DNA of 57,112 nt, from contig LXFE01000149.1 of assembly GCA_001929475.1 (NCBI GenBank), forward strand, positions 1-57,112, given 5' to 3'. Every line of letters begins with the position of its first letter. Position 1 is the first letter of the stretch. Made by a program: the position numbers and the translations under genes. This document shows positions 1 to 57,112 of the stretch, one piece after another. The notes beneath the pieces were generated by a model that had not been told where the DNA came from, did not search any database, and worked only from the letters and a program-made list of their open reading frames with translations. This DNA comes from Neolecta irregularis DAH-3. Taxonomy: Eukaryota.

Positions 1-40
1 CCCCCCCCCCCCCCCCCTGCCCCCCCCCCCCCCCCCCCCC
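1..40. repeat. poly-C tract at window/contig end
   Basis: Near-pure C run over 1-40, interrupted once by TG. Confidence 0.9.
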
Positions 41-134
41 GCCATAAAGCATATTCCATTTTTTTGAATATTGTGGCTTTTCAAAATAGTGGCTGGCGAA
101 CGCGGCCTAGATAGCAATTGATAAATAGATGACG

Positions 135-1575
135 TCAAATATTGGTAATATTGGCGAGCCTTTTATATTCCTGCAGCAAAATTGGGATATCGCCGATTGT
201 TAGATCGTGCGCATTTGCATCGAGGAATTTTGAACCTACCTGGTGTGGTTTTGCAAAAGAGGGTATTGCGCGAGTGGTTAGATTTGTGGCAGCGCGAACG
301 ACGTTTAAGCCTGGTAGATTTGCGAGGGAACTGGAGCTACGGTTAGAGGTGACAAACAAGGGTGTACAATGATCTTTGCCCATTGTGTTTTTCTTTTGCG
401 AATAGTTGTTTTACCTCTTGGAGGGTTTTGGGGGAGGAGCTTATGTGGTCGCGGAGAAAGTTGTAGGAAGAGTCTAGAGCGGTGGAGGCGATGGAGACAA
501 CGGAGGGAGCAGGCTGTTGTGCTGAGAGGGGGGAGGGAAAGGTCTGCGAGGACGGGGAGGGAAAGGACTGTGGGTCGAGGTTGTGCAAGGACTTTGGATC
601 GAGTGTTTCAATAAAAGTAGCAGCAGCTTCAAAGTTTGTGAGGCAGTAGGACGATTCACCGGTGAGGGGAGGGTGAAAGCGCTGGACGAAGCAGATGTGG
701 GAAACGAGGTTTGAGGGTCTTGATTTTACAAGAGTGTAGATTAAGCAAGGGAGGATGTGGTCTGCGGCGGAGCAGTCATTGCCAACACGGGCGAGGGTGT
801 CGAGGACGTGCGAGTGGATGGCCTTGAGGGCGAGCAGCTTGTCGAGAGGGCTGGTGGAGGCGTACAAGGCGGGGAGTTCTGCGGGTTAGAGCGCGACTAT
901 AGGGCGGTTGCCTTTGAGAGTGTTGGAGATGGTGGCGAGGAGGAGGTTGTGCGGGAGGGCGACGGAGAGGGCCTGCAGGGAGAGGCGGGAGTGGTTGAGG
1001 CGCGCGGTGTTTGCGGCGAGGAGGAGGTCTCTCGCGCGGTCGTGCGGGGGGCAGAAGAGGAAGGCGTACGCGTGGGCGCAGACGGCTGCGTGCACCTTGA
1101 GCGACCACGCGTGTTTGCGGGCGGCGGCGCGGAGCCGGGCAGCCTTGCGGTCTTGGATCTGCCCGTAGGGGAGCATTTCGGCGGGCAGGGCCGTGGCGGG
1201 CGGCGGCGGGCGGGAGGAGTCGCGGCGGAGGGTCAGGGCAGCGAGGCAGCGGGTGAAGAGCAGCGGGTGCGAGTCTGCGGGAGCAGCGTGCAGCGAGAGG
1301 ATAAAAGAGTCGATGTCTGCGAGGATGTCTGGGTCATGGTCAGGGTCAGGCAAGCAGTCTGGGGCCTCTTGGCTGTTCGCTAGAGGGTCTGAATCGTCTG
1401 GACAACTGGCTAGAGGGTCTGAATCGTCTGGACAACTGGCTAGAGGATCTGATTCCTCTGGACAATTCGCTAGAGGGTCTGAATCCTCTGGACAATTCGC
1501 TAGAGGGTCTGATTCCTCTGGACACTCCCCCGGAGGGGTGTCTGAATTGGAGAGCGGGTCACCAAGGGGCGGCAT
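135..1575 (-). CDS. VPS9: VPS9-domain Rab5 guanine nucleotide exchange factor (3 exons)
   Basis: VPS9 motifs SPLDKL, ADHILPCLIYTLVKSRPSNLVSHICFVQRF, GESSYCLTNFEAAATFIE; C-terminal DLTIGDIPILLQEYKRLA; introns at 879-911 (GC-AG) and ~338-368. Confidence 0.8.
1379..1528 (-). repeat. Coding 30-nt tandem repeat x5 (CP[ED][ED]SDPLA[NS]) in the Vps9 N-terminus
   Basis: Unit gctagagggtctgaatcgtctggacaactg repeated with few substitutions. Confidence 0.9.
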
Positions 1576-1622
1576 CGGGACTCGCCACGGGTGGCAGTGG
1601 ACGCTCCGTCGGACTCACCACC

Positions 1623-2836
1623 ATGCTGCCGCACCTGCTCCTGCTCCTGCTCTGCCCCGCGGCCGCACCCGCCCAGTTTACTCTGCGGCACGAGTACCGC
1701 ATCGACCCCGACTCGCACGCGCCCCTCCGGACCGACCTGCGACCCGGCAGTGCCCCCCCCGCCGTGCTCCTCAACCACCGCTTGCGCCCTAAACCCACCC
1801 TGCCCAATGCCCTTGCCCGCCATAGCCCCGCCCTGCTCTTCCAGGCGCAGTCCCCGCTGCCTACACTCCCCGTCCCCGCCGTCTCCGACAAACACACCCT
1901 CGCCGAGCTCGCCCGCATGGCCAGCAACGCGTACCTCCCCGGCTTAGACTCGCCAGACTGGGTCCCCGTCGGCGCGCCCTGGAACAAGGCACCCCCCCGC
2001 TTCCCCTGCCGCCGCCGCTGCTAACCCGCCAGTCGCACCACTTTGGCTGGGAACGGGCCGGCCTGCGCGGTCACGTCTTTGTCGACCATGCAAACGCCAC
2101 CGTCGTCATCGCTCTCAAGGGCACCAGCGCGGTTCTTTTTGGCGGTGGCAAGACTTCAGCCCGCGACAAGACAAACGTACCCTCTTGCCAAGATTCCCGC
2201 TTATCGCAGGACAACCTCCTTTTTTCCTGCTGCTGCGCCCGCATCTCCTACGCTTGGAAAACGGTCTGCGACTGCTACTCCTCTGCAAACTCCTGCTCCC
2301 AGTCCTGTCTCGAACAATCCCTCCAGTCCCAAGACTCCTACTACAACGACGCCCTCACAATCTACCACAACGTCTCCTCAATCTACCCCGCTGCTACAAT
2401 ATGGCTGGTCGGCCATTCCCTAGGCGGCGCAATTGCCTCCCTCCTAGGCCTCACTTTTGGCCTCCCAACTGTCACCTTTGAGGCCCCCGGCGAGCTCTTA
2501 GCCGCCCAGCGTCTTCATCTACCCTTGCCCCCAGCTATCCCCGCGTCAGAGACAAACATCTGGCACATTGGCCACACCGGGGACCCAATATTCATGGGCG
2601 TATGCACAGGCCCTGCTTCCTCTTGCTGGTACGCAGGCTACGCAATGGAAACACATTGCCACACAGGCTTGGAATGCGTCTATGATACCGTCGCAGACAA
2701 GGGTTGGCGCATAGACATCAGATCACACAGCATCCTCCCTGTCATCAACGACGTCATCTTGGCTTACGACGATGTTCCAACTTGTAAAGAGGTCAAAGAC
2801 TGCGTAGACTGTTTTGCTTGGACTTTTCAGAACTAG
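1623..2836 (+). CDS. ATG15: Autophagy lipase Atg15 (3 exons)
   Basis: Signal peptide; MASNAY, FGW..GLRGHVF, KGTS, DNLLFSCCC, catalytic GHSLGG, GHTGDPIFMG, ETHCHTG; introns 1989-2032 (GC-AG) and 2177-2209. Confidence 0.92.
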
Positions 2837-3727
2837 TACCGCTTCTTTTGGATTCAATGGTTGATTATTTATATTTATTATCATTATGAATGATTTATCT
2901 TTTATCATGATTTATTATCATTAGATAAAGGATATGAAAAAGATTTGAAATCGGAAAATTCGAATCCCTGCAAGAGATTCTGAAGCGGATTCATGGGATA
3001 ACCCCCGGTCATGTAATGCAACACTCATGTTGGGACCTTCTCTCGTCGTTGTCGTAGACGACTTCAAAAACATCATACATCTTCAGGATGTAGATGGCTG
3101 AATCGCTTATTTTTCTCTCTGATTCATTTGGGTTGGATTTGATCTCGGTTTTTTTCTATTTAAAACAAATCCGCCTTACACGAATTCAACACCCTTGAAC
3201 GCCACATTCGTTATAAGCAGGTTCGACTGTAGAGTGAAGTTGAAGGTTGATAAATGGTTCTGCATATGCAGTAGCTGCCTTGTCAGCCGACCATCAATCA
3301 GGAGCAGCAGAAACGTTGAAAGGTTACGACCTCGCCTGGTTGATTAACCAGGCTTTCTGGGGTTCAAACAATCACTGAGTGACTCTGAAGTGCTTTTTAT
3401 GAAGATCTGGACTTTTATCTTTTTGTAATTATCTCAACTCAACCCTTGGAACAGGGCGCCTCGATATTCCGAAGATGTTTGGAAAAAACCTGACAATATG
3501 TAATACATTTGCAAAATATCGATCCCGCTTTGCAATTCTTTCCCATTACAAGCTCTTGGGTCAGCGGTTCGCCTTTGGCTTGCTATCCAAAGTAGCCTCA
3601 CAAGCCTTATTGCAATCTCGCGGATATTTCGTCACCGTCATTCTTAGACATTCGAGCAATATCAAAAATATAATATCTCGAAAACTCTTATCAACGATAT
3701 ATTTCTTATCAAGGTTGACTGCTGTGA

Positions 3728-5344
3728 CTATTCTGCCTTGTTATTTCGGTTTGCAACTTTTACCGGATCCACCCATGAATTTCCACACAGCACATTCAGG
3801 CTTTTCCTTGTAAGCGAGTCAGAAAAGGCTGATGGCGACGACTGGAAGAGCGCCATTATAATCCCGAGCGAAGCCGCAAATAAATACACATCCACATGCT
3901 TCAAATTTATCTTCTTGTGCCTCTTTTCAACAATCTTCCATGACGATGCAAGAGACAGCCGTACTAAAGAGTCGACTCGTGATTTTCCGTGCTCTCGATC
4001 TAAAAACGCAAACAGTCCGCCAATGAACCCGGCTAAATGGAATCTCCAATTAGCAACAAACGCAATCAAACATACCTCCAACGAGGAAGAAAGTTATCAG
4101 GCAGAATCCGCTGAAACGCGCAAACAGAAGCCCAACATGTTCCAAAACCAAATGTTACAAACGCAGAGACCCCGGCAATTTTTTGCGCAGTCAGCATTAT
4201 GAAAGATAAAGGACTAAATTATTAGGTCCCTGAAACAAATGGAGTTTTACTCTTTCTTCACTCTTTCATAGCGTAACAGCCCTAAACAGGTGTAGAATAC
4301 AAACATAAACTTTGAAACAGGGACTAGTTGCCTCGCGCAAAATTCGAGTAAAGTTTTCGTGCACGATGGGTTGTCGGGGTGTAGAGAAGCACAAGAGAGA
4401 TATGTAATACTAGGGTGGGCCAAATTTAATATCGGAGAGATTTCCTCAAAAACCAGAGGTACAGTAGACGCCCCGGGCCGCAATACAGGAGACTTGAACT
4501 TTGGATAATTCTTTCTTGATATTTCGGCAATGTTTTTGATTATGGTATCGCCATCTGGCCATGCAAGATGTGCCGGATAATCAGCTGGTCGCTTCTTCAC
4601 ATAAGAGTTCGAAAACCCGAATATGAAACTCTTGAAGCTCTACAATTAGAATGGTGGATGGCGAAGATTATACATTAGGGAAACAGTCTCCGTCAAAAAA
4701 CATCGCATGAAGCAATTGGCTCGAAGCAAAAGGAGCCATCATCCACGAGCCAAACCACCAGGGCAGATTAGGTAAATAACCCTCGGCACCCATGAACTTG
4801 TAGAAAGATTCAACAGCTTTGGTGAAGAGGTATATCGCAATACTGACTCGTCGGTTACCAGGCGGGTGGATAGCAAGCGCTGTCCCAGAAAGGACTCCAG
4901 CGACAATAGGAGGAAAGTACTCGGTCGAGCAAAGAGACTGAAAGTATCTCAAGGATTTACAAGGTGAAGGGCGTCCTCGTCTCTGAACCAGTTTCTGCCG
5001 AAAGCGAATAAGAAACGCGAGTAGGATAGGGTGGGAAAGAAACACTCCGGCAAAACTCAGGCCACTCCGGATGGCATTCTTTTGCGCTTTACGCAATAAT
5101 TCCTTAATTCTTATGTTTTAGAATGAACTTTGAGAAAATTTTACCCTTGTTTACCAAGTGAAGCAGGAATAGCAACATCGATCGCCAAAGTTAACGCATA
5201 AGCAGCGGTAAAAGAGCGGCACGCCGAGCGAAACTTTGCTGCCGAAGGAGAATCGGAATCATGTGAATGTTTTGATAGACCACTTTTACAAATGGAGGCA
5301 TACTCCTTGGGAGAGAGAAGAAAAGTTACAAGACTGCGGGTCAT
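3728..5344 (-). CDS. TMEM135/PMP24-like multi-pass membrane protein (5 exons)
   Basis: Hydrophobic helices; RRVSIAIYLFTKA, PFASSQLLHAMFFDGDCFP, CASLHP..PSC resemble the TMEM135 family; four short GT-AG introns restore frame. Confidence 0.65.
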
Positions 5345-5703
5345 GGGGTGAGGGGACAAGTTGAGTGGGAAAATCCATGTGAAGTTGTACCTGTATTAGC
5401 TCCACCTCTTCACCCAAATTGCATGACATTAGGTAATTTGTAAAGAAAAGTTACTATTTTGTGGCTGCAAGACACACGTTTAAAATCCGAATTTCATTAA
5501 ATGGCCAATTTCATGAAATTCAGGCTAAGAAAGTGGTTGTAAAACACGCCCTAATAGTTTAATTTCCACCTTGCGAGTTGTGAGAATGGCACGCTTGAAT
5601 AACTCCATGTTTGTACTCCTGTTATAATAATTACTTATTAATCGCAAACTAAATCGCAGAATCATATAGCAGATACTCTTATAGAATACAAGCAAAGGCC
5701 AAG

Positions 5704-7446
5704 CTAGAAATGTCTAATATCAAACTCCTCGACGTGCGAATGTAGATATAATCGTCTCGATCTATGGGGTATGCCCAATGCTCTTGTATTCCTGACAAGT
5801 GTAAACCAGGGTTCAAGTGAAGATGGGATTACCGCAATGTCCTCATGCTCCAACCAACTTGAAATGGAAATGAGTAGGCACAGAGAAGAATGATTACTAT
5901 GAAAGCCAGCGATTTTGACTTTGCAGATTGCAGGCTGTAGAGAGTAACCATTAGAATGAGCACTACAGTTCAACATAGATATATGCATTACCATACAAGA
6001 AGCGATGGTCGAACGAGTGAAGTTAAATATCAAACCGAATAAGAATATTGATATGAGAGATTGACGGAAATATGAAAATCGCATGAGTGTCCGGTTTGAA
6101 TTGTCGGCGAGGGAAGCAACAGCGGAGGCAACTTCAGTTAGACGCTGGACAATGACAATTGACCGGCTATCTAGGTCTTCAGAGATGTTCTCTGGATGAG
6201 CAACGACTTGGAGACTATTATACCCGTAGACCTACAGTCAAGCTTTCAAACTCTGCCTTTGCGTTCGAGGCACGATTTAGATTATCGTTTAAATATGAAT
6301 GTAACTGTATAGACTGTGTTGTGAGGCCCTCTGTTTGGTTCAATAAGAGGGTCTAATTATAAAGGATCGTTTTTGTAGTTGGAGCTCTACCACGAATTCG
6401 GTCAGGGAAGTGATTTTGCCTATGACCGATGGTAAGAGAGTACTATCAACTGTCTCAATCTGGAAAAGCATCTGGGGGTGAGATGTGCGAGGGAAAGAAT
6501 TACACCTCATCAGCTGCTACACGCACTTTTGTAGAAATTTGAGAATTTGAGCGCGACAATTGTGCGGCTTGCTCATTCATTTGAAGCAAAGAGTCTCTCT
6601 GCTGTTCTATAATCGACAAGTTATCATTGAAGAGCTGTCATAAGGGTTGACAGAGTTCAAGGAGATGTACCTCGTGCAATTCCGAGCGGCTATGCTTGAC
6701 AATATTTACGGTGGTTTGCAGTTCTGCATCAAGACTGGATAGTGTAGTATCGAGATGGGAGATATGACGCATGACGATAGGATGGAGCCTATCAAGGTCG
6801 TTGAATATAAGACCGAGCTTGGATGTGATTTCAGTCAGAGTTCGTAGTGTGAGGAGGTCATGCGAATGGCTCTCGTCTCTATGTTTGCGGAGCTCGTGAA
6901 GGTGGGTGTCCAATATGGCTGAGAGCTCTAATTGGACGAGCGAGATGTTTTGATAGAGGGCAATAATGTTGCCTGTACTGTTGAGAGGGCCTCTGAAGGA
7001 GGAGTACGAGTTTCCAGGTCTTTTGAGGCAACAACACAGAAGTTTAGGGTTTCGCGGTAGTAACCAGAGAACGTTGTCCATGACTAGCGGTTGGTGGTGC
7101 GGCAGGCAAAAATATCAAGGACCTGAGGACGTGCATCGAGCTGGATAAGGCAGCTGTCGAGAAGCTCGGGCTTATAACATGCCGCCGGCACCGGCAGACC
7201 CGCCGCCTCCAATTCACACACTGCCCACGCAACCGCAAAAATAAGGCGATCTCGAGAGAAAGGTGGAGTGGGCAGGCGGCAGAGGAGGGCAAGATCAGCA
7301 GAGGCCGAAGCTGGAAAACACGGTGATTGGGCGGCGGCAAAGGTTGTCAAGGCAGAAAGACGGTCGAGCACAGTGTCAGAAGAAATATCGTTAAGTAAGG
7401 CAGCAGCAGTTGTCGAAAGGATTGCACAGACACATAATACCTGCAT
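5704..7446 (-). CDS. KAR5: Nuclear fusion (karyogamy) protein Kar5/Tht1/GEX1 family
   Basis: Signal peptide, Cys-rich domain (AVAWAVCELEAAG..P.AC...SCL..L..RPQSWTTFSGYY...FC), coiled-coil middle, C-terminal TM helices; ~6 short introns; 3' exon boundaries uncertain. Confidence 0.78.
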
Positions 7447-7529
7447 CTGAATGGGAGGCAGGTGGTGGTGGTGATGGTCGGTAGAGATGTCTCCAAGCTG
7501 TGGCCGTCCCACCCACTGAAATTGAAGGT

Positions 7530-7855
7530 CTTGGTAAATATTTAGTCCTTTCAATAGATCGTCAAATGACATTCATTCCCATCTTGCAGTTTGATACCAT
7601 CTTCTAGCTTCACCGCCCAAAAAAAAGAGCTGTGATTCCATTCTTCAGAAAAAGTAATCTTCCATTGTCTTTCTCCAAGTTCTATGCCATAGCATCTTTT
7701 TCACCCACATATTTTTCAGGCTTTTCAATCTTGAATGACATAACTGACTTGGATATTGGATCAACTTCTTGTTTCTTTTCTTCCTTTTTTGGGCCAGGGG
7801 ATCTAGATTTTGGTAACGGGGATTCTTCTTTCACAGATCTTATTCTAGGAGGCAT
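7530..7855 (-). pseudogene. Degenerate Ty3/gypsy-type retrotransposon gag fragment
   Basis: Translation across a frameshift and stops gives FKIEKPEKYVGEKDA / RTWRKTMEDYF* / LFFLGGEARRWYQT..* / SFDDLLKGL, matching the retrotransposon Gag capsid pattern. Confidence 0.6.
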
Positions 7856-7973
7856 AAACTGGCTTATCTCTGAAAAAAATGCAAGCCTGATTCTTAGAGA
7901 AACATCTCCTGGTCACCTATTTTCAGGTTTACTGCGAGAAAACTTTGTTTCATTTCGCAGCACCAGGTTGTTG

Positions 7974-9344
7974 TTAATGCAATCGTAAACTAAAGCCAGC
8001 TCCTCCAATCTCACCTTCACCAAAGAGACTTCCCCGATCCACAATGGGAGCACTCGGACTTTCATGCTTTCTCCTTTCCCCAGAAGATTTGGAAGGAAAA
8101 CTTGGCATCAATTCTGTTGCTTGCGGTCGTGGTTCTTCAGTGAAATAAGGATGCTGCATCGCCACGCGAGCTGTGATGCGATTCGAAGGGTTCAAGGAAA
8201 GTAGATCTGAAAGCAGGTTTACCCCTTGTCGAGTCAATAAAGGAAACCGAGCTCGCAAAATTGAGCCTCGTCTGTAAATTAATTGATATTCGCATCGAGG
8301 AAATGCTACGCGGCGAGATGCTTCGGAAAGTTTATTGCCTTTGCATTAGGAAGATCAGAAAACCCTGGCCACTCCTCATCAGATGGAACTCCTAGAAGCT
8401 CAAAGATCCGGCGTTAGGCCAATTGATAACGATCCAAACCTTTGAAATTTGATCCAATTCGCTTTTGCCCTGCAACAGAGGTTTACCTGTTAGCAACTCG
8501 GCAAAAATACAACCAATTGACCACATATCAATTGCAGTATCGTATTTTATCGCACCGAGAAGTAGCTCCGGAGCTCTGGAATATCAACAAAATAGATATG
8601 AGTTTACTTACCGATACCATAAAGTAACAACGAGCTGGGTTAAAGGCGGCAGCGGGTCGCCATACAACCGAGCAAGTCCAAAGTCTGCTATTTTTATCAT
8701 TCCTCGATTGTTCATGAGTAAATTTGAAGTTTTCAAGTCTCGATGAATAATCCAGTAATCATGAAGAAGAGCCGTAGCCGATAGCAATTGGAGCATCAGT
8801 GTTTTGACTTCCGATTGAAGGAATGGTTCCTTCATATCTTCCATGAGGGTTTTGAGATCATGCTCGATATAATCCATGACTATAAACACGCTCAATATTA
8901 CCTTCTTTTGTTAAAAAAAAGTGGGTAATACTGCGAAAGGCTTTCTCCCATGACGACTTCCCGTATATTTACGATATTCGGATGCCGAGCGACCATTAAT
9001 GTTTCTATCTCTCGTAGACTCGTAACTGGAAACCCATTCTTTTCATTGTCCAATTTGAGTTTCTTTAGAGCTACTATTTCGCCAGTTTCCATATCCCTAG
9101 CACGATAAACGATCCCATAGGAACCTTCCTCGATGTGGTTGAGCTTTTCGTATGTGTCTACGAGACGACAGGATTCCAGAGGTGCCCCGAAGAATTGAAT
9201 GGAACGATTTGATGGGATTGATGGTTGCTGTTCCTCGACAGCGGCCTTTGAGACTGAACTCTTGCGTTTCCTAGACTTTTTTGAAACTCGGGAAGAAGCT
9301 ACAGATGGTCCCTCAAGATTGTTATCATCCCATCTCGAAGTCAT
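7974..9344 (-). CDS. CDK11: CDK11/PITSLRE-like cyclin-dependent kinase (Ppk23/NpkA type)
   Basis: [50 protein letters not shown]; 4 introns, one apparently GT..GG at 8408-8439. Confidence 0.9.
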
Positions 9345-9412
9345 CAGGCCCGGCTTTACAACATAGGTTGAGGTCGAGTCCCGCAACGTTCCCTTCGCTT
9401 TTCCCACAATCA

Positions 9413-10829
9413 ATGTTTTTGAATTGTACATCACGAAGGCTGATTACGGGGTTCAAATGCACATGGAGACAGTATACCAGCAAGGGTAGACTACCGCTGG
9501 AGGATATGATAATCGAAGCGATCAAGACAACTGGTCCACTCTCACTTCCTTCTTATATGAGGCTATGCCTTACAAATCCAGACCATGGTTATTATGCAGG
9601 AGGGAAAGATCCTCTAGGCACTTCAGGTGATTTTATTACATCACCAGAGATATCACAAATGTTTGGTGAACTGATTGGAATCTGGTTCGTCACTCAGTGG
9701 ATGGCGCAAAAAAAGCCGTCGCATTATAATCTAATTGAACTTGGTCCTGGAAGGGGAACACTACTAGACGACGCTTTACGTGTACTTATCTCAGCAATAT
9801 TGCTGCTAAACTGTCCAAGGCAATACAAGCATTTCCCGCCTGTGCGCAAGCTTTGAAGCGTATCCATCTGATAGAATCAAGTTCTACTCTTCGTGAGTTG
9901 CAAGCAAGAAAGCTCTGTAAAGTAGGCTCGCTGCGTCTTGGCGATGACAACTTATGGAGAGGCTCAGGAAATCTCGGGTGTCCTGTGACATGGCACGAAG
10001 ACTTGAAGACACTCAAAAGGGGTAGACGAAAGGCCGACTGGACAAAAGCTAATAGATAGAAGAGAGTGATGTTCCATTTGTGATAGCCCACGAATTTTTC
10101 GACGCTCTACCAATCCACAAGTTTGAGGTATTAACTTTTGATCTTTGATCTAACCGGCAGCGGACTTGTGAAGGCTGGAGAGAGCTTTTAGTCGATTCTT
10201 GCTCAAAGACTTTGCATTCGATACCTGCAAGCCCTTCAACGTCTACTGGGATCTCAGCAAGTGCTTTCCAACTAGTTCGTGCCAAAGGACCTACTCCAAC
10301 GAGTATAGCTATTACAAATTCATCGCCCCGCTACCAATCATTGCCAATAGGTTCGCGATTCGAATGCTCGCCTGATACTTTTGCTATAACGCGAGATCTT
10401 TCTCAGAGAATCAAGGCTGGTGGAGCAGTTCTTATCGTTGATTATGGACCTGAAAAGACTATTCCAATTGATACCCTACGTGGGATTCGGAAGCACAAGA
10501 TTGTATCTCCCTTTGAAACGCCTGGAACAACGGATCTCTCTGCAGATGTTGATTTTCAAGGTATCAAAGAGGTGGCTTTAGATGAAAAATGTGATGTCTA
10601 TGGACCTATAGAACAGGGAGTATGGCTTCAGACTCTAGGTATAGGTGCACGGGCAGAACAATTGAAGGCGTCTCAAAGCACTGTACAAGGCTGTCATCGT
10701 ATAGAAATCGGTCAAAAGAGACTAGTTGAAAGTAACCATGGATCCATGGGAAAAGCATACAAATTCATGTCAATTCTTCGAAAAGATAGTCCGATACCGG
10801 TAGGCTTTGGGGGTGATATACAAGATTGA
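9413..10829 (+). CDS. NDUFAF7: Mitochondrial protein arginine methyltransferase NDUFAF7/MidA (DUF185)
   Basis: GDFITSPEISQMFGELIGIW, ELGPGRGTL, AHEFFDALP, VDYG, DLSADVDF; 3 introns. Confidence 0.92.
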
Positions 10830-10842
10830 AGTAGACACTGAT

Positions 10843-12040
10843 TTAGTATCGAAGTGTCCCCAAGGGATCCAAACGCGAAATAGACGTCATCTTTTCAGCT
10901 TGCTCGTCTTCAGTCATGGGGCGCATCAATAATTCAATGACTTTAATACGTTTCTCGACGTGTTGACGGTCTTTTGCCGTGCGTCGTCTTTTCAACACTG
11001 ATCGACCGTGCAGATTCGTGTAACGAGCAAATTTACCTTCTTCTGTCGGTAACGCGAGTATTATATCAGTTGATAAGGCCTCTGTATTTAAATTTGTTTC
11101 GTAATCTCGAACATGAACAAAAGTTGTAGACACCTAAGGATCAGCAACAACTAAAACTTGAGATTACATCTTGAGTATTTCCCTCTGCAATTTTACGTTT
11201 GAGATTTGTTGAACTACGTTCATCTGCAAGAAAATATGAAAGCCATTCATCACCTACAGCAGATTGTGTAGGCCTGAACAAGGCTGTAACAAAACGGGGA
11301 TTGTCGGGCGTTGGCTCTGGTAAATTGGAGTCTGGACATCCTTGAAATTTCATTAACATGTACGTATTGTCGAAAATCTCAACGTCTGGGAACACGTCTA
11401 TCAATTCAACGGCTGTTAGATGTGCTTTTCTTGGATTGGGATGAACAAAAGAGTTGCAGTCAAACTCTGCAAAGGATTGCTCTATGGCGTCAAGTTGAGC
11501 ATGCGGATCGCGAAGTTTCTCTTGTCGTTCTGCCGCAGCCTTGATCGCTCGTATATTTTGTTGCGATTCTATCGTTATAGGCGGTTTTATGGAGGCTCTA
11601 GCCTCTGATGAAATATATTCTGTTCTGCGCAAAAACGATACACCAGCAGGATTGCGTTGCACTGAAGAAATGTGATCTGAGTCTTTAAGCAGGGCTTGAT
11701 CTTTAGGATCGAGCTGGGAATTCTGAAGAGGGTATAGTGCTGACTCGTCGCCCTCGAATAAACCAGGAAGAGCAGCGAGGTTCAACGGCATTCCCAGCTC
11801 TGGATCGAGATCAATACTCGTGGGAACTCTTTTTACAAGATCAGAGATGTAAGTAGTGTCGGTGTATCTCGATAATGGCGTTGGAATGTCGATCAACTTG
11901 GGTGCAAAAGGCGGTGCGGGCAATTGGTTCTAGCCTTTCAGTGACAACACACCAACAGGAGCAACCTGAAAGCGAAATCGTGCTATATAATCACCTATGG
12001 AGGACGATTGTGCCGATGATGAAGATGTTGGAGCTGGCAT
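10843..12040 (-). CDS. PAF1: RNA polymerase II-associated factor Paf1
   Basis: DYIARFRFQ|NQLPAPPFAPKL, ELGMPLNL, LDPKDQALL, VSFLRRTEYIS; 2 introns. Confidence 0.9.
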
Positions 12041-12449
12041 TTCGGGGAGAGTCGAAGGAAAGCTTGTAAGCACGTGGACGAGGGTATTTCGAAATGGGTA
12101 CAGTTTTCTCTTTCACATACAGATATAGTAAATACTTCTAACATGTAAAAGGAATGTATAGAATATCTCAATCTGTCAGTTTTCCCAAAAATGAATTCAC
12201 AGAATTGGAATTCTTGAAAAGAAATTTCAAATTTCACATTTTTCAATTTCATGAAATTATTTCCATGGTGCTGCAAAACGCGCCCTTAAAAGGTTTATTC
12301 GCTAGCCTAAGTATTGTGTACTTGGTTGGCTAATGTATCTATCTCTGTAATCCTGCTTTTATACTCGGCTTTTAATGACCCCAATATTATCCTATGCCTC
12401 CTTGCCGTATTAGTAAGGATATACTCACTCCACCACATACTCTAATGTT

Positions 12450-13239
12450 ATGTCGATGTTCTTCCAGGCCCTAAGACTTGGCAAAAAAGACGAGGATGGG
12501 AATTACTTGTTCAAGAATATCTCCTTTGATCTAATTCGAGGTGATACTGTCTGCATTCGAGGACCAAGTGGTTGTGGGTAGTCGACCGTGTTCTTCGCAA
12601 CTAATTTTGTCACAGAAAATCAACATTATTGAAAGCCCTTGCTCAACTCCAAGGATTCAACGAAGGGAAAGCGTTTTTGAAAGGCAAGGCTCCTGAACAG
12701 CATAAATCAATATGTCATTGGAGATCAAAAGTGCTCTACGTTGCATCGTCAATTCAAGCTCCTGGTTCACCTCTCGATTTCTGGCACACAGCAAAGTCCT
12801 TTACGTCCAATAAAGATAAGCTTGGTCAGGAAACGAAGCAATTTCAAGACCCCGTACGTCTTTCTGCATTTTGGAAGTTGCCCGAACAGTGTTGGATATC
12901 CCCATGGGCGAATTTGAGCTCGGGTCAAGTTCAAGTAGATTACAACCTGCTGAATTAATGTCAGCTCATTGCGTAGAAAGCGCTTTTGGCGATTGCGATT
13001 TGTTTAGAACCATCCGTCTTGCTACTAGATGGTTTGTATTTATTCTGCTTATATGCTGACTTTCTGAACCCACCTCGGCTCTCGATTTAGAATCGACACT
13101 TTTGGTCGAAAAATCTCTCAAAGCAATGACCTGCGTTTGGGTTACCCATTCAGCGGAACAGGAAAGTCGGGTTGCATCAGTGAGGACTATCTGGCTAGAT
13201 GTGGATGAGAGTACTCATTCAAGAACATCATACACATGA
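12450..13239 (+). CDS. Stand-alone ABC ATPase (single NBD, FetA/YbbL/STAR1-like)
   Basis: Walker A GPSGCGKSTLL, WRSKVLYV, signature LSSGQVQK, Walker B/D-loop VLLLDEPTSALD, H-loop WVTHS; no TM domain; third intron 13032-13066 ends in TG. Confidence 0.82.
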
Positions 13240-13370
13240 AAGATTTTTCAATGGTCTCGTATGTTCATGTAGTTATACAAAGACATACAGGATTGGATTT
13301 CTACTCGAAGTAGCAATGCTTGCTTTTGGAATGGCTCATAATTTCCACAAAGCATTTCAAGTCCTTTTAT

Positions 13371-14786
13371 TCATCTAAGTATTTCCGCAAACACGCGATG
13401 CAAATTGATATACTGCTTATCATTCATATCTAGCTTGCCAAGAGCAAATTGACAAATTTTGACAAATTCCAATAGCCGAACAAATTCCTTCTCTCCGCAC
13501 GTCTTTGACAAACTTTGCAGGTGGCGCCAAGACTCGTCGAAAAGTTCCAGGGCACGAGGGAGAATATTTTTATCATGCGAGACTATTTTAGCCAAAGTGA
13601 AGTATGTTTGAACGTTTGGAGTAATGTTCTCCTGCTTGGCTCTCTCCCATATGGTAATTGCCACTTTAGACCCACTGTGACCTTTGTGACAAGCTTGAAG
13701 TGCCAGAAAGATGGTTTTAGCTGTTGGCTCAAGCCCCCTTTTGATGATCCCATCTAAAAGTGCTGCACTTTCCTCCGGTGAGCCCTCACGAATAATTATG
13801 CGAAGAAGGCGTTCGTAATTTGCAAGGTCGACATCGATACGAGCTTGAAGAGCTTCCCAATACTCCATTGCGAGTGGTTTTTGCCGGAGTAGATGACAAA
13901 TCTCGAGAATCAAAGAAAGTGTTTGATTGCCCGGCTCGATCGTGTTGGGTACTGTGAGAGCTGCTGTTGAAGATTTTGATTGGGGATGTATATGTGCAAG
14001 GCCAAATGCAACATCAACCAAATCCAAAGCAAACTTCCAATCATCGGGTCGGTTCCCAATGAGTAGTACTTTACCTAATGTACAAAGCAAGATCTCGTCG
14101 GCGCGTATGTATCCGCCAGACCACCGTTTCAGAACCGTTGCCCATAATGTGTGTGCCTCTCTGACTCGAGATTCCACATCAATCTCATCGGTATGCAACA
14201 ATGCGGTGAGATAGGTTGTATAAGTGATTATATTTGGTGATTGCGGACCCTCAGGAGGCATTTGGGAAAATATCGATATCACAGCTTGGATATTGTTTGC
14301 GTGTGAGCAAGCCTTTATGCAAGCATTTGCATGATGGACAACTGGCTGTATGCCAGACTTTGATAATTGTATTGAGCGAAAGAGCGCAAGTGCCTTCTCT
14401 GGCACAGAAGAGGAATTTGGTGAGTTGGAGAGACCGTCGAAAAGGATAGTATATGTTTGTGCATTCGGAGGATGAGCGCGTTTCTTCATCTTTACGGTCA
14501 GCAGAACTAACAGAAGCCGAATAACCTCATTGAAATACTTGAACGCTCTCCCCAACTGTTTTCTTTTCAGGGCATCACGGATCAACAGATTCCAGGAAAC
14601 AGTGCACGAAGTTGCCAGACTGGCTCTACGCACCAGTTCTAGTGCATCTTCAGGTTTGTTGCGTCCGAGTAAATTCTCAGTCTCGTATGCAAGAGTAAAA
14701 GACGTGTGCGGTACTTTGGCTTCTCTCTGTGGAATTTGGCGTACCTTGGTGGAGTGCAGGCGAAGAAATCGGCACAAGGGAAGCAT
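13371..14786 (-). CDS. Mitochondrial pentatricopeptide repeat (PPR) protein
   Basis: PPR motifs VSWNLLI..AFKYFNE|MKKR..PNAQTYTILFDGL, PNIITYTTYL, PNVQTY; presequence-like N-terminus; one in-frame 36-nt intron. Confidence 0.85.
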   Translation of the reverse strand: MLPLCRFLRLHSTKVRQIPQREAKVPHTSFTLAYETENLLGRNKPEDALELVRRASLATSCTVSWNLLIRDALKRKQLGRAFKYFNEVIRLLLVLLTVKMKKRAHPPNAQTYTILFDGLSNSPNSSSVPEKALALFRSIQLSKSGIQPVVHHANACIKACSHANNIQAVISIFSQMPPEGPQSPNIITYTTYLTALLHTDEIDVESRVREAHTLWATVLKRWSGGYIRADEILLCTLGKVLLIGNRPDDWKFALDLVDVAFGLAHIHPQSKSSTAALTVPNTIEPGNQTLSLILEICHLLRQKPLAMEYWEALQARIDVDLANYERLLRIIIREGSPEESAALLDGIIKRGLEPTAKTIFLALQACHKGHSGSKVAITIWERAKQENITPNVQTYFTLAKIVSHDKNILPRALELFDESWRHLQSLSKTCGEKEFVRLLEFVKICQFALGKLDMNDKQYINLHRVFAEILR

Positions 14787-14827
14787 AGAAGTATGGTGGT
14801 GAGCGAAGAATTAAAAATATTTATTGT

Positions 14828-16002
14828 TTACACCATCACCATGGATATCAACATGTCCATCGCTCTCTCAGGTCCCTGCAATCGCACCATTTTCCGGAAA
14901 ATTGAGGGAACTGCACGCAAAAGGTCACGGTGCTGTACTGTTCGTCCGCGCTGCCCTGCAATAATGTCAGTCTGAGAGCAAAAACATTGGACTTGCAGCC
15001 GGACGGTACTCGGAGACCAGCAGTAAGCACATTGCGAGCGTTTCCCGTAGTTGCATCGACGCAAATCTCCCAAGTTATAACGAGCTCTGTTACTCTGAAG
15101 ACATGAAGTTGGGTTTCGCCGATCCAAGTGGATAGCTCGTCGGACCTTTTAGAAACTTTGCTCGGTTTGCGTGACTCGCGGGATGAGATTATGAACTCGG
15201 CATTGTATTTATTAAAGATATTGTGGAACACCAAACTTCGTGTAGCGCATAAGCGACTGTAGGATGAGAGGCCGTATAATAAATTGCCAATGTTGCGCTC
15301 TCTTGTTAATCTCAAATTGTGAGGAAAAGAAAAATCGCTGAATTCATACCTGTTGAATAACCCACCTAGTTCTCTGGATAATGCATCTGAGGCATGTATG
15401 TCTAATGCCACAACGCGTTCTTTAACTACAGACATAGTAATTTGAAACTGCAGATGGCGTGAATGACAGAACCCGTAGATATCATAGCGTGTGCTAGTAG
15501 TTCCTGGTTCGACCCCAGATTCCACACGTATCGAGGAATTCACAAACTGACAGTGAGTGAGAGCATCCAAATTCGCTTCGATTATGGAAGAAAGGTCGGG
15601 AAGGGCGTTTGGAACAGAAAGTTGGGGAGCCTGGACAGCTATTTCTCGTGAATTATTCAAGAATTCTTCATTCGACTTGAGGAGTTCGTCGCTACGGATC
15701 AATCAACATTTGCATTTGACATCTGGGTCGTACACCACTGCGGATAATTCCAGATTTCTGGGGTCTGGAATAGATTTCGAGGCTTTTGTCAGGGTTTGTA
15801 GATCCAATTCGAGTTCAGCAATCTCTTGCAAGAGACAAATTTCCAGCTCAGATTGATTTGAGGGTGGTGCATGTTTAGCAGGAGGCAATTGACGAGTTTG
15901 TTTCCTGATTCTCGGTACTGGCGAAGATGGTTTTGTTTTTTGCAGAAGATGGGGCGAGAATCGAGCAAGTGAAGCTGTTGTGGGCGAGAGATACGAGGCC
16001 AT
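14828..16002 (-). CDS. Probable inner kinetochore subunit CENP-P/Ctf19/Fta2-like
   Basis: Coiled coil then RWD-like region ELVITWEICVD..G...L..RVP and C-terminal AVPSIFRKMVRLQGPERAMDMLI resembling the CENP-P C-terminus; 3 introns incl. GC-AG 14956-14996. Confidence 0.55.
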
Positions 16003-16104
16003 GATGGTGGTGAATGTATGTATAGTTCTTGTTTGAACAATTCTCACGAGATCGATCCCGCATCTCATTTCCCTCTCCACCATCTGCCCTATTAAAAAAT
16101 TATT

Positions 16105-17599
16105 ATGGCACTTAGACTCGCCACCCGCCCATTTGCCCGTCTGAATCTGCCATTTAGATCTGCCGCTATTCATTTTGCGCGTCCTGTCGTTGCTGCTGTT
16201 GCCCCTTTGAGTAAACCAATTGCTCGTCGCGGCATGAAAACCATGGACTTTGCCGGTCATAAAGAACCCATTTATGAGCGTCAAGACTGGCCCCGCGAAA
16301 AGTTCCAGGTGCGTAGATGTCTTCTATTATTTTATTATTATTTATTATTATTGGTTCACTTAGCCTGATTTGATAGGACTACTTCAAAAATGACATTCTT
16401 GCATTGATTGGCTACGGGTCCCAAGGACATGGCCAGGGTCTAAACGCCAGGGACAATGGTCTCAATATCATTGTTGGCGTACGCCGAGACGGTGCTTCTT
16501 GGAAACAAGCAGTCGAGGACGGCTGGGTATTCATAGCCTCAATTGAGTCCAGCTAAACCCAAGGTCCCAGACAAAAATCTCTTTGATGTAGAGACCGCTG
16601 TTAAAAGGGGCACAATCATCATGAACTTGCTATCGGATGCCGCCCAAAGTAAAACATGGCCTCAACTGAAACCGCTCATCACCAAGGGCAAAGTATGCCT
16701 CTCTCTTTCATCTCTAAATCCAGACTCTGTATTTCTCCCACGGATTCTCTGTCGTTTACAAGGATATCACAAAGGTTGTTCCGCCTTCTGATGTTGATGT
16801 CATCCTTGTGGCTCCCAAAGGCTCTGGCCGCACTGTCCGATCATTGTTCAAGGAAGGCCGAGGAATCAATTCTTCGATCGCCGTTTGGCAAGATGTAACA
16901 GGCAAGGCAGAGGAGAAAGCTGTTGCCCTTGCAGTAGCCGTCGGTTCGGGCTACATGTATAAAACCACCTTTGAACATGTAATTTCTTGATATGTTCCTG
17001 ACTGATTCTATGAGGAAGTTTACTCCGATCTCTATGGAGAGCGAGGGTGTTTAATGGGCGGTATCCAGGGCATGTTCTATGTATCTCCTAGCTTTTGTTC
17101 TTATCTGACTAAAGGCGCAATACGAAGTTTTGCGTGAGCGTGGTCACTCCCCCAGCGAAGTGTTTACACCGTTTCTACGTTTATGCTAATTATTCAGGCT
17201 TTTAACGAGACTGTCGAGGAAGCTACTCAATCACTTTATCCACTAATCGGTAAAAATGGAATGGATTGGTATCTGTTCAAAATTTCTCGATTCTGATTTT
17301 CAGGATGTTTGCTGCATGCTCAACTACAGCTCGCCGGGGAGCTCTCGACTGGTGGCCAAAGTTTTACAAGGCAACAAAGGCATGCACCCATTCTGTACCT
17401 TCACCTGATTACTTAGCCTGTCTTCAATGAACTCTATGATGCCGTAAAGGATGGTTCAGAGACCAAGCGGTCTCTTGAAAGCAATAGCAAGTCTAATTAT
17501 CGTGAAGAGCTTCAAAAGGAATTAGATGCTATGAACGATCAAGAAATCTGGCGTGTGGGTAAAGTCGTTCGATCTCTCCGCCCTGAAAACAAAATTTAA
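16105..17599 (+). CDS. ILV5: Ketol-acid reductoisomerase, mitochondrial (9 exons)
   Basis: IGYGSQGHGQGLNARDNG, MNLLSDAAQ, VAPKGSGRTVRSLF, EVYSDLYGERGCLMGG, ACSTTARRGALDW. Confidence 0.97.
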
Positions 17600-17815
17600 G
17601 ACTTCTACGAGATAGAATTAAATCACACTCTTTACATGCTTGTAGTGAGTTCATATCAACCATTTATGTATTTTTCAAAAAAGAGACTTCGTAAATATTT
17701 GGCGAGTTCAAAATTTATACAATCAACTACCCCACGACATGCCTCGCTCCTATATTTCACTTTCCTCGGTTACTGTGTCTCCAGGTTCTTCAATATAACC
17801 ATAGGGAGAACATAG

Positions 17816-20080
17816 ATGATTGAAATTCACTCCGATTCAGAATCAGATATTGAATGGGATGATGTCCAACTGACTGCGCCGGTACTCGAGCCTTCCAATT
17901 CCACAGGAGACAAACCAAGTGAAATTCTTGTACCACTTCAACCGAAGAAACTTTTGACCAAAACAACTGGGTAAACCTTTTTTGGATAGCTGCTAACTGT
18001 AATTTCAGAAGGCGAGGCATCTCAACTGCTGAAAAACAGCAAAGACTGACAATTCACAAATTGCACATCCTTTGTTTGTTGTCTCATCTCTTGATTCTGA
18101 ATCGTGCTTTGAATACAGAAGAACTACTGGCAAACTCTTTAGGGAACATTGGCTTACCAGATAGAAAAGGTCAAAAGACTTGATCCCGGCACGAATATAC
18201 GAAGATCTTCACCCTCAAAAAGATCTCATTCCTGCTCAAAGGTCCGTTTACTTCAATCGAGGACTCAGATCTTTGATCGATTTATGGAGAAATAAGTTTA
18301 AAACAACATGCGAGGGCATAAGAAAGCCTTTGTGGAGGTCCACATCGGCCGTATTCAACATTCAATATATTCATTAATGAGGTAGAATATCGATATATTC
18401 AAAAGCTCCCGAGAAACCTTGACGCAATCATTCAGCTCTCTTTCAGGCTCGAGAGATATAGGGGCGCAGCTCTTGACAATGCTTCTCAGAGCAGCTGGAG
18501 TTGAAACCCGTCTCGTCTGTTCGTTGCAAGTTTTGGATATTATTTCGACTGAAGAATCCGTTGTGCCACACTCTGTACCTTTCCAGAATCCTGAACAAGG
18601 GCTACGCAGCTCGGCGAATGATTTGACTAGTGATGACAACGAGCCGAAGCAGAGCACCCTTCAACCGCGCAGTCGAAGACAAAAGTTCAGAGTTCCCTTG
18701 AACAATGGTTCCAATATCGAAATAATTGTAGTTTTACTTGAAGAATACCTAAACTTACTCCAGAATACTTTTCATGATCCGCCATTTCCAGTGTATTGGT
18801 CGGAAGTTTTTGACGTGGCGACACAAAAGTGGCTCCCTGTTGATGCTTTTGCTACAAATACTATCGCAAAGCCAACAAAGCTTGAACCTCCACAGTCACT
18901 TCGGGAACTTCACATGTGCTATGTCATTGCATTAGACTATGGTAGTCTGGTTTGTTGTCCGAGCTCACTCGTCAGATGGCTTCGTAAAGGACGTCACTAG
19001 GCGGTATACCCGGTCGTTCAATAACAAGATAAGAAAATCGCGCATAACATCAATCGAGTCTGGACGAAATTGGTTTTGTTATGCCATGGCTTTCTTGAAG
19101 CGGCAGTGGATTGTGGTTTGGGAGAAAACTTTAATTTGCCAACGTTTAGGATTCAGATCAGATTGAAGATGCTGAATTGCTTAATTATGAGCTTTCTGAA
19201 AAAATGCCGACAAGTGTCCAAGACTTGAAAGACCATCCCATGTAATTCCCCACTGTCTGAAAACAGCGATTCACTTTCTCAGGTATGCTATGGAAAGGCA
19301 TTTGCGTCGCGATCAACTGATCGCCCCAGGAAGCCGACCTTGTGGGAGTATCACTGTAGGAAGAGGCCGCACTCCAGAAAACGTTTATCAACGCCAAAGC
19401 ATTCTGACAGTCAAATCTGAAGAACGCTGGTATCGAGAGGGACGACAGATCAAGGTATATTGGAAAATTACATCTGCTAAGTGAAGAACGGCGAGCTACC
19501 AGTCAAGTCCTTGCCTCGAAAATCGAGAGAGAGAGACAACAGAGCTCCTGAGACTGCTGTGCATATGTATACCTTTGATCAGACTGAACTATATGTGCCA
19601 CCACCGGTCGTAAATGGTCGGATACCCCGAAATACCTATGGGAATTGCGACTACTATATGCCTTGGATGATACCCTTGGGTGGTATTTTCGTTCAAGGTG
19701 CTTCCTGGTTAAACAGTGAAGCGAAAGCTGACTTGAAGATGCTGCGACTGCCAGAGCTGCGGCTAATCTCCTCATAGTGGACTATGCCGATGCTATTGTA
19801 AGTGCTCCTTGCTTGCTCTGTATTGACAGGCCAGACCGGGTTTCGCTTCCAAGGTCGTCTTGCTCGCCCGATTATTAGCGGAATCATTGTTGCGGCCGAA
19901 TACTTGGAGGCTGTACTTGCAGTGCAGCAAGGATTTGTTGACCTGGCATTGGAGGAACGTGTACAAGCACAGCGCAAAAAGACTCTGGAGCGGTGGAAAC
20001 TGTTCCTTACTGGTCTTGCCATATGCAAACGGCATGTTTTGTAAATTCGCCTGCTAACTGTTTGTAGCTTGGACTCATAG
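17816..20080 (+). CDS. RAD4: DNA damage recognition protein Rad4/XPC
   Basis: IHKLHILCLL, GSRDIGAQL..LLRAAG..TRLVCSLQ, YWSEVF, KDVTRRY, KDHP.YAMERHL, PPVVNGRIPRNTYGN, DYADA.TGF; start and final exon uncertain. Confidence 0.9.
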
Positions 20081-20144
20081 CGGCACTTTCCCGTTGTCAC
20101 GTGTCCCAAGTACTTCCTGCAAACGCCACCATTTTAATTCCGTT

Positions 20145-21114
20145 ATGTTGCTTACGCGCGCCTTTACCGGCCGCCGCTGCTTCTCACCGCCCAGTTTTCG
20201 CTTACTTACGGGCGCATACCTATGCCGCTCTCAGTCTTCTTTACCTGAGAAACCCGACCTCACCCATTTTGGCTTCCGTGAAGTCCCCGCCCCCCTCAAG
20301 CAGTCGTTGGGTATTTCACCCTGCTGATCTCAGTCTAATTTCCCTGCATATAGTCGCCGAGGTTTTCTCTTCTGTTGCTTCTTCCTATGATCTCATGAAC
20401 GATGCCATGTCTGCAGGGATCCACCGTTTGTGGAAAGACCGATTCGTCCAGAAACTTGATCCCGGCCGTGGTCGCATGAATATTCTCGATGTTGCTGGAG
20501 GGACGGGCGATATTGCCTTTCGGATGCTTGACCACGCTGCAAAAGTACACAACGATCACGATACGCTGGTTACTTGCGTAGATATTAACCCAGATATGCT
20601 CGCAGAAGGCAAGAAAAGATTATTGTCTACCTGCTACGCCAACAGTACTGCCATAGATTGGCTCTCTTCTGACCCTCTAGCTCCTAGGGTCTCTTTCAAA
20701 GTTCAGAATGCCGAGCTTCTCGACGAGATACCTTCAAATTCTGTCGACCTATATACCATCGCATTTGGGATCCGCAATTGCACCCACATCCCGCTTGTTC
20801 TACAACAAGCCCATCGCGTCCTCAAACCAGGCGGTATATTTGCATGTCTGGAATTCGGCAAAGTCTCGCCTCCCCCTCTGGCTTCACTCTATCGCCAATA
20901 TTCCTTCTCAGTGATCCCTTTAATCGGTCAACTGATCGCCGGTGATCGTGATTCATACCAATATCTGGTAGAGAGCATTGAAAAGTTCCCAAAACAGGAA
21001 GATTTCGCCAAACTGATTGAGGATGCTGGGTTTGAAATTTCTGGAAATGGATGGGAAGATTTGACCTTTGGCGTCGCGGCAATCCATACAGGCCTGAAGA
21101 AAAAATATAAATAA
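20145..21114 (+). CDS. COQ5: Ubiquinone biosynthesis C-methyltransferase Coq5
   Basis: THFGF, VFSSVASSYDLMNDAMSAGIHRLWKD, LDVAGGTGDIAF, YTIAFGIRN, YQYLVESIEKFP; 2 introns. Confidence 0.95.
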
Positions 21115-21117
21115 GGA

Positions 21118-22463
21118 TCACCAAGTCTTTTCATGTTCATCTATGGAAACTGCTTCTTTATCTGCGACCTTCTTGCGCTGTACCTCATTACTCACCTGGC
21201 TTTCAACTACTCCAGTTGGGAAACTCTCAATGTATTCTTTCACGATGCGGTCTCTTACTTCCATATCCATTGTCGCAAAACATAAATCACCCATAATGTC
21301 TTCAGGAAGGTTGGTCGACGTTATTTTAGATTTGTTCTTTGCCAAGAGTTTACGCAAGTCATTTTCTCTCTGCAGTTTTGGTAATTTCAAGCCTGTTGTC
21401 AGAAAATGAAGTAGAGAGATAGTACGTGATTGAAACTCGCGAAACTCCTTTTCCCTCTGCTTATCATTATCTCCAAAGTTTACAAATGCGGGATCCTTCT
21501 TGAATTTCCTTCTAAATTCATGCCAATATATTTTCGAATCTGCGTGGTCGGTTAAAAGCTTGTGATACTCTAGTATCGGCTAAGAATCGAGATCAGTACA
21601 GCCCACGTTAACAATATACATTTTGTTTGACTTTGGATGCGTTTTCAGCGTTGATTTGAATGCTTCTCTCTCGACACCATGCATCATAAACATACCTTCT
21701 GTTTTTCGTTGTCTCAATTACTAAATCGTAAGCTGCGTCCGTTCAAAGTAACTACGAATGTATCGCGGATCGTTGACAATTTTGGAGAGTTCTGCATCCC
21801 ATGTGCTAAACGGATCCACCGAACGATCCAAAAGCATCTCCTATCAGATTCAGCACAAGAATAAATATCATCCTGCCTTGAAGCTATCAACTCTCTCTTC
21901 CAGCGTCGGTTCTGGAGCACTTCCGTGTGAATAAGCATTGTTTTGTTCATCCTCTTGCGCAATTTCAGCCAATTGCCAAGCCAGGTCGTCCTCTGTGAAT
22001 TCTAATTGTTGTCCAATTCCTTCATCTTCATCTTCAGACGGAAGTCCTCGAGCTCGGCGATCCTGCTTTTTTTCCTCTACAAGAAGAGCATTTACAGCCG
22101 GCTGAATATCGTCCGGAATATTCCACAACGACTCGAGAGTCTTGAGATTATGCACAAACATCCTGCCCTTCTTGGTTGTAACGAGTATCCATGGTTCTGC
22201 GAAAGGAATTGGTTTCCTGGAGTCAGAAAAGATGCAGAATGGTTATTCTACTTGAATCGAGGCCTGTCTGGCTTCTCTGTCGGTTTTAGCTTGTTGGCAT
22301 GTAGGTGAGACTCGAGTGCAACGGGTTTTGGCGGTTCCGCTGTCGACTGCGCGAATTGTGGACGGATATAAGTAGACTTTGCGGATTCTTTGTGGTAATA
22401 ATATAAATGACCCGAGGGAGCAGTATGAACAGTCCAACCTTGTGGAAGTATGTTGGTAGACAT
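21118..22463 (-). CDS. WW/FF-domain splicing-associated factor (Dre4/Urn1/TCERG1-like)
   Basis: WW domain LPQGWTVHTAPSGHLYYYH..STYIRP; second WW-like segment; FF domain FK|EMLLD..VDPFSTWDAEL.KIVNDPRY; GC-AG intron 21841-21876. Confidence 0.82.
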
Positions 22464-22529
22464 GCGAGTAAAGTTAAAACCCAACATCAGCATTTACATC
22501 ACCACCGCATATAATCCACCAATTCTGCA

Positions 22530-23477
22530 ATGGCTAGACGGTACGACGCCCGTGTCAATTTATTCTCGCCTGAAGGTAATTGCCCAGCTGGTAGCGTCTT
22601 TTTAGGTATTTAGGCAGGATATATCAGATCGAATATGCCATGTATGCTCTTTCTTTCTCAGGTCTAATTGTCAACCAGGGAGGCTATTGCACATGCGGGA
22701 ACAGCACTGGGAATGCTTGCTACAGACGGGATAGTGCTTGCGGCTGAGAAGAAAGTCTTCAGTAAATTGCTTGAGAAAGATTCGTCATCAGAGAAAGTCG
22801 GAATTCTCAACGAGTATGTCACCTTTATTTGCCTTGCAATGACAACAAGCAATATGATTTGTGCGGTTGCAGGAATTACAGCAGATGCCAATATACTGAT
22901 GAACCATGCACGCAGTGATGCTCAACGATATCTCTACATGTACAACGAAGATATTCCCTGCGAACAACTCGTCCGAAAGCTGTGCGACTTGAAGCAAGGT
23001 TATACGCAATACGGAGGTATATTCTGTAAAAAGCATACATCGCTAAATACAGGCTTGCGGCCTTTTGGAGTGTCATTCATATTTGCCGGTTACGATCATC
23101 TGCATGGCTTTCAGTTATACCAGTCTAATCCCTCCGGTAATTACAGTGGGTGGAAAGCTACTACAATTGGGGCGAATAGTGCTAGCGCCCAAAGCTTGCT
23201 GAAACAAGACTACAAAGAAGATTGTACTCTTGCTGAAGCCTCAGGATTGGCATGCAAGGTCTTGAGTAAGACTATGGATAGTGAAACATTAAGCAGTGAA
23301 AGACGTACGTACTGCTTTCCTCTTCATAACATTTACAAGAAAGTCGAGTTTGCGACAATTACTCGCGATGCGACTGGACAAATAGTACAGCGGATTTGGA
23401 AGCCGGAAGAAATCGATTCACTATTGAAAGAACATGGAGTTGGTAAAACCAGTCCAGAGCAGATGGAAACGTCATAA
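22530..23477 (+). CDS. PRE9: 20S proteasome subunit alpha-3
   Basis: MARRYD...[51 protein letters not shown]; 5 introns. Confidence 0.93.
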
Positions 23478-23557
23478 ACTTGCCAGCTTATATAAAATAA
23501 TTCATTTCTATTTCATTAATATGCTGACTTTTCATTTACGGTCCTTTGTTCATTGCT

Positions 23558-25591
23558 TCAGTATAATTGTGGTCCGGCCGCGAGAATTTCTGCCGATGCT
23601 TGATCCTTATACTTCACAAAATTCTTCGTGAAGAGGGTGGCAAGTTTTCGAGCTTCATTGTTCAATTCGGTTTCACTACTCCATGACCGATACGGGTTCA
23701 GAATCTCTTCCGGAACACCGACACACGTTTTAGGGACGCTCAAATTGAAGATCTTGAAAGTCTCATACTCAACTTCTGCAAGTGAACCCGAATGAATGGC
23801 ATTCAGAATTGCACGCGTGTATTTGAGAGGACATCGCTGACCACCCAAGACTTGGCTGTGACCGATCCAGCCGGTGTTAACTAGCCAGGCATTGGCTTTG
23901 TGCGCGGTGATTTTCTAAGACTCAGTAACACTTCAGAATTATTTGTTACCTTTGCGAGCATATTTGCGTAACGGATAGGATGCAGGACCAGGAATGGTTG
24001 TCCAAAACAAGCCGAAAATGTTGCTTCAGGTTCGGTCACACCATCTACAGGTTAGAGATATACATGCCTTCTAGGGGCAACCTTCAGTTCCAGCCATTTT
24101 GGACGTGTATCCGCTGATAAAGTGATACATGACCTTGTTGTCAGAACGAGATTTGAATATGCAATACCTGCTCGTTGTTGAGTTTGGAGACAGGCGGTAA
24201 AACACCACTGGCGTCGCAAGTGAGAAGGATAATATTCCGAGGATGACCACTGGAGATGCAAGGGATTTTAGCATTAGGAATAAATCTATCTGTTAGGTTG
24301 CAATGAAAAGCACGCATACTCAATTGGATAAGCGCATCGAGTATTTTCTGTAAGTGTCTTGTCCTCGTAATCAACAACTCGATCGACTGGATTGAACACA
24401 ACATTTTCCAATACAGAGCCAAACCGAATAGCATTAAAAATATCAGGTTCCTAGAGTCAAAAATGATGTTTTTCTATTGAGATATCACCTTCTCGGCAGA
24501 GAGACCAATGCATTTCGCGTAACATCCACCCTCGACATTGAAGACGCCTGTGTCACTCCAACAATGCTCGTCGTCTCCGATCAAGGCTCGATGGGGATCT
24601 GCCGACAGAGTAGTCTTTCCGGTGCCGGAAAGGCCAAAGAATAACGTGACGTCACCGTCGACTCCTTCATTCGCAGAAGAATGGAGAGTAAGGATGTTAT
24701 GTTTGACAGGGAAGAGGTAGAGAACAACAGAAAAGATACCCTTCTTCATTTCGCCTATAAGATTAATACAGTTCCAGGGTGGGAAGGGCGAACCAGCATA
24801 TTCAGTGCCAAGGATAACCATTTCATGTTCTTTAAAGTTGATCGCGACAGAAGTGGTCGATGTCATGCCAGTAGTGAATCGATTAGCAGGGACTAAGATC
24901 AGAGATGCAGCAACTCCAAGAATTTTTACATGCACCGGCGTTGTAGATTGTAAAGTCTGGCTTGCCCCAGTGCTCCAGTTCCTCGGGCGTTGGTCGTATA
25001 AGCATATTTCGCATGAAGAGACAATGATAGGCACGGGCACAAACGACGCGGACTTTGATATGGTACCTTGGATCCCACCCTGCATATCCATCGAACACGT
25101 AAATTCGGGATCGGGTGTTTAGGTAATCAATAGCACGTTCACGATTAATGAGCCAAACATTCGGAGACATCTTTTGATTGACCACGCCCCACTACAGGTT
25201 TAATCTATGAGGGAAGATCTCGACCGTACCCAAATGTCTTTTGAAGATGTTTCTTCGTCGACTATCCGCTTGTCTTATGGAATGAGAAGACTTTATAGCA
25301 TACTCGCATACCTTTGGGAGAACGGCCAGTTTTTGCTCCTGAACTGGTATTCAGAGCACCCGTATTGGTAATTGCGCTTCCTTTTTCATAAACAAGAGCA
25401 TCCTCGTAGAGCTGAGCGACAGAAGGGTTGTATTGGATGTGCACGATGTCATAATTAATGTGTGCAGTTTCATAGAGTTCTTCTTCGATTTCTGTATGTT
25501 CATGCTCGGTAACAGCAGGAGTAATTCCGTGGGGATGTAGAGAAGTTCGATTGACCGAGCTTTTAGCTTGTTCAGCGGGAGACATTTTCAT
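23558..25591 (-). CDS. PCK1: Phosphoenolpyruvate carboxykinase (ATP)
   Basis: [75 protein letters not shown]; 9 introns. Confidence 0.97.
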
Positions 25592-26353
25592 GATGCGGAG
25601 GAGAAACGACGGTGGAGAGTGCCTTTTATGCGACCCACATCTACATTTACGTCGGCACCCGGTTTATCCCGATATAATTTCGGTCACTCCCGCCGGTATG
25701 CTCCGACCAACTAGTCTTGTTCTCCTTCAACATGTTTTTGGATCAAAATGACGAGGGAAATACTATTCTACTCCGCGATAAAAAGCGGTGCCATCAGGTT
25801 ACAAATAATAAAAACCAAGCCCTACTAAAAAGGCGACTAAATATACCTTTCATAGCTAGCCGTAGCCCAAGACCCCCATTGAAAATGATCCGATCCTTTT
25901 GTTATAATAGTACAGGCTTTTTTCAGTAGTTCCAGCCAATACCAATCCAGTCAATAGTGGTATATATCCCGGTGCTGCCCGCAAAGAAGTCATCTGGCAA
26001 GTATTTATCAAGCTCCTGCTGGTCATGGGACGTAACTAAGTCCGAAGCGCATCTATGTTAATAATATATGAAATCATTGTGGTTATGTGACTAAGAATAT
26101 ACTACCTTTGCAGGACCACTTTGAAGAATAATATGTTGAACTCGACTTTTGATAAATTATTAATTCACTACAGAAGCCCAATTAAAACGGGTCTCGTTAT
26201 ATGAGAAATTAATTGAAACCCATATTATAAAGTACGTCGAACAAATCGAAACTTCTTTAGAAAACTCATTCCTGCCATATTACCAAAAATGAAATTCCGC
26301 CCAAATCCAAAACGATAAATTAATTAGTTCCCAATGACATGAGAAGAAAGGGT

Positions 26354-28038
26354 TTAGTTTCCGCGTCTTGAAGATGATGCGGTTAGTCGACTGCCCGACT
26401 TTCCAATGACTCCGCGCTCCAACGGCTTGGGAGCTGATCCCACGCATCGTTTCCAAAAACTCTGCTTCCCAGATTCAGAAGGCGCAGCATCCTTCTCGGT
26501 AGAAATCACAGGCTCCGATTCACCTGCGGGCAGCACTAAAATTATCTGGCTGCCTGTACTTTCCGATTTTTGAAGGTTGTCAGCAGAGATTCGATTGGAA
26601 ATGTTGGCTGGGGGTTGCAATAATGGTGCAGGAGGAGCCAGATCTTCTAGATTCTCTGCAGCAATGCTTAGTTTCCTAAATATCAGCAGCATAATCACGA
26701 TGATTAAATACCTGCGCGGAAGTTTGGTATAGTCGAAATCTTCGTAGCATTTCTCCATCATATCGTAGCGTTCGTCCTCCTGGATCTCTGAAGGAGTAGA
26801 TTTCCCTTGGGTCTTGCGTTTGCTTGCAGTTCCGCCATCCCTATTACGAGCCACTTTACGGGCACGCAATTCAAGGGGTGATTGTTCCAAAAGCAGTTCT
26901 TCCAATTCGTGCGTTGTGTCAAAATTGTTGGTTTTCGATGGAGAATAAATCGGAGGAGCGCGTTTTTGAGCCAAGTCAGTGAAGTTGAAAGAATCTAAAA
27001 ATGGGTGCGATGATATCTGGGAAACGCCGCCTGAGCCTAAACGATTTTCCGGATCTTTGCAAAGAAATCCCTTGAGTGCAGACATGCACTCGTCAGACAT
27101 TGGAGGAGCAATCTTGTAATATGGAGGGGTTGAGTTGATAGCGAGATTTGCGAAATCCTCGTGGGTACGACCGCGGAATGGTCGCTTTAGAGATTAGCAC
27201 GTTTATAAAGGAGTAGAACTTTTTCATAAATACACTCGTAGAAGCAGGCGCCGAGGGAATACCAATCAACTGCAGTCCCATAACCTTTCCCAAGGAAAAT
27301 TTCGGGCGCTTGCTATTAGCCAAGGATATAAAAAGCATACCCATATAAGCAGCAGTTCCAGTCAAAGATAAAAGAGGGCGATCTGTGGGAAGATGGGTTG
27401 CGATGTTGAAGTCTGCAAGATGCAAATGGCCCGCCTCGTCCATGAGGACGTTATCTGGTTTGACGTCTCTGGATAAATTAGGCTGTGGATATTTCAAAAT
27501 ATACCTATGGACGATTCCTTGAGAGTGGAGGTAAAACAATGCAGCACATAATTCCGCGATCCAAAACTTTATACATTCCTCGGTGAAGGCTTTTCGATTC
27601 AAGTGAAAACGAAGATCGCCGCCAATCATGAGATCGGTAACCATGTACATATACTCTGCGTCTTGAAATGCGTATCGCAGACAGCAAATCAAGGGGTGTT
27701 CGAGTTCTTCGAGGATGACCTGGGATGAGCAACGAACCCAGATTTCCATACTCTTTCTCGAATGACATTTGTTACAGAATTCGACTTTGAGCAGTCGCTT
27801 TTCCTGATATATTTCAGGGCGAATGTTTTCTTGGTCTCCTTGTGTTCGACAACCCGGACCTGTGTACTTAATATTGTACAAACAAGGATTTTGTACCTTT
27901 CCAAACGAGCCTTTCCCGACGACCCTGAGCAGCCTGAACTGCGCAAGGTTGACTATGGCGTTCAATATGAAAAACAAGTGGGCTTTTTGCACTTTTTGCG
28001 GGCTCAGCGGGTGATGTCTTGGAGGACGAGTTGCCCAT
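26354..28038 (-). CDS. AGC kinase, YANK/STK32 (Ppk33-like), with N-myristoylation motif MGNSSS
   Basis: [58 protein letters not shown]; 7 introns. Confidence 0.88.
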
Positions 28039-28281
28039 AGAATATGTTTGCGCGGCAGCAAGATGAGTATACTAGCCCTGAAGGCGAAGATGCAGCACGG
28101 CTTGAGCAAAAAACCCAAGAAAAAGGGTGGATAATATACGAGTTTGAATAATCAAGGGCGGGGTCTGTCGAGGGAGGAGTTTCAAACACGCCCCTTTCGG
28201 AAAAAAAGCAAAACGCACAATATTTGCATAAACTATGTATGTGCTGATGCCTGGAACGCCTGAAATAAACCATCCGAGCTG

Positions 28282-29049
28282 CTATTCCATCTCTATCTGG
28301 CCGGCAGGTTCGTCTTCAGAGTCAAAAGACGCAACAGAACTCATGTCTTGATCGCTCGAGCTTTCGTCGGTTGCGGCATCAAAGGCTTCTTTGGTTGCAT
28401 ATCTGGAAACATAGTCTGCAATTAACTTGGGTGAAAAGTGGAACATGCCTTTGACTTTTGCTTCGTATGTCTTGGGTTCGCGCATGAGCAGGGCCGCTGC
28501 TTCGCCGTTGAGCGGATCGGTAGGATTCGGGTAGCGCAGGAGCTGCGGGAGAAAGACTTCAAAGATGTTGATCATGTCTAGTTGTAAATATAAAATATAG
28601 CGAAAAAAGAAACCAAACATGGGACTCCAGGTCTGGTTGATCACATCGAGACAGACAGATCCGCTCCTGGAGCTGTCAGAACCCGCAGGACACACAAGGG
28701 CAGCACAGCTCGTCGATGTTGGGGTGGAAAATGCGATTCATAAAGCCAATAGACGGACTGGACATAGGATAATTGTTGGGCAGTTCAACATGGACTTTCC
28801 AGATCCCGCCGTCGTACGGTGCTATAGAGATTAGGGTATTCTAGAGGAAAAGTACTTTCGACCGGCCCGTGGAAGCGGACATAAAACTCTTGCCTGATAA
28901 ATTAGAATCCTCGCATTGGGATATTATACATGCTGTCCTGGACAAGTGTAACTTCGTAGTCGCTCATAAGCCTTTCAGTCAGTTTTTATACTTAACTGCA
29001 AGTACAGCTTCATGACATCTGTTTCGATACGGCGTTTGGGCGAACTCAT
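28282..29049 (-). CDS. UBC8: Ubiquitin-conjugating enzyme E2 Ubc8/UBE2H
   Basis: [69 protein letters not shown], acidic tail; 6 introns. Confidence 0.95.
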
Positions 29050-29331
29050 TTGAATTTGACAGAGGGACCAGTGATAAATTCGTGGGGAGATAGTGAAACG
29101 TGATATTGACTCTCCCAGACTTTATACTCAGTTTCAAACCCACTCTTAATGCTATCTGGCCTTGATAGACTGATCTTTTCATTGTTTTAGTTTTGTCCTG
29201 TCTAACTACTTATTCCGGCGACCGGCAATTTTGGCTCCTCTTTCTGTTACCGTTACATCCTAGTTTCCTTTCCCGCCTCTATAAAGAGCGGTTATAACAA
29301 GGATTTGTAGTTTAGCCAGCTGTTGTTCCTC

Positions 29332-30415
29332 ATGAGTCTTCTGCGTCGAATTCCCCGATCCGCACCGTTTAGTTTTCGGTCAAATTCCCAACCATATCTC
29401 GCAGATAATGCACAGGGTATAAAATATAAATATCAAACTGACAGCACGCAGCTGCACCCAGAGCCAAAATCAGGCTGCAAACGCTGCTCGAATACCACAG
29501 CTCGAAGACTCCAATCGTCGCTCTAACTGCACACGACTATACGTCGGGGTACGCTGCTGATATGGGTGGCGTAGACATTGTACTCGTAGGCGATTCGCTC
29601 GCAATGGTTGCCTTGGGAATGGATTCGACAACGGAACTGACCCTCAATGACATGATCCACCATGCAAAGGCGGTATCCCGTGCTGTAAAATCAGCATTTC
29701 TCGTTGGGGATTTGCCGTTTGGCACCTACGAAAACACCCCCACCCAGGCATTGCACAGCGCAATCAGAATGATCCGCGAAGGCAGAGTCGAGGTTTTTCT
29801 TTTTTTTCGATTCGTGTCATTAACAGCCAGGCGGTTAAGATCGAAGGCGGGTCTGAAATGGCGCCTGCAGTCCAAAAGATTACAAGCGTTGGTATTCCTG
29901 TACTCGGGCATATTGGAATGATGCCCCAGCGTCAGACATCTATGGGTGGATTCCGAGTGCAAGCCAAAACTGCTGCTCAGGCGTGTTACTCCTTATTTGT
30001 GATGCTAACCTCCAGGCTGAAAGCATCCTGGTCAATGCCAAGAGTCTGCAGGAAGCGGGGTGTTTTGGTATTGTGCTCGAAGCAATTCCGGGAAATATAG
30101 CAAAACTGGTCACTGATGCTTTGGTAATACCCACCATTGGTATTGGAGCAGGGGTAGGCTGCTCAGGACAAATACTCGTCCAGCTCGACATGCTCGGATC
30201 ATACCACAAGCTTGCGCCAAAGTATTTCATCAACACTCTCATGCACTGACTGCAGGTTCGTCAAGCAGTGGGGACAAGTAGGCGAAATCTCCAAGAATTG
30301 CATATCAAGCTACTGCCAGGAAGTGAGAAAAAGGGTCTTTCCTGGACCAGAACATACATATTCAATCAAGCCAGAAGAACTAGACCTATTCAAAAACAAA
30401 CTTGTGAATCAATAA
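29332..30415 (+). CDS. ECM31: 3-methyl-2-oxobutanoate hydroxymethyltransferase (PanB)
   Basis: [59 protein letters not shown]; 4 introns. Confidence 0.95.
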
Positions 30416-30463
30416 TTGGACATCATGATAGTTTATATTACAAATGTGAACCGAAAAGATACA

Positions 30464-32875
30464 TCATGTTGAATGTGTACTCTGAATATATTGCTGCAGC
30501 ATGGATTCAATAACGGCTGGGTCAGATAGTAATGTAGGATTCTGAAGCACTTGAGGGTTTCCAGCCAACACAGATTGCAAAAAGACAAGATCTGCTTCTG
30601 ACAGCGAAAGTCCCATAGGTAAAGCACGAGCAATAGCTTCAGTTGATGGAATAACCGTCTTGACTGTTGGCGTATGTAAAGCTTTGTTGACAACAATTAG
30701 AACGAGAAGCATATTACCCTGTCGATCTTCATTCGAAATTTGAACATTGTCCATGACTTCAAGGAATTCAGGCACAGTCTCGTGAGGCGAGAGTGGAACA
30801 AGAATAGCATCCTTGACGGCAGGAGGATTATTCGTAATTGCCCCATATCGACGCTTTGAATGGTAAAAGTTGAACACTTCGTTAAACGCAGCCTCATCAG
30901 CGGGAGTTTCTGGAAATATCGCAAGTGCAATGACGTCTTTACTGCGACTGAATCGTTGTTGAACAAGATATCGCCCGCCTACACTTACTTCCATACGTCC
31001 ACGAACGAATATCGAGCGGGGGTTGAGGATTTCTTCAACTGTACGAACATGCGAGAGGGGCGGACCACCAATTTGCGTTACCACAGCTCGAAAACCAGGA
31101 CCTTGCTCCATAGTAACTTCTCCATGCCATATTCCTTCTCGACTAGACATCTTTTCCGCAGGATCATTGTTTGAAATGCAGTATTCCGGTGATCCCATAT
31201 CAACGAGATCAATAATATCTTGTTCCACTGCAACGGGCTTTTCAAGAGCCTGTGACTCGCTAGATCTACGGGAAGAAACGTTGACTGTTTCACCCGGAAG
31301 ACTGTGACTGTGCGATTCTACGTGGTTCCATACACTCTGTAAATTGAAATCTCCAGAGCTAGGAGATTGTGCAAATGCATGCGAGGGTGTAATAACAGCA
31401 ACAGGCCTAACAGCAGGTGGCGAAGCATAAATCGTGTCCTTGAGCTGCGGAGGAGGTGAGATACTCGTCGGTGAATGAAGCGTCAATGAAATATCTTCCT
31501 CAGTTTTAGGAGCTACAAATGGAGCAAGAGTGGTGTCAGGTGGAATACTTCCCTCTGGTACAAAGTCCCCCTCGACAACCTCTTCGCCTTTATGAGTCCT
31601 TCGAATTCTGGGTGCTTCAACAGTTTTAAGAATTGAATTTCGCGCTATTTGTTCTCGAATGTTTTGTGCTTGATCTCTCAATTCAGGATTAGCAAGCTCC
31701 TCATTTGACATCACGACAAGTGAATCTGTAGATAATTCACCCGAAAGGATTTGGGACCTTAGTGTATTGTTTTTTTGGTCCTTCAGATTGAAATTAAGCG
31801 AACGACCTCTGTTTTTGTACGTCCGACCTTCATCTTGACCCCAGTACTGATTAAATAAAGCTTGTTCAATCGATAGGCTGTACTTCAGTGATAAACTTGA
31901 GGCAGTTTCGCCTTCTGGTAACGATAATATTCCAGCACTGCACTGCTGTTCGATTGCAGAGTGTAAAGGTTTTGAAAAGAGTCCAACAAACGACTTTCTG
32001 ACTGGATCTTTGAGATCGTCTATACTATCCACTGGCTCTGAAGGCACTGGTTTTGTAGCCATTTCTACACCACTTGAACTTCGTTTGGGGGCTTTTAAAC
32101 GTGATGGTCTATGTTCGGGGGCACCCACAGGCTCTGTAGATGTGGGACCGGATATCGACAAATTGCGACGAGGTCTTCTGATTGCAGAAATCTGATAATC
32201 AGAAGGTACTCTGGAATTTAGACTCGCCGGTTTCTCCTCATCCGACATATAGTCGGGATCCGAATCGGCCGACATGCTTTCCTCGAGATTGCCTTCTTCT
32301 GGACTAGGGCTTTTAAACTGTATGGTTAATAATTATTTTCACCATGGCTATACTGGCTTGACTTGAGCAGAATCAGGGGGGGTTGATTTGCAGAGTGGAT
32401 TACTATCGCTGTGCTCGTCTAAGATGGTAAGGAAGGTGATACGAGTTTGAATAAATATACTTTTTGCTTGTACTTTGGCCTTCTTCCGAGCAGGCGTACG
32501 TGATATTGGGGCTCTCTTTCTCGTGCTTTTATTCTTTACATCATCCAAAAGCTTCTCATGTGAATCTGGGCGACACTTTTCGCAAAAATAATTTTCGGGG
32601 ATTGCATCATCGTTGTGGAATCCCATACACTTTGCGTGTTGCCATACATTGCATGATTCACACTGGACCATCACGCCGATATCGTCGTCGTCTTTGTCTT
32701 CTTGGCCGCAGATGCAGCGAGTAACATCTTGAGATGATCCCGCGAGATTTGCGAGGGACTCCCGTCGTTGGCCTTTATTGGCTCTTGAACTTCTTCGCGG
32801 AGCATTTCCGGATGCTGCGACGTTAACTGATGATATCTCAGGGGCGGGGCACATACACACGAGGGAGGAGCTCAT
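30464..32875 (-). CDS. BYE1: PHD + TFIIS-central + SPOC transcription factor (Bye1/PHF3/DIDO-like)
   Basis: PHD finger TRCICG..MVQCESCNVWQHAKCM..YFCEKC; YKNRGRSLNFNLKD..N..L..MSNEELAN; RRTHKGE; SPOC region. Confidence 0.85.
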
Positions 32876-33210
32876 GTCAATATAATGTGGACGCAGTTTG
32901 TCGAAAAGTGCTCACAGGCAACCAGTTTACGTACGCAAGTCCAATACAGACTCGGTGGATAATGAACTGAAAGATGCTAACAAAGAGGTACAAGCCGCTT
33001 CTTCCTCCAGACTACCAGGAAACCCAACAATTATCCTTCCCTGGATTAGAAAGAGCTGATCAGCTGGTTGTGGTTGCGTGTTGGTTGAGGCGGTGTCGGG
33101 TCGCTAGTCCCGTTTTTTCATGTACGAAAACATTATAAAATGTCTTGAACCAGAAAATACATCCACATCGCTATAAAACAAATATGAATACTAAGACATG
33201 AGCCTCATCG

Positions 33211-34545
33211 TCAACGGCGCACTCCTGTGACTACCAGAGCACCGGGGCTTTCTTCATATTTCCACCCTTCGCGGTCCAGCAAACGCCTAGTGACAGACGG
33301 AATCTTTGCAATCCCGTCCTGACTGCGTGTTCCAGAACCAACAATGATCAAAAGGGGATCAAACACAGTCTTCAGATCACTGGCAACTTTGACCCGCGAC
33401 CACCAGTCATTGCACTTGGTTCTGGTCAGCTGCAGCGCTTCTGTGATAGTCAGTCCGTGCAAGTCAAGCTCGTATGGCTTCTTGCTGTACCCGTCAGAAA
33501 CAATAAGTTGGTGCAAAAAGAGAAACCTTGCGTTATCAAGGATCGCCTCCCGTGCTTTCGCGCTCCAGACCTTGGCTTTCAAATCGTACTCTTTGCCTTG
33601 ATCAGAGTATGCAGCAGCTGCAGTCTTGAACAACGGGCCAGACTTTCGAAACGTCTCGGCCGCTTTTGCAAAACATTCGTTTCGCTTCTGGGTATAAAAG
33701 TCGACCTTGTCTTGGCAAGCAGCCGGTCTAGCAGCAGCAACCATCGCGGCACTTTCCGTTGAATCAGTTGCAAATTTGGGGGGAAGGGGTTTGCATAATA
33801 CTTGCGGTGGGTCGAGTTTATCATGCAGTAATTTCACAAGCTTGGTCGATGTGTCAATGTCGCCCTTTGAGGCAACTAGCAACTGTTCCAGTCGTTCCTG
33901 CGATACTTTGGGGTATTTTGTATGGATGTCGAGCGCAGCTTGAGTAATATAGGGTGTTGGCAATTTAATATTTTGAACCTTGCCAAAGAGCACATTAATT
34001 GCCTGATTTACTGATGTATGTGCATGCAGTGCCGAAAGAGCTGTTTCACGAGGAATCTGGAATTCGTTGGAAATCCAATCAGCGTTCTCTTGAATGGTTA
34101 GCCAAGATGTTTTATGTATATCTCTGGTTGATAATTGCACAAACCCAACGTTCAACTGGCCTCGCCTTGCTTTCCTCTTTTTCTTGCGCAGAAAATGAAT
34201 GTCGTCGGGCACTGCCAGTTCATCAAATGCCAAAAGATGTCCATCTGCAGTTCGAAACTCGATATCCAGAGCTTCGCGGTTCAAAAGTTCGTCTGTTGCT
34301 TTTTGGATATCGCCACCGCACTCTCTCAGAGTATACTCGATGGTATGGCGCTTCTGCCGAGGAAAAGACATGGCGAGAAATGCCAGATCACGGGGCTGCG
34401 ATTCGCAAGGCGCACCATAACCGGCGAGCTGTGATAATACTTGCAGGGCGGCATCTTCGTTCTCTCCATCCCTTGCAAGCGCAATAACTAAAGCTTCGTC
34501 CAGAGGCGGACAAAACTTGGCGATGAGTCGATCTTCCAGGCTCAT
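33211..34545 (-). CDS. CUE2: CUE + Smr domain endonuclease (Cue2/N4BP2-like)
   Basis: FCPPLDEALV, CUE-like LAMSFP..GGDIQKATDELL, Smr LDLHGLTITEAL..IIVGSGTRS. Confidence 0.8.
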   Translation of the reverse strand: MSLEDRLIAKFCPPLDEALVIALARDGENEDAALQVLSQLAGYGAPCESQPRDLAFLAMSFPRQKRHTIEYTLRECGGDIQKATDELLNREALDIEFRTADGHLLAFDELAVPDDIHFLRKKKRKARRGQLNVGFVQLSTRDIHKTSWLTIQENADWISNEFQIPRETALSALHAHTSVNQAINVLFGKVQNIKLPTPYITQAALDIHTKYPKVSQERLEQLLVASKGDIDTSTKLVKLLHDKLDPPQVLCKPLPPKFATDSTESAAMVAAARPAACQDKVDFYTQKRNECFAKAAETFRKSGPLFKTAAAAYSDQGKEYDLKAKVWSAKAREAILDNARFLFLHQLIVSDGYSKKPYELDLHGLTITEALQLTRTKCNDWWSRVKVASDLKTVFDPLLIIVGSGTRSQDGIAKIPSVTRRLLDREGWKYEESPGALVVTGVRR

Positions 34546-34720
34546 GAAATAAAATAATATCTAGCTGCGATCTGCATTTTGATAATGGTGGGGTACAAGT
34601 AGCGATGGAAGAAGCATAGGCCAGTCCATTCCTGCACCAACCCTTATAGTCGATACAGTATAGTTACATAAAGATACATAAAAGCAAAACACAACTCCTG
34701 TCCTTTGCCAACTAGAACAC

Positions 34721-36272
34721 TCAAGGTGGTGTTCCCACTCCCGTCAGTGCGGCATCAGTAGGTGCAGCCAGACGGGCGGTCTCTGCTTTGACAACAGACG
34801 GCTCCAAATGTCCTGCAGCTGCTGGTTGTGTAGTATTCCTGGTGTGCTGAGGCGAAACAGGCTGTGATCCATCACTGACCAAGTCATCTCCCAGTTCAGC
34901 CGAGGTTCCACTGCACGACGCTTTCAAAGCCTCCCACCAGCTGATACATTCTTCAAAAGAGTCCGCACTGAAGAATTGGTCATGTTTTCCGGATCCAAAT
35001 GATAGTTTGGACCTGTTGGCCTCCTTGCCAGAGAGGGAAAACTTGGTCTTGCCGCTCTCTTGAACAGAGTGACCACCGATCAAGCAATCCGGGATGTACA
35101 ACGAGAAGACAGGCTCTGGATCGGATATTGGACTATCCGACTTGAATTCGTGGAGATACTGGCTCTCCGTGAGGACAAAGTAGCCTCTGCTGTAGGTCTA
35201 CCGAAGGTAAGCTATGACTGATATATCTTGATACCTTGAGGAAATTCCCCCTTCTCGCCAGAAAACCTTCCTTTATCGGTTTGGTAGACTCGTGATCCAT
35301 ATCAGCATAGCGGATAGAGCTAACTTCTCGTGAAGGAGTGGACGGGTTGATAAGCGACTGTTCACGTTTCTGAAATGCATCCCATTCAAGGCTCAGAGGA
35401 ATCTTGCTAACTGTGGCTAAAGGTCAGCAACCCAAAGAGCTGGACTATATACATTGAACGCTTCCAACTGCAGTTTTGAGGTTCTCAGATTCATGTATCA
35501 CCTGAGAGTAATATGCAGTAATAACATTCTGAATACTCTGGATAATATGTCGTTCAAATGTCGCACATTCCTCTTGGGTCTTGATCAAAGCTCTTTAGAT
35601 CAGCTGGATAAAGCTATCTGGAAATTACTGAGTATGTTCGTTCTCACTTCTGACTTGCTTGTCTAATAGATGCTGAATATCTAAATTTCAATAAATTATG
35701 CTGATGGTATTGCGTACATCGATTGACGACAAACGGGTCGGATTTACTGTCAACAGAATTGCTACTACTAAAGGCGGAAGTAGTTCTCCCAAGTTCTTCG
35801 ACATGTTTAAAGCTTTCGCTGTGTATCTTTTCGATATGTTTGCTGCCCTTGGTACTTTGGTTTTTAAAATGTTTGATGTGATGTTTAATATCAGTTTTAA
35901 TCTGATCGACTATTGCAACGCAATGGGTCATGGTTTTGGTGTACTCGGCATGGTCGATGCTCAGTTTGTTACTGTTTTCGTGAAGAGTGTTGATCGCAGC
36001 TGACTGTTAGACAAGTACAGGAAAACTGACAAACCCATGATTCCATTGGACTCAAAGCTGGCCGCATAGCTAGAGGGCTTGTTGAAGCTTTTGTTCATCT
36101 TGGAATACTGCTTGGATGCAGATTTCTGGTGTGCTTCAGCCTGTTCAAAGTAGTCGTACAACTCATCGACCAGATTTCTCCAGGCAGTCATCCGAGTAAT
36201 AATGGCATCATTAGGGTCAACGTCCATGGTAGGAACAAGATTTGTATCTTGAGAAATAGCAGTAGTAGTCAT
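34721..36272 (-). CDS. BAR-PH domain protein (Slm1-like)
   Basis: N-terminal coiled coil (RMTAWRNLV..YF), DPFVVN, PH domain YSRGYFVLT.S.YLHEF..P.PVFSLYIPDC; 5 introns. Confidence 0.75.
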
Positions 36273-36352
36273 GGTTTGAATATAGTAGATGGGAAGGAGC
36301 AGCTGGCTTTTTATGGAAAAATAGTATCGATGCGGTAATTTGCCACAGTCAG

Positions 36353-36397
36353 TGACGTCATCACAACACTTACGCGCAGTTGTTAGGGTTAGGGTTA
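36353..36397. promoter_or_regulatory. CRE palindrome (TGACGTCA) plus telomere-like TTAGGGTTAGGGTTA box upstream of the Slm1-like gene
   Basis: TGACGTCA at 36353-36360; TTAGGG x2.5 at 36383-36397. Confidence 0.5.
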
Positions 36398-36487
36398 ATC
36401 GCAGATGCTACCTCGAGTTTGATTAACTTTTCCACATGTAGAAATGTTTCATGCATCAACATAATCTTTTCTATTTTTATACAATGT

Positions 36488-38696
36488 TTATTCTGCCGAA
36501 GCGGCTATTGTGGGACTTAATTCATTCGTTAGCAATTTGGTAATTTTCCCAATGGCAACCGTGGTTCCCTGGTCTCGTAGAGTAAACCGACCCATAGCAG
36601 GACTGAATGTGTATTTTTCAACTGCGATAGGCGATGCCATGTCCAGTCGAGCAATCAACTTCATGCCCTTTGTCGCAAAAGCAGGCGCCTTTTTGCTACG
36701 TCGATTTGTCCGGTCGAGCTTGTGCAAGAGAGCCTAAAAAATCAAAACCTTTGCAGCTCGAGGGAAATATACACCAAAAGTGACTTCTTCGACAGCAGTA
36801 TGGATATGCATAACGCACGTATAACCAGCGGTGAGCAGATTCTTGAGATCGAGAATTGAGATTTGTGCTTCAAAAGAGGTTACAGTGCTGACAGGATTTG
36901 CCTTGCAACACAAGACTGACCCCATAAAGATATCTTCTTCCTCAATACCTCGTAAACGAAGTCGGACCTGGTCACCACAGAAAGCAGATTCTACTTCAGC
37001 TTCTGTTTCGTTGTAGATTGCTGTCACTTCGACAACAGCCTACATGTTAAGTGAAAAACAGACTGTCATAATACTTTATTTGGCATGATCATCAGACTGT
37101 GGCCTTTACGGATGCCTCCACTTTCAATCTTGCCTTCGATTACGGTGCCCATATCCTAAAACATCAGCACGTCTTTATCCAAGGGTGCAACTTTGTATTT
37201 GCCACCAATGGGCATCAGGAATGGAGCATTAAGCTTTCGAGCAAGCATTTGAACATTGTCAAGATACTCGATAAGTGATGGGCCATTGTACCACTGGCAA
37301 ATATTCTTTGTAAGTCTATCTTTTATATTTACACCTGTGTATCCTGAAACGGGCATGAACATGATATCTGTAATAAGTTGATGTGATAGGGAGGTGTCAT
37401 ACCTGTCTTTGGATTATAGCCGGTGTTTTTCAAGAATTTGGTAAGACCATTGACACATTCGTCATATCTTGAAGATTAACCAGGACGACGATGGAATCAA
37501 CCTCTCTTTAGACCAAGCAACAGTGGGATCGTCCATCTTGTTGATTACTACGACCAGCTTGTTGACGCCTTGGGTTTTCGCCAGAACGGCATGTTCTCGG
37601 GTCTGGCCACCCTTTTCGAAACCAGTTTCGTACTCGCCTTTTCTCGCAGAAATGACGAGTACCCCGATATCTGCTTGAGCAGCTCCGCCAATCATGTTTG
37701 GAACGTAGGTTTTATGGCCTGGTGCGTCGAGAATAGTATATCGGCGTTTCTCGGTTTCAAAATATGCTCGACCCACTTCCACAGTTTTGCCCTTAACGTA
37801 AGCATAGTTATACAAGTTGGAATTGCCTTTGATCTCTCCTCTTTGGTCGAATCTAAGGCCCAGCTCAGATACCAAGTCTCACGACTTGCTTCTTTTGCTT
37901 CTCGTTCGTACTTTTCCATGGTACGCTTGTCGACCATTCCGGTGAGGAAAAGAATATTCCCACCCATGGTAGATTTCCCGGCATCTACGTGACCAATGAA
38001 GACGACATTGATGTGTTCTTTTCCATAGATGTCATGCAATATTTCTTCGTCAATTTCATTCTGATCTCTTGTGACGGCATCAAAGTCTCGTCTCACGTCT
38101 GCAGACTTTGTCAGGTCGTTTTTTGAAATATTGGGTGCGATAGGATTTGTGTCTTTCGAGACATTATCGCAATTTTTCGAGGGAGCTGGTTTTGCTGGCT
38201 GTTTTGTAGAGACCTTGGGCGGTTCAGGAGTCTTTGCTGGCTTTGGAGGATCTGACGATGATGCGCCGAGTTTTATGACCTTGGGAGCAGCCGAAGGAGC
38301 AGCGGGAATTCTCTGGGACGGCGAAACAGAATAATTACGGGCTTGAGGCAAGGAGAATAAAGTGGGACTTTGTGCCGGGGGAGTGGATCGTGCAGTTTGC
38401 AGATCTAGAGGTTGTGAATGGTAAGCGTGGTCTTGCGAGCAGTAGGCCTGCGGGTGCTGGTACTGCTGATTATGCTGGACATACTGATTATGTTGATTAT
38501 GCTGATATTGATTTTGCAGGCCATGCTGATACTGATACTGATGCTGCTGCAGGTAATGGTCGGGCACTGCTGTATAACCACCACTTCCAGGCTGAAATAC
38601 TGGTGCTGTCATACGAAGGCCCTGCATCATCCTGCGCGTATTTTCTTCATCCTGATCAGGCAACCCCTGATGGGGGTAAGGATTGTTGTTGGTCAT
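36488..38696 (-). CDS. SUP35: Translation release factor eRF3 with Q/N/H/Y-rich N-domain
   Basis: GHVDAGKSTMGG, WYLSWALD, GKTVEVGRAYF, LDAPGHK, NKMDD, GRFTLRDQG; 6 introns incl. GC-AG 37792-37826. Confidence 0.97.
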
Positions 38697-38777
38697 ACAG
38701 ATCGAGGTGAAGCAGGAGTAGTTGCACAACCACAAATATCAGCGATAAAAAAGTAATACACGTGCTGCTGCTACGCC

Positions 38778-40685
38778 ATGGATGCTCTACTTGCCAGAGT
38801 CGGTTCTCAGGCTGCAACTTTTGCAATCCGCAGCGGAATCAGCTTTGCTTCAGCTGTAGCTGCTCGCCATATTTCACGTCTGATCAAAGATGCGCCCAGA
38901 CACGCACAACGCCAGTTACACGCTGCAAAACGAAAGCTGGATGCAAAGATCAATATCATTTGTCCTGCAATAAACCTTCTCGAGACAATGTATGGCTATG
39001 GAGAATGGCTGCTGAATCGTAGAGCCGCCCGTGGCAATACCACTCTTGATAGCACCATCAGCCTGACCGCCGGCCTGCGCAAAGATATCGATGTTTTCAA
39101 CGAGAAGTTGTCTCTTATCGACCCTGCCAAACCAAGCGAGAAGGAGATCCAAGCGGTTTTGAATGATATAGGAGACTTGCAAGCTCGGATCGAAGACGTA
39201 ATTTGCCATGGCTGGCCTTGGTCTGACACCCAGATTGTGCCTCTCATCAGTCTCGCTCTTACCACTTCGGGTGCCAATCTTACTTCTTCACTGCCATATA
39301 CCGTCTCGCCTTCACGTCTACTCCAAGCCTCTACTCTTCTTTTCTCTGCAGACAATGCATATTCTCACGATGTTTCGTATTCTGCCCACCAGATCGGCCC
39401 AGTTTATGTGCTGCGTCTTTATACTCTCTTCTCTGGCAGCAATCGGGCTGCAAATATGGTTGCAGCCAAGGACTTCACTTGGAAGGAGGAGCATGCAAAA
39501 TGCCATGTAACAGTGTTGAGAATTCCCCACTCGCAAACCGGCATACCGCGTTCTTACAACTACGAACTGAGAATCTCAGAAGACCTGAATGATGGTCGCT
39601 ACCACGAAGAACTAGAATCTGCAAATCAAACGGCTCAATCTGTCTTCACACCGGGCCGTATTCGCGCAATTCCGATTCACGAGGTATCTCGATGGCACAC
39701 AAAATATCTTCTGACATGAGAGATTTCACGTCTATTCTTCACTGCTTCAGGCACTCTTCTTAATATAGAAGATGCCCATACGCCTGTTCTTGTACTCAAA
39801 CTCGTTCATTCATCGGACGAGTCTGAGCTCGATACTGAGGTGCAAGAGCCCACGGAGGGAGATGAAGACCACGAACTTGATCACATTGAATGGGTTGCAT
39901 TTGAGCTGTGGCAAGACGATCAAGTGGCTTCAGATGGATTCGAGGAGGATGATCTTGACGAAGACGACTCGTCGCTCTCCTCAGCAATGGCTCTCGCCGC
40001 AATAACCGATTGCCCGCAATTGAATCCCGACAGACCTATTCGGTTGCGAGAGACCTATGACATGGTTAGCTCTGGATCCTTGTCACTTTTAGAATACACG
40101 CTCAGATTAAGCGCTCTTCAAGAAAACCAGCAAACGAGCGTGCTTCATCTTCCAGATGAACTAATTTCGTTATTCCTACGGGACGAAAATGGAGATTTAA
40201 AAGGAAAAAGAAATGCGGAACATGAACGGCGGAACTGGGATCCATTAGCGACGCCCATGTTGGAAAAATATGCAACAGATGAATATAGTTCTCCTCGTTC
40301 TAGAAATACACCAGCGTTGATAAATGGATCTGCAGAACGGAGGAGCGGGTCATTAGAAAGTATATCTCGTACACCTACGCGGAAGAAGCCGCTTGCCAGC
40401 TCTTCAACGGGTCGGATGCTGGAGAGAACACACGAGCTTGTCGGCGAATCTTCACCATCAGCTGGCAAACCTGTGGGTGAATCTCCGATTGTCAAGTCTG
40501 ATATCGGGAAATCCGAGTCTGTGGGCGAATCTATGTCCATTACAAAATCTGATATAGGGAAACCCGAGTCTGTGGACGAATCTCTTTCGACTTCCAAGCC
40601 TGATGTTGGGCAACCCGCTGTGGAAGAATCTCCTCGTTCGATTTCCAAGTCTATTGATGTAGAGCAATCCCAAATTCCGCCTTGA
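38778..40685 (+). CDS. YRB30: RanGTP-binding protein Yrb30 family
   Basis: MDALLARVGSQAATFAIRSGI, AARGNTTL, PLISLALTTSG, SPSRLLQAS, EDLNDGRYHEE, LSLLEYTLRLSALQ. Confidence 0.85.
40440..40655 (+). repeat. Degenerate coding 48-51 nt tandem repeat (VGES....KSDIGKPES) in the Yrb30 C-terminus
   Basis: 3-4 units starting gtgg(gt/gc/ac/aa)gaatct. Confidence 0.75.
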
Positions 40686-40774
40686 GTAGTCTACAAGATT
40701 GTACATAAAGGGTTTCCTTTTATCTAAATTTAATAATTATCTCCATATTTCCATATATTAATGATGATAGTTTG

Positions 40775-41872
40775 TTATTCGTGACCGATGCAGCCCAACC
40801 CGAGCAATTCAGGAAATTCTTCAAATGATTCGACAGGGAACTTTTCAAAGGGGTCAATGGGAAATTCTTCAATGGTATGACGAGGTAAATGGGCGATGGC
40901 GTTCCTGGTGGCATCGTTTCCTGGATGCGTGGCACACCCGACACAAGCACAGCTATGGATGTAAACCCAAGTAAAAAGAGATAAAACTAAAATACCCTTC
41001 TCCGCAGAGACATACGACGCCTGGATTAGCGCACCCTGAACGATAGAAGAATTCTAGCTGTTGGCTGATGTCTGGGTTGCGTGGATTTTGGGGTGTGTAT
41101 ATCTGCGTTGTTTGCTGGAGTAGCTGTTCGCCTGTTGGTAGTTCAAACAGACAGTGAGTTGCGGGTATATTGTCTGGGTGGGTAGGATACGTGAATAATT
41201 GTGCCGAGCACGAAGGAGTGGGCTGCTGGTAGCTGAAACTGGGATAGTGCATTGCTACTGGATCTGCAATCCACGGTTCAATGATGGGATTAGAATCAAG
41301 ATTAGAATCAAGATTCGAGTCGGTGCATGGAATGCTGATGCAGCCAGTCAAAGCCGAGTCTGTAGATGCCGCATTTACAATAGGAGCGCGGTCTCTGAGA
41401 CTGCACGGCGTCGAAACAGACGACAAATCGTCATCAGCAATAGTCGAAGCATCTCTTCGAGATTTCGAGTCGAAGGGCGGCACCGACTGGATTTTCGCAG
41501 GTCCGCACAAACAGGCAGTGCCCGTAAAACACGCACAACTCCCGAGCTCGAGCTTCAAAGAGCATTTCGAGCCACGTCTGGGTCGAATAGCAGCCGATGA
41601 ATTTGCCACAAGGGAGCGGTCATCTTTAATCCCCAACGCTTTTGCACGGTCACCACAGTCGCAGCGCGAATGGATATTTGCCTTGCGATGACCACGGCAG
41701 TGCGCACATTGGGTCGGAGGACGGCCTTTTGGCTGGACAAGCTGGAGATCACGATCGTCATGGGAGCATTGGGATGCCCTATGGCCACGAATACACTGGG
41801 CGCTGGAATTAAAAAGGAAATCGGCAATCTGGAATACCAGGCCCATTTCTGGCCGTCGCGGATGAAGGCCAT
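40775..41872 (-). CDS. Copper-fist transcription factor (Ace1/Mac1/Cuf/GRISEA family)
   Basis: GQKWAC|AQCIRGHRASQCSH..KGRPPTQCAHCR; Cys clusters CACFTGTACLC and CLCGEG|CACVGCATHP. Confidence 0.9.
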
Positions 41873-41965
41873 CGAATGGGTACTTTGTGGGAGGGTTGAC
41901 AGGGTGGTTCGGCTGATTTTGATTTTGATTGGATTGAATTCGGGTTCAGGCACCCGCTGTCTTTC

Positions 41966-43593
41966 ATGACCACCAGTTCATGCGACCACCCGCAGATCCC
42001 TGCAATACAAATCGCCCTTCCGCATGTCACCGAGGCTATTGGATTGTTGTACACCGCAGATTCTAGCAGCAGCAGTAGCGGCTGCAGCAATTGTTGTGAG
42101 CCGGAATCTTCGACAACGGGCACTTTTCCACCAGATGCCGATCCTCTTTGTCTTGAATATTCCCAGATCCAAACCCTCCGACGTCTTTCGATGGAACTGG
42201 TGCATTCGCCAGACCCGGATCTGCCCGCAGCGCTCTCTTCGCCGGATCCCTCACCGCTCTTTTGGGTGCCCGCCCATCTGCATCCCACCCTTTCGCCTGC
42301 CGAATTCCGCGCCTTTATCCAGTCGCGGCTTGACGATGTGCAGCCTTGTAACGAAAGTCTGAGTGTGCCAGCGGGTTTGGGCAGGAGAAAATCGCTGCTT
42401 TCCCGCGAGATCGAGAATACGGACGGCAGCGGCGCTATCGGATACAGCGACAAAGGGTCGCAGCTTTCTCGCAGTTCCTCTATCGACAGACAGCATCTCG
42501 CTACTTCGGACCCAGACACGATCCGCTCGCTCGCAAAAGTCCTTGCAACAGTCCCCAACCACCAGAATACCCATACAGTTGACAGTACTTTTTTGTTACA
42601 CAAATACTTTTTTAATTTATAGACGACGACGGCCCAAACGACACCCCTATACTAGTACCATTACCCGGAAAATCTCTCAGGCGATCGGCAAAAACATTCT
42701 CGAGACGTACGCGAGGCGGGAAACCTCTACATAGAGCGCAGACACTTGTCATCCAATCTACTCCTCCAGACCCCATCCAATCTGATCCTACCACTGATGG
42801 AATACCTCAATCCGCAACCGCTCTTGAGGAAAATATGCCTCAACACGGACGATACTCAAAATCTGTAGAAACTCTAGCCACTGTGGAAGCTATAATGGCT
42901 CCACCAAAGCGACCGCCTATTCGGCCACGATCAACTTCTGACCAAGCTCCTGTACCTACCACCCACCTCCCCGACCAAGAGACGCCCGCTAAACCAACAA
43001 AAAAAGGCTGGAGGCTCTTTGCAAATGAGAAGGACCGTTCAAAAAATCGCTCAAAGCGAGACAATATAGAAGACGACCACAAAAGTAAAGAAGAGCCGCT
43101 TTCACGCAAAATCCCTTTGACAAACATCGTCTCACTTAAGAAGGAGAAAGAACCAAGTCTGTTTTCGTCATTATTCGGCTCACGTCAAAAGGCTGCTGTA
43201 GAGAAGTCCTTTGCAGTTTCTCCTACTGCCAGATCGTCGTTATCAGATGATGACACAGAAACACAGCCTCTGTCTCACCCACCACTTGTAAGACATAATT
43301 TCGTGCGCTATTCCCTCCACACGGAACGTGCAATATACCGGTTGTCGGTGGTTAAAATATCCAACCCGCGGCGTCCTCTTGTTCAGCAAGTGCTTTTGAG
43401 CAATTTCATGTACGGATATCTCAATCTGATAAACGAAAGTCAGCCTACAGGACCCGGTCCAGGACCCTCCAAAAACAATTGCGGCCATTCGCGTCGGCAT
43501 CGATCCGGGAGCAATGCGACTCCGCCCAGTCATCAACCTCGGCCAGGATTTCAGTTTCCATCGCCCGATGTGTCGAAAACTACCCATATCTGA
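41966..43593 (+). CDS. ZDS1: Zds1-family PP2A regulator
   Basis: LFWVPAHLHP..P.EF..F and Zds_C motif ERAIYRLSVVKISNPRRPLVQQVLLSNFMYGYL. Confidence 0.88.
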
Positions 43594-43781
43594 AATTCAT
43601 GTCGCATACGGGATATATTAGTTGTATTTGTTGCAGGCATTGGTAGGAGGAGTTATTTCTTCACATGTCAATAGTTATCATGATAGCGATAATTGGTGTT
43701 ATTGTGCGACCATGCCGCTAACGCCCTGCTCACCATGATAACCCCCAAGAAAAACGTAATTCTCGCTTTCTTCCACTTGCC

Positions 43782-45630
43782 ATGCGTCTGCTTGGTGCTT
43801 CGACTCGTCCTAATCCCCCGGCTTGCGAATGTCTCGATATCAAACTCACAAATGCAGTTCAGAACCTCGACCTGATTCTGCTGCCGCATCCATCAAACCC
43901 GACTTGTGTGTCTCCGGCTATTCATGGTGCAGTGACATGCTCCCTGCGCGAAGACATGGCCATCCTGGCAGTCACCGTCAGACTTGATGCGAAATGTTCC
44001 ATCTGGTACTGCATATTTACTGGTATTTGTTGACTCTAGGTTCACTGAACAGCTAGAAAATAGACATCCGCGTTCGTATCGCCAAACTATCCCACTGTTT
44101 GCTATACTCTGACATTCATCTGACAAAATAGTGTCAAATCTGGTACACAAGTTATCAGCTATGCCGGCCCTGGTGGAACCAAAGTTGTCCATTCGCTCGC
44201 TGCTGGTGCCCAAATCCATCAGGGCAATGCTAAACTTGTAGGACCACACGAGTTTCCATTCGTCATAAAACTACCAGAGGGTCTTCCCCAGAGCATCGAG
44301 GGGCTTGATGGTGCTCGAATAACATACACTCTTCATGCCACAATCGAACGCCCATCTTTTGTTTCAAATATATCTGTCAAAAAGGTTTGCAAAATATAAT
44401 GCAAAATTGTTCATGGTGGCAGGTTGTTCGTCTGATCCCTGAACTACCTATAGACACCTTTGACTTTGATCAATCAGCGGTATATATGCACTTTCTCGAC
44501 TTTGGACATTAGTAATTCAAGGATATCACTGCCGAATGGCGAGGAAAGGCAGATTACAACATTATCGTTCACAAAAGAGGACTCGCTATTGGGTCTCGAG
44601 TAGCTGTCTCGATTAATGTTACAAGCCTCCAGAAAGGACTCTATTTGCAAGTAGTAGAATGCTATCTCTGCGAACACAAAACGCTCATGGTCAATAACAA
44701 CGGGCCCTCACATGCTCGTCATCACCTCTCGACCCGTAACGACCTTGATTATTTCATTGTCGAAGAAGCTGGAAGTGATCTTAATCGATGGAAGATCACT
44801 GGATGGTTAGAACTACCGAACAGTCTGAAAAAATGTTGTCCTACTATTGAGACCGAACACGTTGCAGTCAAACACAAGTATGAACTTGACTCTGAGAGCA
44901 TATTTATACACATAGGGTTCATGTCGTTTTCCATTTCGTCGCTCCGCCAGCAGCTAATGAACAAAAACCGGAAGTCCTCCAGGTATCTAGTATTAAATAC
45001 CCCATTCTAATTTATTCTCTATAGCTTCGAGTTAAACTCCCAGTCTTGCTCTATATCGCTCCGCAACGACTTCCAGATGAATCAGAAAGCTCTCCGGCTC
45101 GGGATTATGAAACAAATTCACGGATGGAAAGTGTTCTTCCCACATACCATGATCGGAAGTATGATCCAATGCTTTGGGCAGGTCTCACAGTCTTGACACC
45201 TACACCTAGTGGTTCGAGCACGCCTGGTATGACATTAATCACCGGAAGAATATGCTAAGCAAGTTTAGCACTTCGCAGTCGCACAAACTCATTCGATATA
45301 GACACCTCATTTCCCAGGTTTTCTCACACCCTGTCCAAAATTCTCCAACACGCACCATCAAACTATGCAAGCTCAAGCCAAGCAATCTCAGATGAAGATC
45401 TTATCGCGACTCTTTCCATAGAGTCTTCTGCGGCCGACTCCTTGACACCAGACAGAACTCCACGCGTGAGCCGACCTTCCTCTGGAATGGGAGGTGCGCC
45501 AATAGATATCAATGAGCTTTCTCAGGTTCCTGGATACGACATTGCTGTCAGGACTTGCGCCCAACCACTGAGTGAATCACTTCCCCCTTATTCTTCTGCG
45601 ACTGCATCAGATTGCGCAAAAGGGACCTGA
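43782..45630 (+). CDS. Alpha-arrestin HECT-ligase adaptor (Rod1/CreD-like)
   Basis: GPHEFPF..LP..LPQSIEGL..ITYTLHATIERP; PY-type motifs LPTY, VPGY, LPPY; 6 introns. Confidence 0.8.
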
Positions 45631-45787
45631 TTAGCGGCGCTGTATTATATTCATGTATTCTTACCCCTTGTACATAACCAAACGACCAATAGACATCCTT
45701 ATTTTCCTTGCGGCTTTGTTCATTGTATTAATCCTGTAGCGTACACGTGCAACTTAAAAGATTTTCCGGAGAGCCCATGATCATCAT

Positions 45788-47532
45788 ATGTTCCGAGTGT
45801 CACCAATCTTGAAACGAACTATTCAGACAAAATCATATGGCCAGCCTCTGCCACAGACGCATCCTCATTTGTTTACATCTCATCTAGAATGTATAGCTAT
45901 TCGTGGTCATGTTACTGAAACAATCGTCAAGTAACACCAGGTATTCCCGCCAGTGAATACAAATCGAGACGGGATCGGCTCGCAGCAAAACTTTCCGAAG
46001 GAGACCTTGCCATTATCGCTGGTAGCGCAGTTCAATGGCGTTCATCGAGTGTTTTGTGCGTACCTGAAACTATATAATTTTAAAATATGCAGTTATCCGT
46101 TCTACCAAAATTCCGACTTTTCGTATATTTCAGGTACCCCCGTTTTACTTTGACAGTCTACTCATCATCAGGATTTCTAGAGCCGGATGCATTGATTGTC
46201 CTGGAACGATCAGATAGCTACGACCGTGGATATAAATATCATTTATACGCCCGCGAAAAGGACCCACATGAGGAAACATGGCAAGGTTCACGTTCTGGGA
46301 ATCGAGCTTGTATCAAGATTTTCGGTTCAGACACCTCGACTAATATTGCCACAATGAGTTCCTCGTTGAATGAATTAATCACGAGAGCGGGTAATATATA
46401 CGTTGATCTTCCAACAAGATCGTCACCAAAGGACTTCCTCTCTCCGAAAGTATTACGGGTAAGGATGTCAAATTTGCAGGAGGCTATAGATCAATTGTTG
46501 TCCCACAAGTACGTTTTGCCTCTTTCATCAATATTACATCCTATGCGTGCATTCAAAAGTCTCGCTGAAATTGAATGCATGAGAAAAGCAGGGGAAGCTT
46601 CTTCACAAAGCTTCGACTGTGTCATGAGTCAAAGCTTTAAATTGGAGTCTGCCCTCTGGGCGTGTTTTGAACATGAAATTAGGCGTAATGGTTGTCATTC
46701 TGATGGATATGTACCTGTTGTTGCAGGGGGGGAAAATGCTTTGATCTTGCACTACGTCGAGAATAATAATGTGCTGCGGTAACAAGAATGTATAAGAGTT
46801 TCCAGTAAACTCGTAGGAATGGAGATCTGGTCTTACTGGATGGGGGAGGAGTATGCTCCCTGACATCTGCTTCAAGTTAACAAGAGTAGCAATACGGAGG
46901 TTATACCGCCGGTATGTCAACCCAGATATGGAACTAATTTTCCAAAAAAAGATATTACGAGGACATGGCCTGTGAACGGTAAATTTTCATGCGCGCAGAA
47001 AGCTCTTGTCTCTGCAGGTAGATACTATACTCTGTTCACATCATAACATCTTAGTTTTGGAAGTGGAAAAAAAGTGCATCAAGTTGTGCACACGATCAGC
47101 CGGTTTGTCTCTTGATGATATCCATGACAAAAGCAAAGAATTCCTTGCTGCTAAGTTGAAAGAAATTGGATTCGGATTTGAAAACTACGTACGATCAAAA
47201 CCTGACTTGTTCTTATGCTAGTCTCTAACTGATATTTATCCTCATCATATCGGGCATTTCGTTGGACTTGATGTTCATGACTGTGCTAAATTTCCGCGTC
47301 ATCAACATCTAGAAACTTCGCAAGTGGTAACAATCGAACCGGGCGTATATGTTCCAAACGATGACAGATTCCCCAAACATTTTCGAGGAATGGGAATTCG
47401 CATTGAAGACTGCGTACTTGTCGGGGAATATTCACCAACCCTGTTGACCAATGTCATTTTTATCATTGTTCCTGCATGCTAATCATCTAGGCTCAAAAAG
47501 AGATTGAAGTGATCGAAAGTCTTCGTTCATAG
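45788..47532 (+). CDS. ICP55: Mitochondrial Xaa-Pro aminopeptidase Icp55
   Basis: GQP..THPHL, YVPVVAGG.NA.ILHY, QYGGYTADITRTWPVNGKFS, HHIGHFVGLDVHD, VTIEPGVYVP, GIRIED; 9 introns. Confidence 0.92.
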
Positions 47533-49232
47533 TACTTTCTGACGCAGCTTGACCTTACTATCGACGTCGATAAAAGCTTCGAAACCGGCTCGCTCTAACG
47601 TTACTGATGGCACAGTTCTGAGGGCCTCGAGGCTTTCGACAGCAGCCTGATTCGTAGTGTTGTTTTTAAGAAGGTTGCGGATACAAAAGATAGCATATTC
47701 TCTTAGATCTATATAATAAGTACCCGGTTAATGTGTGTAATTCTTACAGGGGTTGTTATCGTCAATGTGGCACTGCGACAAGATGAGCGGAAGAACCCCC
47801 ATATTAAATACACGGTCTTGTATTGTCCTGGACTCGAAGGATAGCGAAGCGACCAGGCGGAGACAATCCCGTTTGATGAAAGCAGACCTAGAATTAGGCT
47901 TTCCTGCACTCCTTCGGCGTGGCTCTTGAACAGCGTCGATTTGATCGGCGTTTTTCAGCATTGCTAGATATTAGCAATTCATATCGACATCAAGATCGAA
48001 TACAAATGACGATTTCCAAGATCTCTTCAGAGGGCATAATTATTCTTACAGATTCTTCAACTGACAAACGAAAGAGTAAGTCAAGGAGGGACAGAGCAGA
48101 TGGGAAGAGACAAGAGTCTGGCAGTATTTCCGCCGCCTGTTGCATGTAACATTCCGTCTGCTTGAAAATGATACGGGCTATATCGAGTATATCTTTTGCT
48201 ATAATAGCACCACAAGTACTGTAAACAGATATAACATCCTCGGTAAATGCCGTATCGATGATATAGATAATGTTGTCTTGTTCTATGCATATGCCGTCAA
48301 CTCTTGTCATTAGGCAAAATTTTCGAGGACCCATACCGCGAAAACTTTTGAAAAATGGCGAGCAGCACGCGACACTCGATCAAGCGGATAACGATATTTG
48401 CCCTGGATAAACTTAGAACAACTTCCGCATCGAAAAGATTACATTACATCGGCCAAGACCCTATTCTCGGTGACGTTCGTATCAAACGAGAGCAAGTATT
48501 GCAGAAGCTTGGGGCCGGTTGAAGATTCAGTAAATTCGATGCTTCATTGTGAGGAAGTATAAAAATGTGAGCTGTACCAAATTGATTTGCTTTGGCTAAT
48601 CATATTTAGCGTTAGTATTGCCATTGCCTCCCCTAATTCTGTATGATTTTCTCTCCCTGCCAAACTAGAGTAAGCTTTGATCTTTTAGTAGCAATATACA
48701 CAGTCAAGATGTCAGTCTCAGGCAAAGTCCACCTATGCAATAGCTTTTCTGTCATCTCAATGTTTGAAGTGATTGAATTTGAAAGGAACTGGAACATCAA
48801 GCACAACAACTCTACGATTTTAGCAGGAAAGAGATGGAGAAACGCACTCTCATGAGGTTTGATCAGAAGCACATTGCTCTCCAATAGGATATCGAACTCT
48901 ACTTGACTAGACATCACTCAGGAATGCTACCTTCAAGTGCCTTACCTCGCGAGCGCCTGAGCTGTAATTCCTGCTGCAAGAAGTGTCCTAGCAGATCGAA
49001 GAATTGAGCTAGCCAGTCCCACAGCGGCATCATTATCGAGCATTTGGATCACATTTCTCATTATATTGTACAGGAAAACCCAAACGGAAGGTTTCAGTGC
49101 CAAAGTAATTCTCTCTTCTGGAGAAGCGGCTATCTGTGCTGCAAGTTCTTTGAGTGTATTACCAGCTCCTTGATTCCCTACTAAGAGGTTATTTTCATCG
49201 AAACATGCTAGAAAGGATGCTGGGCTGTCCAT
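47527..49232 (-). CDS. Ataxin-10 / Ctr86 family ARM-repeat protein
   Basis: KRDCLRLVASL..IQD..GVLPLILSQCHIDDNNPYLREYAIFCIRNLL.NN..NQ (Atx10 homology). Confidence 0.85.
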
Positions 49233-49393
49233 TTTATTGGTCAAATTTGTGATGTAGTTACGTTCTATATATTATCGCACGATTGTAGAACTTAACCACC
49301 ATACTCATCTCCGTCTTTCAATAGTAAGGTTGGATGGACTCTCTCGGTCTCGTCCTCTCTGCCTGATTCGCATTATCAAAATTGACTCCCTAT

Positions 49394-52300
49394 ATGGATC
49401 TGCGGTCAAGCAAAAGACAAAAGTTAACTCATCCTCAGCAACCATTTTCATCCACCTCACCAGATTCAACCCCAGCTTCCTCGAGACTAACCCACCCCAT
49501 TTCTCCACAAGCTCAAGGTCAAGCTCGACGGAGGTTTGTGGTTCTTCTTCAAATACTTTGGGCTTTGCTGAATAGCAGTAGATCTTTTAAGAGCGATTCA
49601 ATTGATCAGCTCCAAGAGCAAGGGAAACCAGTCAAGAAACGCAAGCTCGAAACCTCTAGAGACCTTCTATCTATCTCCCATCAACGAGAATCTCGAACCT
49701 TAGGCTCAACTGAGCTTTCTGAAGAATCATCTTCAAAATATAGCCTTAGACCTCGAAGACCTAAGACCTCATCCACTCCGTTATTTGAAAGTAAAATTCA
49801 ACACATATCGAGGACTAGAAATACTTGCAAAATGCCAAGGTTACAACAATTATTATTCGTGTGTTAACTGCTTCAGGTCAGAGAAGCCCTCAAGCTCACT
49901 TCGCTCAAAAGGGTCCAACAAGCGCTCTGGTCAAATGTCGATCGAATCGCAAGGTATGACTCAATGAATATATGTGGATTGAAGTCTAGAAACATCCATC
50001 GAACGAGAAATATTTGAAGAACGTGCGACTGAGGACCGAAGTGAACATGAAGATGAAACTATGGAAGAATTAGGTGAAGATGCTATACCAGATCGCGGAA
50101 TGAGTCTGGGAAGTTTCCTTCGAAGAAATCCTTCTATCTTGTTCGGTCGTAGTGCTTTCCTAGGTGGCATGACAAGTAGTGTCTCTCCCAGCAGATTCAA
50201 GATTATCCTAGCTAACCTCCGCGAGAAGAACGATCAAACTATCCGGCTTGTTGCTTTGCAAGAATTGGCTGAAATTCTTGCGGTTTCAACTGAGGAGTCT
50301 CTCGCAGGTTATTTTTCGGCAGAGCCCTACATCCACGAACTAGTCGATATCATGCGGGGTTCTGATAACCCGATGTTCGATAATCCAGAACTTATGGTTT
50401 TGGCATGTCGATGCCTAGCAAACCTTATGGAAGCTTTGCCAGCAACAATTGGCCAGATTGTTTATGGAGGAGCTGTCCCAGTTCTGTGTCAGAAGCTACT
50501 TGAAATACAGTACATCGATGTAGCTGAACAGGCTCTTACTGTATGCCTTATCGCTCGACATGTTATTGACTGGAGCAGACTCTCGAAAAGATTTCAGTCG
50601 ACTATCCTTCGTCTATTGTTCGTGAAGGTGGACTCGCCGCCTGTTTGTCCTTTCTCGATTTCTTTGCAACAAACGTGCAACGGACAGCTGTCATAACCGC
50701 CGCGAATTGTTGCACAAATATCCCATACAACTGCTTCTCTATTGTGCGTGATGTAATTCCAATTCTTCAACAAGTGGTTGCTGGGAGTGATCATAAAGTC
50801 GTAGAACAAGGTTGCATTGCGATAGCGCGAATAGTCAACAGTTTTAAAGCTCATCCGGCAAAACTCGAGGTTTGCGCATATCAAACACCCGCTGATTGTC
50901 GACAGGAACTTCTGCAGCCAAGTTTATTAGAGGTTATCATTGACATGCTACTTCCTTCAAAAAACAACAATCTCAGTCCGAGTATTCATACGCAGTTTCT
51001 TCGCCTTTTAGGGACGATTTCAAGGACGTCTTTCAAATTACGGACACAGTTACATAAGATGAATGTTGGAGCGAAGCTTTATCAAATCATGAGTGGCGTT
51101 GCCTTTGACTTGGAAATAGTGCAGAATGAAGAAAGACGAATGGTCATTCTTCAAAGCATGATTCACCGAAACTACGATCAAATTTTTGAAACATTGAGCA
51201 CCATATACGAATTACTTCCTGTCGTACCAAATGAAGGTGAGTGTATTTTTTGTGTATTGAAGATAACTTTTTAGTTCCCTCGATTTTACCGTCCCCTGAC
51301 ACTTCGGACAAACCGACGAGTGAAGACATTGCGGAAAAGCAACAAAAATTCATGGAAGAATGTCGGGGCGAGCTTTTGTCTTTCGCAATTATTCTAGCAC
51401 CTGTCCTCGTTGATTTATATTCCAGCACTGTCAATATCATCGTTCGGCAAAGAGTGTTAACATCACTTCTGCGTATTGTTAGCAATTTCCACAAATCCAT
51501 GCTTGAGGAGACTCTAAAGGTATGAAAACGTATGATTCGACATTCCCATATGTTAGGACATTCCCTTTGCTCCCTTCCTCGCCTCTATTCTATCTCAGAA
51601 AGACAATAACATTCTTGTTATGGATGCCTTGCATTTATCGCATGATCTGCTTCTAAAGTTGCCCGATATTTATCTCGATTTATGTGAACGAGAAGGGGTT
51701 ATCATGGAGGTTCAGAAACTTGCGAGACTGGTGAGTGAAAGGCCCAATACTTCAAGTGATACACCTGAAAATTCAAAGGCATACAATATACTGGCATTAA
51801 AACTGACTGTAGCTCGAAACAGAGCCTGATATTCAAGAAGTTGAAGAAGTTGCAATTGAAATTTCTGGCTCTCTTGGCTGCGATGAAGACCATGGGGTTA
51901 ACGGAGATGACGATGAAGACGACGAGGACGATGTGGATGAGGAAGAGAGTGAAATGGATGATGAAGTAGCAGTGCGACATCTTACTACTACAACCCAAGA
52001 TGGCACAGATGATATGCGACAAAAGGCAACTCAAATTTTACTGACTTATGAGAAAGCTCGCAAGGAGCATGAGTCCTCGGCCCAAGCTTCAACTAATCTC
52101 AAGCAACTTGAAATTTTACGTGATGCTCTAGAGAAAGGAGTTGATTTCGATGAAAACTTTGCAAATCTCTCCACGTTTTTCGATTCAAATCCTTCGAAAG
52201 TATCTAGCTATGAACTCTTGAATTCCGGGATCCTTACGGCTCTATATTCTGCTTTAACTTCTGGTAGATCTTAACCAATACTGTATTGATAAGTTAGATC

Positions 52301-55068
52301 ATCCATCTCGCATCACAATCCGAGAAGCCTTTTGTCGGAGGTTCATGACGCCTTTTTCCGGCTCATCGCAGCAAAGTGCTCTTTCTGTCCTAGTGCGAAA
52401 ACTTCATGAGCTCCTTGGCCGGAGCGAAAAGTTTGAGGTTTATACCGCAGGGGACGATTATATGGATGGTAAGAAGCCACTATGACAACTTCAGTTAATT
52501 CATTGTAGAGAAACGGCGTAATTCAACCTCGGCCTTGTCCAGGCAAATGAAATTGAGACTGATTCCGGAAGGCTCCACAGACGTCGGAAACATTTCCGGC
52601 ATGATCATATCAATTCACGCAATCGCCACCTTTAAAACCCTTGACGACTTTCTGAGGTCACGAATATTCAGTTCAGATATATCAAGTAGTACCCCCAGAC
52701 GATCCCTATCCAGTCTACTTGGAGCCAGATCGATTGTACCCGAAAGTATTCAAACGAAAAGCAACGTGCGAACTGGAAAGGATCACAATACGAAAGAGAC
52801 GCCCTTGCAACGACCTCGGTCGATATCCAAGGGCGATGATTCGCATTCAGAAGATGGGGAAGAATCAATTAATGTCGAAGAAACTCCTGGAGGGAGGTTG
52901 GTGACCAAACGCTCGGATGGAACGCAGCTACTGACACCTCTGTCTACTCCTCGTCAAGGAACGCCTTCGCAAATTCAGAATATCGAAGCCTCCCGAAAAC
53001 ATAATACATATGCTGCAGCACTGCAAAGTCCCCCTGAGAACTGGCACTTTGAATTTTGGATTGGCAACAATGTCGTTGCAAAAGACAGCACTATATACGG
53101 TGCTATTAGCAAGCACTGTGAAGTTTTTGCTCTGCAGTCTTTGAGTCAGACGGTGCAGACCATCAAATTTCGCAAGGTTTCTGGACCGGATTCTCATATC
53201 TCTGGTACCTCTTAGTAGCTGCATTTAGACTCACGATTGTAGTGCCACGGCCATCAGCTGTAGATACTCTGGCCCAGGATATTAACAGTCGTCTTGCGAA
53301 ATATGGTAATATCGGAATTATCATGCAACTTCTAGCTGCCTTGAACGATATCAATTCGACTTGGCAGGAGTTTTTCCATGGTAATACGCATTTGCTTTCT
53401 ATCAAGTCAATTCCATCGAACGTTTTTATTAATCCCAAAATTACGGCCAAATTTAGTCGTCAATTGGATGAACCATTGATTATTGCCAGGTAATCAACCA
53501 TTTTGAGGCAAGTTCTCTAAATGTGTAGTTCGTCTTTGCCTTCCTGGTGCGAAGACTTGGCGTTATATTGTCCCTTCTTGCTTCCATTCGAGACTCGGTA
53601 TCTCTTCTTGAAATCGACGGCGTTTGGATATTCGAGGTCCCTTACCCGATGGCAATCACAACAAAATCGGGATACCTCGCGCCGGGGTCGAGTTGATGAC
53701 TCCAAGACTCTCATCTCTCGCACCCCTAGACAGAAGGTTAGAATGCAGAGGGACAGAATGCTCGATTCTGCTCTCAAGATTTTCAGAACTTATGGATCTC
53801 CGGCTGCCATACTTGAGGTGGAATATTACGATGAAGTTGGTACTGGCCTCGGGCCAACTCTTGAATTCTATGCAACAGTCTCTAAGGAATTCTCCCAAAA
53901 GTCATTATCATTGTGGAGAGGATCGAATTCTTCTGCTGGCGGTAGTTATGTGCACACATCCGAAGGACTATTCCCTAACCCAATCAATGTACTGACTGCA
54001 AAACCTGAAACCCTTGGGTATATCTTTCCTTCGTTGACGAATCTCTTATCTGAAGGTCTCTCTTAGCCCACTTCAAGGGTCTTGGACAGTTCATTGCCAG
54101 GTCGATGCTCGATTCCAGGATCATTGACATTCACTTCAATCCACTGTTTTTACGACTTGCACAGACTCCTGCATCTGTTATAAAGTCAGTGGGACTAATT
54201 AGACACGTCGATAAAGATCTCTTCCGTGCTCTTTGTCTCTTGGATACATATATCGCGGAAAAGAAGCGAATCAAGATGCTAAACATCGATGCAGTGTCAA
54301 AAGGAAGTTTACTGGACCAAGTTCAAATAGACGATATTTCCCTTGAGGATTTGTGTCTTCATTTTACCTTGCCTGGATTCTCTGACGTAGAGCTTATGGT
54401 ATGTCGTCTGCCCGCAACCTTTTAGACTGACATGCAGCCGAATGGTGCTGAAACTGCGGTTACAATCGACAATGTTGAAAGTTTCGTACATGCTGTTATT
54501 GATTTCACTGTGGGATCTGGAATCCAGCGACAGATCGATGCCTTTAGGGAAGGCTTTTCATCCATATTTTCCTTCGATTCGTTGCGGACATTATTTGTTG
54601 ATGAATTGATCATGCTGTTTGGTCAAGCCGATGAGGATTGGTCTATTGAAAGTAATTGTCAGTCTTTATCTGTCCTCATTTATCTAGCATTAACGACCTC
54701 CATCAAGGCTGACCACGGGTTCCATTCTGAAAGCGTAACGATTAAGCGTCTCATAGAGGTCATGTCGGAGTTTGATACATCTCAGCGACGGCAGTTACTA
54801 CAATTCTTGACTGGAAGTCCTCGATTACCAATTGGAGGTACTTTGTGCACTCATTCTTTACTGATGGAAAGGATTTCAAAGTTTGTCTCCGCCCCTTACC
54901 GTTGTCTGTAAGCCTAACGAACCTCCGCTTACCTCGGATGACTACCTTCCAAGCGTGATGACTTGTGTGAATTACCTCAAGTTGCCGGATTATTCCAGCA
55001 AGGACGTTCTCAGAAAGCGAATACTTTCAGCGGCTGTGGAAGGTCGGGAATCTTTTCATTTGTCCTAG
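49394..55068 (+). CDS. UFD4: HECT E3 ubiquitin ligase Ufd4/TRIP12
   Basis: ARM region [86 protein letters not shown]; ~16 introns. Confidence 0.95.
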
Positions 55069-55563
55069 GGTCATTTTCGCGTGCATGGGTTTAAATTTTT
55101 TGTATTCATTTTCACATATATACGCATACATCGTTTAGCCATTAGTTTATAGATTGAACACGTGATGAAGAAATTGCATAATCAGCGACTTTAATGCAGC
55201 ATTGATTAAAAGGCTGATCAAAAATAACGGCACAAGGCATTAGACCAATACCCCAACTTGTTAAAGCATGAACTAGTCCCAACTAGTCCCAAGGAGATAC
55301 ACAATAGGATCACAAAACCTTTCCAGGACAGTCTACGAGGTTTTTAATATCAATGTCGGTAAATAAGACATCCTCATGTCATGATGATTAGTTTATTGTT
55401 AGAGATATATTGAAGCATGGACGAATTTAATCCCGGGTTGCTTTGATATTGAATAGAATTGGTGGATGATAGATTGATGGATAGTTGATGGATAAATATT
55501 AATATGGTGTATCGCGTTTTGTATCTAGAAGTGGGGTATCTTGTTTCCTGTTTCTTTGATCGA

Positions 55564-56577
55564 ATGAGCACCGATAAACTCGAGGCAGCGTTTTCGTTTC
55601 TTCTCGCGTCTCCTCCGGGAGAAGTGAACGATGTGTTCAACGGTACAGCGAATGCGGAGAGAGTATTTATTTCTAGATATTCGGGTTCTAGTGAACGATG
55701 ACGATATGCTCACCAAGGGCATAACTCCCGCCTTGGAGCAGTACAACAAAAGCCAGTTCATTACGGTCAAGCTACCGGGGTCTGAAGAGGAGGTTTGATG
55801 CTGTTTGATGTTATTTACGGAGAGGTGATTATCAGCGATTCCAACTACTTGGCGGATGAAGAGCGATTTGTGGACAGCAAGTCACAACGCTCGTTTTCTT
55901 TTGATCATCTCAAATTGGTACTGTTTGCAGAGACTGTTCTCATTTGAAGAAAGCCAGGGACGTGCAGGATTACGAGATTCCGGAGGAACACTGCGAGTTT
56001 ACGCATGGGGGTGTTGTACTGCCGAACTGACGGGATAGCAAACGATTGCTGGAGGCAGCGGAAGGGTATGTGAGTGAGCATTACCCGTCACAGCCAGCCT
56101 ACGCTGTGCACCCGCCGACGAGGGCTGGCGACAAGTACACGCTACTCATAGTGGGGAATAAATACAGCCCGTCTAATTTCTGGTATGCGGGGGAGGGAAG
56201 CACGGCTGACGGGCAGGAACGGGCGGTGGCGATCGCGGTACCTGGTTTCTGTTGAGTCTGGGGCGATTCAGGGGACGATGCAGGTGGACGTGCACTACTA
56301 CGAGGACGGGAATGTGCAGCTGGCGTCTTGCAAGGAGGTGATGCTTGAGGCCGGGGCGGGGGAGGGAGAGGGAGAGGCGGCGGCGAGGGCGGAGGCGGTG
56401 GTGAAGGCGGTGTGCAAGGCGGAGAGGGCATACCAGGCGGCGCTGAACGGGGCGTTTGGGGGGCTGAGCGAGGGGGCGTTCAAGGGGCTGCGGCGGCAAC
56501 TTCCTGTTACGCGGCAGAAGATTGAGTGGGACAAGGTGGGCAGCGGGTTGGGCAAGGCGCTGCGGGAGGGCATATAG
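55564..56577 (+). CDS. CAP1: F-actin capping protein alpha subunit
   Basis: SPPGEVNDVFND, NKYSPSNFW|NGRWRS, VHYYEDGNVQL, FKGLRRQLPVTRQKIEWDKV; 5 introns. Confidence 0.95.
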
Positions 56578-56652
56578 GGAGGGAGAGAGGGAGGGATATA
56601 GGGAGGGAGAGAGGGAGAGCATAGGGAGGGCATAGGGAGAGCATATAGGGAG
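56565..56652 (+). repeat. Purine-rich repeats derived from the CAP1 stop region (GGGAGGGCATATAG-like)
   Basis: Repeated gggag(g/a)gca(ta)tagggag units. Confidence 0.75.
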
Positions 56653-56669
56653 ACAGACAGAGACAGACA

Positions 56670-56790
56670 CAGGAATCAACTAACCTCCAGCAACCAGACA
56701 GATAATCAACTAACCTCCAGCAACCAGACAGGAATCAACTAACCTCCAACAACCAGACAGACAGGAATCAACTAACCCTCCAGCAAAACC
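56670..56790 (-). repeat. ~29-33 nt tandem repeat x4 containing the Sft1 stop region
   Basis: Unit aatcaactaacctccagcaaccagacag repeated; the rightmost copy encodes ..WRVS*. Confidence 0.85.
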
Positions 56791-57112
56791 ACAGGAGGCC
56801 GAGCCCGGCGAGGATGGCGGCGACCAGGGCGGCGGTGCGGGAGCGGGCGGTGGACGATCGCGCGAGGCGGGCCGCAGTGCCGCGCACCGACTGGCGCAGG
56901 CCCGCGAGCAGGTCGGCCTGCGCTGGTCAGCACGGCGGAGCAGGCCGCATACGCCCGAGTGCAGCAGCGCGTGGTCGCCCGCCTGGCGCCGGATGTCCTG
57001 CGTGACGGTGTGCAGCGAGCGCACTTTGGCTGCCAGCGCGTCCAGCGACTCTGCGCCTGTCAGCCCCGCCGCGACCGCAGAGTACCGTCGTTGCGGCGCT
57101 CCATGCGATCGG
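56768..57112 (-). CDS. SFT1: Golgi Qc-SNARE Sft1/Bet1-like (5' end at or beyond the window edge)
   Basis: DRMERRND|ESLDALAAKVRSLHTVTQDI..|ADLLAGLRQSVRGTAARL + C-terminal TM AALVAAILAGLGLLWFCW; two 35-nt GT-AG introns. Confidence 0.7.

Follow-up and report, generated by a model that had tools for sequence, protein, structure and literature searches.

Can a fungus begin a sizeable share of its introns with GC instead of GT, and which signals would then mark the intron start? The question is raised by one whole contig of Neolecta irregularis (57,112 bp, hereafter the window), in which a sequence-only reading had named 11 GC-AG introns among roughly 150 (~7%). According to the survey in PMC7072748, GC-AG introns amount to ~1% of introns in animals, plants and fungi, with a fungal mean of 1.009% (its Table 1). 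The evidence on splicing considered below is that of sequence and homology.

The intron set and the eleven candidates

The window is gene-dense and its introns are 31-43 nt long, a tightly bounded length. An intron signal model was trained on 92 GT introns with positions +1 and +2 left out; the training introns themselves score no lower than -3.5, with 0.7 as their median. A gene finder, run with a penalty of -2.5 nats on GC donors, returned 101 introns, 93 GT and 8 GC, and seven of the latter were already among the 11. It recovered 17 of 27 independently checkable introns, and therefore the earlier figure of ~150 introns is a reasonable one; as used here, this denominator is an extrapolation from 99 credible calls and the same recovery. 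An Rfam search of the window found no RNA, and no snRNA.

On the strand of its gene, each of the 11 intervals opens with GC and closes with AG; all are 33-44 nt long and carry a CTRAY-like motif whose end lies 4-9 nt from the 3' end. Under the GT-trained model, with scores of -1.6 to 5.0, each of them outranks every other frame-compatible intron at its site. U12-type introns are marked by RTATCCTT as their extended 5' consensus and, not far from the 3' end, by a branch site like TCCTTAAC; a U12-type identity was rejected, none of the 11 donors reading [AG]TATCC and all reading GCA or GCG followed by varied bases. The claim of 11 GC-AG introns holds in part: six are confirmed by homology, two are strongly favoured, two are plausible with a usable GT alternative, and one, at 20032, is not required, since the RAD4 stop lies inside it and two genes had been fused. 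Removal at the exact borders restores both the frame and the alignment with homologs at six sites of the 11, and at 879 and 21841 the case is made by frame logic only.

Introns confirmed by homology

The six confirmed introns, and a deposited intron that bears on one of them, are:

1989-2032, plus strand: GC-AG intron of ATG15, 44 nt, aag/GCACCC; confirmed with a profile of 40 relatives
17380-17416, plus strand: GC-AG intron of ILV5, 37 nt, aag/GCATGC; confirmed by continuity of Pfam KARI_C
18130-18164, plus strand: GC-AG intron of RAD4, 35 nt, ctg/GCAAAC; confirmed, absent from the deposited annotation
18170-18204, plus strand: deposited RAD4 GT-AG "intron", score -7.1, C at +3; most likely coding
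28416-28448, minus strand: GC-AG intron of UBC8, 33 nt, aag/GCATGT; confirmed as an insert that homologs lack
29981-30015, plus strand: GC-AG intron of ECM31 (ketopantoate hydroxymethyltransferase), 35 nt, cag/GCGTGT; confirmed by Pfam Pantoate_transf
37792-37826, minus strand: GC-AG intron of eRF3/SUP35, 35 nt, aag/GCAATT; confirmed by the deposited protein and a profile

ATG15 spliced at the GC donor scores 514.8 bits against its profile, versus 487.6 and 482.7 for two GT alternatives (a margin of +27 bits over the best), and the alignment is gap-free over the junction. In ILV5, the upstream exon closes with KARI_C positions 62-89, which reach its final residue, and positions 91-143 run from residue 2 of the downstream exon, the best GT alternative being a 22-nt intron that scores -6.2. 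ECM31 gives a comparable picture: Pantoate_transf positions 107-158 finish at upstream residue 109/110 and 160-230 run from downstream residue 1; a 116-nt intron with a score of -2.9 is the best that GT donors offer. The UBC8 interval is in frame and stop-free, and against human UBE2H (8pjn_2) the read-through protein aligns with a gap of 11 residues precisely there; its signal score is 5.0, versus -5.6 for the best GT alternative. For eRF3, the deposited protein P0007 (664 residues) is identical to the model with this intron, which scores 380.0 bits on a 40-homolog profile versus 371.1 for a 23-nt GT alternative (+8.9 bits).

The RAD4 model with the GC intron reaches 93.7 bits on an ortholog profile, versus 79.9 for the deposited GT model (+13.8 bits). 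Yeast Rad4, whose structure is solved, aligns with query residues 4-55, among them residues cut out by the deposited intron, and this alignment suggests that 18170-18204 is most likely coding sequence. At the level of the predicted proteins, frame and alignment together establish, for six conserved genes or more, the removal of GC introns at these exact borders.

Strongly favoured and plausible introns

Two further introns are strongly favoured:

879-911, minus strand: GC-AG intron of a VPS9-domain gene, 33 nt, aag/GCAACC
21841-21876, minus strand: GC-AG intron of a WW/FF-domain gene (earlier named "Dre4-like"), 36 nt, aag/GCAGGA

Two things fix the acceptor of 879-911: a downstream-frame stop, and a VPS9/Rabex-5 alignment that begins 3-9 residues past it. 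The GC donor (1.7) is the only intron-like one, the runners-up being another GC (-1.4, 284 nt) and a GT (-3.6, 217 nt); a homology search gave no confirmation of the upstream exon of this gene. Reading through 21841-21876 meets four stop codons, and the downstream exon begins at position 8 of the FF profile. The six best candidates, none of them GT, score from at most 0.9 down to -7.7, and a 51-nt GT alternative was rejected as beyond the 31-43 nt intron range.

Two candidates have a GT donor that could serve in place of GC:

14956-14996, minus strand: candidate GC-AG intron close to an orphan gene's 3' end, 41 nt, gct/GCAAGT; plausible
51779-51812, plus strand: candidate GC-AG intron of a UFD4/TRIP12-like gene, 34 nt, aag/GCATAC; favoured

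In the first, the deposited protein P0133 takes a GT donor at 14992 (GTCCAA), 4 nt further in, with the same acceptor. Its donor-context score is -3.45, under all 92 GT introns, versus 1.21 for the GC donor. The name "CENP-P-like" given earlier to this gene finds no support: a homolog search matched the window's own deposited protein only, and no Pfam family was found at the cut-off. The second candidate scores 4.4, and its GT alternatives -3.0, -3.5 and -4.7 at 103, 115 and 82 nt. An alignment with TRIP12 over residues 7-58 of the upstream exon rules out the 103- and 115-nt options. The 82-nt intron starts at a GTGAGT donor (GT 51731) 48 nt upstream of 51779; this donor falls at residue 58, the edge of the TRIP12 alignment, and is compatible with it.

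The RAD4-COQ5 boundary

20032-20067, plus strand: intron-like element at the RAD4 stop, GCATGT...CTAAC...TAG; donor ambiguous
20311-20353, plus strand: GT-AG intron 1 of COQ5, from the frame display; marks COQ5 as a separate gene from 20145

The element at 20032-20067 was rejected as an intron required for RAD4 continuity, for the RAD4 frame ends inside it, at TAA 20042-20044, and COQ5 begins at ATG 20145. The N-terminal exon of COQ5, which we take to resemble known COQ5 N-termini, runs from that ATG to the GT donor at 20311, with the UbiE/COQ5 domain in the next frame. The deposited protein P0121 is spliced at GT 20036-20067 and fuses RAD4 and COQ5 into one protein. GT donors at 20036 and 20041 use the same acceptor as 20032, with scores of 0.19 and -4.0 versus 3.6 for GC. 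Here, as at 14956 and 51779, either the GC donor or a GT donor may be the one used; an intron at 20032 is needed for no protein.

The GC-AG share and the donor context

On this one contig, 8-10 of ~150 introns are GC-AG, or 5-7%. The share is several-fold above the fungal mean; the earlier ~7% was based on 11 of 150. A count of intervals bridging open reading frames showed no GC excess over control dinucleotides (11 versus 4-17). In an annotation-free scan, five of the nine GC...AG elements scoring at least 1 were not introns (four antisense to coding ORFs, one a GT intron shifted by 2 nt), and for this reason the motif alone is poor evidence.

Weak donor context is common to all introns of the window, GC and GT alike. 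The GT introns (n=96) hold 0.25 bit of information at +4, 0.08 at +5 and 0.09 at +6, ~0.4 bit in total, and their +4 position is T in 50 of 92 and A in 15 of 92. The sequence-only reading had described +3 to +6 of the GC donors as degenerate. It was mistaken about +3, which is A in 10 of 11, and right about the weakness beyond, the intronic +3 to +8 context being no stronger in GC introns (1.05 versus 1.10 nats in GT introns, no significant difference). Position +5 is G in 4 of 8 GC introns versus 25 of 96 GT introns, and there may be some intronic compensation at +5 among these eight. Acceptor (0.84 versus 0.86) and branch scores (5.66 versus 5.23) do not differ significantly between GC introns and 98 GT introns.

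GC introns thus share length, branch motif, 3' site and weak donor with their GT neighbours and differ only at the exon end, where positions -3 to -1 score 1.42 nats versus 0.52 (p=0.002). Of the 8 validated GC introns, 7 have AG before the cut, versus 29 of 96 GT introns (p=0.002), and 6 have AAG, versus 12 of 96 (p=0.0003), an enrichment partly inflated by the detection of GC introns, because the finder scores exon positions; 18130, the sole validated GC intron without AG, was missed by both the finder and the deposited annotation and was found via homology alone. The earlier count of exonic AG in 8 of the 11 is correct. It had also been stated that GC donors need a near-perfect match to the textbook AG/GCAAGT. 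This was a generalisation from other organisms: in the window the exon part of the match is present (AG in the same 7 of 8) and the intron part is not, GCAAGT standing at just one of the 11 sites, 14956.

A proposed minimal intron start supported by the exon end

Probably, to judge from these patterns, we are dealing with ordinary U2-type introns that carry GC for GT, make up ~5-7% of the introns of the contig and have a minimal start supported by the exon end. The intron start would be informative for little beyond G-Y-A, and recognition would lean on a very short, tightly bounded intron and its branch site, with the last exon bases pairing with U5 loop 1 and/or U1 in support. Pairing of U5 loop 1 to the exon end can offset weak intronic pairing, as described in PMC11732430. 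We propose that, given a start of such low information and this reliance on exon end, length and branch, a T-to-C change at +2 would be tolerated next to an AAG exon end, and that such changes would accumulate. Since all donors are weak, the earlier idea of relaxed donor recognition relying on exon end and length fits the sequence and is in part supported; the AAG excess and the 31-43 nt length agree with it, and it loses one of its 11 sites to the two-gene fusion.

Like U2-type GC-AG introns known from animals, from plants and from other fungi, those of Neolecta start with GC, end with AG, have the branch and 3' sites of GT introns and interrupt conserved coding sequence. They differ in their 5-7% share on this contig and in positions +4 to +6, which show no gain in strength over GT introns. 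For human GC sites, PMC11732430 describes a consensus with G at -1 as well as at +5. There is also a likeness to the AG//GUNNN class, which Parker, Fica and Simpson define among 5' splice sites by a strong potential for interaction with U5 loop 1 (PMC11732430): the Neolecta GC sites combine a strong AAG exon end with an uninformative intron side. This class was defined for GU sites, and in the account given in PMC11732430 human GC sites fall outside both classes. The Neolecta sites (8-10 introns) show the sequence pattern of the U5-type class, membership of which is set by the interaction potentials of GU sites and is judged here from sequence pattern.

Two fungal cases may be compared. The yeast Meyerozyma guilliermondii is intron-poor, and its share of splice sites that are non-canonical would rest on few introns, whereas the Neolecta window holds ~2.6 introns per kb. 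What the two have in common is a non-canonical share far above the fungal mean, ~6.67% of major non-canonical splice sites being listed for M. guilliermondii in PMC7072748. In S. pombe, which belongs to a related fungal group, introns sensitive to loss of the U6 m6A made by Mtl16 are rescued by pairing between U5 loop 1 and the exon end (PMC11732430). There too exon-end pairing offsets a weak intron side; the S. pombe sites, however, are +4A GU sites in a mutant, while those of Neolecta are GC donors in a wild-type genome, whose GT introns prefer T at +4.

Alternative explanations

The excess could come from a trans-acting change rather than from passive relaxation, with the U1 5' end, U5 loop 1, Mtl16/METTL16 or SNRNP27K altered or lost. 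The preference for T over A at +4 of the GT introns points this way, and PMC10581693 reports that in yeasts a +4U preference accompanies loss of METTL16 or SNRNP27K. This account overlaps with the explanation preferred here, and as a separate cause we regard it as unlikely.

Less likely again is that the GC-AG introns are real and the contig a chance or selected outlier in a genome with an ordinary share (~1-2%). A single contig was analysed, it was picked for its unusual look, the 95% interval for 8/150 reaches down to 2.3%, and two GC introns lie in its GC-richer first 4 kb (54% G+C), where local composition may matter. Against this, at the fungal mean 8 or more of 150 would occur with P=1.6e-4, and 10 of 150 with P=3.6e-6; moreover, the GC introns are distributed over nine genes along the whole contig.

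We find it very improbable that nearby GT donors are truly used, as deposited, and that the GC readings are artefacts of forced protein continuity. The deposited annotation has the same donor as the sequence-only reading at one of four comparable sites (GC at 37792) and takes GT at 18170, 14992 and 20036; a usable GT is indeed present at 14956 and, as GTGAGT, at 51779, and the GT 4 nt inside 20032 has a positive score. At six sites, however, a GT donor costs 9-27 bits or breaks the continuity of the profile, position +3 of the donors deposited for 18170 and 14992 is C, a base that 0 of 92 GT introns carry there, and the deposited RAD4 model is itself a two-gene fusion. That the C at +2 reflects a mistake of assembly, or one allele of a heterozygous sample whose expressed allele has GT, is hardly credible: although field-collected fruiting bodies were sequenced, coverage was 199-fold (PMC5309816), and at least eight independent errors, all at intron +2, would be required.

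Meaning for intron recognition in Neolecta

If introns with a minimal, exon-end-supported start are the rule in Neolecta, the genome as a whole may have at least 4% of introns starting with GC, the top value known among intron-rich fungi, with U5 loop 1-type support from an AAG exon end as their sole need and no strengthening at +4 to +6, and its spliceosome may read G-Y-A within a 31-43 nt window. The same reading predicts, from the +4U preference, that Mtl16/METTL16 or SNRNP27K is lost or altered. We put this forward tentatively, as a possibility that falls somewhat short of being probable. Annotation-based surveys would miss such an excess, because deposited models swap some GC donors for poor GT donors. 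Neolecta would then lend itself, as a natural test case, to asking how the spliceosome recognises intron starts.

Intron architecture of the window

The genome of Neolecta irregularis was reported to comprise 14.5 Mb and 5,546 genes, and RNA from fruiting bodies was sequenced; the word "intron" is absent from the main text of that report, and intron statistics may be in its supplements (PMC5309816). The window has a G+C content of 45.8%, its first 4 kb being richer (54%). Introns were called with a gene finder of our own, which combines a three-periodic Markov coding score with a length term and with weight matrices for the positions of donor, branch site and acceptor. Restricted to GT donors and run with a recalibrated intron prior, the finder predicted 33 genes with 88 GT introns; once GC donors were admitted, penalised by 2.5 nats, the number of introns rose to 101 (93 GT and 8 GC). 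The deposited eRF3 protein has 664 residues and is 100% identical to the eRF3 exon used as query, and two further deposited proteins can be placed exactly on the window. All six eRF3 introns of the deposited protein were reproduced, and 17 of the 27 introns that could be checked via deposited proteins or homology were recovered; the finder is specific, not sensitive. Since some 99 credible calls were obtained at a recovery of about 63%, the window would hold about 150 introns, in agreement with the hand count of a previous sequence-only reading. Intron density is about 2.6 per kb, and intron lengths are extremely short and uniform. The finder tends to overlook in-frame, stop-free introns, for example:

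2177-2209, plus strand: in-frame, stop-free GT-AG intron of 33 nt in ATG15, visible only as an 11-residue insert relative to homologs
about 28578-28613, minus strand: in-frame, stop-free GT-AG intron of 36 nt in UBC8, visible only as a 12-residue insert relative to homologs

Models based on open reading frames run straight across both of them.

The GT introns measure 31 to 43 nt, with a mean of 36 (n = 96). Of these 96 donors, 78 carry A at +3 and 50 carry T at +4 (T in 50 and A in 15 of a set of 92), and no more than 25 (26%) have G at +5; the information content at +4, +5 and +6 is 0.25, 0.08 and 0.09 bit, respectively (n = 96). Past GTA, the donor holds almost no information. The branch site has a CTRAY-like motif whose end lies 4-9 nt upstream of the 3' end.

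GC-AG introns supported gene by gene

The sequence-only reading had proposed 11 GC-AG introns. Read on the gene strand, all 11 intervals have GC as their first and AG as their last two bases, and a signal model trained exclusively on GT introns ranks each of them first among the frame-compatible introns at its site. Six of them stood up to homology and two more are strongly favoured; the sites at 14956 and 51779 are candidates with a GT alternative, and the one at 20032 did not hold as a RAD4 intron.

The predicted introns confirmed by homology lie in ATG15, ILV5, RAD4 (18130), UBC8, ECM31 and eRF3. For the ATG15 intron (1989), the profile built from 40 relatives shows no gap at the junction; it gives the GC model 514.8 bits, and the two GT options 487.6 and 482.7. 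At ILV5 (17380) and ECM31 (29981), the Pfam profiles continue from the last residue of the upstream exon to residue 1 or 2 of the downstream exon. The UBC8 intron (28416) keeps the frame and contains no stop codon, and its read-through, compared with human UBE2H, appears as an 11-residue insert exactly at the intron. The eRF3 intron (37792) is present in the deposited protein, and a 23-nt GT alternative costs 8.9 bits. At RAD4 18130, the deposited protein bypasses the GC donor, reads on and splices at GT 18170-18204. This splice deletes residues that align to the solved yeast Rad4, scores 13.8 bits lower on an ortholog profile, and uses a donor with C at +3, which is found in 0 of 92 GT introns. 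Searches with the RAD4 protein returned no relative above 35% identity.

GC-AG introns are strongly favoured by the reading frames at two further genes. In VPS9 (879), the position of the acceptor follows from a stop codon together with the alignment of the domain, and no donor other than the GC, which connects to an open frame of 234 codons, looks intron-like; the upstream exon had no significant match among solved structures. In the FF-domain gene (21841), the read-through contains four stops, the downstream exon starts at position 8 of the FF profile, and the sole GT option would give 51 nt.

Sites with a GT alternative

At UFD4 (51779), the alignment with TRIP12 excludes two longer GT options and is compatible with a GTGAGT donor that gives an 82-nt intron; length strongly favours the predicted 34-nt GC intron over this one. 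The site at 14956 belongs to an orphan gene:

14928-16002, minus strand: orphan gene whose sole protein match is its own deposited entry

The sequence-only reading had labelled this gene CENP-P-like; the protein search returned only that entry and no Pfam family reached the cut-off. The deposited model instead splices at GTCCAA, whose GT lies 4 nt further into the intron and whose score is below that of every GT intron of the window; coding potential (-1.23 versus -5.78 and -3.09) gives no clear choice between the two C-termini that would result. A GC-AG candidate intron is plausible here, in a gene without homologs.

The element at 20032 had been read as a second RAD4 intron, which fuses two genes. 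The RAD4 frame terminates at TAA 20042-20044, within the element, and the long open reading frame that follows is COQ5, a gene with a separate start codon (ATG 20145) and an intron 1 at 20311-20353. The same two genes are joined in a deposited protein:

17816-21114, plus strand: P0121, a RAD4-COQ5 fusion of 955 residues, named COQ5 methylase and joined via GT 20036-20067

After the fusion point, P0121 stays in an open frame for 95 codons, which cover COQ5 upstream sequence and COQ5 intron 1, and it omits the N-terminal COQ5 exon that begins at ATG 20145. RAD4, a conserved repair gene, is mis-modelled because the gene models of this species under-call GC donors, and it is fused to its neighbour. 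The 20032 element itself is strongly intron-like (signal score 3.6), with a GT at 20036 that is also usable, and could be a terminal or untranslated-region intron.

Several GC donors (GCATGT, GCAAGT, GCGTGT) have a second GT 2-4 nt further in, at positions 14992, 20036, 28444 and 29983, and these pairs could serve as alternative 5' sites. It is at such nearby pairs that the sequence-only reading and the deposited models disagree.

Frequency of GC-AG introns

The case for GC-AG introns rests on the per-gene homology tests, because the motif alone is no evidence and two further counts have no power. A loose census of GC...CTRAY...AG elements gave 727, against 633-1125 for other dinucleotides, so that GC is as common as any other. 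An annotation-free scored scan gave 9 high-scoring GC elements versus 0-5 for the controls, but five of the nine are false, as they either lie opposite a gene on the other strand or are a displaced copy of a GT intron call. The powerless counts are that of elements bridging open reading frames (11 GC versus 4-17 for the controls) and that of in-frame, stop-free introns inside exons (9 GT and 4 GC versus 2-8 for the controls). The following features bear on individual candidates or were also recognised in the window:

913-1614, minus strand: tandem repeat of an SDPLANCPE-like peptide (about nine residues), encoded by the open frame that precedes the VPS9 domain, within the GC-rich first 4 kb
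7977-8640, minus strand: CDK-like protein kinase
12605-12955, plus strand: weak ABC-transporter match (E = 0.00054; 21 bits, under the 25-bit cut-off)
30467-32332, minus strand: Bye1/PHF3-like TFIIS/SPOC protein
40956-41945, minus strand: copper-fist transcription factor, Amt1-like
46084-46779, plus strand: aminopeptidase P

Of the four GC candidates in the count inside exons, 41742-41777 lies within the copper-fist domain, which aligns without a gap, and was rejected as coding. Among the other GC candidates, those at 15392, 29683 and 32356 lie on the strand opposite predicted genes, that at 46484 is antisense to the aminopeptidase P frame, and 8272-8306 is the GT intron 8272-8309 shifted by 2 nt. 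Candidate 1350-1383 is antisense to VPS9; the plus strand is also open over 1305-1600, and this is the source of that false call by the finder. Two further candidates from the count inside exons fall in unaligned parts of the Bye1/PHF3-like protein, and for the fourth, 39541-39579, no solved relative was found.

On this one contig, the eight supported GC introns represent 5.3% of about 150 (95% interval 2.3-10.2%), and ten would represent 6.7%; the finder's own calls alone include 7 GC in 100. The fungal mean for GC-AG introns is given as 1.009% (Table 1, PMC7072748). At that mean, the probability of 8 in 150 by chance is 1.6e-4, and that of 10 in 150 is 3.6e-6.

Donor context and a possible mechanism

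Compared with 98 GT introns, the GC introns show no difference in intronic donor context (1.05 versus 1.10 nats), acceptor (0.84 versus 0.86), branch site (5.66 versus 5.23) or length. The exon end scores 1.42 nats for GC and 0.52 for GT introns (p = 0.002), the exon ending in AG in 7 of 8 validated GC introns versus 29 of 96 GT introns and in AAG in 6 of 8 versus 12 of 96, an enrichment that is inflated by the way GC introns get noticed. The AG//GUNNN class of 5' sites, which the available part of the source describes as favouring U5 loop 1, shows this pattern (PMC11732430). The same source gives a different description of human GC sites, with G at both -1 and +5.

We infer that the start of a Neolecta intron may be read as little more than G-Y-A, in which case specificity would be supplied by the branch site, the exon end and an intron length that is short and fixed. 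Changes of T to C at +2 would then survive where the exon ends in AAG. A changed trans-acting factor may also play a role. In budding yeasts, a preference for T at +4 is associated with loss of METTL16 or SNRNP27K, according to the available part of the source (PMC10581693); by this association, the +4 T preference of Neolecta would yield a concrete, testable prediction regarding METTL16 and SNRNP27K. An Rfam search over the whole window gave no match, hence no snRNA among its sequence.

Significance

The +2 position of introns is among the most constrained bases of eukaryotic genes and, to our knowledge, few organisms accept C there at several per cent. As a type, GC-AG introns are already known. 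As far as our searches reach, there is no published account of GC-AG introns making up 5-7% of the introns of an intron-rich fungus, as predicted here on one contig, with compensation on the exon side only. No publication combining Neolecta with GC-AG was found, the available part of PMC8476143 makes no mention of GC-AG, and the term was not found among the matches listed for the literature on other Taphrinomycotina. For Neolecta itself, gene models, and the surveys based on them, under-call GC donors. With its tiny introns, nearly information-free donor and frequent GC starts, this intron-rich, uncultured fungus would offer a natural system for studying how the spliceosome commits to a 5' site, the contacts in question being those with U1, U5 loop 1 and the U6 ACAGA box with its m6A, and for asking how far intron length and branch site can replace these contacts.

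Follow-up and report, generated by a model that had tools for sequence, protein, structure and literature searches.

The introns of the window, by which we mean the whole 57,112-nucleotide contig of Neolecta irregularis DAH-3 analyzed here, are very probably ordinary U2-type GT-AG introns, a few of them GC-AG, that have shrunk as a population to near the size minimum of the spliceosome. The host is an intron-rich, early-diverging ascomycete, and its introns are an extreme case of a known kind, not a new splicing system. That their lengths fall in so narrow a band is most readily explained by evolutionary shrinkage down to a presumed steric lower limit, and not by a separate measuring mechanism. 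An initial annotation of the same DNA had instead proposed an undescribed, ruler-type system, a claim to novelty that does not hold since degenerate 5' splice sites (5'SS), pyrimidine tracts that are weak and intron lengths that carry information have already been published for fungi.

Public NCBI proteins of N. irregularis DAH-3 are identical to proteins encoded in the window, and the window introns are already present in public protein models. The set consists of 127 introns: 37 follow from three public proteins that map exactly to the window, and 90 were predicted by our own gene finder in the other genes. All intron statistics given below refer to this single 57-kb contig. The ends of the window, which are GC-rich and contain repeats, were excluded from the intron analysis. 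For the 90 predicted introns the finder presumes GT/GC..AG boundaries and uses a length prior, the length term of which was trained on the finder's own output. Both the finder and the protein mapper were restricted to AG acceptors, and are blind to non-AG acceptors elsewhere. An early finder run, with a flat intron penalty and long introns permitted, was rejected because its models skipped short exons.

Independent support, with no reliance on the length prior, was obtained for 68 of the 127 introns. The public proteins require 37 introns and Pfam profile positions support 44 (29 junctions directly, and 15 introns via short bridging exons), the union being 68, and removal of these introns yields continuous, homologous coding sequence. 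From the protein models and this homology we infer that the window introns are spliced. When the finder was compared with the 37 annotated introns, 26 were predicted exactly (8 of 9, 12 of 16 and 6 of 12 in the three proteins), and one of its introns, 53598-53636, is absent from the public model. The genes and introns discussed in the text are collected in Table 1.

Table 1. Positions of intron-bearing genes and selected introns in the window.
Feature	Position	Strand	Details
Intron-bearing span	4044..54871	both	127 introns, 29 gene models
ILV5-like ketol-acid reductoisomerase gene	16105..17599	+	8 introns: 68, 37, 31, 36, 34, 38, 35, 37 nt
First ILV5 intron, 68 nt	16309..16376	+	predicted; branch CTGAT, A 8 nt from 3' G
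31-nt intron, minimum of the set	16693..16723	+	GTATGC ... CTCTAAAT ... CAG
36-nt intron	16979..17014	+	GAG acceptor 17012-17014; branch CTGAC
34-nt intron	17081..17114	+	AAG acceptor; branch CTGAC, A 6 nt from 3' G
37-nt GC-AG intron	17380..17416	+	GCATGC ... CTGAT ... TAG; KARI_C 64-89 then 91-143
Public model P0122, 955 aa, Rad4-like and COQ5-like parts joined	17816..21111	+	12 GT-AG introns, 32-41 nt
34-nt intron	18942..18975	+	GTAGTC ... CTCAC ... CAG
PEP carboxykinase gene	23561..25591	-	9 GT-AG introns, 34-39 nt; identical to public protein P0001
39-nt intron, stop-free, multiple of 3	24755..24793	-	weak donor GTTCGC, branch TTAAT
35-nt GC-AG intron, ketopantoate hydroxymethyltransferase gene	29981..30015	+	Pantoate_transf 110-158 then 160-225
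35-nt GC-AG intron, eRF3/HBS1-like GTPase gene	37792..37826	-	GTP_EFTU 1-52 then 54-134
HECT-type E3 ligase gene	49394..55065	+	16 introns: 15 of 32-45 nt, one of 103 nt
38-nt intron, tandem acceptors GAG/CAG	50541..50578	+	within the HECT-type E3 ligase gene span
103-nt annotated intron	51710..51812	+	branch CTGAC, A 6 nt from 3' G

The gene architecture, with introns of about 36 nt, is compatible with intron definition, in which short introns lie between longer exons; several exons comprise just 13-19 codons. In the ILV5-like gene the KARI_N and KARI_C profile positions continue over the exons: the 31-nt intron is covered by a 43-aa exon bridging KARI_N 48 to 91, and around the AAG-ending intron two exons, 15 and 23 aa long, bridge KARI_C 24 to 64. 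The initial annotation had described the 31-nt intron and the GAG acceptor of the 36-nt intron, both of which were confirmed, and had named the 68-nt first intron of this gene as an outlier; that 68-nt intron is a prediction whose junction is not spanned by homology. The PEPCK_ATP profile is likewise unbroken over the junctions of the PEP carboxykinase gene, and the product of the HECT-type E3 ligase gene is identical to public protein P0121. At the 103-nt intron of the latter our own model has a 34-nt GC-AG intron (51779-51812) instead, in conflict with the public model, and at the tandem acceptors the public model takes the distal CAG while ours takes the GAG 3 nt upstream. A 200-nt intron in our model of the P0122 region proved false and was replaced by the intron 18942-18975 together with 19116-19149, which has a GTTTGG donor.

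The lengths are confined to a narrow band, in agreement with what had been noted initially. Overall, 125 of the 127 introns measure 31-45 nt (median 36 nt), and these 125 core introns have a mean of 36.7 nt and a standard deviation of 2.59 nt. The same range holds 67 of the 68 independently supported introns, and all 44 introns fixed by Pfam continuity, which uses no length prior, lie at 31-41 nt. There are two outliers, the predicted 68-nt intron and the annotated 103-nt intron.

The donors carry little information beyond GTA. Over the 127 introns G1 is found in 100%, T2 in 97%, A3 in 77%, T4 in 51% and G5 in 32%, which amounts to 6.1 bits over positions -3 to +8, with positions +4 to +6 nearly uninformative. 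There are 123 GT and 4 GC donors, the 90 predicted introns having been searched as GT/GC..AG only, and all 37 annotated introns are GT..AG. Five of the six donor hexamers cited in the initial annotation are present in the set; GTCCTT is absent. Its statement that GC donors exist is borne out, as three of the four GC-AG introns are backed by Pfam continuity. In these three the GT alternatives were rejected, the GC models giving exact Pfam continuity: in the ketopantoate hydroxymethyltransferase gene the GT alternative makes Pantoate_transf 158 be followed by 164, a poorer continuity, and in the GTPase gene the GC model lifts the second exon from 84.1 to 90.5 bits.

The branch motif is a loose yTnAy situated 6-9 nt from the 3' end, and the variety of branch sites reported earlier is real: a strict YTRAY is correctly placed in only 71 of 127 introns, and NTNAN (5-14 nt) in 122. 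A YTRAY with its A 5-12 nt from the 3' G was observed 69 times, as compared with 13.8 ± 3.4 (maximum 22) in 200 shuffles of the intron interiors. Branch sites were assigned by a matrix trained on the same introns, and by this assignment the distance from branch A to 3' G is 8.2 ± 1.8 nt, with 103 of 125 introns at 6-9 nt. At acceptor position -3 there are 58 T, 40 C, 23 A and 6 G (n = 127), that is 77% YAG, 18% AAG and 5% GAG; AAG and GAG acceptors thus exist, but at 23% of the set 'often' was an overstatement. The reported lack of a polypyrimidine tract stands, with 57% pyrimidines between branch and acceptor and 59% upstream of the branch (in an earlier set, n = 120). As regards the non-AG acceptors also claimed at that stage, none was required in the 37 annotated introns, and the tools considered AG only elsewhere.

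Taken as ordinary introns, these sequences would be recognized by intron definition. A minimal 5' site (G-T-A, with a weak T at +4) would pair across the intron with a loose yTnAy about 27 nt downstream, the first AG lying about 5-6 nt or more beyond the branch adenosine, usually at 6-9 nt, would serve as the 3' site, and a pyrimidine tract would play no part. Because nearly all introns measure 31-45 nt, length would exclude most false donor-acceptor pairs and may partly offset the weak 5' site.

The acceptor data fit this scheme. In 121 of the 127 introns the acceptor is the first AG to lie 5 nt or more past the branch A, and an AG within 4 nt of the branch A is bypassed in 22. In terms of information, the donor contributes 6.0, the acceptor 4.7, the branch 5.2 and length about 4.5 bits, so that length provides about 4.5 of about 20 bits in total. 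At the signal score passed by 114 of the 127 true introns (90% sensitivity), the number of decoy GT/GC..AG pairs on the pre-mRNA sense strand falls from 2169 at 20-299 nt to 96 at 31-45 nt. It counts against the scheme that, once simple weight matrices and length have both been applied, 96 decoys remain beside the 114 true introns, 40 of the decoys being purely exonic. Further help must come from the exon context, from the co-transcriptional order of events or from the decay of mis-spliced transcripts, or else some of the decoys are real introns that were not modeled.

The same data bear on the proposal of a ruler. It is unlikely that the spliceosome of this fungus gauges a set distance from the 5' site, for instance by a rigid U1-Prp40-SF1 type bridge, and takes the first usable AG past about 32 nt, total length replacing lost 5'SS and branch-site information. 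A ruler would accord with the tight total length and with the almost uninformative donor positions +4 to +6, and choosing the first AG that lies 32 nt or more beyond the donor does find the correct acceptor in 114 of 127 introns (33 of the 37 annotated). However, a branch-then-first-AG rule is correct for the same number, 114 of 127, and the data therefore give a ruler no advantage. With the branch assigned, moreover, acceptor choice by the first AG, which comes near to what the initial annotation had itself named as evidence against a ruler, is what nearly all introns display. The positioned branch motif is strongly enriched, and when introns do grow (68 and 103 nt) the branch-to-AG spacing of 6-8 nt is retained and the 5' segment is extended, to 59 and 96 nt, respectively. 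Finally, length as recognition information is already accepted for fungal introns in passages of PMC6157073 and PMC3033335.

What speaks for a ruler, or for some constraint on the whole intron, is the covariation of its parts. The distances from 5'SS to branch and from branch to 3'SS are negatively correlated in every subset (r from -0.37 to -0.55; -0.37 for the 125 core introns, -0.45 when only annotated introns are taken and -0.51 for those with one unique YTRAY), and total length has a variance of 6.7, whereas the variances of the two segments add up to 10.2. The total is thus more tightly distributed than the two segments that make it up. These figures were obtained with branch assignment limited to 5-14 nt from the 3' end, plus the unique-YTRAY subsets; assignment anywhere in the intron was dropped, as it produced spurious distant branches and inflated the correlation to -0.80. 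Independent recognition of branch and acceptor alone does not predict a negative correlation, and the covariance gives some modest reason to suspect that total intron length is limited. On the other hand, pressure against a minimum total size would equally yield it. It is unlikely that the limit acts on total span, and not on the separate segments, with a bridge across the intron (U1 snRNP to SF1/U2) whose reach is fixed, and that introns are in consequence defined mainly by GTA, a branch motif that is loose and a total length of 31-45 nt. Were this so, donor positions +4 to +6 could have been free to decay, and Neolecta, which is multicellular and free-living, would provide a natural model among fungi for intron definition that is near-minimal and assisted by geometry. 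The interpretation put forward initially is thus supported in part: length does add recognition information and the segments do co-vary, but geometry does not replace sequence, since there is a positioned branch motif.

It is very unlikely indeed that a finder or annotation pipeline favoring introns of about 36 nt created the narrow lengths. Such an origin could be suspected since our finder's length term derives from its own output, since the public models likewise come from prediction software, and since the finder made errors (one or more introns that the public model lacks, the false 200-nt intron, and the annotated introns that it missed). Against it, the lengths already clustered at 34-42 nt under a flat penalty, and a flat prior over 20-300 nt gave 122 predicted introns with 61 at 31-44 nt, only 5 at 45-90 nt and 56 at 91-299 nt, the last group being read as skipped exons. 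With a gap this nearly empty at 45-90 nt, the narrow range is not created by the length prior. The prior-free Pfam-fixed introns agree, and a passage of the N. irregularis genome paper states RNA-seq support for 99.4% of genes (PMC5309816).

A hidden minor class of introns, U12-type or non-canonical and including non-AG acceptors, is highly improbable: although the four GC donors and several weak ones (GTTCGC, GTTTGG, GTCAAA) might suggest it, the three public proteins map with GT..AG introns only, the GC-AG introns match the rest in length (35-37 nt) and branch layout, and no donor in the lists inspected resembles the U12 consensus ATATCC given in PMC3033335; for acceptors the test covered AG only. 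The conserved ATATCC/GTATCC donors and TCCTTAAC-like branch of U12-type introns were not found among donors that are degenerate and branch pentamers that are varied yTnAy; a few donors read GTATCT, all without the conserved U12 branch motif in lists inspected by eye. Rfam and tRNA scans of the window gave no RNA gene matches, snRNA included.

The preferred reading, of ordinary introns near their size minimum, places the window within what is described for related fungi. In the literature, both the 5'SS and the pyrimidine tracts of Taphrinomycotina are described as degenerate, and their branch signals as intermediate (PMC12861292); fungi have weak pyrimidine tracts and strong branch sites with intron length contributing considerably to recognition (PMC3033335), and under intron definition splicing efficiency varies with intron length (PMC8624252). 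The window introns resemble those of Schizosaccharomyces pombe and other Taphrinomycotina: they are GT-AG, their 5' sites are degenerate, the branch is yTrAy-like and a real pyrimidine tract is absent (PMC4787815, PMC12861292), the splice sites are probably paired across the intron (PMC8624252), and the AG used is the first to lie 5 nt or more past the branch, which is how S. pombe studies define the 3'SS (PMC4787815). They differ in being far tighter in length and in having almost no +5/+6 preference at the donor. The 5' site of S. pombe is probably stronger than that of the window introns.

Pneumocystis, a related intron-rich Taphrinomycotina lineage, shares intron-rich genes and very short introns, and high intron density is given for both Pneumocystis and N. 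irregularis in a passage of PMC7940399. In contrast to this AT-rich obligate parasite, the host is free-living with 44% GC, and the window median of 36-37 nt is about 9 nt shorter than the median of 45 bp stated for P. jirovecii in a passage of PMC7181583. Intron populations squeezed into a narrow band near the lower limit are also seen in ciliates, microsporidia, dicyemids and myxozoans, but there the introns are 15-30 nt and thus under the classical limit of about 30 nt, whereas the window minimum is 31 nt and a branch motif is recognizable. The sizeable share of information that comes from length agrees with earlier work, which finds such a share above all in fungi (Iwata and Gotoh 2011, PMC3033335; Gotoh 2018, PMC6157073; both in part): length was found informative for short introns by Lim and Burge 2001, as cited in PMC6157073, where it exceeds 30% of the recognition information in some species, and the shortest species mean among 61 species was 56 bp (PMC3033335). 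N. irregularis is not covered in the passages found of these two papers.

The feature may be under-described, although present in public gene models, because the main text of the genome paper (PMC5309816) is silent on introns, with zero occurrences of 'intron' or 'splic'. One of its supplements also has zero occurrences of 'intron', while Supplementary Table 1 and the Methods PDFs may carry intron statistics, and a literature search on Neolecta intron size found nothing in titles, abstracts or passages on 'Neolecta'/'intron'. If the pattern is genome-wide, few intron-rich fungi can have been reported with introns so short and so uniform in length, with a window median of about 36 nt against the published 45 bp (P. 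jirovecii) and 56 bp (lowest species mean among 61 eukaryotes). Such introns offer a natural data set on how little sequence a spliceosome needs, and on whether it is the entire intron or each of its segments that is subject to a lower size limit. They also affect gene prediction. Our finder, based on ORFs and signal scores, lost 11 of the 37 annotated introns, four of which are stop-free multiples of 3; the 39-nt intron of the PEP carboxykinase gene was overlooked by the ORF-based finder.

With a GC content of about 44% (54% at its left end), the window presented open reading frames as many short fragments. Pfam searches on exon pieces recovered a fungal gene set with KARI (ILV5), PEPCK_ATP, Rad4 and BHD domains, COQ5 and Paf1, and further Copper-fist, Zds_C, the HECT ligase and others. 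Scans of the whole window for tRNA and Rfam families gave zero matches. The Neolecta irregularis genome has been described as 14.5 Mb with 44% GC and 5,546 genes, RNA-seq supporting 99.4% of these (PMC5309816). Protein searches identified three public Neolecta irregularis DAH-3 proteins matching the window, i.e. P0001 (PEP carboxykinase), P0121 (a HECT-type E3 ligase) and P0122 (a 955-aa Rad4-like and COQ5-like model).

Exact mapping of P0001, P0121 and P0122 to the DNA required 9, 16 and 12 introns, respectively. All 37 annotated introns are GT..AG, and 36 are 32-45 nt long, the remaining one being 103 nt. Introns were also predicted by a small Viterbi gene finder, based on codon log-odds and with introns restricted to GT/GC..AG, which recovered 26 of the 37 exactly. 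It missed four annotated introns inside open frames that were stop-free and a multiple of three in length (3n; e.g. 24755-24793), as well as two introns 5' of its model's start, and fused two weak-signal introns into one false 200-nt intron. Compared with the public models it chose another acceptor once (3 nt off) and another donor once. Since annotated introns were missed, the intron counts of the other genes are probably underestimates. A 39-nt GT..AG stretch at 53598-53636 (+; GTATCT ... TTCGAG), cut by the finder and read through by the public HECT protein, is probably a false positive; it shows that intron-like decoys of the right length occur inside exons. The final set comprised the 37 annotated and 90 predicted introns in other genes (n=127), with the GC-rich, repeat-bearing window ends and two antisense models left out.

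The median intron length was 36 nt, and 125 of the 127 introns fell within 31-45 nt (mean 36.7, SD 2.59, 5th-95th percentile 33-41 nt). This bears out the initial annotation, which had placed almost all introns at 31-45 nt with a 68-nt ILV5 intron as an outlier; the other outlier is the 103-nt intron. The latter could alternatively be read as 23 extra exon codons followed by a 34-nt GC-AG intron (51779-51812), and no Pfam domain covers the stretch.

Lengths were already clustered at 34-42 nt with a flat penalty alone and a 25-80 nt limit. In a run that joined the trained donor, branch and acceptor matrices to a length prior flat over 20-300 nt, 122 introns were predicted. Of these, 61 measured 31-44 nt, 5 lay at 45-90 nt and the remaining 56 were scattered evenly across 91-299 nt, a pattern that marks pairs of short introns predicted as one, with the exon between them skipped. 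The length prior is therefore not the source of the narrow band. Pfam profile coordinates ran on directly over 29 junctions, and 15 further introns were spanned via short bridging exons whose residue counts equaled the missing profile positions within 0-3. Two junctions of doubtful continuity (GTP_EFTU_D2 24/32 and HECT 114/127) were left out of the count. Annotated and Pfam-supported introns together made up 68 of the 127, and 67 of these were 31-45 nt. Exact profile continuity also backed three GC-AG introns (17380-17416, 29981-30015 and 37792-37826).

Features of the window and profile positions flanking some of the supported junctions
Feature	Position	Remark
Run of C	1-40	window left end
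54% GC, long ORFs overlapping on both strands	first 4 kb	
30-nt tandem repeats	1377-1524	
24- to 59-nt tandem repeats	56564-56786	
51-nt tandem repeat, 3.3 copies, 76% matches	40486-40652	3' part of Ran-binding-protein gene
68-nt intron	16309-16376	outlier; predicted only
103-nt intron	51710-51812 (+)	outlier; sole long annotated intron
Tandem acceptors GAGCAG (GAG/CAG choice)	50573-50578 (+)	end of intron 50541-50575/50578
Annotated 3n stop-free introns	24755-24793 (-); 49534-49578, 54652-54687, 18728-18763, 20645-20680 (all +)	
PEPCK_ATP	profile 265/266, 308/310, 396/397	junction continuity
Pantoate_transf	profile 108/110	junction continuity
Ran-binding	profile 70/73, 137/139, 271/274	junction continuity
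UQ_con	profile 77/78	junction continuity
PPR_2	profile 28/29	junction continuity

The donor was G1 in 100%, T2 in 97% (4 GC), A3 in 77%, T4 in 51% and G5 in 32% of the introns (n=127), corresponding to 6.1 bits over -3..+8 (6.0 bits when computed from the annotated introns, which are free of finder-matrix bias). Strict YTRAY was correctly placed in just 71 of 127 introns, and NTNAN in 122. The branch position was sharp, the A lying 5-12 nt before the 3' G in 69 YTRAY vs 13.8 +/- 3.4 in shuffles; CTGAC, CTAAT, CTGAT, TTAAT, CTAAC and CTAAA were the most frequent pentamers. Position -3 of the acceptor was T in 58, C in 40, A in 23 and G in 6 introns. No pyrimidine enrichment was seen between branch and acceptor (57% vs 59% upstream of the branch, in an earlier set of 120 introns), so the proposed lack of a polypyrimidine tract holds. 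At the tandem acceptors the public model takes the distal CAG, and the pair is a candidate for 3-nt alternative splicing.

It had further been proposed that geometry replaces sequence information in a ruler-type intron-definition system. A distance rule, which uses only the donor and takes the first AG 32 nt or more downstream, and a branch rule, which looks for the best branch match at 17-36 nt and then takes the first AG 6 nt or more beyond it, each gave the correct acceptor in 114 of 127 introns, and prediction accuracy therefore cannot separate the two. With branch assignment confined to 5-14 nt from the intron end, the actual 3' site was the first AG lying 5 nt or more past the branch A in 121 of 127 introns, and an AG nearer than 5 nt was skipped in 22. 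The same first-AG-after-branch rule has been applied to S. pombe (PMC4787815). Both long introns kept a branch-to-AG distance of 6 or 8 nt and had the 5' segment (5' splice site to branch) extended to 96 or 59 nt, which argues against an obligatory total-length ruler, the argument being drawn from two introns, one unvalidated (68 nt) and one contested (103 nt).

On the other hand, the 5' segment measured 27.5 +/- 2.6 nt, the 3' segment 8.2 +/- 1.8 nt, and the two were negatively correlated, with r -0.37 in all 125 core introns, r -0.45 (p 0.002) in 36 annotated introns and r -0.51 in 58 introns with a single YTRAY, and the total-length variance was about half to two-thirds of the summed segment variances. 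This counts in favour of a constraint on total length. The correlation could be inflated by wrong branch assignments and length-aware predictors, and it would likewise arise if introns shrank towards a minimum total size.

The donor had a mean log-odds of 6.0 bits, the acceptor 4.7 and the branch, taken at its best match within the search interval, 5.2. Sense pre-mRNA (45,111 nt) was scanned at a threshold that 114 of the 127 true introns reached. Decoy pairs numbered 2169 at 20-299 nt vs 96 at 31-45 nt; restricting the length thus lowered them 22.6-fold, which is worth about 4.5 bits. Length supplies about one fifth of the usable information, in line with published work in which intron length makes a considerable contribution in fungi (PMC3033335) and one of more than 30% in some species (PMC6157073). 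Since 96 decoys were left (40 purely exonic, 15 of these 3n), matrices and length are insufficient to specify the introns fully, and a comparable information deficit is reported for many species (PMC3033335).

Published medians or means are 45 bp for P. jirovecii and 50 bp for Peltaster (PMC7181583), 56 bp was the shortest species mean across 61 eukaryotes (PMC3033335), and introns below 30 nt occur in ciliates, microsporidia, dicyemids and myxozoans (PMC13644364). In Taphrinomycotina both the 5' splice sites and the pyrimidine tracts are reported to be degenerate, and the branch signals intermediate (PMC12861292). The window's introns are already contained in public protein models. We conclude that the Neolecta introns are real, short introns of the U2 type, probably recognised by intron definition; they are an extreme member of a class that is already known, and not the undescribed system suggested initially. 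The feature itself is probably under-described: the literature searched contained no description of Neolecta intron size, and the main text of the genome paper had 0 occurrences of 'intron' or 'splic'.

Length classes 3n, 3n+1 and 3n+2 held 39, 40 and 48 of the 127 introns, with no depletion of 3n introns in this set, for which the finder was biased against stop-free ones; 14 of the 39 would lack an in-frame stop if retained. Retention of the annotated ones would add 12-15 in-frame residues and evade nonsense-mediated decay. Such introns are overlooked by ORF-based finders.

P0122 (17816-21111) links a Rad4-like DNA-repair protein (Rad4, BHD1-3) to a COQ5-like methyltransferase via a 32-nt intron (20036-20067, +). 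Without this splice the Rad4 frame ends two codons on (GTT TTG TAA), and the COQ5 frame has no ATG 5' of its conserved domain. Either the fusion, or the sharing of exons, is real, or annotation has merged two genes in this model.

The window ends (1-4000 and 56100-57112) were unlike the remainder and gene models there are unreliable. An antisense ORF model of 132 aa (40145-40540) lies in the same region as the 51-nt repeat. Within 12100-13300 (+), where the finder placed no gene and which is possibly a gene missed by the models, ORF pieces occur (e.g. 12605-12955), and GTCCTT, a donor hexamer cited initially, begins a candidate 34-nt GT..AG match at 12796-12829 (+).

Follow-up and report, generated by a model that had tools for sequence, protein, structure and literature searches.

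The stretch 8439..8408 on the minus strand of the analysed window (the whole 57,112-nt stretch of Neolecta irregularis DAH-3 DNA) is very probably a genuine U2-type intron, handled by the major spliceosome, which belongs to the rare GT-GG class and is removed exactly from a CDK11/ppk23-like gene. GT-GG introns are an already known rare class; what is new here is a transcript-supported case in Neolecta, together with the correction of a gene model. The coordinates of the gene and of the features discussed below are given in Table 1.

Table 1. Features of the kinase gene and of its third intron (positions refer to the window; X2 is a sequencing run described in the text).
Feature	Position	Strand	Remarks
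CDK11/ppk23-like kinase gene	7974..9431	-	CDS span according to the deposited model: start 9431, stop ends 7974
Intron 1	8891..8931	-	41 nt, GTATTA…GAG, canonical; skipped by X2
Intron 2	8576..8611	-	36 nt, GTAAGT…CAG, canonical; skipped by X2
Exon 3 (…APELLLG…)	8440..8575	-	X2 piece 8440-8575; translation
Intron 3	8408..8439	-	32 nt, GT..GG ends; skipped exactly by the presumably spliced X2 contig
5' splice site GTTTGG of intron 3, after exon AAG	8434..8439	-	off-consensus: T at +3 and +4
Branch-site motif CTAAC	8413..8417	-	sole nTrAy match within intron 3; presumed branch A = 8414
Terminal GG (context CGG), 3' splice site	8408..8409	-	X1 re-assembly without difference at GG
Downstream AG (context TTTGAG)	8399..8400	-	15 nt past the presumed branch A; acceptor of the deposited model, unused in the transcript contig
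Exon 4 (…PKHLAA)	8310..8407	-	X2 piece 8310-8407; translation
Intron 4	8272..8309	-	38 nt, GTAGCA…CAG, canonical; skipped by X2

Read directly from the minus strand, intron 3 (8439..8408) is GTTTGGATCGTTATCAATTGGCCTAACGCCGG (32 nt), preceded by ...GAT CAA ATT TCA AAG and followed by ATC TTT GAG CTT CTA GGA. No AG is present in the whole 32-nt interval, and the next one ends at 8399, in frame and 9 nt downstream. Unspliced read-through in frame 0 leads to a stop codon, thus the removed length must be 2 mod 3. The CTAAC motif is the best branch motif among the four introns of the gene: 6 nt (CGCCGG) separate the presumed branch A at 8414 from the intron end, i.e. 5 nt after the motif. Of the four verified donors of the gene, GTTTGG is the weakest (the others being GTATTA, GTAAGT and GTAGCA). 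As for the features that define a U2-type intron, the sequence starts with GT (8439..8434), carries a yTrAy motif near its 3' end (CTAAC, a predicted branch site) and is precisely missing from the contig of run X2, presumably a cDNA; at its end, CGG is found instead of a terminal AG, and the intron was therefore filed in the GT-GG non-canonical subclass and not among the canonical GT-AG introns. A G flanks the joint on both sides, leaving a 1-nt ambiguity in the alignment, so that a GG..CG register would yield an identical mRNA; we discarded this register, both ends of which are non-canonical. The 32-nt GT..GG intron with its CGG end and the CTAAC lying 5 nt before that end had been claimed in a preliminary description of this DNA, and both are present exactly as described there.

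Two sequencing runs of one study share the locus: X1, which contains all the sampled words, and X2, which contains 0.79 of them. Neither run is listed as RNA: the entry for both is 'DNA?', itself a guess, and their organism labels differ. The genome paper of Neolecta reports that both DNA and RNA were sequenced, from wild-collected fruiting bodies (PMC5309816). The two runs were examined as contigs over positions 7900-9500, a form of the data in which minor isoforms, heterozygosity and rare variants are invisible.

Over this interval, the alignment of the X2 contig (2016 nt, depth 95.3) falls into five pieces, which leave out exactly 8272-8309, 8408-8439, 8576-8611 and 8891-8931. On the gene strand, three of these skips are GT..AG and one, that of 32 nt, is GT..GG (recorded as 'CC..AC' on the plus strand, with both = 1). 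Since X2 lacks all four introns of the gene, it is most simply a spliced transcript, and we infer that the contig is cDNA. It joins 8440 to 8407 (AAG|ATC), and this is the junction of the only X2 contig at the gene; no contig with the 41-nt skip (AAG|CTT) is found there. The junction is thus the one predicted by the preliminary description, with neither AAG|CTT nor intron retention, and it bears out the proposed tolerance of a non-AG end, with the reservation on the genotype of X2 given below.

The X1 contig, a Logan re-assembly of the genomic run, is colinear with the window, with 0 differences over 7900-9500 at a depth of 441.5, and reproduces CGG. The suspicion of an A>G base error in place of CAG therefore found no support in X1, which may nevertheless be the assembly's own read set and hence not independent: if X1 is the source of the reads, its agreement rules out a slip of the assembler and not a library-wide error. 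Compared with the window, the X2 contig has differences at 7939, 7948 and 7951, in the 3' UTR, and at one unlisted position in 8440-8575. This corresponds to a divergence of ~0.2-0.3% per site (3 listed plus 1 unlisted differences over about 1450 aligned nt) and indicates that the transcript stems from a slightly different genotype within the same species, whose intron 3 could end in CAG. A metagenome scan for alleles of the locus, based on the two exon flanks separated by a gap of 20-50 nt, returned 0 matches.

The X2 contig also extends ~355 nt past 7900 and ~207 nt past 9500 (approx. 7545-7900 and 9500-9707), and the extension spans a small downstream ORF, MPPRIRSVKEE… (about 7850-7685, minus strand). 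These extensions could be long UTRs or read-through into the neighbours.

The host protein contains a Pkinase domain (E 1.1e-62), and its best solved match is human CDK11B with 408 bits (E 3.7e-121), against 277 bits for the next CDK; its homologues carry the names ppk23 or CDK11B. Sequence comparison thus places the host gene in the CDK11/ppk23 subfamily, as had been proposed. The deposited protein, P0002, is named 'Cyclin-dependent kinase G-2 [Neolecta irregularis DAH-3]' and has 433 aa. It shares with X2 the donor of intron 3 and the other three introns, and it reads DQISKLLGVP, which means that the deposited model closed intron 3 at GAG. When the window is spliced as in X2, the product has 436 aa and equals P0002 with IFE added at residues 306-308, being otherwise identical. 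The deposited model forced an AG and is hence three residues (IFE) too short: this is the in-frame loss that the preliminary description had foreseen for the use of the next AG, 9 nt on.

At the other end of the protein, we observed that the orthologues start with M-S-x-K-x-K-S-R-W-D-D, which resembles the sequence from the second ATG at 9344 (MTSRWDD…) and not the deposited start at 9431 (MYNSKTL…). The first 29 residues of P0002 may be 5' UTR.

The conservation of the IFE segment was evaluated on 120 homologues, for 69 of which the preceding D.WS.GCI motif provided an anchor; the 51 without the anchor were left out. The spacer from DQ to G.P is 8 residues long in 67/69 anchored homologues, and IF occupies the two corresponding positions in 62 of the 69. 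The remaining spacers measure 13 residues in one homologue and 5 residues in P0002 alone, a length found in 0/68 of the other anchored sequences. In the HMMER alignment with human CDK11B, P0002 likewise has a gap of three residues at the IFE position. The segment DQISK-IFELLG, whose restoration by removal of the 32 nt had been claimed, has the 8-residue spacer of the great majority of the anchored homologues.

An AlphaFold model of the orthologue P0032 was obtained from a 45-sequence alignment (mean pLDDT 75.3; 36.9 in a single-sequence run). It predicts a helix of 12 residues (309-320; local pLDDT 89-93) that comes after a long helix at 284-299 and contains the IFE-equivalent residues 316-318. 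We take this helix, the next after the kinase F helix, to be the G helix of the kinase nomenclature. According to the model, loss of IFE would take a quarter of the 12-residue helix.

These data have to be weighed against other readings of the joint. One is that the intron is canonical in the population (…CTAACGCCAG), that the A>G difference at -2 is private to the assembled individual or haplotype, or is a systematic read error, and that the transcript derives from a CAG allele. The X2 genotype does differ from the window at the four positions mentioned above, the sequenced DNA and RNA were taken from fruiting bodies collected in the wild (PMC5309816), X1 possibly consists of the same reads as the assembly, and contigs drop rare variants. 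Against this, at a divergence of ~0.2-0.3% a change at exactly this base is a priori unlikely, a splice-killing change should be selected against, and the X1 re-assembly at depth 441.5 gives CGG only. We consider this reading quite unlikely; even if it were true, a living carrier of CGG must still process the gene somehow. Still less probable is that the deposited 41-nt intron (GT…GAG, 8439..8399), which leaves a kinase without IFE, is the main product and AAG|ATC a minor isoform. The 41-nt intron is the only GT-AG option that this donor offers, it preserves the frame, and a GAG acceptor is also present in intron 1 of the same gene; but the only X2 contig at the gene, at depth 95.3, has AAG|ATC, the 5-residue spacer that the 41-nt intron would produce is unmatched among the 68 other anchored homologues, and a quarter of the predicted helix would be lost.

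A non-spliceosomal origin of the joint, by template switching of the reverse transcriptase, assembly artefact, a DNA retrocopy or excision of the IRE1/tRNA-ligase type, appears barely plausible. In its favour are the non-canonical boundary, the 'DNA?' label of X2 and a possible 12-bp helix between the two junctions: within 8394-8446 of the minus strand, the end of the exon with the 5' splice site (UCAAAGGUUUGG) can pair with the end of the intron and the start of the next exon (CCGGAUCUUUGA), so that the GG and the downstream GAG would both be buried. However, template switching needs direct repeats and only 1 nt of microhomology is available; three textbook GT..AG introns are gone from the same X2 contig; intron 3 has a GT and a perfect CTAAC, and its removal exactly fits the conserved protein. 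Moreover, the predicted helix is no better than in shuffled sequences, the RNA fold of 8385-8460 being not significant (z = -0.79; 38/200 shuffles fold as well). Introns of the IRE1/tRNA-ligase type (HAC1/XBP1) have both cleavage sites in the loops of twin stem-loops. An IRE1-type intron was rejected here: both junctions fall within a single stem of the predicted fold, and that fold is not superior to those of shuffled sequences.

Other models of the interval were also rejected. A U12-type intron, a class marked by an extended and highly conserved consensus at the 5' splice site and the branch site, was discarded by eye, GTTTGGAT being unlike the minor-class donor. If the 32-nt interval is moved by 9 nt (8430..8399, GTTATC…GAG), it becomes a canonical GT..AG intron, but this version is contradicted by the X2 joint, and its VW occurs in 0/69 anchored homologues. 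Finally, a 48-nt removal to CTAG is out of frame and meets a stop, as worked out by hand.

For the GT-GG intron, the following mechanism can be proposed. U2 would pair with the perfect CTAAC and, after branching, the 6 nt between the branch A and the intron end would form the short tether that seems typical of the introns of this genome. The short tether would bring the nucleotide at that distance into the catalytic centre, where the terminal G would keep its known non-Watson-Crick contact with the first G of the intron, so that the loss of the A at -2 could be tolerated. The sole available AG, the GAG 15 nt from the branch A, would lie outside the usual range of distances and so go unused. 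GAG serves as the acceptor in intron 1 of the same gene, therefore GAG as such is not excluded as an acceptor in this organism. For intron 3, we infer that the distance from the branch point sets the acceptor. The more general idea, that the 3' splice site in Neolecta is picked mainly at a fixed ~6-8 nt from the branch A with only the terminal G needed, seems to us rather unlikely.

Branch distances were expressed as the number of nucleotides after the presumed branch A, following the counting rule of PMC10711555, and the branch sites are motif guesses. On this basis, the verified canonical introns of the gene gave 8 nt (TTGAT), 7 nt (TTAAT) and, for the third, either 20 (TTAAC) or 7 (GTAAT), with 6 for the GG intron. 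As a comparison set we used 13 hand-picked short introns supported by ORFs, none of them transcript-verified (10 from 58 strong-donor loci plus 3 others). A strict yTrAy motif is present in 8/13, at distances of 6, 6, 7, 7, 7, 10, 16 and 19 nt; the distance is thus 6-7 nt in 5 of the 8. The two at 6 nt are 4044-4075 (CTAATTGGAG) and 20306-20333 (CTGATCTCAG). The branch motifs in the window are degenerate (TTGAT, TTAAT, CTAAT, CTGAC). The spacing claimed to be shared with the canonical introns here is therefore recovered, on a small and partly heuristic sample.

In intron 1 (8891-8931, minus strand), two AGs located 6 and 9 nt after TTAAC, the better motif, are left unused; use of either would give a stop codon. 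Two explanations are conceivable: branching at the weaker GTAAT, 7 nt before the intron end, or degradation of the products of these two AGs. Given these unused AGs, a pure distance rule works only if GTAAT is the real branch site.

An automated search for introns, combining ORF logic, a codon score and iterated weight matrices, was too noisy and was dropped, because it misplaced 2 of the 3 verified canonical introns (called as 8972-8905 and 8309-8267). In the heuristic scan of the 57-kb window, no second convincing non-AG intron was found, and CG, TG and GG ends were not enriched (4/21 non-AG candidates, about 4 expected). There is thus no sign yet of a systematic property.

The only GT…CTGAC…GG candidate of the scan is located at 36343-36373 (minus strand, read 36373..36343): 31 nt, GTAAGT…CTGACTGTGG, with a strong donor, a GG end and the branch A 6 nt before that end, much as in intron 3; alternatively, a 67-nt GT..AG intron can be drawn there. 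The candidate is flanked by the stop of a translation-GTPase-like ORF on one side and the ATG of the following gene on the other, so that it could at most be an intron of a UTR. At 24286-24319 (minus strand), a heuristic, unverified 34-nt intron ending in CCTAACAGATAG would skip an AG 3 nt past its branch A in favour of an AG at 7 nt. On a separate matter, positions 1-2000 of the window have 61% G+C, against about 44% elsewhere; an ORF at 343-867 (minus strand) encodes a VPS9 domain (E 6.1e-21), and five other long ORFs of this segment had no Pfam match.

Introns of this class have been reported in other organisms. The manually curated, transcript-based annotation of Ganoderma lingzhi is reported to include 38 GT-GG introns, or 0.041% (PMC11590231), and a survey of Giardia counted GT-GG as a 'semi-canonical' junction (PMC10711314). 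Like the Ganoderma lingzhi introns as reported, the Neolecta one starts with GT, ends with GG, is supported by a transcript and lies in an ordinary protein-coding gene. The rarity is also similar, with a GT-AG majority in Ganoderma lingzhi and 3/4 GT-AG introns in the Neolecta gene. Unlike the entries of the Ganoderma and Giardia lists as reported, which come without anatomy, the Neolecta intron can be described as a 32-nt sequence with a perfect CTAAC whose branch A is 6 nt from the end; it also differs from those entries in lying in the region of a conserved kinase helix and in having been mis-modelled in the public proteome. We found no published account of the splice sites of Neolecta, and the main text of its genome paper, supplements aside, contains neither 'intron' nor 'splic' (PMC5309816).

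A functional parallel comes from yeast, in which Prp18 is reported to enforce YAG and a minimum distance of 10 nt from branch to 3' splice site (PMC10711555). According to the same source, S. cerevisiae without Prp18 uses 'BG' sites, with a non-A at -2 before the final G, as well as sites as close as 7 nt to the branch, and on substrates with a short distance from branch to 3' splice site Prp18 and Slu7 are not needed (PMC10711555). The Neolecta acceptor resembles these sites in having a non-A at -2, a G at -1 and a distance below the 10-nt yeast minimum (7 there, 6 here). In contrast to the error products of the yeast mutant, the Neolecta GG site is apparently normal and productive, in a wild organism.

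A short distance between branch point and intron end has precedents as well: Giardia introns have a fused branch-point/3' splice-site motif, CT[A|G]ACACACAG (PMC10711314), and some lineages are reported to have converged on a fixed distance between branch and AG (PMC2483917). As in Giardia and in such fixed-distance lineages, the Neolecta introns considered here are very short, with the branch A a fixed few nt (6-8) from the end. Unlike Giardia, which keeps the AG within a near-invariant motif, the Neolecta window shows degenerate branch motifs.

The immediate consequence is the correction of a public protein model, which should have 436 aa and not 433, with the conserved IFE back in its helix. 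As a single case, the intron is a curiosity of a known rare class. It is at the same time a clean natural GG acceptor 6 nt from the branch A of a perfect branch motif, a configuration that the work in yeast ties to Prp18-independent, relaxed choice of the 3' splice site. If the distance-based choice outlined above were true, the relaxed fidelity seen in yeast without Prp18 would have a natural equivalent in Neolecta, and non-AG acceptors would be scattered through its genome; as gene callers impose an AG, annotations would systematically misrepresent them as small deletions or insertions in frame. If more such introns exist genome-wide, Neolecta would be a natural system for studying how far branch distance replaces the AG.

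Follow-up and report, generated by a model that had tools for sequence, protein, structure and literature searches.

Can TG act as the ordinary acceptor of an intron in a conserved gene? The question is raised by a gene for an ABC ATPase in Neolecta irregularis DAH-3, carried on contig LXFE01000149.1, of which a stretch of 57,112 nucleotides was analysed (this whole stretch is referred to here as the window). The gene is divided by three tiny introns, the last of which ends in TG on the DNA. An earlier note on this DNA, made from the sequence alone, had described this last intron as a 35-nt sequence that splits the Walker B/D-loop region. It had gone on to suggest that it is the second of two independent non-AG acceptors among about 150 introns, and that the pair point to a rule rather than to noise.

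The other large open reading frames of the window carry a copper-fist domain, PPR repeats, TFIIS_M together with SPOC, and COQ5. The DNA is eukaryotic and, judged by its own content, very probably that of a fungus; similar entries in a protein atlas are fungal and come most often from Ascomycota, which is a lead only. An open reading frame on the minus strand, at approximately 36488–38738, has an EF-Tu GTP-binding domain, preceded in a crude gene model by a Q/N/Y-rich N-terminal stretch, and resembles a release factor of the eRF3/Sup35 type with a prion-like N domain. The first 2000 nucleotides are GC-rich (61%, against about 44% elsewhere), begin with a 40-nt poly-C run and contain a 30-nt tandem repeat at 1377–1524 (4.9 copies, 92% matches). 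The poly-C run lies at the very end of the window and looks like an assembly-end artefact.

The ABC ATPase gene and its third intron

The features of the locus are collected in Table 1. In translation, the predicted protein contains the motifs of an ABC ATPase in the expected order: Walker A (GPSGCGKST), the LSSGQ signature, LLLD followed by the catalytic E, the D-loop (SALD) and the H-loop (VTHS). Intron 1 divides Walker A (GPSGCG|KST), and intron 2 is found just 3' of the sequence coding for LSSGQ (12914–12928).

Table 1 Features of the ABC ATPase locus, in coordinates of the window
Feature	Position	Strand	Basis
40-nt GT..AG intron of minus-strand transcript	12401..12440	-	X2 joint 12399->12440, CT..AC, cut +1, record 11
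ABC ATPase gene (FetA/YbbL-like), 224 aa, soluble, four exons	12450..13239	+	gene model and translation; X2 transcript contig
Intron 1, 38 nt, GT..AG	12578..12615	+	X2 joint 12576->12615, cut +1
Intron 2, 42 nt, GT..AG	12935..12976	+	X2 joint 12934->12977
Intron 3, 35 nt, GT..TG acceptor	13032..13066	+	X2 joint 13029->13065; X1 DNA contig
Branch motif CTGAC, putative branch A 13059	13056..13060	+	sequence motif
Pyrimidine run TTTCTG, closing with the TG acceptor; exonic AA follows	13061..13066	+	sequence reading
Predicted 6-bp hairpin TCGATT/AATCGA, downstream AG in 3-nt loop	13082..13096	+	MFE and centroid folds
First AG downstream of the branch point, in frame	13089..13090	+	sequence

Profile searches were run on exon pieces and not on the joined spliced protein, and the scores should be read in that light. 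Exon 2 matches Pfam ABC_tran (PF00005) with an E value of 6.2e-4 and 20.8 bits, against a cut-off of 25 bits, and a 73-residue piece of one of the relatives described below reaches 33.7 bits with the same model. Judged by such pieces, the closest model is NCBIfam NF007601 (FetA/YbbL iron efflux), to which exons 1 and 2 and the last exon of a relative align collinearly (profile positions 11–38, 40–85 and 161–203), with separate scores of 17.1, 16.8 and 13.4 bits, all far under a cut-off of 292 bits that applies to the whole protein. The beginning of exon 4 falls at position 171 of the PstB profile TIGR00972, directly past Walker B (again far under the cut-off), and the LLLDEPTS piece of a relative stops at position 172 of the PstB profile, so that the join between exons 3 and 4 is collinear with ABC ATPases. 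A search for protein homologues with exon 2 produced 206 candidates among longer proteins, none of them at E<=0.001, and no public protein model for the gene was found.

Exon 3 terminates with ...CTA CTA GAT G at 13031, and exon 4 opens with AA CCC ACC TCG GCT CTC GAT. Between them, intron 3 begins with GTTTGT and ends with CTGACTTTCTG, and it contains no AG. Excision of these 35 nt produces an open frame of 224 residues that includes LLLD-E-PTSALD, and no other removal gives both; if the intron is retained, a stop codon follows about 20 codons on. The sequence is single-copy in the window, even when up to 3 mismatches are allowed.

The branch motif of intron 3 is followed by 6 nt, so that the branch A is at a distance of 7 nt from the final intron base, and its motif score of 4.29 is the joint highest among the 14 introns with RNA support. 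The AG listed in Table 1 is the sole AG in 13032–13100. It lies 31 nt from the branch A and 24 nt past the TG, and splicing there would keep the frame, drop the residues PTSALDLE and make an intron of 59 nt. The predicted hairpin could mask this AG, which we treat as a lead only: the fold of the surrounding 86 nt (13020–13105) is no better than those of shuffled sequences (z -0.40).

In size and signals the intron is an ordinary one for its neighbourhood. The 13 canonical introns nearby with RNA support are 32–42 nt long and have a YTNAY motif with the branch A 6–15 nt from the 3' end. Intron 3 is inside this range on all counts, with a length of 35 nt, an above-average donor score (1.18), CTGAC as its branch motif and a spacing of 7 nt. 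The same spacing is also the commonest in the 185 predictions of a crude, purpose-written gene finder (48 introns, followed by 37 with 8 nt and 27 with 6 nt), and the claim that the motif stands at canonical spacing therefore holds. The alternative acceptor at 13090 is beyond the RNA-supported range, in length (59 nt) as in spacing (31 nt).

Transcript and genomic evidence for the TG junction

Two sequencing runs, X1 and X2, were compared with positions 4001–24000 of the window. Neither is on record as RNA, and X2, which is labelled 'DNA?', consists of spliced transcript contigs. The comparison reported 57 joints, of which 15 were listed: 14 from X2 and a single oddity from X1 at a repeat. Among those from X2, eleven are plus-strand GT..AG joints, two, read as CT..AC, are minus-strand GT..AG joints, and the remaining one is the joint of interest here. 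It was reported as 13029->13065, skipping 35 nt with ends TG..TC and a 2-nt ambiguity (both=2), which is equivalent to removal of 13032–13066. Exon and intron both end in G, and the joint can therefore be placed as TG..TC, GG..CT or GT..TG, of which GT..TG alone begins like a normal intron.

The joint is carried by record 11 of X2 (746 nt, depth 507.7), together with both canonical introns of the gene. This contig covers 12268 to c. 13168 and passes four joints of the gene region unbroken; from its record coordinates it can be calculated to extend 53 nt before the joint in question and about 104 nt after it. The intron is exactly as the earlier note had described it in sequence, and its excision in the X2 contig restores LLLD-E-PTSALD. 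That note had also observed that no AG is nearby and that the next one is in frame and would delete PTSALDLE if used. Both observations are accurate, and the junction of the transcript contig is not at that AG; none of the 15 joints listed, of the 57 reported, uses it. The contig is unbranched through the junction, which points to the TG form as the principal isoform of the X2 run, with the proviso that contigs omit minor isoforms and give no quantities, and that the support comes from one contig in one run.

The DNA was compared in the same way. Record 5 of X1 (13,909 nt, depth 444) matches the window at 9887–23795 with 0 differences, and at such a depth low-coverage error is ruled out as the source of the TG. 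The claim of a non-AG acceptor is in this respect confirmed, as window and X1 agree on it, although X1 is possibly the window's own source and hence not independent. X2 is of a different genotype. It shows at least 15 fixed differences from the window among those listed in 20 kb, each with full depth in X2 and none in X1, and one of these, at 12804, is inside the ABC ATPase gene and changes Thr to Arg. We estimate that the X2 isolate is about 0.1% diverged from the window. Among the X2 differences, A/T transversions are the rarest class (14 of 173). The TG at 13065–66 is therefore a feature of the window and of the X1 DNA, whereas the intron sequence of the RNA run is invisible; a contig from spliced RNA does not include the intron, and the X2 genome might have AG at this position.

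Some further observations were made on these contigs. The minus-strand intron in Table 1 reads GTATGT...CTAAT...AAG and ends 10 nt upstream of the start codon of the ABC gene. The transcript to which it belongs, probably the 5' UTR of the neighbouring gene at approximately 10843–12040, is arranged head to head with the ABC gene and overlaps the start of that gene. A short region at about 12206–12290 resembles a short dispersed repeat: its depth in X1 reaches 3322, against approximately 444 on the flanks, records 6 and 7 of X1 match pieces of it, and several X2 contigs stop there with loose ends. Finally, 4001–5349 has a second version that is 12–14% different in both X1 and X2, at a depth similar to that of the main version (83 differences in 677 nt, and, over about 690 nt, 94 differences and 3 gaps). 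It would seem to be a diverged duplicate that is expressed, and not a second allele.

Relatives and the search for further non-AG acceptors

Metagenome contigs were scanned with the exon-2 peptide. Of 86 stretches that matched, 19 encode a relative of the protein (L001–L019), with 31–62% identity in the best segment. LLLDEPTS(x)ALDE is encoded by all 19, and the motif that is restored by removal of the 35 nt is consequently a conserved one.

The intron positions are a different matter. None of the 19 relatives has an intron at D|E, the position of intron 3. All of them have a small intron 10 nt downstream of this site, interrupting the Ser codon of EPTS in phase 2, a position at which the window has no intron. 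Intron 2 is also missing in the relatives, where the matches to exon 2 and exon 3 run contiguously. This leaves intron 1 as the only one of the three positions that is common to the window and its relatives, being occupied in the 18 whose contigs span it (interval i2). As only intron 1 is shared, intron turnover is high in this tiny-intron group. Of the sequences sampled, only the lineage of the window has the D|E intron, and the comparison lends its TG no support. The intron may have arisen by loss plus gain, or by a slide from the position seen in the relatives; the branch regions at the two positions share no more than the general consensus. An exact search of the metagenome contigs with a 24-nt pattern from exon 4 gave 0 matches.

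Intervals could be anchored for 73 of 76 combinations (19 loci and 4 positions), and all 73 admit a GT..AG or GC..AG intron that keeps the frame. For a few of them the printed model is a shorter alternative and not the best one, as for interval i4 (the Walker-B-proximal one) of L016 and L019. In three of the relatives, the first intron of the orthologous gene has GC..AG as its sole frame-keeping model (L001:1084–1123, L010:245–279 and L017:1568–1602).

The window itself was searched for more introns of this kind with a crude Viterbi gene finder, which in its relaxed mode recovered 12 of the 14 RNA-supported joints. The program overpredicts by about one third (78 introns in 4001–24000, against 57 joints) and fuses neighbouring genes. 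A model restricted to AG predicted 0 of the 3 introns of the ABC gene, and models that admit non-AG ends recovered all 3. When any 3' dinucleotide was permitted at a penalty of -5, 8 of 207 introns were non-AG, intron 3 being one of them.

Inspection of the candidates was not encouraging. At 14794–14839 on the minus strand there are two open reading frames in different frames, with X2 depths of about 24 and of 56–88, and we take these to be separate genes. At 34736–34773, also on the minus strand, the upstream gene simply stops at a stop codon, and at 43696–43729 on the plus strand the prediction bridges intergenic sequence. A plus-strand candidate at 17785–17831 was set aside on weaker grounds, in that a piece of X2 appears contiguous over 240 nt there. 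Those at 40671–40704, 39510–39546, 38726–38759 and 33096–33131 lie opposite a plus-strand gene or are intergenic, a judgement made on position only. Lowering the penalty to -2 gave 90 non-AG introns out of 252, mostly noise, for example 4574–4616, which is within a continuous open reading frame. A scan for the branch motif plus its flanks was swamped by in-frame false positives and missed intron 3, because exon 3 has only 18 codons.

The second non-AG acceptor that had been proposed thus has no convincing counterpart in the window. Given how crude the gene finder is, this is absence of evidence and not proof. The wider proposal, that such acceptors follow a rule, also fails to find backing: 13 of the 14 X2 joints listed are GT..AG, and all 73 anchored intervals in the relatives fit AG models.

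Possible explanations and their relation to known acceptors

On the basis of these observations, we consider that 13032–13066 is probably a genuine U2-type GT-TG intron of a functional ABC-ATPase gene. The difference in genotype between the DNA and the RNA allows another explanation, in which the acceptor of the species is AG, the sequenced isolate carries an A>T change at 13065, and the RNA comes from an isolate with AG. The sequenced strain would then be mis-spliced, by use of the AG at 13090 or by retention of the intron, or would still be spliced at TG. We regard this as possible, if on the unlikely side. It draws on the divergence of X2, which reaches the gene itself at 12804, and on a rough prior, by which acceptor-breaking SNPs between such isolates should be about as frequent as true GT-TG introns (0.024% in the fungal annotation of PMC11590231); moreover, human mutants in which AG is changed to TG leave the TG unused (PMC2374985). 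Against this, the explanation requires one specific base to have changed, by a type of substitution that is the rarest among the X2 differences; the frame and all the ABC motifs are otherwise intact, and the rest of the intron is optimal. The TG may be usable even so.

A second explanation gives a larger role to the downstream AG, and overlaps with the one we prefer in everything but this role. As in human TG-AG tandems, the AG at 13090 would define the intron and both junctions would be made, one of the isoforms being without the D-loop. The two sites are closer together than the 28-nt human limit (PMC2374985) and in frame with each other, and the stretch preceding the AG is pyrimidine-rich. 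The transcript evidence points the other way, as the site is unused among the 15 joints listed of 57 and the contig runs unbranched through the TG junction. The 59-nt intron and its 31-nt spacing would both be out of range, and the product would be deprived of a D-loop that is conserved in 19 of 19 relatives. We therefore think that there is little chance that this is the correct description. An error in the sequence or assembly at 13065, or a false joint created by reverse transcription or assembly at a 2-nt repeat, is very improbable. The ambiguity of the joint and the possible derivation of the window from X1 do leave an opening for it, which is narrowed by the depth of X1 and its agreement with the window over 13.9 kb, and by the depth of the X2 contig. 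Furthermore, the joint brings an invariant motif back into frame and has the same GT...CTGAC-N6 architecture as real introns, and the main form in the assembly would not be expected from template switching at a repeat of 2 nt.

It is worth adding that other kinds of intron were considered, and that these have hardly any likelihood at all. U12-type introns tolerate varied 3' ends and measure the distance from the branch point, and have the consensus RTATCCTT at the 5' splice site and TCCTTAAC at the branch site. Intron 3 instead reads GTTTGTAT at its GTTTGT start and GCTGAC at the branch, and an Rfam search of the window revealed no U12-type or other snRNA family; Rfam and ARAGORN, run over the whole window, found nothing. 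Unconventional splicing by IRE1 and tRNA ligase takes place at CNG|CNG loops, unlike the 5' junction ATG|GTT found here, and the predicted fold, being no better than shuffles, gives no reason to invoke it.

The reading of intron 3 as a U2-type GT-TG intron can be compared with what is known of such sites. Among the non-AG acceptors of U2 introns, TG has the best documentation and was validated in 36 human genes (2007, Genome Biol 8:R154, PMC2374985); GNAS and TSPYL2 are further examples (PMC4176328). Introns of the GT-TG kind are known from Drosophila as well. In the set of 36 human genes, TG never serves as the sole site and always accompanies an alternative AG at a distance of 28 nt at most, and mutations of AG to TG activate other AGs and not the TG (PMC2374985). 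Intron 3 has several properties in common with this set (PMC2374985): it begins with GT, has U2-type signals and would be ligated at the TG, with C as the pyrimidine at -3 and A as the purine at +1, and its AG partner, 24 nt downstream, falls within the 28-nt limit. It differs from it in two ways: the spacing from the branch point to the 3' end is 20–40 nt in the human introns (PMC2374985), and is 7 nt here in an intron of 35 nt; and here it is the TG form that makes up the assembled transcript, with the AG form unseen among the joints listed.

Fungi provide closer parallels. In S. cerevisiae that lacks Prp18, BG sites (CUG and UUG) are used, favoured by a U tract, an exonic A and proximity to the branch point, and their use is explained by pairing of the last base of the intron with its first G (Roy et al. 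2023, NAR 51:12428, PMC10711555). Intron 3 resembles these in having a fungal spliceosome, a site of the CUG/UUG type, a U tract, an exonic A and a nearby branch point. The yeast events are low-level errors unmasked by a mutant (PMC10711555), whereas here a conserved gene seems to use a UG as its normal site. In the curated annotation of Ganoderma lingzhi, there are 22 GT-TG introns (0.024%), 38 GT-GG and 19 GT-CG, against 89,855 GT-AG (PMC11590231, Table 1), so that G-terminal acceptors other than AG have a base rate of about 0.09%. Ganoderma lingzhi is thus another fungus with transcript-supported GT-TG introns, although its introns are longer, and the table of that work gives counts only, with no isoform shares for single introns and no mechanism. 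Intron 3 fits this known but rare GT-TG class, and a new splicing rule is not shown by intron 3 alone.

A short distance from the branch point has a further parallel in Giardia and Trichomonas. These have introns in which the branch point and 3' splice site are fused, with a branch A that stands very close to the 3' end at a nearly fixed distance, an extended conserved motif, and AG ends. The short distance in intron 3 is similar and suggests a ruler-like choice of the 3' site. The differences are the AG ends and the extended motif in those organisms, and the variation in spacing here, from 6 to 15 nt.

A GT-TG intron of this kind might be spliced as follows. Branching would occur at the A of CUGAC, and the second step would then dock a suitable site within a short window of about 6–15 nt, with a mode of 7. 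There is no AG inside this window, and the UG at +7 would retain the terminal G. In the catalytic spliceosome the 3' splice site makes contact by pairing with the first G of the intron, and the terminal G of intron 3 would make such a pair in a non-canonical form. The U-rich run before the UG and the exonic AA after it would provide the surroundings in which BG-type sites are favoured when yeast lacks Prp18. The sole AG, 31 nt from the branch A and so outside the usual window, and maybe held in the loop of a hairpin, would be outcompeted. It might still help to define the intron, or yield a minor isoform without the D-loop.

A stronger form of this mechanism can be envisaged, in which the second step selects the 3' end by a short branch-point ruler (about 6–9 nt) together with a terminal G, so that AG is preferred and not required and UG is the sole constitutive acceptor. 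We consider this doubtful. If it were true, there should be a genome-wide excess of GT-NG introns with a spacing of 6–9 nt, perhaps with altered Prp18, Slu7 or U2AF35, and UG would be the sole acceptor for an exon with an essential motif, which goes against the human data.

The simpler reading, of a single GT-TG intron, already has consequences. AG-only gene finders lose the ABC gene, and annotation of fungi with tiny introns should therefore permit rare GT-NG introns where there is RNA support. The intron is also compact, with its 35 nt and a branch A only 7 nt from the end, so that the effects of branch distance, terminal G, U tract and downstream AG could be tested with a small minigene. 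If the sequenced strain does splice at TG, this would be a natural, non-AG main acceptor of a U2-type intron, for the exon that completes the Walker B/D-loop of this ABC ATPase.
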